A program made the position numbers and the translations under genes. From Tubulanus polymorphus (Eukaryota > Animalia > Nemertea): a stretch of 64,000 bases of DNA. The notes under the pieces were generated by a model. It had not been told where the DNA came from, made no database searches, and saw nothing but the letters and a program-made list of their open reading frames with translations. The stretch spans positions 8,588,451 through 8,652,450 of the forward strand of contig NC_134035.1 in NCBI RefSeq assembly GCF_964204645.1, in the 5' to 3' direction. Shown here piece by piece: positions 1 through 64,000 of the stretch. Position 1 is the stretch's first letter. Each line of letters begins with the position of its first letter.

Positions 1-660
1 TGTATTCACGATAAAAACTTTCTAAAGCCCGACGCACACAACGCAGAGAGGCAGTGAAACACGGAATCACGGAATCAAACATGGTGTTTAATCTCGGGAG
101 CATTATTATATCATTTAATTACTTTGATAATTTACGATTACCATTATCAATATAATCTTTGATTGCGAGTTGACGCAACCTCGTTAAAAGTGGGCAATAA
201 CTTCGGTTAAACTATCGATAGCATTTGAAATCTACAGGAATATCATTTCTGCCACCAGTGACAAGTGATCTCGTTTCAGTTGAACGAGAATTATCGTTTT
301 TGCGCGTTTCGCGTTGCGGAGGGTGTGTTTTCGAACATTAATGTTGAGAAGGTGTTGAAAGATGTTTCTTTTTCTTTGTGCTCGTTGAATGAATTCGAAC
401 TATAGACGATGCTCTGTCGCCTTCTGGTCGAATTTCGAAAATCAGACGACGATCATCTCGCGTTGATTATGGTTTTCTTTTGTTTGAAGTTTTCGCTCGA
501 AATCTGTGGTAACGATTTTTTTCCAAAGGCGTCGACATCAAAAGTTAAAGGCAGTGTCTCTTTTGGTAGTTTGATACTTTGATGTTTCGTTGAGGTGTTA
601 TCAGATTTGCTCCCGACAACCTTAGAGTGTCAGTGATGTGAGAAGTCTCACACGATACAG

Positions 661-989
661 CATCCTCGCTTGCCAGGGGTCCGGTATCGCTCCCCGAACT
701 CGCTTCCACCAGCCCCGTGGCCTCGCGACGCGTTACTTCATTACAGGCGCTGTTGCGCATGACGTCATATATCGATTTGCAAAATACTTCTTCTTCGATA
801 AAAAGTTCGCTGATTGGTCCATTTAACGGGAAAACCATCAACGGAAGCCTAATGTCGTTTGTTACAAGCGCTGTGATTGGTACGACCGGATTCTGGTCGG
901 CTAGTAACGACTCCAACGACTCGTGAGTTCAAGGGGTTCGAGGAAAGGCTTTAGCCTAGTGGGTTCGAATCCCTTGACGGGTGAAGACG
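661..989. mobile_element. ~330-bp dispersed element starting CATCCTC (second subfamily), copy 1
   Basis: Collinear with 30508-30833. Possible decayed 9-bp TSD ACGATACAG / ACGATGTAG. Confidence 0.72.
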
Positions 990-3874
990 ACGATGTAGGT
1001 AAACACAGAAACACAAACGTTTTACGTGTCGTCTGCGCTTATGGGAAACGGGAAACATGGTTTCGAAAAACAACGGTTCCGAAATCAAACATCTTTGATT
1101 CCGTATGTTTCCGTGTGGATGGGCCTTAGTGTCGCTTTCGTGACCCCTGATGCCTCACCGGCAACTCCAAATATACGTAAGCACGGAAATTCTATGAACC
1201 AGCCGCACTTTAAGGACTCGGTGAAAGGTTACGAATCGTAAATGCTCACCTCGGTTGTGTGGAGTATTGAAGGTAGCGATGACGGCGCACGCACCGATGG
1301 TATGCGTCGCAGATCGCGATGTCTCAATACTCGAAAGACGTGTTAACGAGACTCGTGGGAAATGAAAATTGCGAAGCTAACCGAACAAATCACGTCTAAC
1401 GAAGCGTACTATGTGTAGTGGTGATCTCGGCTGCGAATCTCGGCCGAAATAATTTCAAACCGTACATGCGCACTATTGATTAATCCTGGGAGCTTACGCT
1501 ACATAGGGTCGACAGTGTTCCTTGCTTCCGAGTAAGCAATGAGCCGACGCTCACCAGGTGGCGTAACAATACACTCAGTTATATGTAGTGAAAATTAGTT
1601 CATTTTTGATGAACTGCGAACTAGATCTTTAGGCTCCCCAAATGGAAATGTTGTTAAAAGAGTCATCACATAGATTGAGATTGACTTTCCCAATAAGTTC
1701 TTCACTGAAAATTCAGTTGATTCGAATATAACCAAAATGTAGAAGAAATTGAAGCGCGGTAACCGAGTAATCACTAGTGACACCTGGCGGATTCTCGCCT
1801 ACCATAGGTGGAATCATCGATTGCCACAGTAGCGGTGCAGGTACCCAATTGAATTTACTTGATTCAATCGAGCAGAACGTTGATCTTCGCTAACTATACC
1901 CGAAGTCTCTGGACAGAACCGTCATGTAGACACACGGTGCCTTGACGGAAGCCCATCCATAGATCGATGACGTTCGCGATATGTTTTGGTTTCGTCAGGG
2001 CACCGTCTCACTTTTACGATTTAACCTTTCTAAAACGATTTGCCATAATCTGAATCAATCATCGAACATGAACTCGATTTAAAAGAGTTGAGGGTTTTAG
2101 AGAAAAACTGCTTTCGTTAAGTTGAATAATTTTCTGATCCTTTCTTTGTCCAGGTCAATGCTGACAGCCAGGGTTATGCCTGTCTCTTATAAAAAAGATA
2201 CCCAAGGTTTTTAGGGCATGATCACTACAAAAATTTCGGAGGCCTGAAATTGACCAAGACGACGATGGTGTGCGTGTGCCCATATGCTCTGTCGATGAAG
2301 GTTTACTCAAGTCAAGGATGATACATCGTTGATTTTGTATAATATGTTATCCCGGTCGTTTCAATTGAAGAAAATCTTTGGCCGCGCGGTGTTCAAGGGG
2401 CAAACGCGATCATACGCTGTCTGCGCAGTATAAAAGGGTGCTTGCTGTGGCGGCGCATCATATTGTGGCATTCACATCTTGCGTTTGAACTGGAGGATGT
2501 ACCGCGCGTTCATCAAGGCGGATAGATCGCCGTAAGGTGAATTCCATAATCCGTAAAAGTCAACTCTTCTTGTTCGATATAGATTCAAGGAAATGTCACC
2601 GTACGCTTACCGATCAAAGAAGTTTAGTCATTTTCATGGGTGATTATCCACTACCGATGCATTTTGCCATACACTTCAGTATAATCGAACAGGACAGTGA
2701 CAAAAACAAAATGGCGGCGTTTGAAACCAGAGAAAGTTAAGTTCTGGGGTCAAGGGTCTAGGTGGTTAGGAATAAGGATCTAGAGGTTAAAGGTCCAGGA
2801 CGTCCCAGAGCGTTATGGTCTATGGTCCAGGGGATTATTATCTAGACGGTTTAATGGTTAAGATTAGAATAAGGATTAGGATTTGTAGGATTATAGTAAC
2901 GATAAGTCGACACGGCCACCACATCAACACCACGTGACTAAGCCGACGCTGCTGATCACGTGACAAATACGTGACCAAACAGCCGCGCACCGCAACCTTG
3001 ATCCACGCACGCGTGAGCATTAATTGCTTCGATCGAGAAAACGCGAGGATTTCCTTTCAGAAATGATCCCGGCTAGGTCCCGGCTAACTTGATGTAAAGC
3101 CGCAGTGGGATAGGAAAAAAATTCATTACATGTACGTGTAGCTAGCTAATAACAAGTCTCATTATTGAGGCCGGCGGTCGCTGCTGCTGGTATCGTGTAT
3201 CGTATTTATCGTTATTAAACGGGAGGAGAGGTCGAGAGACGTCCGCAGGATTTGTTCGGTATTACGTCAGTTTATTGGCGACCGTCGATCCGTTGTGTAA
3301 ACTTCATACCGCCGACAGGGTAAACATCATTACCAGCCGCATGCGACTGGCCTTTCTAAAGTCGTGTCGGCTGACACGTGTTTTTCATCATCGTCGTTGG
3401 ATATCCGAACTTGCGACCTGTTTGAATAACTGAATGAATCCGATCCGCCCAAAGACTGGATATTGATGCATCGCTATGTCGTTTAGAAAGTTATATCGGT
3501 CGTCGCCACAACGATACTGTTACCGAGCTCTAAATAATGTTGTAATTAGCTTCGATGCATCGTACTGATCTAAGGCGATAGCACCACTAATGGCCTTCGA
3601 ATTGGTCATCTAAAACCAGAATATGTGCGGAGTGTCTTCAAAACCGCCAAGAAATAGCACTTTGTATCGCATTGGCTATCTGCAGATGCGCTGAATTAAA
3701 CGCCGAACAAAACAAATGCGTGTACATGTAGCTTAATCGTGGCGAAGCGGTCGTGCGCTTGATTTCGAACCAAGAGGATGCAGGAGTTCGCCTTTTTGAA
3801 GGTTTTCTTGTTTCGTTCGTTTTTACGGTGGCTGATTCGGGCCATGTAAAGAAATCACACACGTGGTAAACCGG

Positions 3875-4022
3875 CTAAAAGTCGTTTTATCGCGCAATTA
3901 AACGAAAATTACAACGTTTAAACGAGATATTACCGCGATTTTTTTCGTTTTATCGTGGTAGTGTTTCGTTTTAACGTGATAGGCCTAATTTTCCTTTCAT
4001 TGCGCGATAAAACGACTTTTAG
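3875..4022. mobile_element. Palindromic MITE-like element
   Basis: Perfect 24-bp inverted repeat CTAAAAGTCGTTTTATCGCGCAAT / ATTGCGCGATAAAACGACTTTTAG with a further imperfect inner stem. Confidence 0.7.
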
Positions 4023-6103
4023 GCATTTCTAAAAGAAAGATTTGCTACCTCTGTAATTTTGTTTACGTACACCACTATACGTTGAAAGCATTAATGTAAT
4101 CTATTACTGAAGTGATCGTTTTTCTGTGACTTTCGCGGTTAAAAACGCGTTATTTTTGCTATGCATTTCGTAGAATCTATCCGTCCAGTCGGGCGGGTAT
4201 TTTACCGTGTAAAAAGATCATAAAAAGTGAGAAAAAATGAACTGATTAGTACACATGAGAGGGGATTGTTTTGCACAAATTTAGCTTAAAACTTTGAATT
4301 AATTGCGACATACTTGTTCAATGATGATTGAATGAATATGATGATTGATAAACTGCAAGACTCAGCGGGATAACTTGACGCGTAGCATAATCGACTCATG
4401 TTTTTAAATGGTCATTTGACTTCAGGCTCATTCAGAATTGATGGTCATTTTACGACGCCTCGCTGTAACATACCGTAGGCCTCTGTGTAAATGTCGGCGA
4501 CGAAAGTCATTTGCCTAAGTATCGTCATTTGCCTGCGGGATTATTTTTTAGACATTGAATGGGTCGTACAGGGCTGCAGCGGATATAGAGCTCGGATTTC
4601 TGAGACCAGTTTCAACTGGGTTTGAACCGGATTTAAGTTCATTAAAAGAATAGAACTAGCCGCCTTACAGTGGCGTAACTGGGATTTCTATAGGGGGGTC
4701 GGACCAATATATACAAGTGGATGTACCATACTTTGCAACGAATAGCTTGAATGTTTTTATTTCTGAAACTCGAGAGGGGACGTTGTCCCGACCTTTGAAG
4801 GCTAACTTTAATGAAATGTCCATGTGAAAAATAACAATATTTGGAACCCAAAAATATGCTGAAATCTGATTTAAAAAAGGGTCATCCGCACCCCCGATCT
4901 ACCCTCTGTGGACCCGCATGTGTGATCCAAATCTCATTTAAATTCTATCATAAATTAAGTTTACTTAAATTTTATCTTAGAGCCATATCTTTGAAAAACA
5001 TAAACTCACAACAGGCCAAGTTTGATATTCGGCTTGGTTTAAACTGTCCTCATTATCCTTATCCAGAACGTTCTTCTTCGGAGAGACTTTGTTCCTTTTG
5101 TTTTTTTTTTCTCGGCATTCTGGATGGTGCTTGTCATATCGAGCGTGCCGATATCAAGCTTATACCGTTGATTGTTATTCTGGTTGCGTAAACAGTTTCT
5201 GACGCCTGATCCCTCGACCTCGTGTGCATTCGTTGATTATACGCCGCTGTTAAACGCATCTTCGCTTGGCAGGGTTTCATTGCCTTCCACCGAAACTCAC
5301 GCCCGCGCGGACCCTTCATACCCTATTACACCGCCCGAGATTTCTTGGGCAGGCATTTATGCTCTATCAAAATAATGCTGATTGGCTAGAAATAGACTGG
5401 TGGCCGCTAAACGGCAACCTGTCCATCCAATAAATCTTGGGCTGACCATAAATGCCCTTGAGGTGGCGTGAGCTTCCGTAGACTGATTGCCTGCCCAATT
5501 CCGTGCCACCTGCTTCACAGTCAGAATAACTGAAGGTAGGGACCGGCAACCAGTCAAGAGCTTCGGTGGAGCAAACACTGGCAAGCGAGGGTACTACAAC
5601 GCGGCGTGTTGGTCGTGTGCCTGGTGTACGCGTCGCCTTGCGCTGGTTTCACAGCTCGCAAACCGCTCCATCTTCCCAATTAACTAACATCCACCGATCC
5701 GTGAAACGACGTCACGACATCATAATAGCAATGATCCCCGTCACCAGCCGAACTGCGTTCAATACGTCAATTCTCACCGTAAATAAATCTTCATCCTCTA
5801 CCGGCTTCTTTCGGGGCGGATAATTAATAATTAACCCTTCAAACATCGACTGATCGAAAATCGAAGCCGCAAACAACGAAGTTTTCCATCCTCGAATATA
5901 GCGTTTAACCCGCGCTATAACCTCTTTCATTTCCGGCGCCTTTTCGCGAGATAAGTTAATTGTTATTCTTGAAAAGAAGCCGGGTGAAAACTGCGCGTTG
6001 TTTCGACGACGAATCAGGTTTTGTTCGGACTTGATTACGCGGTGTACGAGACATGCCTACAGATGAGGGTGAATTGAAGTTCACCGCGACAGTATTTTAT
6101 ATA

Positions 6104-8158
<2,055 letters not shown>

Positions 8159-11100
8159 CTCGTTAATCCTCGGTTTAGGAAATCTGGAGACGGCAGACCT
8201 CGAAACCGATCGGTTGGTTACACGGCCTTCTTCTGTCCGTCGAATAATAATGCGTACATCTTATCAATAGCGAGAGCAAAAATTTATTGCACTTGTCAGC
8301 GATATCTCGGCCGTCGTTTCAATCAGTGCCGAGTCGTGTCTTAGCGCCTCCGACAAAACCCATTATAAACCGGTGATCAGTTCGGCTTGGCGGAGTGTCG
8401 TGGATCACCGGTGACGATGTATTTACGGCCACGAGATGTCGATCCGCGCGTACACGAGGCTCAAATGTCCGTCCTTTCGTAAGCCTCGGTAAATACTCCC
8501 GAGGGGGATCGACGCTTTACGTAGTTATGACTGGTATACCCGTCTCATTAGATGGATATGCGTCACGCATTGAAGGCTACTTATTTACTCAGGTTTCCTG
8601 ATCTGCTGTGCCGCGCTGGCGTACGAAATGACCATCGTTCGTAAAGTGCGTTTACCCACGCATCGGATTCGCCGTTACATTTACACACGGCTTCAGTCAG
8701 TTTTTGTATCCGGGGAAGCAGCAGGTGGTTCTGCCTTAAGCCATGTAATGGGTTACCGGCACCGCTACTGTGGCAAGTGAGGATGCCGCAACGATCCGCC
8801 AGGTTCGCTAGCGGTTACTAATCTTTTGGCAATCTTGATATTCTAAAAAATCCTTCAATCCACCTTGCAAAATTCATTAAAAAAGGCTTAGATGTATATA
8901 GATCCCTCCAATAATTAGTATGTTGTAAATAGTGTATGTATATATTGTTAATAACTTTGTTATATTTTATCAAAACAAGTTTATGCTTTCTGTTATTGTA
9001 AATATTGTATACTTCGTATAAGTCTCCCTCCATGTACCATAGAAATGGTTGGAGTGTAGATAATATCCTAATCCTAATCCTGTCCATTTTTGACAAAACA
9101 GTATGAGTCCAATACGTATTACTTCTGGTATAAAGGATTTTTCGTCGGTCCTTGAAAATCGTAGGGTACCCAAAAAATCGCAAAAAAAATAGAAAATTCA
9201 TACCTCAAAGTTTCTACATACCCTACTACCTATATAGGTAGTAATTTCGAAAAAAAACTTTAAAGATTCTGGTAAATTTTCCTTCATAATCCTTTATTCC
9301 GGTTATATATCATTTTTACAGTTGTTTGTATTTCAAAGTTGGCCAACATACTTAATTTTGTCATTCATTATCTAAGGAAATAACTTATAAGTAAATTTCT
9401 TAACAAAGGGAAGCAACAAAATGGCGTTGATTTCGACCAACGTGAAACGTCATTGGTTATTGGAGCGTAGGTGTTTCTTGTTTAGCTACTCTCAGCACCA
9501 AGCAATCGAAACATCGATTCCGCGTTTCGCGTTGCACGCACAATCGCGAAAAAGGCCAGCCAAGGGTTTCGGTGTCGGAAGTGTTTCAGCTTGATTTCTT
9601 GCTGCGTGCGCTCGGCTTCAGACAGTCTGAAGATCACGACGTGAGGACGATGTGATTTTTTTCCAATATCCGGATAAGATTCGAATAAAGATAAACATAA
9701 TGCTTTTTCCAGTTACACTTAACTGTGATAGATGTTCAATTCAGCTCGCACGGATGATGAAACTTGATCTTGAAATAGCGATTGACCCTGTTATTTATTT
9801 GATTGGTAGACTGGATTTGATTTCGTCTGATGCGAAGTTTCTAAGAAATCCACCGCACCGCCAGGAGCGAACCGAGGCTTGATTTTGAAATCAGAAATCG
9901 AAGTTCGAATATTGTTGAGTGATCACTTGAATTTACCAACTTAGTTTTTTTTCTTGAATCAAACCTTTTTTCAATGAGACCGATGTCAAAAGGCAACATC
10001 CAGTCGCCACTGCCTGTAGTAGGCTGGGCTTGTTATCCCCAAGGCAGTTAACGGGAGGCAGTTTTCAAGCTATCGCAGTTTTCAAGCTATCGTTATGAGA
10101 CCAGTTTCTGATGATGAAACTTGGCGTGAAATCGACTAGGGCGATATTATCTGCGGGTAATCTATTTATCAACGTTTTCTTATATCGACTCTCTTCGTCC
10201 AGAACGAATCCTGAGGTCATACACGAGTTGAAGGAGATAGCGAGTACTTTATGGGTGGATACTACCAGAGGGAGATTACGTCGCGATATAAATCAGATCA
10301 TGAGATAATATGTGTAATTTTCACAACATCGTAATGGCCCATTTCGTCCGTCCATTCTATGCGTGTTTAGATAGATAACCAGCACCACAAGTCCATGTCA
10401 GATTCAAGGTCGCTTCGACATGATTTGATACGATTGACACGTATTCCTCCTTCATAAATCTGACGTCAATGACCGATTCTGACGTTTAGGTCAAGTAGTG
10501 TAGAATCGAGTCCAGCATCCGATCGAACGGATCTGATAGCGAACCTTTGAGTAATAAAGATTAGTTCGTTTTCAATATTCCAACTCGAATTTATTGCTGT
10601 ATTTCGTGGGATCTTTTCCAAAAAGTTAATAACGTTGAAAATGACTCATCCCACTTCAATATAAGAATGCTAATTCGTTTGCTATAAAAAAAGAAATAAA
10701 CCTTCGGGTTTTTATCTTGATAAAAAAGGAATTATCCCTTTAATTTTTATTTTCTATTAATTTTGATTAGATTTGAAATGTATGTCTCGTGCTAATCCAC
10801 CACACCTACCGGGAATGATACATCCATGAAATTCATTTCATAAATCGAAGTAACTTATCAGAAATCCTGGTTGCAGTAATGCGAACGATCTTCCAACCTG
10901 TCCTACTGATCGGGGTTATCATTTGGCTGCCTAAGTTAATACATCAAGATTTCGGAAAAACCTAATAATAGTTAAAGATCGTATATCGTCCAGTTTTATA
11001 TCCTCAGTTTTATATCTTATATATGTCGTCAGAAAGGTTTTTTAAGTAAATGTCGATTTAGAAGTCCTGTCTTTGTTATCTGTCCCGCGCGCTGACTAGA

Positions 11101-11223
11101 TTCGATCTCAAGTAGAATGAAGCACAGTTAATTAACCCTGGATGTAATTACTGCGACGAGACATACAGACGAACATGAATAAAACTGTCAGGTTCTGGAA
11201 TCAAAGTCTTGCCATTTGTCACT

Positions 11224-11507
11224 CGCCACGGTACGAAACCCGGTCACGCTAACCCGCGTGCGCAGCTTAGATGATGTCATTATTAGCCAATCAGATATTC
11301 CGTTTTAGCCCGGATTTCCGATTTATAGTTCTTCCGTTAAATTTTCCTCAGCGATTATACAACGAGCAATCTGATTGGTGCCAAGTTTTCGCGCGGCAAA
11401 GCTGCGCATGTACGTGCGCACCTGGTCTAGGGTGTGGCATGGTTTCGTGCCACGGCTGAGTGTAGTAGCGATGCCATCAGGTTCGAATCCCAACCGCGGA
11501 GGAGGAT
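11224..11507. mobile_element. Partial copy of the CATCCTC MITE family
   Basis: Reverse-complement match to 41913-42180, with one TIR retained. Confidence 0.75.
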
Positions 11508-14500
11508 ACGAGAATATGTTTCTGCTTGAACGTGTGATAAACGTACGGTCGAATAGCGGTCGTTACGTAATCCAGGAGAATTCTTCCGGTCGAACTGACC
11601 GCGCTTTTACGCGATCAACAAAGCCGCTTTCGTCGCTAAGTCGACCGACTTCCAGGAATTATACCGCGGAATAATACACCGTCGTTCGGTTGGATACGAG
11701 GATGCCGCAGACAGAATGAGAAAAGAATATGGACCTTTGTCGAAAGCTCGCTTTGAACTTACGTTTACGGATTGAATGTTTCAGTATATATGTATAACAA
11801 AGACGGAAGGCTATTGCGCGCTCTTTGTATGCGTCAAATCGGGATCTTTCTATTAACATCTTCGAATCTCTTATCTTTACAGACTGTCGACGGTAATTCA
11901 AAATAATGAGACACTCCCGAACAGGGGTCGTAAGGTGAGTCAACTGTCTCGTCGAGCTGGAAATAACAAATTCGACGATAGTTGTGAGGTCATCAAATAA
12001 TGTATATTTTCCATACGATATCTTCACCGTCAGTGCGCAGGTATGGGTGTATCATTTGCGAGCGGGTTTCGCAGAGAAGCCTATAGTGAACGGATCCCGA
12101 GTCAAAGTGTTTTTAATCGGGATATGAAATATTGATCGAGTTTGAATTTCAGAATCGATCTTTAAAGCATGATGCGTTCACCACTGACGAAAACGCGTCA
12201 AAATTTTTCTACTGTAATCCAATTGTATATGAAACGTAATTTCCGTCATCGCGCGACTGTCATTAGCAGCTTTACACTAGACGAGGAAGGTTTGTCGCGA
12301 TATCGGAAAGTCGCTCTAAACGAAATTAGTAAATCGTCAGATATAACGAAAAGACATCGCGGGCGTTTGTTTCTTGTCAAATGACATTACCGACTGATAG
12401 CATCTCAGCCCGGAATGAATTAGTTGCGACGATCAATGTTCGATATGAACTGAAATACTGTAGCAGCGACGGCTGGCAAGACGATGGTATATGCTACGAT
12501 TCTATCCTTATTTCGATGTGAAATAAGCTTTCGCGCGCGCGCTGAATAAAGGAATTATTTAAAGTTTTGCTGGTCACGTCGGGCGCTCGTCTAGACGACA
12601 ACAGGTTTATACATAGCTACATCAAAATCGCGACATCATTGCCGCGACGAGTCTCCAGATTACCATCGATCATTTAGACTCGCGAAGTTTCTCAAAACTC
12701 TGGAGGCCAAATAGATAGATGTGAAAAGGATTTGTAATCCCGGAAACATTGCCCACTGACCTAGGAAATGCAGTATTCAGGTCGTGGTGGGAGGCATATT
12801 TCGTATATAAAGTTGTGTTGTTTTGTGTTGTTCTTTTCCCCTGCCGTCTCTCCATAAAACCTAGTCGATGTCTCAGACTAGCAAATCAAGTTATTCAGTC
12901 TCTACATATTATTATCACACGTTAAAGGCGTTCACCACACATTTCAAACATACGACTTTTTAAATCTTAAAGGATGAATTAGAATTAAGGTTCACTAATT
13001 CTAAAAATGCATCCTTGTCGCACACGGTCACCAATTTTTGAATATTGTGATGATACATAGTAAATTGTTTTCAAAGTTAACCCAATTCTAATTTCCAGTC
13101 AAAATGTTTTGTATATTACCTACACCACATAGAAAATCAGTTATATTCATCAGTTATACTAATTATTCCCTGTTGCAGGTCTACTTAATTCTTAATTGAC
13201 AATTGTGACCACTTTAGGACTCTTATCAAATAACCCTTATGTCTCGAAGAACCCCAATCTGCATTCCATATTGTTGAAGAACCTTGAAACCCCCGAAGAA
13301 CCATTTATTCTAAGAGTGTATACATGTATAGGTGATTTGTTATGATTGACAATAATTACGCAAAGTCCGGGAAAAATGTTTTATCGAGTAAATTTCAGAA
13401 AATTCAATTCTATTCCGCATTCAAATCAATAAGACCAAGGGAAAAGATTAATTTGAGGTATTTGTTCCTGCCAGCTCCAGTCGCTGTCTGTGCTATGAAA
13501 TCATTTGCCATTTTATGAAAAGCTGGCAGGCTTGCCATAATGCCCCGCTTGGGCTCTGGTTTCAAGTTGTATTTCATATACGTTCATTTATTGGATCACC
13601 AGAGCGTTTTATACCAGCAGTTTTTCTCCGTGGTCTGAACACCCTAAAGCCTAGCGCGACACAAGAAATAAACCCGAAACAGTATTTGTGTTTATCGATG
13701 CTTCGGTTTGTCTGCTATCCCATATTGTAAAACGGGAAACGATGAGTCGATATTGCATCACAATTGATATCAAAAAGGCTATGTTCAGTTACGATCCACT
13801 AGCTTTCACCGATTTGGTCGATGCGTGTCAGTGTTTCTTGCGTACTCTCGGAAAAGCATTTCAGTTGCGCGGTTCGGGTTGTGCCTCGATGCGTGTTCGC
13901 CGGCTAAGCGGGGTCTCCTAATTCCGGAAATCGAGTTATCATTGAACCGGTTGTATAGTTGAAAATTAGACGGCTGATCTACCGCTGGTTTACGATCGCG
14001 TTCGTGCGTCACATCACATTATATATTACCGAGATTAGAGATTATACAGGGAGTGCGGGGAGGTTCAAGGACTTTCGCGACCTTTTCATTCTGCTCGGAT
14101 ATCCTTTCGTTTCGTTTTCACTTCGAGACATTCAAAAGCTATAGAGAGCATCAATGCATATAGCGGCAAAGCGTGCGATTCTGAATGGAGAACGTCTTTA
14201 CCGGTCGGCTGAACTGCGCCGTATTTTTCGAAGCTTGGCGCTCACGCGAAAGTCCGATTAAGATCGTCGTTGCCTATCGAGTGGTTTCAAATTGATTACT
14301 CATCCAGCGAGTGACAACTTAATCAAAATGTTGGTCGAAGCGAGCGCGGCGGCCGTTTTTTTTTAATAATGTAACAAACGAGCGAGTTCATAATCTCATA
14401 ATATGTTGAAGGTCACACGACGAACTGACGGCGGATAGAATAGGGTCGCGCCTGAGACAGTGAAGGATGATCGTCTGGTCATTAATTTTGTCCCATCGGA

Positions 14501-14816
14501 GCATTACGCGCCTGTCTACCAATTGTAATGCCGATTTAAGTTCATTACGCGAACGATCTTGCGGTTTCGAAATGACAACAACCAACGCGAGGTCGTTTAA
14601 ATCAGAACCGCATGGACTAACATTTCAATATTTCAGAGCTTTTAACATTTGACATTTTGAAATATGAATTGGCCAATTGAACTACGATTGACTTAAAAGA
14701 ATCGAATATGATTTGCTCTGCGACCTGAGTGTCTCTAAAAGCAACCGATATCTGTTGAATTGATTGTTTCGGATGTTCGTAGTGCGACGGTATCTGTTAT
14801 TGGTTTCACAGTGCCT

Positions 14817-15137
14817 AGGGCACACCAAAAGAAAACCTCGTTTCTCTGGCCCGACCGACCCGATATTTCATCACTAGATAATTATTTTCGAAATAGAAAC
14901 GACTTTCCTATACTGACCCTATTTCAAAATTTGGATGAAATATATTTTTTCAAAAGTATAACTTTTGGACGACCGACTACAAAACTCTCCAAAGCTACCA
15001 GAGTTTTTTCTATAAAAAGGGAGATATATTTATAGTGGCTGATTCCGAATCAGCCACCATTATATATTCCCTACCTACCTACCCATTTTGTCGATTACCC
15101 CGACCGAGAAACATGATTCTCTTTTGTGTGGCCTTAT
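14817..15137. mobile_element. MITE with ~28-bp imperfect TIRs
   Basis: GGCACACCAAAAGAAAACCTCGTTTCTC ... GAGAAACATGATTCTCTTTTGTGTGGCC, with internal CCGACC/CCTACC motifs. Confidence 0.6.
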
Positions 15138-15819
15138 ATCGCTTTTCGTCGCCATTATGAAGTGAGATATAGAATGTCATTGCGCTTCCGGCTAGGCCTG
15201 TGGCTAATACTATTTGACACTATTACTGTTTCCCGTATAACAGTGCGTTTTGCCCTACGAGCAATTATCCCAACCGTGATTACTCCCTGGTTATACCTAC
15301 AAAAACGATACATCTGTACTGAGGTGTCATTTTCTCGCTAAAATCTCTGTATTCCCGACCGGAGGTACACATTCAACCATACGACAAATAAAAAACATTC
15401 ATATTTAGTAGGTGGTTCACGATAAACAGGTTATCATGAAGTCCTGAAGTCATCGAGAATGCATGCTAGATCGTACGTATGTTGGCTGATTCTAGCGACA
15501 AAATCACAAACCGTTTTCTCAAAAGTTGATTTCAACATACACTGAAAATAATTATTTACAAACTTTTAGTTTGTTTTCAGGCCCTAAAAGTGTGTTTTCA
15601 GCACCTCCTCCCGAAACAACTAGTTGATTTCAGTTCGGCACCCGACCAAAATAACTAGTTTATCTCGGCACCAACATGTCTTGAGGACAATTTCTGGCCC
15701 ATGCGACAGGCCATGTAATATTATCACCTAAATGACAATGTGATCGCGACGTCTGGGGCTTTACTCTCGAATATTTTAATCAAATCAAAATACCAATCTT
15801 TTTAAGTAAAGGCTGTTTC

Positions 15820-17310
15820 TTGACTTGTTTTCAGTTCGGTGAATCATTAGATATATCAAAATTGCTAAAGACCTTACTCATTTTCTGTCGCTCCCATCCT
15901 ATAGACATAGGCCATGTTTTTAACATGAGTCTACAGACTGGAATTGTTCCGGACAAATTAAAAATCGCTAGAATTCGACCTTTATACAAAAGTGGTGACA
16001 AAGATAACTTTAATAATTACCGGCCTATCTCAATTTTGCCTTGCTTTTCAAAGATTCTTGAAAAAGTCGTGTACAACAGACTAATGTCTTATTGTGATAA
16101 ATTTTCTATCATAAATTCAAATCAATTCGGTTTTAGAAAGAATCACTCCTCTGCCATGGCAGTCATCAAAATTATTGATGAAATTTCATATAATCTTGAA
16201 AATAAAAATCCCACTATCGGTGTTTATTTGGACTTATCTAAAGCCTTTGATACAGTCAACCATGAAATATTATTGTCAAAATTAGATTTTTATGGAATTA
16301 AAGGTCGCGCACTTTGCTGGTTTAGAAATTATTTGGAAAACCGACAACAAACTGTTCAAATTGAAAATTGTAAGTCTCAACTTTTGAATATATCTACTGG
16401 TGTGCCTCAAGGTTCCATTTTGGGACCGTTACTTTTTTTAATATACATAAATGACTGCGTTAATGTCAGCAACATTTTGAAATTTACGCTTTTTGCAGAT
16501 GACACTAATGTCTTTGCGAGCGGTTCCGATATTCATCACCTTGCATTGACCGTGTCTAGTGAACTTGATAAACTAGCCACGTGGTTTTACGCTAATAAAT
16601 TATCTTTAAACTTGCCAAAAACTCATTGCATGGTATTTGGCTCACAACTACCACTTAACATTTCGATTCAAATCAGCGGAATTAATATTGATCAAGTTCA
16701 TAGCACAAATTTTTTGGGTATAAATATTGACGATAAACTTTCATGGATTGATCATATCAATAATGTTCAACGCAAGGTATCGAAGAGTATCAGTATGTTA
16801 AATAGATTAAAACGATTTTTACCTGAGAAAACTCTTATTCAATTGCATTTTAGTTTAGTGGAACCGTATTTAAGTTATTGTAACATAGTTTGGGCTCAAA
16901 ATTTTAATGTCTATTTAGATTCATTATTACTACTTCAAAAACGTGCGGTTCGAATAATAACAAATCCATATTATTTAGAACATACTGATCCACTCTTTAA
17001 AAGACTGAAAATACTGAGAATTAAAGAAATGAACAAATTACAGTTAGGATGCTTCATGTTTAATTATAACAAATCCATGCTACCTGATTCTTTTAATAAC
17101 TATTTTCAATTTCGACATGAAATCCACAATTATCAAACTCGTAGCCAAAACAATATGGAAATCCCTCAAATTCAAACTCGAAGAAATAAATTTTCGGTAA
17201 AGGTTTCTGGTCCAAAACTTTGGAATTCACTCGATTCAACTTTAAAGCAGTCGAAGAATGTTTATGTATTTAAAAAGAATTTCAAACAGTATCTGTTAAC
17301 GGGTCAATAG
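15820..17310 (+). CDS. Reverse transcriptase ORF2 (5'-truncated) of a CR1/L2-group non-LTR retrotransposon
   Basis: Motifs NYRPISIL, QFGFR, LDLSKAFDTV, GVPQGSILGP, FADD, FLGINID, GPKLWNSL. No endonuclease domain. Recognisable homology starts near 15905, so the TTG start is probably fortuitous. Confidence 0.92.
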   Translation: MTCFQFGESLDISKLLKTLLIFCRSHPIDIGHVFNMSLQTGIVPDKLKIARIRPLYKSGDKDNFNNYRPISILPCFSKILEKVVYNRLMSYCDKFSIINSNQFGFRKNHSSAMAVIKIIDEISYNLENKNPTIGVYLDLSKAFDTVNHEILLSKLDFYGIKGRALCWFRNYLENRQQTVQIENCKSQLLNISTGVPQGSILGPLLFLIYINDCVNVSNILKFTLFADDTNVFASGSDIHHLALTVSSELDKLATWFYANKLSLNLPKTHCMVFGSQLPLNISIQISGINIDQVHSTNFLGINIDDKLSWIDHINNVQRKVSKSISMLNRLKRFLPEKTLIQLHFSLVEPYLSYCNIVWAQNFNVYLDSLLLLQKRAVRIITNPYYLEHTDPLFKRLKILRIKEMNKLQLGCFMFNYNKSMLPDSFNNYFQFRHEIHNYQTRSQNNMEIPQIQTRRNKFSVKVSGPKLWNSLDSTLKQSKNVYVFKKNFKQYLLTGQ

Positions 17311-17618
17311 TAATTTAACATTTGTTTAATATGCGTTTATAGGTCGATCTGAACTTAACTTGTCATTATGGATGTGTGTGCGTGCATGCGTGCGTGCGTT
17401 CGTGCGTATGCGTATGCGTGAGTTTTGTGGTGCAGGGTTGTGTACATGTGTGTGTGTGCGTGCGTGTGTTTGATTTCTATGGGCGCCAGGGCCATGTTTC
17501 ATGGATATAAGTTTGTAACTTCTCCTGGTGTCCATCGACTTGAATTACATTATTTTATTATATTATCTTATTGTAATTTTCTAGTGTAATTTAATTCGTG
17601 AATAAAGAATAATAATAG
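15905..17618 (+). mobile_element. 5'-truncated CR1/L2-group LINE, including 3'UTR with (GTGC)n/(GT)n microsatellite, a hairpin and an AATAAAG(AAT)n tail
   Basis: Uninterrupted RT frame. The 3'UTR has a microsatellite at 17374-17468 and a GGGCGCCAGG...CCTGGTGTCC stem. The simple-repeat tail lies at 17601-17617. Confidence 0.85.
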
Positions 17619-20239
17619 TTCCGGAGCCCATCAGCAATTGCAGACGATATCCATTACAAATTATCTACAAAATGCATTTTAAGCTATTATCGCACTGATA
17701 AAATGGTGAAAGTGAATTGGTTTAATTCCCTGAGACATAATGGCGAAAATGATGTCGTAGGCAATGTACATTTGCATAAAACAATCGTTCACTCGAAAAA
17801 ATCTTCATCTACAACACATTAAGACTAGTAGTTGCTCAACGATGTTTTCAAAACTATCTGCTGTGGCGAAAATTGAACTAATAATTTTACTAATAGCTGC
17901 CAGTCGTTGAATATTCGAAGGAAGAGGCCTAGAAGGTTTAGTCTTTTTCTCTTAGTCGGTACGAGATTGCTCAAGGTCCAGTTTCGGCAAAGATAATTAC
18001 CAATTGAATTCATTTGAATGCGATTACGTCGCGTCACAGTTTCGGTATCATTTAAAACTAACCTCAGGCAAATCTCTAAACAGTTGCTAATGACAACCTT
18101 CTCATATCCAATGACGTCTCGAAAAATGACTATAAGCTAATTCCAACTACTTGAAAGTGGACGACCCGTCTCTTTGCAAGGACACTCTCTTTTTAAATCG
18201 AAAGTTGCAGGAATTAAGAAATGAAGCTAAACAGTAGCTAGATATAATAAGGTAGTAATGATACGCTCTGGTAGAAAGGTGTGTCTTAATTTGATATTCT
18301 AAAGCTCTTAAAATGTCTGATACATAAATGGTCATGGCAACGTATTCCAAAAATTGCGCGCAATAGTAAAAGGCTTTACGACCAGCAGATAAAAAGTTGC
18401 ATTAGGTTGAACTAAAATCAATTAACTAGATTTTTTAACCAAGGTAGACCTATAAACTGTTTAACCAACTAGTTCGATCCTCGGTGAGTGCGCGTAATTT
18501 CACTGTCACTTCCCTAATCCTTACAACTGCACTAACAACTGGATCCCAATCCCAAAGAAGTTCTATTTTATCCTCGTTGCTGAGATCGTTGAAATTGATA
18601 CGGGGAATGTACTGTAACCGAAACCATACATTTATCCATGTTTTGCATCTAAAACAAACAGGGTTGACGCGAGTGCTAACGGAAAAATGGAAAGTTTTTT
18701 TACGGACTGATGCTTGTGATGATCGAATTTCTTTTCCTGCCATTCGACGAAACTGACAGTGTTGAACAGGTCTCTGTTGGCATTTTATTTACAATCCGTC
18801 TGAAATATGCACTCGATTTAATGGACGAAATGTTGACGAAACATTTATCAGCCGTCATAACGCGCGTGACGCCGGAAATGATGAATAGCTACGCGACGAA
18901 GTGTTCTTCGATCCGTCATCGCGTATGACAATAACCTAGGAAAAAAGAAAAAAAAACAAGGAAAAAATGGTCTTATTACATCTTATTGTTTTATTAAGTT
19001 CGTGGTTTGTTTGAACAATTTGAAAAATTGAACTATCTGGAAAATATCAAATGACTTGCTAGAAGATTTTAGAATAAACTCAAAAAAGAAATTCAATATT
19101 GAAGAATCATCCGGTCATATCGAACTCCCGAATTCGGTTTATTTCTTGCTGTGGCGCACTAACGGCATTCATAACCGTATTGATTTAAAGGGGATTAGCT
19201 CCCAAATACTTGGTCCGGGGTTAAATGAGGAATTTCGATGAAGATATCGCTGAAGTGCCTATATTCACAATATCGAATGAAACTCCAAGCGAAGTTCGAC
19301 ACGTATGAAACTAGGAATGACGTTTTGTTAGTAATGCCAGCGAAGCTTGTCCGTAACCACGCATGGAGCAGGTTCTCCTCGCAAGGTGCGCTTGTTTTGG
19401 CCTATCGAAATCTTTTGTCAACACTATTGCAAACTGTGTATTTTCAAACCGGCAGTACACACTCAACTGAAACGGTCGCGTCGACGAAGATCAGCAAATA
19501 CGTAAATCTATCTTTTTTCCTTCATCTTATAGAAAATTCGGATAAATATCCGAAAGTCTCGTCCCGGGATTACGCACGTAATCAACAGCCCAGCGGTGTA
19601 AACAAACCACGTTCACGCCGAGCCGTTCCTTCGATTCGCGACCACGATTTCCATTCCGTATGAAAAAACGAAAACAAGAAAACGTTTCTGCAAGCGATTC
19701 CATTGACGCGAATAGTGTCTGAATACTAACGCCTGCGATAAGCCGATATTAGATCACGTGATACTCCGGCTATCGTACAATATCTTCGTTTCGTGACGAT
19801 CGAGGTGAAAAAACGAATGAACTCTATAACCACTTCGCTTTCCGTCTACACCTTTCCAAACACTCTTGGTAGCGTCGACGTTGAATAGCGGTCGGTAATT
19901 CATCTTATAATGCACACCTCGGTGACCGCGCGACTAATGAAATGTTAATAACGACGAATACCAACTTTTCTCTCATTATAGCATCGTCGGTGAAAGCAGT
20001 CGATTGCGCGCTCCAATAACTCACGCTTGGACGGAATCGTGTCGTCTGTCCCTCAACCGGAGCCGACATATCTAGAACATTTTCTCAATCTGAGTTAGTG
20101 TCGTTGATATTTTCGTCTGATGGACGCAACGATTCGATACGAGTGATTGCCTTGCGGGAAAATCCTGCATTGGATTTATCCTATATTCCCTCCCTTTCAC
20201 ACCACAGTCACGACACGTCCAATAGCAATCTCGTCAGTT

Positions 20240-20366
20240 GGAGGAGACGGAGACGGAGATGGAGACGGGGACGGGGCCGGGGACATAGAAGGGGACGGAG
20301 ACGGAGATGGAGACGGGGACGGAGCCGGGGACATAGAAGGGGACGGAGAGGGAGATGGAGACGGGA
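20240..20366. repeat. Purine-rich minisatellite: GGAGAC-type hexamers organised in ~48-nt units
   Basis: GGAGACGGAGATGGAGACGGGGACGG(G/A)GCCGGGGACATAGAAGG repeated about 2.5 times. Confidence 0.85.
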
Positions 20367-20667
20367 AACGGGCAGTTTCGTGGAAAGCTACTTATGTCGA
20401 TTTTGAGAGAGAACTCGTTGAGAACCACCTTTTTCGCGCGCGATCACTCACCGAAAGCGCTCTCAAAGAAAAAGGGGGAAGAAAGCAACGCGGATATAAG
20501 TACGCTGTCGACCGGTATACCATTAGAACCGGTACACCCGATGAGGCAATGCGCATAAAAGAATCGTTAGCCGTAAAAAAACCCGATAGACGAAAGGCAA
20601 CAAAGTGGTGACGAATCTGTTTTTTAGCAACGGACTTTTTACGGGTGTTGCTAATTTTCGCAGAATT

Positions 20668-21143
20668 GAAAATTCAAACGATTGAATTTATCTATTAATA
20701 CCAGTTTATTTGACGTCTTGATCAGTTGGATAGCAGGCTCAGAGTGATATGATAATTAGTTAACAGTATACACAGAATAGAATCGAATATTATATTACTT
20801 GATTAATCATACTACATCAGATCGTAACTGAGATTGTCCTAAAATGACTTTTCTTTAACTACATGCTTTAATATAAAGGCCTATTTCTACAATCAAATAA
20901 TCATAGCTGTCATTTTAGATTAAATATCTAATCTATAAAAATTGACTCTCAGTACCTAATTTACGTGTTACATAAAGGTCTAATTTCTCAGCTAAGCCTA
21001 GGTACACATTTATGCCCAAAACATATATAAGATTTAACTCTGTAAAATGGAGGTAACTCACCTGAAAATTTGAACGATTGAATTTATCTATTAATACCAG
21101 TTTATTTGACGTCTTAATCAGTTGGATAGCAGGCACAGAGTGA
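20668..21143. repeat. ~80-bp direct duplication (20668-20748 and 21064-21144) in AT-rich decayed sequence
   Basis: GAAAATT..AACGATTGAATTTATCTATTAATACCAGTTTATTTGACGTCTT..TCAGTTGGATAGCAGGC..AGAGTGAT occurs twice. Confidence 0.8.
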
Positions 21144-23625
21144 TCAAATCTGTGCTGCCAAAAACCAAGTTGATTAAGACACTCCCACCAAGAAATTAGT
21201 GACCAAAACTTCTAGCGATTGGTTCATCCAAATCTTAATGACATATTAAGACACTGATTACCTGATGAGAGCTAAACTAGTTGCGAGGGCAGGTGAGTTG
21301 AGAGTTGTTTATATTGCTATAACATCATTTATTTTAAAAAAAGTGCCAGTTCGCAGGGCATATACAAAATACTCAATAAACAAGACAGCCTACTTGAGCT
21401 GCCAAAACTGTATCCGGGTAAAAGTGACAAAGCTGAGTTTAGATCCATTAATGGACAAAGGAAAAATCTACAGATATATTTTCTTAGCATACAAATGACC
21501 TGGCAAAATATTTATTACGATATTGAAACATAAAAACATAATAGTATGATTGATAACCACACTCAAACGTGGTGAACGGATAAAAAGATAGAAATACTCC
21601 TTGCTAAATTTTTGCCACGGATTTTAGTAACCACTTTATTGTCAGTTCCGCTGCCTATGTCCATCTTTTGGACGAATCCAAATATTAGCTTATGAGCTGC
21701 GAAAAAACGTAACATATTAACGTTTTTATTCGATGTTTGTAATAGCTTACATTAATATTTGATTTATACACGTTTACGAGAAGGTTAGTTCGATTTCGAA
21801 TGCTTGTTTGTCACCGCTCGACTGTGGTCACGGTGTGGCGTTAAAGGTTTGCAATTTCATCATCGTTCGACCTGAGATGGCGATCGTCTGACAACATGCG
21901 GCATCGAGAGAGCGACCGCGTTTACCGTGACATGATTTAATTCATCGTTTGACGTGGCTTCGCAGAAACCGATCAAAGGCAATCAAATCACGTGAATACG
22001 AGGTAATTTATCAGCGGTCAACGACCGTTATCCCCAAGTGGTAAATTATGTAAATTCGACGTTTCATTTCTGCTGAAGACACACGCACTAAATGAACAAA
22101 CTAAATCGTCTGTATACTTCAAATGTGTGTGCGTGTGTGTGTGTGTGTTCATTTAAGTATGAAACGCCTGCTTTAAAATCTATACGTTCTCGTTGAAACT
22201 CTTTCGACGCCTTCTTTTTGTGCATCGTTTTTTTGAGTCAGTTGGAAGCAAACGAAAGGTTTTTCTCATTAATTGTGATGCAGACTCTCAAACAAATCGT
22301 CTCAGAATCGACGAAATAGTACACTATTGAAAGTATAATTTCAGAACTATTTTCAGTACCGATCTTTTTGGTTTGGTTGGACGTTCTTTCTCTGTTTGGT
22401 TGGACGTTCTTTATGTTCCAACGCAGCGGGGTCCACTTTGCTCAAAAGGCGAAGCCTTCGAAGAACGAACGTAACGGTAGAATATTCAGAAAAAGTAGTT
22501 TTCGATATGAAAATCGGGATTGACCCTGCTAGTAATTCGATTAGTAGATTTCGTTTGTTATGTCTTGCGAAACAGGGCGATTTATTATGAAATCGGAAAT
22601 GGATGCAAAGATATAGTCCGATGATCGGTCGAATTAGCGTAAATGAAACAGTTTTTACATCGAATATATATGATCGGATCAGTCGAAGTTGATATGTTGG
22701 TCTCGCGTGTTTGGGAACAGCCGAATGTTTCCACTTATTGAGATTAACCACGACTAAGGCAAGAACGAGTTTTTAGATACGACCGCCGATTACGTAAAAT
22801 GACGGCAATGTAAAAATCCTCTGTGCGTATAACACTTCAACCTTGGAATACTTGACGGTCTGTCTGGTTATTTGTGGCTGTTAGAAGATGGTCAAAACCA
22901 CCCGGAGACAGATTTTCAGGGCACGTTTACATCATTTGTATTTTTGAATTTGTTTACTCTTTCTCAAAAACGTAACTTCATATCTACATAAGGTTACTCT
23001 ATAGTTTAGTGATGGTGGTCATGTCTCGTTCAGGGAATAGATCGGCGTGAACAGAAAATTTTACGCAAAAACAACCCGGAGACAGATTTCCAACTGCATA
23101 ATGCGTAAATTGACGCTTCGTGACCGATTACAACGTTACTTAGAAATGTATCCACGACTTTAGCTAATGAAGGTAACAACATTGCCAGAGCGCCGTGTGT
23201 CTTGATTAACAAACACTGTCGTTGCGTCTTTTCAAGGCCGCCATATCTCCCGGTCCGATGCGCCCTTTCACTGGCCTTCATTTCGCCTACTTTTGAATCT
23301 ACGCCAAAAACAGGGAAATTGTCCGGTATTTTCTATTTTTCTTCGCGTAGAGGCTTTTTGGCCCAAAAGACCCTTTAGTTATCAGCTTTGCTCACTGTTA
23401 GTCTAAAACCTCGTCAAATAATGCTCGCGGCTCGTTGAGAAGTCCAGACGTCATTCATTAAACGTGACATTTGTAGTTGGTTGTTATCGGGTTCGTCGTC
23501 GGACTCAGCGCGGTATATTCGCTCTTTTCTCTACGAATGCCAATATTTCAACAGACAAACAGTCGAGATTTGCGTTTATAAAGGTGTCGGTAGAGGGCGC
23601 AGTCAACATACAACAACGTAGGTGT

Positions 23626-23781
23626 TACACCTGACGTTGATCTCTAGGGCGAGGTCGAAACGTAGTGTATTTTATATTTTAGACTGCTTGAATAGATAAA
23701 TTCTCGATTTTAAATTCTCTTAATTTGTACATAGTGGGTTTTAATCTTATTATCCGTTCACCACGTTTGAGCGTGGTTATC
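23626..23781 (+). mobile_element. Single-arm hammerhead-bearing element (same subfamily as the 31.2-kb copy)
   Basis: TACAC-CTGACGT-T-GATCTC-TAGGGC-GAGGTC-GAAA-CGTA-GTGTA at 23626-23669, with an A9-to-U core change. Its 3' tip recurs inverted at 21552-21583. Confidence 0.62.
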
Positions 23782-25477
23782 GTTCAATTAGCTCACGTGT
23801 ATAGCAAAGGACTTATGGTCCATGGCTACTTTGACGGCCAGCTACTTTATAACGACCGGCTGAACGCCATGTGTTTGTTGTCGAATCTTTCTTTTATATT
23901 CTTATGGACATAATCTTCGTGGCAAGTCCTGTTGGCTGCTTGGATCTTGGAGTAATCAGACAGAGAGTCTGATTACTCCAAGCTTAGATATAGTGCGGGA
24001 AACACTTCAAAGGCCGTGGTCTCGTCGTGGGATTAAATGAATATCCGAATAGGCTCAGGCCTGGTAAACTAAAAAAAAAAAACAGATGCAAAATCCACAC
24101 AGAAAATGTACCCTGACAAAATAACGTCAGCTAGAGATCGAGCGAGACTGTGACAGTTTTCGAGTAGGCTTTGCAAACTGTTTACTTTTACTCGATGGAG
24201 TGCGATCTCCTGCGTGGAAAACGCTACGTAATCGTCTCGAATGAATGCGATTCCTCGAGAAGACGTCGCCAGACGATATTTCCGGTGATTTTTCCACTCG
24301 AATTCATCCGTATTCAAGCGACGTTTCGGTGCCTGGATCGTTCGTTAAAACCGATCGGCGGCGAAGCTTCTGCGTATAGTATGTCTGGGGCAACTATTTA
24401 GTCAGAAAATTCTAATGTTCTCCACCGACGTCGGTCCGCTCCCCCCTCCCCCCCCCCCCTCCATGATGAAGTTAGTGCATACCTGCGCGAACGAGAGGTT
24501 TGTTTTTTTATTACCTATCAACCCCGGAGCACAGCTCCATCATGAAATGAAAGAGAGATTTACATTTAACCAATATGAAACTACTATTGTTTTGATTATA
24601 TCTACGTGGCCAGTGACTCCAAAATGATCCGCTAGGTTCGCTAATGGTTACGTGGTTTACCGCGCTTCAATGCCTGCCACAATTCAATTCGAATTGTTGT
24701 CATAAGTAAATAAATTTTCGGTGAAATCTATACCAAACATTTAGTGAGGAAGCGAATTTTATCTATCATATTGTCCAAACGTGTCATTTCCTGGTGAACT
24801 GACACAAATCGGTGACTTTTCGACCCCTCGTCGTTATCGCTGGCATAACGATTACAATCAGGTATCGCAGCATCCTAATGACGATCAGCAAAAAAAAACG
24901 ATTTTGTTTTCGTGACATTTTCTAATTGATAGCGGATGACTTCCTATTGACATTACGCGCGTGGTTTAATTGTAGCGTTTATAGACGATTCACGATTTCA
25001 TTGTTCTGCCCTAATGGCTTTCCGCGCGCGTTCTTTGATCTAGTTCAACGGGGGATGATATTCGATATCGCATCATCGTGCGCGCGCGCGTGCGCCGTTT
25101 TGCGATCTGTGTAACCGACGATGCGGCGTTAACAAGGTCGCGGAGGTGTCACGAATCGATAGCCGACGAAGCGTCGCGCGAAACAATTATCGAGAAAAGC
25201 TGACAAATTGATTACCGTCTGTCAATAATGATAGCTGGAAATAACAACGTCGACTGTTTGTTTACCGATGAGCAGAACTGATAGATAGCGATACGTGCCT
25301 CCTGACTTGGACGGATACAACACGTCATCGCTAAACGTATCAAAGTCGTGCATCAGAATATCAAAAAGTGTAAAAAGCTCAACGCATACGGTATCTTGAA
25401 ATACGAAAACAGGAGACGAAAATATGAAAACCAGCGTTTATCATAAGGGGACCTTTCTAGGGTTATTTGCGGTTCGT

Positions 25478-25670
25478 CTTGATTTGATTGATTTGATTTG
25501 AACACTTTATTTTTCAAATATAATTTACAGCATAGTGTACAAAGCATAATACAAAATACAGTAAATTAGACCTGGAGGGGCCTGTAGAAATAAAGGAATA
25601 GTTCGTATAAAACAGGTCCCTCAAAAGAGAAAAGTGACAAAGAAAAAAAGACAAATGCAATAAAGAAAAA
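25478..25670 (-). mobile_element. CR1-like 3' tail remnant
   Basis: (GATTT)n tail, then TTTATT, then a GAGGGGCCTGT..ACAGGTCCCTC hairpin. Comparable tails occur at 33005-33070 (homologous to 9025-9085), 33735, 34980 and 51195. Confidence 0.5.
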
Positions 25671-28142
25671 GCGCGTCTTAGCCTCTGCCACGCGTCTCCC
25701 TACTATTAATTTTCTATTCTAGCAAGCGCGTCATACCTTCCAATGGTGTATTTGTTCTCTTTTATCTTGGCCGGACTTGTTCGGCTAGTTCGCTCCGTCT
25801 ACTGCGGAATCGCTGCGCCACGAAGTAAATCATGTTTCGACGCGACGGCAGCCTTTAAAAGCATTGTCAAACTATCTATTTATCAACACAAATACATTAA
25901 TGGCAGCCTACTTATCCTAATGGTATAAGTATATCTCCATTGCATTATTTACGCATTATCTCGACGAGACTTCGCCGATTATTTCTCCGACAAGAGAAGA
26001 ATAAATGGCCCAGTGCGTAAATCTATTTGACAGCTTCCAAATCGGATAAGAAGGCGAATTTGTCTTAGGACTCGTGCTGAAAATGATGAATTAAGTAATG
26101 GGACATGATTATATCCGAATCTGACTCGAATAGAAGCGGAAATGCGGGCGACCCAGATACAGATATTTGCCGTTTAACATTTCACGTTGGCTGAGCTGAA
26201 TCGTTGAAAGTGAACAAATTTCGACCGAGTTCGTGACTTCTACCAAAAGCGAAACTAAGACCTTTTTCATCTCCTTATTTCATCATCAATCTGTCTCTTA
26301 GACCAAATGGATTTCATAACCGAAATTCGTTACCTATCCAGTTTGCAGAATTATGGCAACATTTATGAGGGACCTCTTCTTTCTAGGAACTATTTTGGGA
26401 TCTGACGCTACGCATCTTCAAGCTACTAAGCTAATTGTGGTCTGATGCCATACCCCCAGATACGAGATCATGGCACTATTTTCTATCAGACTGTTATGTA
26501 TTTTGACAGTTAGATTATTTCACTTTTCTCTGATGTAAGTACAGATTTTAAAAACCTGCGCCTTCAAGGACGAATATAGGGCTGTTAGACACGAGGTTCA
26601 TCATTTTTCCTTTTTTTCCGAGTAAAAAGTACACATTTTGAAACCTCCACGTGGCCGTTCGTCCATTAGTCCTAGGAGCGGTTTGTTCTGTACTGTATCC
26701 GTCGGCGATGCGATGACAGTTACTCCGTAATTGCTTACATATCGTTCGCATAGAGCACGAAGAACGTACAAAAATAACCTCACGAGAACTTAAAAAGGCA
26801 TTAGCTTTTCAAGCGTTTATTATTGGCCGTATCACATGCTCGCGGTCTCTTTTGAAGAATTACAAGACATTCGAGCGAACCGGAAGCAACACATGACATT
26901 CGACGTCAAGTCCGCATTCAACTGCATAGTGATACGTAGAAGATCGATGGCGGCGGCTATAATTGACATCGAATACAAACAGATCACGCTATAGATTCGT
27001 TTGATTATGTACGGCAAGCGCTCGTAAATAATTATTACATTTTCTAACGAACATATTCACCTATCGAAGCGCGGTAGACACGAAAAATGCATTACAGACA
27101 GGATATTGGATGCAGGAATAATCGAGCTTAAAATCGGCGACACTATTTATCTCAATTATGCCGCGTTCCGATCGAAAACTTTTCAACAGTTCGATATATT
27201 TTGATTAATGGACGATTGTGTGGAAGGCTGCTGCTGTCAATGATATAAAAAATGTATCGGAGTTTTATTATTTTCGGTGAAGAAGAGCGCGGTGGAATTA
27301 GCCGTAGTTTCGATGCTGCTATACGCTATCATAAGATCGCGTTCACTTCGTGAAGCTCATCGATTACAAAAGCGACGAAGCAAATCGTGTATATTCGTCC
27401 TCGAATACCAAACGACGCGTTGATTCGTATAGATTGATTGTTTCGAATCTGAAAATCTGAAGTGGGATTGCGAGGAGCGCCATAAGTGCCGAGGTATCGG
27501 CTGGTTGTGTTTTTTAAACGCGACGTAGAAGTAGATTGACTGTAAAAAAGGCGCGAGGTCCAGTCTGTCACGCAGTACTAGCGTGTATTATGTAACGTGT
27601 TATATTTCACCGATCACAGTTTCACGGGTGATCAACCATGTATATTATTGTGTATATAAACCTTTTCCTGCAATAAAGTGGGGTTCAGTTTTTCGTTTGT
27701 ATCTAGCTGTGTTGGAGTTATTTTTCTGCCTTTGGAGGATCTACAGTCCCAGGTCATTTTCCGTATGACACAGTCGTCAACATCCACCATCTCGACAACA
27801 ACAAAAAAAGGCTCGTCACGCCAAGCTTGACGTGGTAAATCCGTATAAAGCATGAACGTAGATCCTAATGGATGGTGTTCGCGGTAGGCGATTCCTATGT
27901 AATCGCTGTCGTAAATAGCCTCTAAATAACACCGACTTTTGAAGAACGATTGCCAACGCGCAAAGGCCATCATTTTTTGTATGGCTCGGCAGTTTTCTAT
28001 GTGGTGGTTCTAATGTTTTCGATCACTTCTGTCTTGGAGACGAATTCGGGGCCGTGGTTAATGATGATAGATGCTTTTATATAGAAAATCCCTCGCTTGG
28101 AAAAGAAATATGGACACGAAATATCTTCTTTCAGTTACGGGA

Positions 28143-28255
28143 ACGGATGAAGATGATGACTATTGGGATATTCGTAGTCGAAACGTCCATCGTATATAAA
28201 TCAAACTAAATCCTTCAGACTCTTTTTTTCTCAGGGTGGAAACCATCAATATCAC
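28143..28255 (+). mobile_element. Degenerate hammerhead-like remnant
   Basis: TGAAGA-TGAT-GACTAT..GTAGTC-GAAA-CGTC-CATC. The core C is missing. Stem II resembles the 39.5-kb copy. Confidence 0.4.
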
Positions 28256-30507
28256 AACATATAGAAAAAGTATTGCATCAATGGTTATGCTGTAACAAGC
28301 GACTCAACGTCTAAACGCTACGGATTAAAACAGCACAACCACCGTCAAAATGCAGTTCTCACCCCCGAAGGCAACTTTTCCACCAAACGGCATCTTCTCA
28401 ACATAATCATTCAAATATCCGTAATATGATGTTATACACTGTATGCAAATCATAGTTGTCAAATAAAAACGCTCTAATCCCAACACTGTGTCAAAATGAA
28501 CAAATTCCGCAATAGAATTTGTACCCGATAGTTGTATACAAGTGTAGTAATAGCATATTTATTTTCATTAATCCATACGCAAAATTTAATAAAGCGAATC
28601 ATTTTAAGTGCACTGTATGATTATGAAGCATCCAGTGCCAGCGATGAAAGAATTTATCAAAATGAAAGAACGTGGTTTCATTTCAATTGGATAGAAATAA
28701 GTATCGTGGGATTTCTTTTTCATATATCGATGCAAGTATTTCACAAATGAATAAGTAAAAATAATTTATTCGTATTGTTTCCCAAAGACAATTTAACTAG
28801 TCATACACAGAAGGAAAAACTGTTTGGATACCGTCTTGCTTATGAAAGAAAATGAAGATTTTGGAGGTTTTTAGGTCTGGTTCGCTCACAAAACTAAACC
28901 AGGCCCCTTAACTAAGGTTTGTTCGGCGGTCGGCTTTATACGGTCTGTTATCTATCGCTTTTGACGCGGTAGTACTTCCATAAAAGAACCCACTCAATCC
29001 CTTTTAAGAAGATACTACACATAGAATTGCCTAACAAAATACTTCAGTGTGTGACAGCGCTACTGTATATTCACCCGTCAAGTACAACGTCGCGATAGCC
29101 TAAGTGGGTACTTTCTACATCTTATGTATTAATATATATCAACATCAAACGAAGAGCCTTCTCTCGATGTATATATACACAATATCGAGCTACTAGATAA
29201 AACACGCGAAACTCGCGCACTAATTAAATGTTGCTTTCAACGCCGACGTGACATCTCTCGATCGAATTGTCCTCAAGTATAGATGGAATCTGATTAACCG
29301 CGAGTTGTTATATCAAAGGTTCGGCAGCAATTTATCCGGCGAGGGCTTTTCCAGTATGTGGCGGTCGAGATTTCGCGTTGCAGATTCTAATATCTGTATA
29401 AACATTATGCGCATTTATTATGTATGTCTATCTAATGCTAGAGTTTGGCCGTTTTGTCGCGTCAAGAACTGAGTAAACACTATAGCCACAGGGCAAGAAT
29501 TCAAGAATGTAAGAGTGGATGTGGCTACCATTTCTTGTTCTATTCATACGTCTTCGTAGTGTAAGTCGCAATCTTAGTATCGCCAAAAATGTTATCCCGA
29601 AAGTTACTAGCATCTTCATTTTGCAGGGGCGGAATCAGGGATGATCTCTAGGGTTCAGACCCTGTTTCCCATCGAGGTGGACCCTTTTATCCAGACAGAG
29701 ATCGTGGAAATTTAAAGTTTGACGCTCGATCCTTCGGAACTTGCATCTTTTTTCGTCTATTTCCTCGAAAATATGTAATGCCGAGGGAATACCCCACTAT
29801 TTTCATGCAGACTTTTCATCCGAGATTTCCTAAATCCACCCATCGATATTTCTAGAGTCATTTTCAAGAATGAGCAAAAAAAATCATACGGTTTACTAAT
29901 CAGTAATCTATGTGGATGTTCGTCTTAGAATTAATTCAATCAATCTCATATTCTTTCTCGTAAAGAAAATGGAGACGATTGATTCAAAAATCTAAAAGAA
30001 AAGCTTTCTATTAGAAAAAGGAGAAAACACTTTATCGTCTGGAAATGGGTTCTCCGCAATTCGTACCCAATCTGTTATCGTCCTGAGCTGCGGTATAGTA
30101 TTGTTTGTACGCTATTTCCCTTTCATTTCTCGGGTTTCGTCATATTCGAAAATAAGTCATTTTCTAATGACGTTCGAGAGGAAATGGAGACGGTTGAATA
30201 ATGGTTCCTGGAGATAATAACGTTCGACCACCGTCAGCACACAGGAACGCCATGACAGTGACCGAGGATATCAGGAAATTAGCCGTTTATAAAGTTATGA
30301 TAACGTTTGCGACAGAATGAGCGAATTACGGTAATTTTTTTTAACGGTCATCGGTCATGGTAGATCGATAGGGCGAACTACCTTACTGTTGGAGAATATT
30401 GAATATTTCTGTTTGAAAAAAGAGGGTTTCATTGTATTCGCGAGGACATTTCATAATGTATTCAATCACCATTCGTCATATTGGTTCCCGATCATACAGG
30501 GTTCACA

Positions 30508-30833
30508 CATCCTCGCTTGCCAGGGGTCCGGTATCGCTCCCCGAACTCGCTTCCACCAGCCTCCTGGCTTCGCGACGCGTAATTTCATCGATGGCACTTT
30601 AGCGCATGACGTCATTATATCAACTTGCGAAATACTTCCTTGTTCGCTAAAACGTTTGCTGATTGGTCCATTTCACTGGAAATCGAACAGAAGACTAAAT
30701 ATCGTTTGTTACAAGCACTGTGATTGGTCCGACTGGATTCTGGTCGGCTATTAACGATTCCAACGAGTCGCAAGGTCAAGCGGTTCGGGGAACGGCATTA
30801 GCTTAGGTGATTTCGATTCCCTTTACGAAGATG
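30508..30833. mobile_element. ~330-bp dispersed element starting CATCCTC (second subfamily), copy 2
   Basis: The first ~50 nt are identical to 661-712 and similarity continues to the end. Confidence 0.72.
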
Positions 30834-30934
30834 GGATTCTTCTAACGTAGTGTGTACATGACATTCATAATTGGTGACATTTTCAAGCAATTTCCGTCAC
30901 GAGAAAAATGTACGAAATCAAAGAGAATAAAAAT

Positions 30935-31268
30935 GAATTCAACTTATCAATAATTAGAAACAAAATGCACGAGGTTTAGAACTCGAGATCATCGTCACGT
31001 GTTGTTTAGATTGAAAAAAAAAAGATTATAAACTTAAGAATTGGATTTGGTTTGGTTCAATACACCTGAGGCCGGTTGCATAGTCATGGCTTAGACTTAA
31101 GACCAGTCAAAGACCAACTTAGTTCTATAGCTAATCTAACATAAGACGAGTCTTCAGATTTAAGACCACTTTTGGACTTAAGTCACGACTGTGCAACTGG
31201 CCCCTGACGATGATCTCTAGTTGAAAGTTTGAAACGTCGTGTATTCTAATTTCAATTATTGATGAATT
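30935..31268. mobile_element. Degenerate hammerhead-bearing fold-back element interrupted by a MITE
   Basis: The left arm (30935-31002) is the reverse complement of the right arm. Removing 31069-31206 restores AATACAC-CTGACGA-T-GATCTC...GAAA-CGTC-GTGTATT (7-bp stem I, GUC triplet, decayed stem II). Confidence 0.68.
31069..31203. mobile_element. 135-bp MITE with 3-bp CTG TSD (PIF/Harbinger-like)
   Basis: TIRs GGCCGGTTGCATAGTCATGGCTTA and TAAGTCACGACTGTGCAACTGGCC. CTG is duplicated at 31066-31068 and 31204-31206. Confidence 0.8.
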
Positions 31269-34200
31269 AAAATCGTTTTGAATTGTTTTGACTTCCGTGG
31301 GTTATAATCACAGCCCGATTACTGACAACCATAGGATCGTCCATTATTAATGTAGAAAAAAAGCTCACGCACAGTTCTTGTTGCAGAAACATCTTTATCT
31401 GTATTAGTTTCAAAGTGATTAATGAACAATGACAGGAACCACCTGAAGGTATATGCAATGTATCGATTTCAGATGAACTATTTGCGTATATTATTAAGCG
31501 TTCGTTTCTATATCGATGAGTTTCAATCTTAATGGCGTTAACTTCACTATTAGAACCTTAGCATCAGCGGAAAATATGCGAAGATTTCGTACGAAAATCT
31601 GAAAAAACCGTTAATTGCGAGCATCGTACGCACTGCCGATACCACCGCTAAGGACTGGGATGAAGCATTAACACTTGGGTTCGGATTTTAGAACTAAGCA
31701 TCGGCTATCGTAGCGAAGCCTCAGATAGGTAGTAGCATCCTACTTGTATACTGCGGCCCACGTTTGCATTGAAACGAACTTAATTTCGATCAGATACGAA
31801 AACTAACGCAATCTAGCGCGCTATTAATTAGTGGTACGGGTTCCTCGTTGAAATTGCGGTCTGTAAAACCGAGAGTGTATCGTATCGACGTCATTTTCTA
31901 GGGCGCTGAATTCGGAAATCGAAATACGCGCTATCGTGCTACCTGATGTGTTAAACAGCGTGATTTCCATCGGCTTGTTTATACGATATGTCGGATCACC
32001 AGTGTGCGACTTATTTGCCAATTGTAACGACCGCGAATATCGTGTCGTCGGCGACACGACGCCAAAAAGCGATTTCTCGTATCGCGAGATGCTTTTTACG
32101 ACCCGAAAACCTATTGCAAACGTAGTAAGTCGTCGTAACGGATCGATAAGATTACGTACGTGCGACGGATTTTTAGTTTTGTTTTATATCTTTATTTACG
32201 CCGCTCTTGAGCTGAAGGTGTTACTTAGTAGCCGATGATGTTGTCCGATTGCAGTAAATTTCCTCGTCAAATAGCTATCACTTATTTTGTAGCCCTCGTC
32301 ACGAAATGGTAAGCTCGGTCGTATCAGCGGCTAGACTATACATCTTCGGTGTGAACGACGTGGTTTGATCATCGCCGGGTGACTTTACTATAAACGTACC
32401 AGCCCGCCTTACTTGGCCCAGTTCCGTGCCCGTGTTTTGATCGATCAAGCATAGTCCGGTTAGTACTCCGTGTTATGATTTTGCCGCACCCATGGATTTG
32501 GAACCGTCGAAAGTTTTGTCGTTGTTCATAGATTGAAAATCGCAGCTGCTACAAAAACAAAAAGGGATCCACAACAGTCAAAACAAAAATGTTATTGATC
32601 TCCTAAGACATTACGGGCAGAGCGTAATCTATTACTTGTGTCTAGATGAATGTTAGATGAGTTATTTACGTGCAGTGGATATGAAGCGAATTCGTCTTTT
32701 TAATGCGTTCAATAGGGCAGATTTTGAACGTTACAAATTACGCAATTTTACAGACAATTCGCCAGGTCGATGAAACTTTATCGATGTAACACGACTGCAA
32801 ATCGCATAGATTTACAGGACGTGTCCCAGGGAACCAAACTGTTTAAGTGAGGCGTCAGGGAAGCCATTTGAATCAGGACCCACCGCCTGTGAGGGTAGAT
32901 ACCAGCTCCCCATGTTTGGGATAATAAGCATGCGTAGTATATCGATTAAGATCCTTGGACTTGGATCGAAAGTTGTGTACTTTCTAACTTTTTAAATCGA
33001 ACTTTACGATTACGATTACGATTACGATTTTATTTACACTCCAACCATTTCCATGGTATATGGAGGAAAACTATTAAACATTTATATACAAATATTTACA
33101 AAACAACAACTCAGTGATTGTCACGCCATCTGTCGGCGGTGTGGTTTCCCATAAAACCATTACGTACCGTGACGTGTATAACATTTAAACAACTAGGGAT
33201 TGTCTGGTGTGGTATCGAATAGGAAATGAATTAATTGCTATTCGCGTCTTGTTTCCTGTGTTCATTCAAGATGCGATGGAAACCTATTTACACTACGAAC
33301 ACGACTTGTAACAACATTGAACAGTGAGACATCTTAACCCTTGAACGTCGTCCATGTTGGGCTGGATTGGATAAAACTGCATGAGTTAAAAACCGTTACA
33401 ATAATGTCGTTATACAGTCGACATCAGTATTGACGTTTCGAATTATCGATGTATCCAAATAAAAAATATACATTTATCGATCCTAAACATTATATAATTC
33501 ATATTATATCATTTATTGTCGACACAATACGGCATCTTATGGCATGTATATTAACAGGGCTGCAATAAGTGGGGCCGGGGTGGGTTCACCCAGCACTGGC
33601 AGTGGTTGTCTACACCAGTGATCTCCGTCGCTCTAACGATCCTAGTGTATCCAACTGTGGTACATCAGACACTAAGATTCTTGGTGAAGGGGTGGGGGCG
33701 TAGTTGCCCCGAGGAACTTTGGAAAAGCGCCCTTTATAATAATAATAATCTTTATTTACATTGAAATTATAACATAATATAACACCCAGTTTTATACATG
33801 ATTTGATAGATATATAAATATGTTTTTTGCACTATGTCACTGCCCTTTTTGGGTTTATCTGCCTCCGACTAAGAATATTATATGTGTTACATTTCAAGGT
33901 GTCAATAGATTTTCAAGTTAGTTTTCTTGTTTATAGAGTGTTTCATCGACGCTTATTAAGCCGTACATGTCACATGTACAACGACGATGACTGTTTATCG
34001 CTGTACCGAGTGGCGGATGCGAAGCGCAGAAACTAGTAAGAAACAACGCCGTTATACGGCTGCTGCGCCTTGTCATCGGGGATGATTGCTATCCGTCCGT
34101 TCTGTTCGACGTCGATAAGAAGAGACCTTTTCAATTGCGCGGTAGTGAAACACGCAGACGTCATTCTGTCATCCGAGGAGCATATAAGAAACTATAATTA

Positions 34201-35159
34201 CACACTCGTTGCTTACGGTTCGGATGATTGTACCCGGGTAACGGCTAACAGCCGATGCCAGAATCGATGACCGAAAATTGAATGTCGATATTATCAATTC
34301 TGATTCGTGTGGAATTCTTTGAATTATTCAAAACGTTCGCCGAATACTAAACTGGTTGAAGCCTATTCATAACTAAATGAAATTCATTTTTTCCGGGTTT
34401 TACGTTCATCAGCGTGGTTTAAAACAATGGGGGGGGGGGTTAGTCCCGAGTTTTGCTATGACTACTCAAAATAATGGATAAGATAAAAACTCACTCAGAT
34501 TTAAAGTTTTAAAAATCGAACATTAGATATCGGGTATATAATGCGTTTCTAGATGAACTCAGCTTGATCGTGTGTGACACCTGACGAATCCGTATATAAT
34601 GGGTTCGTATCTGTTCTCCGCGTTTGAATGTGGTTATTTTACAGTTATTTCAAATAACATGAATTCAAGATGGAGGGACGTATGAGGAAGGCCATAAATG
34701 TTTTTAAAATGTCCAGGCCACCCTCGTACAGCCAAACACACTCGCCTTCTTTCGCGTGCCACTCGCGCGCAGAAAGATTTAAGTGCGTAATGGCAAAACT
34801 GGCATAAAAAAAACTGAAAAGAAAAACTGAACGTAGGAAGATTTGAGGATACACTGTTTGAGAACACGACACATGATGTTGGTACAATGAACGAGACTGG
34901 TTATTCCAAGTTAACGTCGTGATTAACGAATGCTTTTGGAAGTCATGTACAACTGAGCCCGCGGGTTTTTTTGATAATCCAATTCATTTCAATTTAATCT
35001 TTATTGCACCGTAATACGTACATTATTTGCTTTTTACAATAAATAGGAGAACATGAATCGAGTGTCAAAAAGAAGAGTACATGTATAGTATATCAGGAGA
35101 TGAAAGAGAGAGAGATACAATTTATAGCAGTCTATATACAAACATGATAAGATAAGAAA

Positions 35160-35405
35160 CATCTAACAATCAATCCCTCTGCTAGTCGTCCCTCGCGTTC
35201 ATCTAGTCTAAGCCGGACATAGAGCCTACGCGTACTCAGCCCCAGTACTATGGGATATGTTACCTATTCCTATTAAATCTAGTCCTTCAATCGATTTTTT
35301 TTTAAATCCCATCTCAAAATCCATGTTTATCGAAAATTTTAAATTGAGCATATTTTGTATGGATTTTAGGCTGAATAAATTGATATTGTTATTGATCATT
35401 GTTAT
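35160..35405 (+). mobile_element. Retroposon (LINE/SINE) 3' end; second copy at 45698-45998
   Basis: ATCTAACAATCAATCCCT..CATAGAGCCT..TGAGCATATTTT..ATGGATTTT..AATAAATT plus a TTA/TTG tail, shared with 45698-45998. Confidence 0.65.
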
Positions 35406-36000
35406 CTTAAAAGAGACGTTCGCGTCCATAGCAGACACGTGTTGACCAGCGATATAACGTTGATCAAAGGACGTGTTGGTCTATTCCCCCGGCAAATTCG
35501 ACGTCCAACCAACGGAGCGGGTAATTTACGACGAAGCAGTACGGTGACATCTGGTTCAGACGACATAGTCACAGCTGCGTATATTCAAAACAAAACTGAA
35601 TTCATTCCATAAGTAATACGCTAAAATGACGTCAGATTGACTATGAAAGCTGGCGTTGTCTCCGTCAAACAACGGATTTTTATATCGTATATATAGTTCA
35701 CGCGTGTAGGTTGAAACAGGATCAGTAACAGAAAGTATTCGAGTTTTGATAGCGTTTTGATTACCAGTTAGAAATCAATATTCCAGCTCGGCCTTAATTG
35801 GCTTTGATATTCAGGTCATCATCGCCTTCGTTTTTGATTAAATCAACTTTGAACTTATGGATTCATCGTATTACGTGTAAGTATTTTTGTCGATTCTGTT
35901 TTCATGATCTCTTTTCATTTTGTCAATTCAGATGCACGAACGCGGTCGGATAATTTGAGCGCGCAAACGAAATGCTCGTCTCGCACTGGAGCAAGTCATT

Positions 36001-37485
36001 ATGACCCAAATCTCCGACGGCAGCTTTCCACCACTAGACGGCGTTAACCTTTCATCGGAAGCGTGTTTGAATTGGACGCGCGCGGACGCTTCGAATATCA
36101 CCGCCCGTCCGTCGGGTTGTTACCGAAACAATGCCAGCTTCGCCATCAACGCGACGACGGCGTCCGATGCGTCGGGAAGCGGACAATGGAGCGCCGAGGT
36201 CATTCAGAGAATCGTCACGTTGTCGATCATCGTCGTGATGACGATTCTGGGAAACAGTTTCATTCTGGTGATTTTAACGTGTAGCAAAACGCGTCGCATG
36301 AACAGCCGCGTCAACATCTTCATCATAAACCTAGCCATCGGGGATCTGTGCGTGTGCGTCGTGACCATGACCACGGAAATCCTGTTCGCCGCTTTCGACC
36401 ACTGGGTGCTGGGCGCGGCCGCCTGCAAAATCATCCTCTACGGCCAAATAGTGACCCTAGCCAGTACGACATTCCTTTTGACGACGATGAGTTTCGACCG
36501 CTATCTGGCGCTGTGTAAGCCGCTTTCTTTGCGTTGCAGCAGCGCCCGCGTGCGCCAGTGGATGATCGCCCTGTCGTGGGTAGCCGCGTTGATTTTCGCG
36601 TTGCCCCAGTTATTCATATTCGTGCAAATTCAAAAAACTAACAACGGAGTAGTTACGTACCAGTGCGCCAGTAAAGGATACACGGCCTTCTGGCAAAGGA
36701 AAGTATACTTCACCTTCTTGGCGTCGTACATTCTCGTTATACCAAGCATCATCATATCATTCTGTTATATAAATATAGTGCGCGTCGTCTGGCAACAGGG
36801 CAGGGATTTCGGGCTGCCGAAAAGTTGTACGTCGTCCACATCGACGTCGACCCGTTCGACGGCGTACACGATGAGAAAATGCGTTTCCGATCAAAAGGCG
36901 ATTCCGCGCGTTCGCCTGAGGACTATAAAAATGACCTTATGTATTATCATACTGTTCATAGCTTGTTGGACGCCGTATTTTATCACGCATCTCGTACGGA
37001 TATACAGCGAATATACGATCAAACCGCCCAGGGCCGTCATGGCTTTCGCGGAAACCGTTGCCTTGTTACAAAGTGCTTTAAACCCGATTCTGTACGGCTG
37101 TTTCAACATCAAACTGAAACGCGGCCTGTCCGAGGTGTTCTGTCAGAATCGCAATCGCAGATTCTACAACGGCCGCAGCGGGTTCTACTCGGAATATTAT
37201 TCCTGTTCGGACGAGAACGCGTCCAGCGCGCCCCATCAGTCGCGCAAGCAGTCGCTGCTGCGCGGGCATCCGCGTGACCTGAACGGTTACAATACGAACA
37301 GCGAGCTAAACGCCAGCCCGAACCGTCGACAGATTCCGGTCGCCAACAGGAAAAGACCTAGCTGGCGAGAACGTATTTTCAAAGGTCGTGGGGAGTCGGC
37401 AGCCACGGCCGGGACGTACTCCGTCACTTTGAACGTCCCGCTACGAGGGGACAATGCTACTTCCGAAGTAGTTACTTCTATCTAG
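36001..37485 (+). CDS. Class A (rhodopsin) neuropeptide GPCR, vasopressin/oxytocin-NPS/CCAP-GnRH receptor superfamily; possibly achatin-receptor type
   Basis: 494-aa ORF with 7 hydrophobic segments: TM1 GN, TM2 NLAIGDL, ECL1 W-x-x-G-x-x-x-C, TM3 MSFDRY, TM6 FIACWTPYF, TM7 SALNPILY. The N-terminus has several N-glycosylation sequons. A polypyrimidine tract plus CAG ending at 35931 suggests an upstream non-coding exon. The subfamily call is inference from remembered motifs. Confidence 0.93.
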   Translation: MTQISDGSFPPLDGVNLSSEACLNWTRADASNITARPSGCYRNNASFAINATTASDASGSGQWSAEVIQRIVTLSIIVVMTILGNSFILVILTCSKTRRMNSRVNIFIINLAIGDLCVCVVTMTTEILFAAFDHWVLGAAACKIILYGQIVTLASTTFLLTTMSFDRYLALCKPLSLRCSSARVRQWMIALSWVAALIFALPQLFIFVQIQKTNNGVVTYQCASKGYTAFWQRKVYFTFLASYILVIPSIIISFCYINIVRVVWQQGRDFGLPKSCTSSTSTSTRSTAYTMRKCVSDQKAIPRVRLRTIKMTLCIIILFIACWTPYFITHLVRIYSEYTIKPPRAVMAFAETVALLQSALNPILYGCFNIKLKRGLSEVFCQNRNRRFYNGRSGFYSEYYSCSDENASSAPHQSRKQSLLRGHPRDLNGYNTNSELNASPNRRQIPVANRKRPSWRERIFKGRGESAATAGTYSVTLNVPLRGDNATSEVVTSI

Positions 37486-38072
37486 AATATAAAGGCCTTG
37501 TAATGAGGTTTACCGTCGCTGTGCATACCGACAAAAACACAGTCTACTCAAAATCACGTTCATCGAGTATGTATTTTGGCGATTGGACAATGATTTAACG
37601 TAATTTGACCATAAGATTCTCAACGTTGAATTTTGCATTTCCCTGAAATATATGCAAGCGTCTATTCAAAACGGTTAGGCCTAATTCGTTTCAAAACGCG
37701 GTAGACTTGTATATAAAAATCCAATTATCATCACGCTGTATACATAGCCGGTGCGCGGATGTGGATGAAGCTGCTCTCGAAACGTCACGATTTTTTCTCG
37801 TCGTTTAATCACCCATCACGCCTGTTCACAAATTAAACCATCTTGGATTTATCGGTGACGATCGAACGTTAGCGGTTGATATATTAATAACCGTTTTGCG
37901 CGCGTTGGAATTATATGCAACTGAACCTCCTCGATGTAAAACCACGTGTCCGGTAACAAGAGTCTGGTCGATTGGCTGTGTACATTCAGGTTTCTGTGAT
38001 GTTCGGCGTTTTAAGGCCAATGCTGTCCCTTAATCTGTCGAGTCGAACCTGCTGTGGCAGGCTCTTTTCACC

Positions 38073-38454
38073 GGGGTTCTTACGGGTTTTTTTGAAATTT
38101 TTGAAAATGGGAATTTTTTTCAGGCCCTTGAAAAGCTTTGGGAATTTTTTAACTTTTTCTCTATGGCTTTGGAAACAGTATGGAAAATGGTCTCAAAATA
38201 AAAATTGTCCCTCGATTTGGGATTTAAGGCTTTAAGCCTATTGTAATTTTGATAACAACGCTTAGTTGTCACATTTCAGATAACACATTGTTCGCAGCCA
38301 TTACGCATCGGAGGACAATCTTTATTGGCACTTATTTACTTTGAATGGGCCTTATACATTGCGTGTTCTGGTCGGCCATTTTTTGGTAATTTAGGTTATG
38401 GAAAATTTGTAATCTGGGTATGGAAAATCGAATTGGACAACTCGTAAGAACCCC
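38073..38454. mobile_element. MITE downstream of the GPCR stop (hAT-like ends)
   Basis: GGGGTTCTTACG ... CGTAAGAACCCC terminal inverted repeats and repeated TATGGAAA subterminal motifs. Confidence 0.6.
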
Positions 38455-39467
38455 GTTCCACGTCGAAAGTGGCATTTTTCACGTAAACTACTTAAATCTA
38501 TTATCTTGATGATTTGTTTGTCGAGTAATTGAGACATAAATAAATTCGTCGGGTACGTACGTTTTATTCGAAAGTGTGATAATAATGGTCTTGATGTTGA
38601 ATAAAGTTTTTTTTTTCTTTTAAAAAACCGTTCGTTGCTTCGATTTCTGGGTACGATCCGGCCGAATAGACGGGGAAGGGAGGGTAGGAAAAATCATCGA
38701 TAAGAATGAACAATGCCCGTGGACAATCGGCTTTATGTAACATCTAATTTTAAGGCTGCACACCATAGTTCATAAGTTATTGCGATTTTAACGATGCTCA
38801 AAAATGAGGTTAATATAACCGAAAATTGGAAAGCACCGGCGTCACCTTGATAGCCGAAATGCAACACTCCCACCGTTGTCAGAGTGACAACGCCGAGCGT
38901 GCGAAGGCCCGAGATGTTTTCTTTCCAACGCGGTACCGGGAAAGTCTGCACAGCTTACCGATTGTATCAATCGCATAATTACCAAGTTTTTCATCTCCCA
39001 TACTAGCCTACAACCCTATCCCTGCTATCTGATTGGGTTGTAACAAGGTAGGTAGCCATTGCGTATATGAGTTCATTTTTCTGGCCCCGGCCACGGGTTA
39101 TTCGTGACCCAAGAAACTAACAACGATTTTCCAGCGAGCTTCATCAACTCGTAGCTGGAGGTCTTCGATTTGTTACTATCCAATAGTTAAGGTCTTTTTT
39201 ATGCCTGGCTCATGGTTTTCATAGTGAGTTCGAGTTAATTGAACAGTAAAATAGTGTTCAATTCATTCATTTGTAACGCATGACTGACCTACTGACCTAA
39301 TTTTCCACAAGCTGGCAAACTAGTCGAACCTGGCCGCTCAAACTGCGTAAACATGCCAAACGGATATCTTACAGTCGTTTTAATGCCCAAACATTGAACT
39401 GTGGTGTCGAGAGAATCCCACAATGATTACGAAAAACAGTCCGAAAATGTTACTTTGAGCTAGTAGT

Positions 39468-39511
39468 TTATGCAACGTTTCGACTATCCTAATAGTCATC
39501 TTCAGGAATAA
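39468..39511 (-). ncRNA. Minimal type I hammerhead ribozyme motif (left arm of fold-back element)
   Basis: Minus strand reads TTATTC-CTGAAGA-T-GACTAT-TAGG-ATAGTC-GAAA-CGTT-GCATAA: perfect 6-bp stem II and one stem I mismatch. Confidence 0.75.
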
Positions 39512-39531
39512 TGAGGAAATCTTCAGGAACA

Positions 39532-39577
39532 TTATTCCTGAAGATGACTATTAGGATATAGACGAAACGTTGAATAA
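39532..39577 (+). ncRNA. Minimal type I hammerhead ribozyme motif (right arm of fold-back element)
   Basis: TTATTC-CTGAAGA-T-GACTAT..ATAGAC-GAAA-CGTT-GAATAA: 6-bp stem I, conserved core, stem II with one mismatch, GUU cleavage triplet. Confidence 0.75.
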
Positions 39578-39978
39578 ACTACTAGCTCAAAGTAACATTT
39601 TCGGACTGTTTTTCGTAATTATTGTGGGATTCTCTCTACATCGCTTCAACATGGATATAGTGTTTTATCAATCGTGACTGAACAGTGGTGATTGTGTTAG
39701 AATTAATTTTCAACTGAAAAATGATTGCACCACTAGATCCCCAAGCCCTAAAGGTTTTTTTTAATCTCTCAGAAAATGGTTCAGATGTCGATTATGGACC
39801 TGAGATTATCTTCAATAACGCCGAGATGCGTTAGCACCTGTTGGTCAGTTTGAAGAAAACGACGACTGTAAGACAATATTCATGTATAAATTAAACTTAA
39901 TCTATTCGATATGAAAAAAAAGTCGCTAGGTTTAAGCCAGCACATTCAATGCCTAATTAGTCAAAAAGACGGAAATCT

Positions 39979-40071
39979 CAGGATCCAGTTTGACAGTTGT
40001 GAGTTAGAGTTAACTGAGTTAAAATTAGTTCATTTTCAATTCTTAACTCACAACTGTGGAACTGGGTCCTG
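39979..40071. mobile_element. Short MITE; second copy at 48987-49091
   Basis: CAGGATCCAGTT..CAGTTGTGAGTTA / TAACTCACAACTGTGGAACTGGGTCCTG. Shares the core TTAGTTCATTTTCAATT with 48987-49091. Confidence 0.7.
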
Positions 40072-40123
40072 ATGTTTACTGGCAAAAAAACTCCCGTCAA
40101 CTAAACGCAAGTTGGACGTTCAA

Positions 40124-43100
40124 CTAATCGATAGATAGTTTTATTACATTAACTAACAACAGGATTGCTATTAACACGGCAGGTGACTCCTTGCTGTAAC
40201 CGGCGTTCGCGCTCAGCATATGTTTCATCAGCGAGTAAGCAGTTTCGGGTACGTCCCTCGGTATCTGAAAACGAATAGAAAATTTTGCTGTACATTTTTT
40301 TGGCAAATCAATTTCGAATGGTTTAAGAGTAGAGCGCTCCGCGAAGATTATCGGGAAATCACCTTGTGACTAGAGAAATAATACGCGAATGCGAAAGACT
40401 GCGTCAATGGCGAAAAGAAACGACCGTTGAACATCGTCCATTGAATAGCTTATTGCCACACTGGACTGAGTGTGCAGATACGTACATACGCTGTGGGTTT
40501 GCCGCACGAAACTTGCGGCGCCAATCAGATTATCTGTTGTATAATCGCTGAAGCAAATTCTGCTCAATATATATCTTGCGACAATCCGGGCTTAAAGAAA
40601 ACGTTATTTCTGATTGGCTTATAATGACATCATCTAAGCTGCGTATGTACCTGTGGACTCAGTCTAGTCAGGTAGGGTTTCGGGCTGTGGCAGTCTCAAT
40701 GTGATCAGGTTCAAAACCCGACCGAGGGAGGATGTAAACTAATGAAAGGGATGTAATCAAACCAGCTGAGTCGCAAACTGCTTAGACGTACATCTTGTGC
40801 GACGAAACGCGCATAAATCATGATAGAAAATGATAGAGAATACCCGGTACGTACCATGTGCCCCGATCCAACGATCCAAAAGAAATCGAAATTCTGATAT
40901 CGTTTTTGATAGGCGACCGGGTTCCATTCGTCGTCCCGTCTGTACAGCGATTTACGTTCGGCCTCTCTAAAACCCAGTTGACCGGCCCACTCCATGTTAT
41001 AAACCCATCTCTCCGTACCTGAAATATCGATGCGAAATCTATGAAAACGGGTGCCTTTCTATCATAACCATTGGCGAAACACTTTGCCCCTGTTTTGACG
41101 ATATATAAAGTATCCCATAATCAAAAAAACACTAGAAGAACTTTTCCAGTTATCGTGGGATAAATGAAGAAATCCCACACTTCGAATTAAATCATACGAT
41201 AGGATTTATTATTTTGAAACCACAACGTTTCGGCTATTGACTAACATTCCACCTGATGACGGCTGTCAGTCAACAACCGAAACGTTGTTGGTTTCAAAAT
41301 AATAAATTCTATTCTGTAATTTAATTCGAAGTGTGGGATTTCTTCATTAATCTACAGTGTACACGAATTATAGTGTTTATTCGACGACTATCGTGGGATG
41401 TTGTACTCCAAGGTGGGATATCCCTCGGATTTTCATCTTACACTGTGATGTTGCGCATCTGCTCGACTTCGCATGGTGTGCCGAGGGGCGCGTTGCGAAT
41501 TTTCTAGTAGCCAAACTATCCATGTATAACCGCATTTCAATCGGGCGTTTGCTAAATTCGCTCGGTGTGTGTCACCTCTATCGCTCAAATCCGGCGAAAT
41601 AAATACATCATGAATCATGTGATCGTTTGATCGACGAATCAGTCTTCGCAACGAATTCGCCGGAAAAAAAATGTATCAATCTCGACTTCCGGAATACGAC
41701 CGCCGCAGGTGAATTATACGGCGAATGATTCGCCAAAGATATATTCGCCCAATCTACACGTTTTAGTGAGAGGTGGTCACAATCGGAAGAAAAACTATAT
41801 GAAAATTGTATCAACGTTTCGACTCACTGGAATCGACTTTTTAAACAGCGTCTTTCTTCTGATTGCTATTTTCACTCACGCAGTTATGGTCAGTTGCCTA
41901 TCTATGAAACCGCATCCTCCCTCGGCAAGGATTCGAACCTGATGGCATCGCTACACTCAGACACGGCACGAGCCCCTGCCGCACTAGACCACACGAAAAC
42001 TTGCGGCACCCATCAGATTGCTCGTTGTATGATCGCTGAGGTAAATTTCACGGAAGAACTATAAATGGGAAAACCCGGGCTAAAATAAAACGGGATATCT
42101 GATTGGCTGATAATGACATCATCTAAGCTGCGCGTGTAGCGGCGCAATCGGTCTAGTGCGGCAGGGTTTCGTACCGTGGCAATCTCGATGCCATCAGGTT
42201 CGAATCCATGCCGGGGAGGATGATGAAGCCGCTCATTGAACTGGAATTGATACTTGATACTTCGGCTCAGTTGAAAGTTTGTATACCGCAGATACTGGGT
42301 TCACAGGCGGTTGTTAAAGAAATAAATAAACCACCCGTTAAAAACCATTTGCATTTTTTATTTTACTGGTTTGCAGAGCGCAATCAAAACATCGGCTACA
42401 GTCACGGTTAGCGCGATGCGACTTCCAATGAATTTTAGTAGAAAATTCCTGCTACCCAAACTGAGAAAACCTGTAGAGCATGTCGGTGTAGCAATAAGTC
42501 TTTCAAAACTTTCCCTTTTTTCTTATTGAATTTGAAATACGAACATTTTGTGTCCAAAGCCATTCGATATGAATACGATTAGCCGTATAATACTATTAAT
42601 GAATTATCGATCCCCTTTATGTATTTTTGATTATACTTTATACCACTATTATTGGAATATAGACTGAACATGTCCGATAAATCATACATTTTTTCGCCTT
42701 GTTCTGGACTTCTGTGGGATTTATTACGTTCTTTACTTACCGATAGTGTTAACGATGATGTCCAACTGCCCGACCATAACCGTTACGTTCACACCTTTTT
42801 TCAATAAATACTGGACTGAAAAAATGAATTACATGCGTATTATGTATATACGGTAGGCATCATTTGAAACGAGAGAAAATGGGTATATCTAAGAAATAAG
42901 TGCCTCATTGGGTAAAATGGTACGTGGTCTATATATGGAAATATACCTTCTTTAACGGCTGGTCTCAGGCCATCTTGTTTGAACGAGATAAATGTCTGCT
43001 TTTTGGCACCTGTGGAATAATTTCCATGAATATCAAATATTGAAACAATAAGTATTGGAACGAATATGCTAATTACAACGTAACGACGCTATAATGCCGT

Positions 43101-43259
43101 TATCGATGGGATCGAGAAAAAGTTGCTTTTTATAAGAGACGCATATGTATGTGGCCGCCCCTTTACGAGGTATAACAAAGTATGTTTTTTTATTGTTTCA
43201 TTTTTTGTAGAAAAAATTCTGAGGTCGATCAGAAAGCACTGGTATCAAAAAGGATGTCG

Positions 43260-43293
<34 letters not shown>

Positions 43294-46200
43294 CAAGGTA
43301 TATATATTTTTCAAGTTCAGAATTGTAATTTCATCGTCACGAAATTAATCTTTATTTGCAAGAATAATATTCCCGTACTGATGAATTTCACGTGGTCGGG
43401 AATGATTTCTAGTTTGCGTCGAAAGTCTTCGGAGTTGAACTCTTCTGTCAATTTCTCGTAAATGGCCGAATCGATATCTGCAACGAAGAAGACATTTTTC
43501 TATCTAATAGCTTAATGTCTTGATTTAAGTAAAAAACTCCTTGGTAGATGCGAAATTTGACACTTTGGTATCCGTTTCTAAGTATTTCATCGGGTTATAT
43601 TGGTTTCAAGTAATCAAGTAAGTGATTGGTTTGATGGATCGAAATCTGACCATAGAACTGTGTAAGCGGTTAATCTGATCTGAGCCAATAATTCTAATGC
43701 ATTTGACGTTCTGAATACACGTGTTCGCGTTGCCTCATTCGACCTAGTAGCAATTTGATAGTACATTGCCTGATAGACAACGCCTAAGTTGCTCGAAGAA
43801 TACTTTTCCCAAAAGAACCACGACGCATAGAAACGTGAAGACAGGATACAGAAACATTCCGAACATTTCCATGTATCAAGTGCGTTTACGCGAAACGAGA
43901 AAGTTGTGGTTTCGGGAAACGCGTTTCCGAGGTCAGAAATGTTTGATTCCGCGTTTCTGCGTTACTTCCAAGTCTCCCTGGCTTTAAGATAATAGATCAC
44001 ATTCCCTGTGGACGCTTAAAGAAGCATTCTTAAACAACAATGAATTATTACTACTATTTCTATGCGGATCTCATCGGATATATCACCTTTACTCCCGGAC
44101 ACGCAGTTGTAGAGGGTTTTCACATTTTTGATGTTCAGCTTAGTAGTAAAATCATGCCAGGCCAGATCGTAGCGGCCGGCGTTCGCGTAGGCTTGAATCA
44201 TCGACGTATTGCCGTCGACGTCGACTCGAGTCCGGTCGTCGATCGTACCCTGCAGAAAAGAAAAATACAGAAACAATGTCACCATGTTCTAAATTCTATA
44301 CGGCTGTCCGGTGGCATGGTAGTTCAATAATCTAAATTCGGAGACGCGAAGGCTTGATTTGTCTAACCTCAGAATATATGAACATTGCTATCAAGCTTTT
44401 GGCAACCGGAATGGATTTAGGATTGCGCAGGTCACGGCATCCCCCTTTTCAAGCGAGTATTGTCGAAAGACAAACATTCGGGTAAGTCTCTAGCCGTTGG
44501 CAGCGCAACATTATGTGAATCCGGTTTCGAGTTGTAAAGGAAATAAATTTCCAGAAAAAAATTATGATGAAATCATCGTCATTTTAGCAACGCTGTAACT
44601 TCGGTAACAGCATTGTGAAAAATGACCAGTTGCCAAGGGGTGATAACATACCCAGTGATGGCTGTTGATTTTGCCTTTTCATCGATAAATAGTTTGTCCA
44701 TACAACGGACGTATTTTGACCTCTCATATCCTGACTTAATATATAGGAATGATATCAGAATTCATTTCTAAAAGCAGGAAGTGCCCCACCTCCTAAAAGT
44801 GCCCCACCTCCCCCAATTTCTCAGACGATGTCTCAGACTAAATCAAAGCTGGCTGTGAGCTGTATGTATATACGAAATTCGGAATAATACGTTCCCGAAG
44901 CGGGGAGAACAATATCGTGTCTATAATGTGTAGCAACAACATGTTGATGTTGCGCTTCGAAACGTCGCTGATTAAGGACTATATTTAACTTTTCAGCCGG
45001 GATAAACACACTTTACAGCAAAGTACAACCTTGTTACAACCGTGTTACAACCGCCGACGCACAGGTGTACCTTGAAGATTTATCGGCAATTAACGAATCC
45101 CAAAACACGGGCGATGGAATTTCCGGGTATATCAAAGAGTAACAAGGCCTAATTCACCTGGTGCGAGTATACGAATTGAGATGCGGTCGATGAAATTAAC
45201 ATTAATTCATTCCACGTGCATCGCGTCTGCAGATAAACTATTTCAGTGACATTTGATTTAGATTTTCAGAATCTAAGCGCGATCGATTACATTTACCAGA
45301 CAATAAGTAACCAGACCTTTAATTACCTTCGTAAACGTTCTATCTATTTCGGGGTATATTGCGTTTTATGTTCGTTTCGTATACATTATCATATACTTAC
45401 GCATTGGTGAAGCTTTTTGCCGTAATTGACTAGATTGTCTATAGGTGACGTCCACGGCGACATCAAAACGACTCGTTTCAAATTGCATCGCACGCGGCCT
45501 TCTGATAGGAGTTTCTGAAAAGCGAATCCGTATTAAAACGATACCGATTGCGACGACGCACGATTGAGTCGTGTATCAAATCCCGTATCCAGTTTAAAAT
45601 CCTAGTCTTAACATTTAAATCCCTTAACGGCCTTGCGCCACAATATCTACAGTAACTTGTGCAATATATATAAATCATCCGCTTTTGGAGTATTAAGATC
45701 TAACAATCAATCCCTGCTAGTCATTCCCCGTGTTACTGCTAGTCTCAGCCAGGCATAGAGCCTTCGCGTAGTCTTACCTAGTCCAATTAAATCTAGTTCT
45801 TCAATCGATATTTTAAGATCTAATCTCAAAACCCATTTGTACATCAAAGCTTTTAATTAAACCAGTTTTAGTTTTCTCTGTTTAATTTACGCTTTTTACA
45901 TATGATGTAAAGCCAATGAGCATATTTTATATGGATTTTCGGCTAAATAAATTATTATTATTATTATTTTTATTATTATTATTATTATTATTGTTATTCT
46001 TATACGAACCTTGGCGAGTTGCGGAGCGAATTTCCCACCGTAAGATTCGCCGAATATATACAACGCAGTATCCTGAAAATATTCAGAATAGTGATAGTAA
46101 ATATATGAATAATTGATCGATGTTATTTAACTAATTAGCATAATTACGAGTAATGAACTTTGATTAACTTTAAGACTGAGGGCCGAGTTCTATACAAAAT

Positions 46201-49200
46201 GGTTTAATTCTAGAATCGATTCAAGATAAATTGAATCAACGATGGAAATAAAAGAGCTAAACTTTCGTGCGCAACAGGGCTCAGTGTTTATTCATTCGGC
46301 AATTGCTGTTAGTTAAGCCCAACGCACACGGCACTGAAAAAACGTTTTTTCCTCGTAAAAAAGTTTTTTTCGGTGCCGTGTGCGTTGGAGCCAAAACACA
46401 AAACACCGAACTGAAAAACGTTTTTCACGAGCAAAAAACGTGTTTTCTGTTTCGGCGAAACAAATTTTTTGCCGTGTGCGTTGGGCTAAGAAACAGCCGC
46501 GACATCGTGCCCGCAATTATCAACTTTTCAATTCATGAATTCCAAGTCTTCAATATTGTTGGATTTCGCCTAAATTTCAGTAACATGTCAACTACGAACA
46601 TGTATTCTAATAATGAATACGATTTTGTGGGTTAAATATTTGATCCGTTACATAAAGTATACATCTAGTATTCTCACCGGGGTTGTATAAGATGCGGGTG
46701 GCAGACGCCAATTAGCACCGGGGAAAAATTTTAAATTTTCTGTCCGTTGCTAGCTCGCAATACTATACTATAACACTGGATTTCGTGAAATCGATTGAGA
46801 TGTCAAAATAATTTTCTCAATAATGTAATGAACACTGACAGAGGTTTCTACCGTATAATTACCACCTTATAAGATCAATCTTGTTATCTTGTGTGATATG
46901 ATATGCTTAGTTCTTGAATTATTAGGAGGTGAAATAATATCTATATACGAAGGTTTTGATTGAAAAGTAACTGATTTCATTTTTAGTAACACCATCCAGT
47001 ACGGCAGCTTGGGCCAAATTCGGTTTTCGTATCTAGTCGACTAGTGGTCGGAACTAATAACCGAATGCGCTTGATTTTCGAACTATTTTCGGAATATAGT
47101 TCCGACTAACGGACATTCAGTTTCGTTTAGTTCAACTATAGTCGACTAACTCAGATAACCGAAGGTGGCCCATTCGGTCAGGACTTCATTTCGAAATTAC
47201 AAATCCGAAATTAATCCTACCTGAAATTCCCGTAATTCTCCATTGTTAAACAGGTAAATGAGAAACTTGTGTAGATCGTTCGTTGCGACGGCATCGGTTG
47301 ACGGCGGCGGGACGTTGCCCGTAACGTAGCTGAAACCCACCCCAGCCGGACTGTCGACAAACAATACGTTCGCTTGTTTCACCTACGCGCGAAGAAGTTA
47401 AAAAAACGAATTTCTTGCAAATGAATACAGTCAATCCTACTGGAAATCGATAATGCAAGCATTCTTATAATCGACTAGATCTACTAACTTAATGAACTAA
47501 TATACAAATCGAACAATTACTGACTTAATGACGGATAATTTGTATGTCGATTAGAAGTTTGAGATTTCCGAATTTCGAGTTAGAGATTTTAGATATTTCT
47601 TTGTCTAAGTTTGTTGGCGTGCTTTCAGCTTGTTAACTAGGCGTTGTTTCACATTACGGCTGTACGTCCAACGCGAATCCGACTCAAAATCAACCCGCAT
47701 TTCGGCACCGAATCTGGCTATATAGCGATTCGAGCGATCGAACAATTTACGATGAATTATGACGGGTGGCCTTTGAAATATTGTGACACGAAAGACATAC
47801 AGCGCTGAATTGTGAACTCGGATTTAGTGATTAACATACTTTTAGCGCTATTAGTAGTATGCCTATAATGATAATTGTTGAACTGTATGATTGACAGTGA
47901 TTCTAACGAAAACCGACGTGAACTTTTTTCTACTCCTAAATAACCGTTTTTTTTTCATGAGGTATTGATTTGCCTCGCATTTTTTTCGGAAAGCAAAATA
48001 TTTCGTTATCGAAATACATGTCGAAACATGGTGCATACCCAAGTTGTCGGTCTGGCGTTTCCATCGACGTCCAGTGGTCCGATTTCCATTCGGTCCCCCA
48101 CAGCGGTGGCCGCTTGACCCGGACCGCCCTATAAGAAATGAGCGAAGAAAATCAAATTGAATTATGCTCTGGAAAGGACCTAGGAATTTCAGTTTCCTCA
48201 GAAGGTTTTTTTCTTTCATAAATGTGTTGTTTTGACGATAATTACTGAATCAAGATTTGACGCTTGAGTAAGAACATTTCGAAATAAACTGATTCTGGCT
48301 GTAAACCAATATCTATGGAATTTGGTCCGGCTTTAATAATTATGCTCCAAAACTTTGGATCTCACATGCGCATTCTAAACATAGGTCATTCGATTTGCAC
48401 GAATTCAAAGTTCACTTCAAATTTCCGATTCTATGCATAGGCTTACTATTAGTCTATTTGACCTGGAGTGCCGAACTTAAAGCGACAACGATCCTTCCAT
48501 TTTACAAATGACATTTCATGTTCCTATACTTTCCATTATTGATATAACTAGTATAGTTTACCTGAATCCACATGATTAGAGGTCGATTTTTATATCCATC
48601 CGAATGAGTACTTCGGTACAGCCTCCAGAATAGCGATACACCATTTCTGACATCCACGTAACCCCACTCATTCAAACCATCTTCGCTTTTGGCTTCGGGG
48701 CAAAAAAAACGATAGAAAAGCCTATTTCATATAGTCCGTATACTTTTAACGTTGTGTCGTTTATATTTCATAATTTTCGATAATAGATTTCGCTATAATT
48801 CACTCTCGTTTATTAGCGTAAAACGGGCGTGTACAAGCCGTTGATAAATCACTTGGGAGGTATTGGGAAATAAGGTGTGGTGGCAGGTGTTCTACGATGT
48901 TTCGACAGTAGCTATAATTCAAACGAATCCGTTAAGCTCATTTAATGCAACACCGTCAATCGATGGGAAACTAGCTGTCAAAAGTCTGGATCCGGTTCCA
49001 CTTGTGAGTTAGGGTTAACCCTAAGTTAGTTCATTTTCAATTAGTTAACTCAGAGTCAAATCGTAACACAGAACTGTGGAACTGGATCCAGGCAGTTTGG
49101 TGACACGGCATGAGATTGACTATGCTGAAAAAAAACAGATTCGACGCTCCAGTGGTGCGCTAGTATATAGTTATAGTGTATCCAGATCAAAATCTTCTAT

Positions 49201-49785
49201 ACTTCAGTCAAGATCGAATGAACTATTCTTAATCAAACCAAGTAGTAAGGAAAGTTATACAGATGACTGGGTATGAAGTGTAATTTAATATGTATTTGTT
49301 GGGTCCTGTGATGATATATCGTGAAAAATTCAGTACAAAGTTGATTGATAATTAACCAATTTTGACAACGTTAGACTGAGTGTTCGTCACGTCAGCAGTT
49401 CCCCACTATAGGCTACGTTAAACCAACGTCCTTAATCGGCTAGAAACCGTAATTCTAATTAAGAGAGTTTTTGGTTTGGGAAAAGGTTAAGAAGGTCTAG
49501 GGACGGTGTTTAGTATTCGGTGGGTTGTAATGCAGATCCCAGATAGGAATGGCAACAGTGTTAGTAAGCGATTTGCATATTTTCGTTAATAATCGGAGTA
49601 TGTTATGTTGTTTTGAAAGCAGGTCTCAACACGTACATATTTTGAAATAGAGACACAAGGGACGGACACTCACCCGTTACAGTCCTAGCTTCGATAATCC
49701 GAACAGGCGTTAGCACGAGCGCGGTCGCTAACAATCCGAAAGCCAGCGATGACGACGACAGACCGGGTCTCGCAGCGGCAAACAT
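40124..49785 (-). CDS. SCPEP1: Serine carboxypeptidase, peptidase family S10, retinoid-inducible serine carboxypeptidase (SCPEP1)-like; 12 exons, about 454 aa
   Basis: Hand-assembled GT-AG exons with consistent phases: 49785-49674 (signal peptide), 48680-48562 (EWGYVDVR..PLIMWIQ), 48128-48039 (GGPG..EIGPLD..TW), 47382-47221 (NVLFVDSPAGVGFSY), 46072-46010 (YIFGESYGGK, catalytic Ser), 45514-45401, 44249-44087, 43477-43379 (RKLEIIP), 43009-42947, 42815-42741 (GQLDII, catalytic Asp), 41018-40855 (FFWIVGSGHM, catalytic His), 40264-40124 (stop). Total 1365 nt with no internal stop. It is divergent, so it may be a paralogue rather than the orthologue. Confidence 0.9.
40495..40734. mobile_element. 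Partial copy of the CATCCTC MITE family in the last carboxypeptidase intron
   Basis: Aligns to 41990-42222 and ends GGGAGGATG. Confidence 0.7.
41162..41388 (+). mobile_element. Hammerhead-bearing fold-back element in a carboxypeptidase intron, with 11-bp TSD
   Basis: Inverted arms span 41163-41348. Core CCAC-CTGATGA-C-GGCTGT..ACAACC-GAAA-CGTT-GTTGG at 41249-41291. Perfect direct repeat TATCGTGGGAT at 41151-41161 and 41389-41399. Confidence 0.75.
41913..42222. mobile_element. 310-bp MITE with ~38-bp TIRs beginning CATCCTC and a 9-bp TSD (Mutator-like)
   Basis: CATCCTCCCTCGGCAAGGATTCGAACCTGATGGCATCG ... CGATGCCATCAGGTTCGAATCCATGCCGGGGAGGATG. Flanks are ATGAAACCG and ATGAAGCCG. Confidence 0.8.
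45698..45998 (+). mobile_element. Retroposon 3' end with (TTA)n tail inside a carboxypeptidase intron
   Basis: Homologous to 35160-35405. (TTA)n tail at about 45952-45998. Confidence 0.65.
46316..46487. mobile_element. Palindromic MITE (Harbinger/Tourist-like)
   Basis: AGCCCAACGCACACGGC ... GCCGTGTGCGTTGGGCT TIRs in a TTA/TAA context. Confidence 0.75.
47011..47171. mobile_element. Short MITE-like palindrome
   Basis: GGGCCAAATTCGGTT ... AACCGAAGGTGGCCC with inner TAGTCGACTA repeats. Confidence 0.55.
48987..49091. mobile_element. Short MITE, same family as 39979-40071
   Basis: CTGGATCCGGTTCCAC ... GTGGAACTGGATCCAG. Confidence 0.7.
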
Positions 49786-52124
49786 CTCCTGCGGCGGGTC
49801 GACTCCTTCACCGGTAACGAGAGAGCGTGCAACGAATTTAAAAACTAGTTCGCAGCGCTAATAAATAGATACATCTAAGCGCTCGCTATGTACACCAGCA
49901 CGCAGCAGAGAGAACCAGCAGTCGGCGAGAGCCTTTTCAACCGCCGGATACGACACAACGCAGAAAATTCATCAGTGCAAATATTAGCGGGTCGGTTGTA
50001 TAATTATACAATAATTAACACTATCGTTATAACAAGCATCTAATAACCCCTGACATAATTCCCTTGATACATGCGATACTCGTATTTTGTCGATTACGTA
50101 CGTGTGGTTATTCCTTTTTTGTATTACGCCGTTACTAAAATAGCGTTATCTTGGACAAATACTGGCTACCTTCTTCCGTCCGTCACGTGAACCATATTCA
50201 TTCGATTGGGAAGCTCGCGCGACCTCACAATGTCGTTTTTTACCTTAAAATAGGGATCGACCCTGTTATGTATTTGATAGGTAGATTTCGTTTGATTCGT
50301 TTTGATTTGGCATCCCTTACCTTACCAACCCGCCACATCTTTCGGTAACGAAACAGGCTGTTCGATTTTGAAATCGGAAATCGAAGTACAGATATAGTTG
50401 GGTGATCGTCAGTCGAGTTAACAGAATTTAATGTTTAAATCGAAGTATGTAATTGAGAAATTCGGTCGTTTTAGTCGGCCCCGTGGCGCGTAGATGCCAT
50501 TGCCGGCGGTGTTTTTGTAGAGGGTTTTCCGAGATCACAAAATGCAACGGAAACGACGTGTTCATGATATATAGGGGTCACGCACGTAAGTGTGTTTGCC
50601 AACTAGTGCGAGAGATATGCAAACAACTAAAGATAACCGGAGATTCACGAACTCAGAGGTTCATTTATTGTGTTTGACCACCGATATGGCATAGTCACGC
50701 GGAAAAAGCCCGTGGCTACAAGACCCACATTTACCCGGAGACTTACCGCTTTCGCGGAAAACACTGTTTATTATTGTTTTTCTGCAGATAATTATCATCA
50801 TTATCATTCGGGGTTTCTGCTGCTTTCGAAGAAGACCCTATTAACATTATTGTGCAGATTGCTATCATCGGTATCATTATATCATAAACATATTCTCTTT
50901 TCGCACTGCTTTTACTAAAAGTAACTTACCTGTCCTAACTTCTTTTTTCTGTACATTAATTCCGTGCCATAAATACTCTAGTGCATTTACAAATACTGCA
51001 TGAATCAGTCACTGTACGTCTCTTGACTTTTGATTTAAACAAGGGTATCTATTTGCACTGGGTTTCATTTGTCCATTCTCTGAAATGGCTTTGGAATTTC
51101 CAATAACAGCCGATAAGTCATCGTGATCAAGGGAGTCGAGATTCGATCATCACTTTAGCAGTTAAGTTTTTAATTGGTTAGGGTTACGGCATTGTAATGA
51201 TAATGATAATAATAATAATGATAATAATAACAATACAATTTATTTGTATATAGCGCTAAATCTCGTAGTGACAGAAAAATATGACAGATGAATATTCAAC
51301 ATTACAGATTGATTACATTGTAATTGATTTGAATCGATATTCCGCCAGTGTCACATAATATCCCATGACGGATTTACCTCAATTTTGCATTAGATGTACC
51401 AAACACAGGCACCTACAAATAGCCATTGGGTCATTGGATTGGTATCCCCCACAGTCCACCAACTTTTGAAAACCGAAAAGGTACCGCGTGAGAAAGATAT
51501 CGTATATCTTTCAGCGTTCAGCCTCGTCCGTTAGAAAATCTGCGATGCACTCTTCCTGCGATAGACGCTTATTGAACCCTGGGTCATATATGGGTACCCA
51601 AATTTACTAACATTTAACATCCCCTTTCTTCGTCTCTTAGACATTGTTTTTCAATTGGAATCTAATGAACGCTGAGTTTCGCAGTTATGAACTACGAGTT
51701 GACCGAATTGTAAAATGAACTTACTTCAACTCTAGCGCTCACATCCGGGTCCTTGAAGCACAGGGGCTTATATTTGAATCAGTGAAATGAAATAGATATC
51801 ATGACGTATCAAATGTGTCGAGTATAAAAGAAAAACCGTATTTTGTTTTTTTTTCTATATCGAGTCGTTTTTTTGTCGTTCGTTTTATCGGCGATGAATT
51901 CGATTGAAATGGAATCAGCGATGAGACGATGATGGGTTTCCATTAATTATTCAAACATCAAATTAATTCACCCCGTTATCGATGAGGACTTCAAGTGTTT
52001 TTTATTCTCCGTGAATTTTTATTTCCAATTTGAAAAACCTACAGAAAACCGTACGATCGATTTTTCGAAAATGTTTGTACTGAGTGTCTAACACGATATA
52101 TCTATTCATTCGTTTGGAAGCGGT

Positions 52125-52965
52125 AAAGTACGGAAGCGATAAGGGGCCTCGAGATGTCGCGTTCCAACTCGACAAGTCGCCATATTTATGTCGACATACC
52201 ACGATATATCGCGTCAAGTCGACATGAATATGTCGACATATCGTGACGTTTTGACGACATGTTTCGTTTTCACGACCATTTTCCTCGCGACAAGTCGATA
52301 TATTCATGACGACTTGAAACTCAGTCGTCATATCACTGACGTCCTCATCTTACATTTCGACGTGTCTTCAAATGACGGCTTGTCCCGTCGAAAATGGGCG
52401 AAAGTACGGAAGCGATAAGGGGCCTCGAGATGTCGCGTTCCAACTCGACAAGTTGTCCTGTTTATGTCGATATATCGCGATATATCGCGTCAAGTCGACA
52501 TGAATATGTCGACATATCGTGACGTTTTGACGACATATTTCGTTTTCACGACCATTTTCCTCGCGACAAGTCGACATATTCATGACGGCTTGAAACTCAG
52601 TCGTCATATCACTGGCGTCCTCATCTTACATTTAGACGTGTCTTCAAATGACGGCTTTTCCCGTGGAAAATGGGCGAAAAAGCGAAATTTGTCGTGAAAA
52701 CGTCACGATATGTCGACATATTCATGTCGACTTGACGCGATATATCCCGATATGTCGACATACATATGGCGACTTGTCGGGTTGGAACGCGACAACTCGA
52801 GGCCCCTTATCGCTTCTGTACGAAAGGGCGAAATTTGTCGTGAAAACGTCACGATATGTCGACATATTCACGTCGACTTGACGCGATATATCGCGATATG
52901 TCGACATAAATATGGCGACTTGTCGAGTTGGAACGCGACAACTCGAGGCCCTTTATCACTTCGTA
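52125..52965. repeat. Compound fold-back repeat: 2x276-bp direct units followed by 2x146-bp inverted partial units
   Basis: Units start at 52125 and 52401. Inverted units start at 52682 and 52828. Rich in TGTCGACA palindromes. Confidence 0.9.
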
Positions 52966-53483
52966 ATTCCAAAATCAAAAACATGATGAATTGATTGTTT
53001 TATATGTTATGTTGCTCGGGTTTTCTGCATGAATTAACAACTTCATAAATATCAAATCGATGCTACTGCGTTATTTGCATGTTTAGAACGATGAACATTC
53101 GCATAAAGCTTTTGAAAAGAGTTAGTCGGTTCGAATCGTCGTTAAAAACTGCGTCCGATATCAGTTACCAATTTAACATCAGTGAAATGAAGTATTTGCG
53201 TTGTAAAACGCTCGAAAAAATAATGATATGTCGGAAAATATTTCATCTATTTGACGCTTGATGAGTGATATTTGCACAAACGACGCGCTGCGTAGATTCA
53301 GCCAGGGACGACCGAAGAAAAAAAACGAACGAATATCGCGCGGTATTGGCTGTTGGATACACCTGCAACACCGCATTAAGTATTATCTGCTATATACTAC
53401 GCCGGTGAATTCTATCACCGGTTTTTGTCATAAATGTCAAAAAGAAACCGTCCTTATCAACACCGAACTCGCGCGCTGCCGTT

Positions 53484-56400
53484 ATGGTGGATCCGTGGTA
53501 CAGCAGGATGCGCAGAAACGCCATGGAATACGCCGAAGGGTCGAATTTTCACGGGTTGAAGTTCGTATTCTATGCGTCGTCTACATTTGCAAGGTTCGTA
53601 TATATATACGTATAACATATGGTGACTTGTACTAACAGTGCGCGTGACGCGAGCGGATCCCGGGAACTGACGAAGGGCGGGGTTAAGGTCAAAAAATGCC
53701 ATTTTCTATTTACGCAAAAAAGGGTAGATAAAAAACCAAAAGGTTAAGAAATTTTTCAGCTTTCCTCAAGATTAAATCAATAAACTGTTTGAAATCAATG
53801 AGTTATTTAAGATGATTTTAAACAATTTCAAATACCGCAATGATGTTTTTTATGTCATACAAAATTCAAACCTAGCAATAACAGAACTTGTAAATGGGTA
53901 CGAAATAATACCTCTTCTTCGTTATCTGGTAGTCAACATTTTGTACTTCTTAAATTCGAATAGGGCACACTCTTTCAAAAGGGGTAGTGGGTGTTCTAAA
54001 GTTCTAACGCGTATCGAGGCTTCTTTCAGCCAGTACAAATAAGGCTCAATATAGAAAACTGAATTTGTTTAAAGGTTGTAGATGGTTATTTATATCATCG
54101 AGAATAGAAAAATTCGTTCAACGTAGGCCTAAATTTTGAACCTGAAAAATTACCTTCTTTTAGGCAAAATCATTCCTAGATATTTTCAAGGGTAATTTTT
54201 TATCAATCTATACGACAAAACTCCCCCATAGATTAGAAGGGAGTGGTTTTCAACTGCGCAGGATTCCCTGCTCGTCAGACCAAAAACTCTTGCTTGATTA
54301 TAAGTTCAAAGTAGGCCTAAATTTCGAACCTTTTCTTTTAAGCTAAATCTTTCCTTATAGATATTTTGAAGGATAATATTCTATCAATCTAAAGGCTAAA
54401 AGTCCCTCATAGATTAGAAGGGAGTGGATTTCTTAAACAAATACGCAGGATTCACTGCTCGTCAGACAAAATCTGCCTCGAATATAATATGTCCCTCTTC
54501 ATATCATTATAAATGATAATCAATGCCCGTTTGATATCGATATTACTAAATTCAATGATAATGGCTCTTATTCAACAGCCGAAGTGTTTTCGTTTCATTT
54601 TGATTCAAAAGATTATATCGCATAAAGAATTTACTGTGGAACTTTTTCATTTATCTAGAGTTGACAACAGATTGTAGACTGTTTCATTGGACAACTAACT
54701 AAATCCGATATGAAAGAATCTTATATGTATATACGGAGCTAGATGCATATGACCGACTAAATACCTATCCACGCCATTCCCCAATCCATTTCCCATTGAT
54801 TTAAAGCGCATGTCTTGTTTACAGGTGTATGTGGCTGTTCGTTTTTCTGCTGGCCACGACCGGTTTCGTCTATCAAGTTCAGGATCGTATCGGGTACTAT
54901 CTCGGCCTGCCGATCCGAGTCAATATCGAAGTCGAAGAAGCCAGCGAACTGAAGTTTCCAGCGGTGACGATCTGCAACACGAACAGCTTCGTGTAGGTAT
55001 TTTCATACAAGCGTTTATCAGTTGACGAGGAGGTGAGATGTTTGTCACCTCATATTTGCTAAAAGCATTCATTAAAGTAATCACTGGCGGCCAATATTTT
55101 TAAAATGCTAAGCGAGAACAGCGAGGAACTGGATCCCGTTTATCTTTCGTTGAGTCATGCATAACAATTCTCCTGCACTGGTTAGCAAACAACCTATGAC
55201 GTCACACATGCGAGAACTCCTGTTCTGTTTTTTTCGATAATTCAACGAACGAAGCTTCGGCTTTAAACGTGCCCGGGGAATAACGGAAAAATGCATTAGG
55301 TTTATTCTTTTCATTCATTGTTCACAAAAGGAAATTTGCGCTGAACAATCATAAAAAAAGGAAATTCGCGCTGAACATTTATAAATGCATTCAAGTACAA
55401 TGATAGATGCGGTACAAAAGAATTACGATATACCGAGTTATATTTGGTCGCGGGAGCATCAATATGCAATCGTTAGGGACGTGGGTTATGCTAGTAAAAA
55501 TGTTATATAAAGATGTAAAGATTAGTTCTTTATCATACACGGGTACGGATTCTAACGAATTTACACAAATCAATTAGTGTTCTTTTCTGTTTTATATTAC
55601 AAAGCGTGTTAGGATTATGGGTTTGTCCAAAATTTACGGGGATTTGTTTGTTTCTATCGGTCGTGAAAAGGTTGCATTCTACGAGGATATGTTTCTCATC
55701 ACCTAGGCATCGTGCGTTGCGCTTTTCACATAGTCTTTCTTCTTTTGGGTCATTATTTTTTCTTACTGTTTATTAACCTGGTTGTTTTCAAGGTTTGTAG
55801 TTTATATCATATATTGTCTAAGTCGTTAAAGAGGTTAACGGTGTGGTTCGATATCGAATTACGTAAGAATCACGGTGTGGTTCGATTACTTTCTTGGATC
55901 TCGCGTTTTTAACACCATCTTTGAATGTCTTCCTCATCAAGATTTCACCGGCTTCACCGGATCTCCTAATAGACAGGTCGTCTCTACTAAAAACAATGCA
56001 TCCTAAATCGTGCGCGAACGTCTCGATCCATAAGTTATAGTTTATTTGTTTTTGATTTTTTACAGGATTCGATTTTCTATTAGTCGATACGGTTACTATG
56101 GCGGCCGATTCGCCCCATTGAAAAAAATGAGGCCCGGCCTTTCTAGCGGAGAATTGTATTTTTGATGCGCAGAATTTCTTTTATCTCGCGTCCAATTATC
56201 ATCCATTATTCATATACGTTATACTTAAAGGGAATAAAGAATAGAGACGAATCGGATCAATCATATATTGATTGTTTCTATCATTTGCCCAATTTGAAGG
56301 GAAAGCTTAAAAGCAGCTGCATTTTTGGAATACAGCCCTAGGCCCAATTATCACTATGTATGGAGGTTCAAGTTTCCTGGGTACTCGAAGCCTAATTCCG

Positions 56401-59400
56401 CAATGAAGCCTAATTCTGCATGCTGAGCTGGATTCTGCTGTTGGAGAGTCTCAAAATGAACATCGATAGTTTCAGTCACTTCCACCAGTTTCTAACGGGG
56501 ATTCTCATTGGCTCTTGAGGTCATCGATTTTTGAGAGGCTTTGTGGCCGGTGGTTTCTTGATCTATTGAATCGATGAATCTCAAATTCTCAAATCTCACT
56601 GAAACCAATAAGATAAACTTCCTACTTAACGGCAATTTCTCCCTTATCGACCTTCATACCTAACACTCTAATGCTAAAAACTGTTTCAAAATTCATTCTC
56701 AGTACCAACAACAATTCCAACATTAGACTCCTACATATGTACAGTATCTGCTCTGTTAGCCATTTCAAATAAACCCAACCATCATGTAACATTTCTAAAT
56801 TTATATCTGGTTTATGCCGAATTTGTAACTTGTAAATGTTTAACTTAATAACCCTTTTGCCTATAATGTACTTGTACCCTGGTACTGGTATTTATATTAT
56901 AATGTATATTAATATTCGGAATAAACATCTTTATAACTTGAAAAAATCTCAATTTGTATTTGTATTTTATAGGATGTCAACGGCTTATTGGGACAGATTG
57001 TTTGATAATCTAACGCGATACTACACCGCGACACGAGACGTTAGGGGCAGTTTGACAGAACTCGACTCTTTGAACGCAACTGAGATGGCACTTCGGTTAG
57101 CTCACAAGAAAAAAGATATGATCACATAGTAAGTATATGCAAGATGACCAATTTTAACGAGTGAACAGGCATTATTTGAAAGTTCATTAACTGAATATTC
57201 AATTAGGAATCAAAAACTTTCACTACTAGTGCATACATCTTCAGTGGCTTAAATGTAGCTACTATGCACTAGTAGCGAAAGCTTGTCGTTTCTAATAAAA
57301 TCAGCTATAAGCACTACTTGCTTTTCTATCATTATCATTATTATCTTTATTACTGAATAAATTACAGTTAATAATGAAATAGTAATACACATTACAGGAT
57401 GCATAAATTAAACAAAAGTTACATTTATAAATAGTAAATAAATGATAAACAGTCAAGTAAAGCGCAGTATTGTAAAGCGCATATTTCATTGTGACCAATG
57501 TTCACCGGCGCATGGGCTGAGTTATTACAGGTCGTAAGCTAATTTGAACAGCAAAATCTTAGGTCTAGTCTGAGGTTATCATCCGATGAGTTCCAGATGG
57601 ATACTGCTGTGATACTGAAGGAACCTCCACCGAAAGTCTTTTCTAGATCTTAAATTAGGGATTGGTCCTATTATTCATTATTTTGATTGGTAGATTTCGT
57701 TTCATTTTTTTGTTGGTTGGTGTCCCTTTCAAACCCACCAAACCTGCCGGGAGCGAAACCGTGGTTTGATTTTGAAATCGGAAATCCAAGGACAGATATA
57801 ATTGTGTGATCGGCAGTTTACATAATTTTTGGTTTAAATCGAAGTACATAAATGGGAAATTCGGTTCCGGTTCATTCGAAACAATCTTCCAACCTGCAAG
57901 TGATTGATTGGGATTAATGAAGTTGGGTGTGCCTAATTTAAAACATCGAGGCTTTTGATAAGTATAAATACAAGGTTTTAGATAATTTTTATTCCATTTC
58001 TATTCCTCTCGTGTAAAAGTCCTCTAAGTTAAGTTGAATACCGAAATTCTTAACCCTATACGGAACATAAAACACGGTTACTGGAACAAAATGAGCAAGA
58101 GACGGCACATATTACTCTATAGTCAATGCGCTGCTGCATTGGGAGCTAATGGAGTGTAATCAACGCAGGTGTTTTGTGCTCTCTAGTGCGGGTCCTAGCG
58201 ATTACCCTGGTTGGCGATTTGTATTAACTGTAGCCTGTTGATAGTGAATATCGCAGCTACTGGCAGACACGCGCTGCAACAGTCGATTCTTGTCAAGATG
58301 AGTGATTGGTCCAACAGTTTGGCTGCGAGTAAGTCAATTGCCGTCGGACACTAACAATTGTCCTGAGGTGGAATGACGTTGGTGTCACGAAATGTGAGAC
58401 ATGTAACTCCATAGTCATCTGATGATCGAACCTGTTTCCGATCGTGATAGACGAGATCGGAAATTTCTGATTATCAACGCAGATTGTCGTGTGACTGTTA
58501 CATTTTTAGCAGTTCGGTTTTAAAAAAAATGTTGTCTTGGCAAAAAATAGGAGGGGGTGCTTTGGTCCTCCTTATGCCCCCCCTGAATTTACGTACAGCA
58601 CACGAACATCAACAAAGAATTTACGATAAAACATCTAATATCATAATGGTCGGGATAACCGCTGATAACTCGCTTCGCTGATTATTGGCAACCTGTATCG
58701 CGATCGTGTGTGTTTGTTTTGTTGTATTTGCATGTACTCAACGAGTCTGTGAAATATATCGATCGTATCGTATCGATCGCAAGTTCCCTAGTATGAAACG
58801 TTAGACTGCAAACGTTAGACGTTATCGTCGATTTAAAGTATTAACCATTATGTTGGGTGCATGCATTCGTGGTCCGATTGAAATCGATCTTGAAATACAG
58901 AATAAGCCGTATTTATCTGATTGATTCACTAATATTGATTCGATTTAAATGTTGTCCCTTAAAAGCCCATCACACATGCGGGGATTCGAACCTAATCTGC
59001 CACACTTGCTGGAATTCCATAGCCAATCAGACACCCGTTTTCTTTTCGCCCGGGTTTTTCCAAAAATTATAGTTTGTTCGTAAAATTTGCCTCAGCGATT
59101 ATAAAACCCCAATGCCGTCAAACCTGCGCATGTACCTGCGCAGCCGGTCAAGTGTGGCAGGGTTTCATACCGTGGCGGATCTCGATACCATCAGGTTCGA
59201 ATCCCTCTCGGGAAGGATATAAAAAGTCGACATTTCTTCATCATTTCTTCGCATATCTTTGATTTACTTACAGCGCGGAAATAAATTGCTATATATGTGT
59301 AGATACATAGTTATATGTATCCAGATGTACAAGAATATCATTTACATAAACATATACATAAGCATGAATATCAATTATATACGCTGTTTTAAACTTAATT

Positions 59401-62400
59401 TACTTTTACTTTTTGCCTTTTCTCGCACTACTGGTACAGTCATAGCGTTTAGTAGCTGGTTTACTTACGACAGAAATGGACTTACCTTTTTCGAATTGAA
59501 ATTAACCAGATTTTTTCAGGGTTTTCAATTTCAATTAAAAAAGGATATCCAATCTATGAATAGAAGGCAATGATATGAAATAGGTCCCTATAAAAGGATT
59601 TCGTCTTTATAGCGTTTCGAAATACGGACATGCATGTATTAAATGCACCTCATCTCCGAGAAACGTTAGGATTGCATTTATTGCATCTCATTCGATCTCT
59701 GAATGTTATCTTTTTTAGTTGCGTATTTCGTTCGACGCCATGCAGCTACTTGAATTTCACGACGCGTTTGACCGATTACGGGGTGTGTTTCACTTTCAAC
59801 GGCAACTTGCGCCGGCAGGAAATAACGACAAATACGGGTTCGTTTGCCTAAGGGAGCATTACTGTCGTTTGAGTAATAATCTTAAGAAGTTGACTTCACT
59901 CTTGCTTTGCTCCGAGTTAGTCAGTATTTAACGAATCTATCTCGCAATTTGTTTCGTAGGTTCAACCGATGGTTTGACTCTGTTGTTGAACGTCGAGCAA
60001 TACCAGTCGATGAGCGGACCGCACCCGAGCGCCGGCATCAAATTTCTTGTGCATTCCCCCGGAGATATTCCACGTGTCACTGAACTAGGTTTGGCCGTTC
60101 CAGCCTCGATGAACGGCGTCGTTGGTCTGAGATACTCGTTAGTAAGTAAACATCCAAAATGTCTTTAGTCTCGTTGCATGCATTGATTAGTAGTTTGAAA
60201 AAGCTTACAATGGCACTGATTTGACTCATCATGTATATCCAAGTTCACTATACGTTATGCAGATTGATAACCTGCAGAAGCCATACGGCATGTGTGTGGA
60301 TGACTCGGAAAGCCAAAACAACTGTATGATCCGGTTAAGCGTTTCGGATGCAGCAGCTACTTGTAGATGTCGTCCTGGGTACGCTACATGGTTGACCGAA
60401 TGGCCCGTGTGTAATCTGACAACGTCGAATAACTGTCTAGAGCGAGAAATGGCAGGTAATAATTATATTTATTCGTGAAAAATACGAACGGTCTCCGCAC
60501 ATGGACCACCAAGATATTTCATTGAAATGATGCCGACGCATGAGTCGTAGAGTATATAATACATAAATGAATATGATCTCCTCCAAAATGTGGTCTAAGA
60601 TATTCAGACAAGTGGTCCCTGTTTTAAATTATCATGAGCACGAATAACGGCCGACTTGACGTCACCTACGTAAGTCAAATGATGTGGAATCATTTTAATA
60701 TCTATTTACAATTCAGCTTAGACCAATTTCTACAAAGAAATACACGTATAGACGTTAGCTAATTCATATGACTTTTTTCATCTATAGTTACCGTTGGAAC
60801 GGACCGATGTCCGCAGGATTGCTTCGTCGAAAGGTACTCAACGATGGTCACCTACTCGACGATGTCGCGGTATCAGGCTCGAACGCACGCCATAGCAAAC
60901 GAGCACGACCAGGCGATTATCGGCAAGTTACGAAACGCAACCGACGTCTTGCACAGAATCGACGAACGACTGAGATACGACGACTACGCGGTGAGCGTCC
61001 AGTACAGCACCGCACTCAGTCGACTCGTGGGACAAGGGACATTTCTTGAATGGTTCTCTAACAATTCCCTCGTGTCCAACGTCAGCGCGACGAGGCAATC
61101 GTTTAAGGCAGCCTTCAATGATGGCCTATGGTGTGTGTCGCAGATGCTTAAGAAGTTCAATATGATATCAGAGGTAGATAAAATGGACGTAACGGTCATC
61201 GGTCCTTTGACGAAACTACTCGGTTTTATCGACGAGGCATATTCGGTTAGTTTACTACGGGCGACGGAATGCCTGAAGAACAACGGTAGTGGAGACGTAG
61301 CTAAAAATGAATGCGCCGAGCCGTTTAAGCTGTATTTCCTGGGGTTCATCAGATCTACGCGATTAGAAAACGACATCGCGAGGAATGTGTATTTGTCGAA
61401 CGTGCAAGCGGTACAAGCGAACATGTCGCAGTTTTTCAAAAAGCCCCCCGATAAGGCGAGCTATATAACCCGCGATCTGAGCGGCTACAACGCGTCATCA
61501 ATACAGCTGACTGACCTACTGGACAAGGTTATACAAGCGGTGAACAAATTACTCGATGACCCGACGAACGCGACGAAACTGTCGCGGGTATCGATAGCTA
61601 TAGAAACTTTGAAAACGCACGTCAGAACTCAAGTTATACCGCACGCGATCACGCTCATAACCCAGATCGTGAATCTGCAGTCACAATTGAGCGAAAGGTA
61701 TACGGACTTAAACGATCAATACAAATCAATAACTCCCCTCGAAAAGGCGGCCGTTAGAGCCCTTACGAAAATTCAGAAACGTATCGTACATATTCAGCGC
61801 ATTATAACCGACGCCCAGTTCGTCAGACTTTCCGAGGACATGAATAAGATGTACGACGACGGAGCGGTCGAGTCGATGTTGAAACTCCTAGAATTGAAGG
61901 CGACAATGGAAAGCGTGCACGGTATGTTATCGACGAAACAGATCTCGACCTGGGCAACGGGAATGGTGGATTTGAACGAGTTTTTGACCGATTTTACGAG
62001 CGAAGCGGACCAGTTAAAAACGGACACGGCGTACCTGAAACCTTACTGCCCGGAGATCGCGCGGATTCACGATTCAATCGACGACATAAACGGCCTTTTT
62101 AACGTTATCGACAAGAAAATAGTAGAATTGACGGAGCTCACGTCCGACTACGACTCGTCCTACAGTCGTCTGATTTCAACACTCGAAACTTTCAACGCTA
62201 GTGTGCAGATCGATGCAAATTTTATCAAGTAAGTAAAACGAGGTTTATGGTGTATCATTATTACAGAATTCAGATTAATATTTAAATTCATTGCTCCAGA
62301 AATGATACTCAATAGGATCCCGCGGATTTTTCTTCATATTCGCCCGATCGATGAGAGTTCATGCATAGAAGGAATTCCAAAACGAATATTGTCCGCAGTG

Positions 62401-64000
62401 AATACCTTTAAGGCGTTGTTATCTAAGCAACTCGGCAAACTCGCGTTAGACGGCCGAACCTGAACCTGTGATTGAAAAGGCCGCCATTTCGTTTTTCAAT
62501 CGATCGACGAACATGCTTGTCGTGGGCGCCATCTAGAGACGCGAACCAACTCGCCTGCACGGACGAGTTCTCGCGTTGGATACTCGTCTAACTAAATGTG
62601 CCGAGTTGGGTACTCGAGTATGACGAGTTGGTTCAATAAATTGACAATTTGACGGCGACGTAAGCGAGTTGCTAAAATATAAAAAACGCCTTACAGATCA
62701 ACGAGAGTATTCCCACAACAGATTCAGTCAAAAAGGAAAACTTCTATACAAGAATGATATCTACATTTCGAGCAACGTTTCGGCTAAATACTATTTTCAT
62801 TCTACTATTCTCATCCTATTCTCAGTACGCCTGATGATGGCTAATAGCGTTTAGCCGAAACGTTGCTCGAAATGTAGACATCATTTTGATATAGAAGTTT
62901 TCATTTTCGGCTGAATTTATCGTGGGATCTCTCTCGCTTTTTTCATCATACGGATACTGTGACTATAGTGAACTGATATTAATCTCAGTGTAGAGTTAAC
63001 AAATAAAAACCCTCAGTAGATATGTAGAAAACTTTATTCTCTAACAGTTTCGGTGTTACTTCTAAACCCCATCATCAGAAAATGATAATATAACGCTTTA
63101 TTATATCATAATATGTTATATTATTGTATTTTATCATTATTATTTATATTACTATATTATTTATGCTATTTTGATATATATAATATTATCATATTATTGT
63201 TGATATTGTATCATTTTAGTTTCTCTGATGACGGGGTTTAGAAGTGACCCCGAAACTGTTAGAAAATAAAAGTTTTCTACATATCTACTGTGGGTTTCTA
63301 TTTGTTAATCGATATTGTGTATCATCTCGTCTCAACTTTAAGATCAGTTTCCAATTTCAAAATGCGTAGGTATTTCTATCTAACATTTCACATTTCGTTT
63401 GATTTTATTTTTTCGCGTAGACGCAATTTTGTCGTGCTAAACGTATACTATACGACGATGAGCTACGAACAAATCATCAAATCGCAAGCCTACAATTTAC
63501 TGGGGCTGATATGTGAGTAATGGTATTATTTTCTATAAAGAAAGCGAATAATTTGATATCGATAGTAAAAGCAATGTTGCTTATTTTCTCGCGAAGCGCA
63601 GCCGTTTAGGTCAATATTGCTCTGCTGTCCGTAAGAGTAAAATTATTCATTCAAGAAAAGAACAATAAGAATAAGAATTTGATCGCTAAGAAATGAATTG
63701 CAGTTGAAAGTATTAAGTTTAACACCTCATTTTCTTCTGGTAAATTCTTGGCAATTAAAAACACTTCGTGATAAATATTTTCATCATAAAAGTTGCTGAC
63801 CTATTCAATTAAGTTATATACTCCAAATCAATATTATCTGATAACACCCTCATTTCAGGTGATATAGGTGGTTCTGCCGGGTTGTATTTGGGCGCGTCCC
63901 TTCTTACGATACTAGAACTGTTCTACTTCGTCGGAACTAAAGCCTCCACGCGCGTAGAAGTACGCGCCAACCGGGCCGTCGAAATGTCCTGCGAAAACGA
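53484..64000 (+). CDS. DEG/ENaC (ASIC-like) amiloride-sensitive sodium channel subunit with a very large extracellular insertion; 3' end runs off the window
   Basis: Phase-consistent exons: 53484-53593 (SNFHGL, HG motif), 54825-54992 (TM1, FPAVTICN), 56973-57128, 59719-59837 (DYGVCFTFN), 59960-60141 (GLTLLLNVEQ, GIKFLVH), 60263-60455 (PYGMC..CRC thumb), 60788-62228 (CPQDC plus insert), 63421-63512 (NFVVLNVYY), 63859-64000 (DIGGSAGLYLGAS, TM2 filter). The start ATG is the first in frame after a stop at 53406. Confidence 0.9.
54123..54467. repeat. Two diverged ~185-bp direct repeats in DEG/ENaC intron 1
   Basis: GTAGGCCTAAATTT..CATAGATTAGAAGGGAGTGG..CTGCTCGTCAGAC occurs twice (54123 and 54311). 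Confidence 0.8.
57320..57645 (-). mobile_element. Decayed L2-type LINE 3' end
   Basis: The minus strand encodes TFGGGSFSITAVSIWNS (L2 ORF2 C-terminal motif). It is followed by TATGCGCTTTAC..GCGCTT and an AATAAAG(ATA)n tail. Confidence 0.6.
57645..57960. repeat. Unclassified dispersed repeat; other copies at about 9760-9935, 10880-10960, 22505-22740, 50255-50470
   Basis: Shared blocks GGGATTGACCCTGTTA, GATTGGTAGATTTCGTTT and GATTTTGAAATCGGAAATC. Confidence 0.7.
58975..59218. mobile_element. Degenerate copy of the CATCCTC MITE family
   Basis: GGATTCGAACC...AGCCAATCAG...CCATCAGGTTCGAATCC...GGAAGGAT. Confidence 0.65.
60788..62228 (+). CDS. 1441-nt internal exon of the DEG/ENaC gene (end of thumb plus helical insertion)
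   Basis: TAG acceptor ending at 60787 and GTAAGT donor at 62229. The frame is open throughout and contains ORF 60844-62232. Phases match both flanking exons. Confidence 0.88.
62702..62970 (+). mobile_element. Hammerhead-bearing fold-back element in a DEG/ENaC intron
   Basis: Inverted arms span 62702-62936. Core GC-CTGATGA-T-GGCTAA-TAGCGT-TTAGCC-GAAA-CGTT-GC at 62829-62866: perfect stem II, stem I only 2 bp. Confidence 0.7.
62996..63308. mobile_element. Hammerhead-bearing fold-back element in a DEG/ENaC intron, motif on both arms
   Basis: Arms at about 62996-63090 and 63210-63308 surround an AT-rich spacer. The + strand motif is TTTCT-CTGATGA-C-GGGGT..ACCCC-GAAA-CTGTT-AGAAA at 63220-63265. 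A - strand copy lies at about 63038-63082. Confidence 0.72.

Follow-up and report, generated by a model that had tools for sequence, protein, structure and literature searches.

Pairs of minimal hammerhead motifs on opposite strands, 100–700 bp apart, have been attributed to truncated Penelope-like elements (PLEs; Cervera and de la Peña, 2014, PMC4209133), which also carry such motifs singly or in tandem, about 3 kb apart. The published motifs are built on a CUGANGA/GAAA core; a bulged base separates position 9 from 10.1, the G10.1-C11.1 pair is conserved, helix II has 6 bp and helix III is reduced to a palindrome (ACGU or ACUGU), and each genome contains many covarying families of them. Their cleavage is poor and occurs only in dimers or in the presence of protein (PMC4209133, PMC11167929). 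All these traits of sequence and arrangement recur in the genome of the nemertean Tubulanus polymorphus, the source of the 64,000-nt window analysed here, in which the spacing of opposite-strand hammerheads goes down to ~50 bp and the limits of the arms, the tail, the target site duplication (TSD) and the junction can be described at the level of the base.

A one-sided tail and inverted 5′-truncated copies are a hallmark of PLEs (Craig et al., 2021, PMC8557442). Canonical EN+ elements form partial tandems, giving rise to pLTRs that contain the hammerhead, with an adjacent inverted 5′-truncated copy and a tail of 30–40 bp at a single end (PMC8557442; Evgen'ev and Arkhipova, 2005). The genome analysed here shares this architecture; the window contains only the shortest products, lacking any coding part, and includes one class in which both arms end at the same point, 7–9 nt 5′ of the CUGA box. 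Frangieh et al. (2024, PMC11167929) showed in vitro that the protein of the Anolis Poseidon PLE cuts and extends both strands, starting at two adjacent internal sites, which set the limits of the tail. As in our sequences, the Anolis hammerhead lies ~100 nt upstream of these reverse transcription (RT) start sites and a small AC-rich hairpin occurs at the start site, and two-strand cutting and extension would yield inverted pairs. Conversely, the Anolis ORF starts inside the hammerhead whereas here the ATG comes after the tail, and the combination of one tailed and one tail-less arm seen here was not reported for Anolis in vitro (PMC11167929). Lastly, metazoan non-LTR retrozymes (PMC7229834; bioRxiv 10.64898/2026.07.22.740005) are likewise short, non-coding, AT-rich, hammerhead-bearing and tied to PLEs, but their units follow one another head-to-tail, have hammerheads of the canonical type I and yield circular RNA, while the copies described here lie inverted or singly and have hammerheads of the minimal kind.

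Hammerhead loci in the window

The seven loci named in the original prediction, which was made from the sequence alone, do contain minimal type-I hammerhead motifs (CUGANGA, a single bulged base, helix II of 5–6 bp and GAAA-CG-UH), and two further relics were found at 21552 and 54556. The positions given there were correct, but right ends had been placed too early, the tails reaching ~62975 and ~63335. Its five inverted duplications are also real (30914–31295, 39405–39677, 41159–41390, 62702–62936 and 62996–63308) and, as it had noted, no ORF is attached locally, the window being devoid of RT or GIY-YIG coding sequences. The loci are listed below by window position and assigned to fold-back families A, B, C, C′ and D; bit scores and E values are those of a covariance model (see below).

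21552–21589, minus strand: piece of the tail region from the 3′ module of a family-A PLE, 94.7 % identical to 23744–23781 over 38 nt (blastn); absent from the original prediction.
23620–23790, plus strand: family-A single arm (monomer), 55.7 bits, no inverted partner found; hammerhead at 23623–23672 (helix I UACAC/GUGUA, helix II GAUCUC/GAGGUC, U at position 9), GTGGG motif near 23735, tail reaching ~23785 and folding with a CCACG/CGTGG hairpin.
28142–28195, plus strand: old family-B-like hammerhead relic, 18.6 bits, E = 0.013, 83 % identical to the family-B hammerhead over 35 nt (blastn); core CU changed to AA, helix II GACUA/UAGUC retained.
30914–31295, left arm on the minus strand: decayed family-A-like inverted dimer, its inverted repeats 70 nt long at 71 % complementarity and 18 nt long at 94 %; right-arm hammerhead with helix I AAUACAC/GUGUAUU, 20.2 bits at 31196–31246, in which an unrelated stretch of ~137 bp bounded by terminal inverted repeats (~31064–31200) has been inserted behind CUGA.
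39405–39677: family-B inverted dimer; left arm 39405–39513 (minus), variable centre ~39514–39529, right arm 39530–39640 (plus), hammerhead 39530–39579, 37-nt tail 39641–39677, flanking TSD of 10–12 bp at 39395–39406 and 39679–39690.
41159–41390: family-C inverted dimer; left arm on the minus strand, cut off inside the hammerhead; right arm from ~41245, hammerhead 41245–41294, tail of ~40 nt ending at 41390, TSD of 11–12 bp (TATCGTGGGAT).
54556–54699, plus strand: family-C-like single arm, 71 % identity over 147 nt (blastn), E = 0.035; 5′ truncation within the CUGAUGA box, tail present, candidate TSD of ~7–9 bp; absent from the original prediction.
62700–62975: C′ inverted dimer, akin to the PLEs of the 817-aa family; left arm 62700–62795 (minus), truncated in helix II; right arm from ~62800, hammerhead 62823–62872, tail to ~62975; 77 % identity with the autonomous pLTR of genomic copy L039.
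62996–63335: family-D inverted dimer; left arm 62996–63086 (minus), unique AT-rich spacer 63087–63203, right arm from 63204, hammerhead 63217–63268 (helix I UUUCU/AGAAA, helix II GGGGUU/GACCCC, ACUGU at helix III), tail 63311–63335, 95.8 % identical to the C′ tail.

Contigs from two sequencing runs that behave like DNA break at 39533 and 39677, showing only the repeat boundaries; a further run, possibly of RNA, contained nothing on 39200–41600. A BLAST search of the genome with the relic at 28143 gave no second match, and genomic homology to the family-A arm runs from 23627 to ~23785.

A plain hammerhead sequence pattern occurred 12 times in the window, versus 2.4 times in dinucleotide shuffles. 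A strict descriptor with both helices paired retrieved one intact copy only (63225–63260; none in 200 shuffles), and detection of the remaining copies needed a relaxed pattern and a purpose-built covariance model. This model (R1), made from six PLE-linked hammerheads and scanned over the whole window with filters off, gave 10 matches with E<0.05, all of them within the predicted loci or at 54549–54596, and no further match better than E=0.3. The Rfam hammerhead models found no copy at the gathering threshold or at E<=10, either in the whole window or in two stretches of 110–120 bases, which we take to be a consequence of the 1-bp helix III; the 2014 study of minimal hammerheads relied on a descriptor and not on Rfam models (PMC4209133). 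Other Rfam matches, at 39975–40073 and 46316–46394, were discarded as sub-threshold likeness to miRNA hairpin families, on unrelated palindromic repeats.

The autonomous copies of families B, C′ and F match the hammerhead core (C3 U4 G5 A6 N7 G8 A9 / G12 A13 A14 / U16.1 H17) exactly, as does the window copy at 63225, which is the only intact hammerhead among the ~11 copies of the window. Several of the others have core mutations, such as U at position 9 (23631) or AA for C3-U4 (28143), and the copy at 39538 has an A/A mismatch within helix II. The bulged base after A9 and the G10.1-C11.1 pair are present in the hammerhead alignment, and the helix III palindrome is ACGU or ACUGU across all families. 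In 45 distinct copies, whose alignment had been fitted to the covariance model, 90.7 % of the helix cells were paired, versus 67.5 % after shuffling and 30–45 % when slid; both-sided changes occurred at 11 of the 12 helix pairs, with G10.1-C11.1 being GC in 44 of the 45. The covariation score was 0.563, as against 0.18 for shuffled alignments (none of 500 shuffles reached the observed value) and ~0.07 for slid ones. Both the covariance model and this score thus bear out the proposed hammerhead consensus and the covariation of its stems between families.

Relationship to autonomous Penelope-like elements

Hammerheads that are the same base for base occur elsewhere in the genome at the start of intact ORFs of 817–841 aa coding for RT and GIY-YIG domains, which links the arms to Penelope coding sequences; as stated in the original prediction, the motifs are hammerheads of the Penelope type. 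The genomic partners (L042, L039 and L041) have a single ORF with RVT_1 followed by a C-terminal GIY-YIG domain, both above the Pfam cut-offs, and these elements are arranged in tandem with a period of ~2856 bp. When fold-back arms are aligned to full-length PLEs, homology begins at helix I of the hammerhead and ceases at the 3′ end of the PLE. Each arm is the PLE stretch from just 5′ of helix I through the 3′ end, and in each family it comprises the hammerhead, some 60 nt of spacer, the motif GTGGGAT and the tail.

In the autonomous elements, this segment is preceded by a TATA box and, 31 nt downstream, by a CA(T/G)T initiator-like site situated 7 nt before the hammerhead; after the ~60 nt spacer and GTGGGAT there is a tail of 35–40 nt, with a small AC/GU hairpin, and then the ATG of the ORF. 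Both autonomous families have the first T of the TATA box at position −31 relative to CATT or CAGT. A pyrimidine run and an AG just upstream of the shared arm boundary, also found in both PLE families, could alternatively make this boundary a 3′ splice site, but the TATA box at −31 with its CA(T/G)T initiator, whose A would be the first transcribed base, is the preferred prediction. The right arm at 62800 reaches ~19 nt upstream of the predicted start site. The best explanation for GTGGGAT and the tail is that they mark, respectively, the first and the second 3′ end used in the PLE terminal module. Finally, several positions distinguish the family-B fold-backs of the window from the intact PLEs that were sampled, among which no source copy was recognised.

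Insertion signature and alternative origins

The tail (37 nt in family B, 40 nt in family C) was at one end only in all 17 aligned copies, on either side, and none of the ~40 family-B genomic loci aligned had a tail at both ends; nevertheless, BLAST-ranked samples are biased to tailed copies, so that tail-less dimers may be under-counted. The TSD varied from 8 to 13 bp in the 14 readable copies. Among the best 150 genomic hammerhead matches, adjacent pairs within 4 kb were head-to-head in 32 cases, tail-to-tail in 1 and tandem in 10 (hand count). Distances between head-to-head hammerheads range between 46 bp and 3.8 kb, no sequence class standing apart, and 7 of the 32 pairs fall at 46–65 bp. 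Family-A second arms stop short of the tail and vary at their 5′ ends. Both arms of any one copy have private variants in common, with identities of 0.95–0.96 within a copy versus 0.90–0.91 between copies. The centres of family-B fold-backs are different in every copy, 5–19 nt long and in some cases with short templated duplications. In family C the junction is the same in most sampled copies, which fits either a recurrent microhomology join or the copying of entire fold-backs.

Taken together, these features probably make each locus the insertion of a Penelope-like retrotransposon that holds only its terminal module. The fold-backs are the shortest form of the usual head-to-head inverted-dimer insertion of PLEs, made of 5′-truncated copies, and hence belong to a known kind. 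The PLE insertion signature, with its variable TSDs, tail at one end, head-to-head pairs and variable junction, shows that they are not MITEs, retrozymes or a new class. The proposal of a separate, diverse class of retro-hairpins does not hold, because each family is the end segment of an autonomous PLE family from the same genome.

The same signature agrees with the original view that the elements were inserted by reverse transcription and not by a DNA transposase, as indicated by the variable TSDs and the one-sided tail; the fixed-length TSDs and symmetric inverted-repeat ends that would have spoken for a transposase were not found in the copies examined. MITEs, derived by deletion from a DNA transposon with terminal inverted repeats and resembling hammerheads only incidentally, would also be short, AT-rich, palindromic, numerous and flanked by TSDs. 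However, single arms and arms of unequal length exist, the entire arm is collinear with a PLE pLTR and helices I and II covary, and the variability of the TSDs and the inequality of the ends rule out an origin that we consider the most improbable of all. Hardly more credible is that the copies are metazoan non-LTR retrozymes, which produce small circular RNAs through double hammerhead cleavage: they share the type I of the hammerheads and the coexistence with PLEs, but retrozymes are head-to-tail repeats of 170–400 nt, each with a canonical type-I hammerhead, an arrangement that window copies do not have. These are inverted or single and never head-to-tail, leaving one sense hammerhead per transcript, and their motifs are minimal, with no loop-loop contacts and a helix III of 1 bp; orientation and hammerhead type thus rule out this origin.

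The suggestion that the fold-backs propagate themselves as a non-autonomous lineage akin to SINEs or retrozymes, being transcribed in their own right and mobilised in trans by PLE proteins, deserves more weight, even if we regard it as unlikely. It would account for their very high numbers (1527, 597 and 1292 first-look candidates for families B, C and A, respectively, those of family B being full-length), for variants that family-B fold-backs have in common and that are missing from the sampled intact PLEs, and for the single junction common to family-C copies; moreover, according to a 2026 preprint, the retrozymes of vertebrates descend from the pLTRs of PLEs (10.64898/2026.07.22.740005). 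Yet the arms come to an end where the start is predicted, leaving out the TATA box, the family-B junction was made anew in each copy, and private variants common to both arms of a copy are those expected from a single-arm template. The continuous range of head-to-head spacings, with no distinct sequence class, and the folding of the predicted fold-back transcript into one long hairpin (−111 to −171 kcal/mol) also argue against self-propagation.

Proposed origin and significance

In the PLE origin that we favour, a short RNA starting at the pLTR promoter would be reverse-transcribed from internal start sites, as described for the Anolis PLE; both this template RNA and its start site are predictions. 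Both strands of a staggered GIY-YIG cut would prime synthesis, one of them beginning at the downstream site and therefore carrying the tail and the other beginning at the upstream site, and the two cDNAs would join at their 5′-template ends. The product would be a fold-back of 230–340 bp without a promoter, probably dead on arrival. The hammerhead would be a passenger of the PLE terminal module, and the covarying stems would result from the coexistence of several PLE families. Within a fold-back it would be sequestered in the long hairpin, locked with its antisense copy in a predicted duplex of ~110 bp, which makes it doubtful that each fold-back contains a working ribozyme.

A more speculative version, to which we assign little probability, sees the fold-backs as in vivo footprints of symmetric two-strand integration by a dimeric PLE particle with two promoter-proximal RNAs of ~110–146 nt, joined via the palindromic helix III; the main job of the motif in PLEs would then be RNA pairing for integration and not cleavage. 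If so, the rule of one tailed arm would reflect a different RT start site for each DNA strand.

Annotation pipelines should treat these elements as fragments of PLEs when masking, and not as MITEs or a new ribozyme class. Given a rough figure of ~50,000 first-look hammerhead candidates in 268 Mb, they represent a sizeable share of the repeats of this genome, in which Penelope-like elements are active. The fold-backs open no new question about ribozymes. Their significance lies in their base-level anatomy, with a common inner arm boundary, one tail per insertion, a remade junction and private variants common to both arms, which provides evidence from natural insertions that matches the internal RT initiation and both-strand priming described in vitro; the anatomy of the arms is thus a simple genomic read-out with which to test the in vitro picture of PLEs.

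Hammerhead motifs in the window

The hammerhead layout of the original prediction was found at all seven of its loci by reading the sequence: the 5′ strand of helix I, CTGANGA, one additional base, a looped helix II, GAAAC(G or TG)T with one non-G base after it, and the 3′ strand of helix I. Beyond this lie 45–70 nt rich in A and T, then a GTGGG(A/T) motif and further sequence. On primary sequence alone the pattern is matched 12 times in the window versus 2.4 times in dinucleotide shuffles, and a pattern demanding both helices occurs once versus 0 in 200 shuffles; the motif is present above chance level. A covariance model built on six hammerheads picked for their linkage to Penelope-like elements (PLEs), and run on the window with filters off, gave 10 matches at E<0.05, all within these loci except 54549–54596. 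The inverted duplication described for five loci was likewise confirmed, and locus 23620–23790 (family A) does contain a hammerhead arm, but it is a single arm and not one of an inverted pair. The sole intact motif is 63217–63268; all other copies in the window are disabled by one or more changes in core or helices. Rfam recognised none of the window copies, nor the intact genomic hammerheads, even with searches of ~110 bases.

Additional features of the window
54549–54596: model match beyond the seven loci (covariance model, E<0.05)
21552–21589: 38-nt fragment (blastn with arm references)
31064–31200: ~137-bp element with terminal inverted repeats (GGCCGGTTGCATAGTC... / ...GACTGTGCAACTGGCC), from sequence
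39975–40073: near-perfect ~100-nt hairpin, sub-threshold Rfam matches to several miRNA families
~40577–40657: second abundant repeat
46306–46399: GC-richer hairpin, symmetric sub-threshold mir-9261 matches on both strands

The hairpin at 39975–40073 (best Rfam match 43.4 bits, gathering score 80) was rejected as a miRNA gene, because its summed contig depth, ~1000–4000x that of neighbouring unique DNA, indicates a very abundant palindromic repeat. That at 46306–46399 (mir-9261 match 34.7 bits, gathering score 86) is probably also a palindromic repeat.

Covariation was assessed on 104 model hits (window plus 60 fetched loci), which yielded 45 distinct sequences in an alignment fitted to the covariance model and thus biased toward the structure. 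Paired cells amounted to 90.7%, versus 67.5% when shuffled and 30–45% with the partner column slid; changes on both sides were seen in 11 of 12 helix pairs, the core-adjacent pair was G-C in 44 of 45 sequences, and the covariation score (0.563 versus 0.18 shuffled) was reached by 0 of 500 shuffles. Despite the model-fitted alignment, the slide control agrees, as do the sequences themselves in six or seven families, with UUAUUC/GAAUAA, CGC/GCG, CCAC/GUGG, UUUCU/AGAAA, GUUA/UAAC and UACAC/GUGUA in helix I, and GACUAU/AUAGUC, GGCUAA/UUAGCC, GGCUGU/ACAGCC, GGGGUU/GACCCC and GGGUGG/CCACCC in helix II. The 45 sequences of this model-fitted alignment bear out the claim that pairing is kept while primary sequence differs. 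Loop II opens with UAG in five of six families of the hammerhead alignment, despite their differing helix II, which could reflect a loop contact or, in one reading frame, a stop codon.

Fold-backs and autonomous Penelope-like elements

The arms had been described as having no attached reverse transcriptase (RT) or GIY-YIG frame; the fold-back hammerheads are, base for base, those beside genomic RT plus GIY-YIG ORFs. A GIY-YIG domain search of the genome (268 Mb) gave 150 scored hits, many within open frames of 817–841 aa, three of which contain RVT_1 and then a C-terminal GIY-YIG domain, by domain order the canonical EN+ PLE architecture. Hammerheads of the window families lie immediately upstream of these ORFs and recur downstream with a period of ~2856 bp: the 833–841 aa PLE family bears the family-B motif of 39530, and the 817 aa family the GGCUAA/UUAGCC motif of 62831. 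For the older window families, no source copy was located. When aligned with full-length PLEs, fold-back arms start with the 5′ helix I strand (CATTATTC) and end at the exact point where the full-length PLE meets flanking DNA; PLE sequence 5′ of the arm start, TATA box included, is absent from the fold-backs.

The RT-EN ORF of either autonomous family has its first in-frame ATG 2–3 nt past the tail end (L042:2326–2334, L039:7688–7695), which places the start codon of one tandem unit directly against the 3′ end of the preceding one, whereas the ORF of the Anolis PLE begins inside the hammerhead. Separately, G000:C6:19813894–20106100 contains twelve perfect family-B hammerhead matches on one strand, spaced 11–48 kb, suggesting a large segmental tandem duplication containing a PLE copy.

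First-look searches identified 1527 full-length candidates genome-wide for the 272-bp fold-back 39407–39678 (82–88% identity), 597 candidates for the element at 41150 and 1292 for that at 23600. Among the 150 best genomic model hits, neighbours within 4 kb, tallied by hand, formed 32 head-to-head versus 1 tail-to-tail pairs, plus 10 same-strand pairs ~2856 bp apart. Head-to-head spacing ranged from 46 bp to 3.8 kb, and the seven pairs at 46–65 bp are minimal fold-backs, the short end of a continuum; these are young, since their hammerheads are identical to those of intact elements. Most family-A copies consist of one arm plus tail, a form that also occurs in family C; where family A has a second, inverted arm, it stops before the tail and its inner end is variable.

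Insertion layout and probable origin of the fold-backs

Nine family-B and eight family-C copies share the order target-site duplication (TSD), reverse arm, centre, forward arm, extension, TSD. The extension, or tail (37 nt in family B, 40 nt in family C), is on one end only in 17/17 copies, on either side, and no two-tailed loci appeared in the family-B genome search, each locus matching the tail in a single orientation. TSDs are 8–13 bp, varying between copies. This is exactly the description of PLE insertions by Craig et al. (PMC8557442): 5′-truncated copies that neighbour a truncated copy in inverted orientation, and a tail of 30–40 bp often at one end only. The tails contain a small hairpin with compensatory changes between families (AACACG/UGUGUU, UACACG/UGUGUA, CCACG/CGUGG), a likeness, suggestive only, to the AC-rich stem-loop of the Anolis PLE. 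In the latter, two internal RT start sites in that stem-loop, ~110 nt downstream of the hammerhead, delimit the tail, and both strands of the DNA are cleaved and extended by the protein (Frangieh et al., PMC11167929). At 62975–62996, inverted dimers of two different PLE families are only ~20 bp apart, which suggests a preferred target or insertion beside an existing copy.

Variable TSD length and unequal ends exclude a MITE identity for the fold-backs. The element at 31064–31200, inserted within the CUGA box of a family-A hammerhead with a 4–5 bp (C)CTGA duplication, does look, from its sequence, like a true MITE landed in an older PLE relic. A 2026 preprint derives vertebrate retrozymes from PLE terminal repeats (pLTRs; 10.64898/2026.07.22.740005). 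The window elements have neither head-to-tail repeats nor canonical hammerheads and were rejected as retrozymes.

The family-B centre is unique to every copy (5–19 nt, sometimes with short arm-start duplications), and both arms of a copy share private variants (identity 0.96 within versus 0.90 between copies; family C is similar). Copying of whole fold-backs does not fit these remade centres and shared variants, which fit two cDNAs per insertion, both templated by the same kind of single-arm RNA and fused at their inner ends. Both autonomous families have a TATA box whose first T is at −31 relative to the A of CATT or CAGT; that A precedes CUGA by 7 nt, and the common inner arm end coincides with this predicted transcription start site. 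Transcripts initiated in the pLTR would be reverse transcribed from nearby internal start sites into cDNAs of 110–146 nt; one DNA strand would prime at the downstream site, its cDNA bearing the tail, and the other at the upstream site, giving a fold-back product devoid of promoter. Family-C copies, with mostly one common junction, are a weak point for the joining of cDNAs, as is the arm at 62800, extending ~19 nt beyond the predicted start, for the start site.

Ribozyme activity and relation to known elements

Read-through RNA from three fold-back loci is predicted to form one long hairpin (−170.6, −111.2 and −138.7 kcal/mol) in which the hammerhead pairs with its own antisense copy. Minimal hammerheads of PLEs have been reported to cleave weakly, requiring dimerisation or the element's protein (PMC4209133, PMC11167929); cleavage was dispensable for insertion in vitro (PMC11167929). 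Given this predicted fold and the weak cleavage, the window hammerheads are best seen as passengers, mostly decayed relics.

All the features that made these elements striking are already present in PLE minimal hammerheads, which have an extra base after A9, a G10.1-C11.1 pair, a palindromic helix III and many covarying families, opposite-strand pairs 100–700 bp apart having been attributed to truncated PLEs (Cervera and de la Peña 2014, PMC4209133). The observation was real and well read, but the proposed separate class of retro-hairpins is a known kind of element, its arms being terminal segments of genomic PLEs. The modest novelty lies in describing, at base level, the minimal inverted dimer and the regularities it shows.
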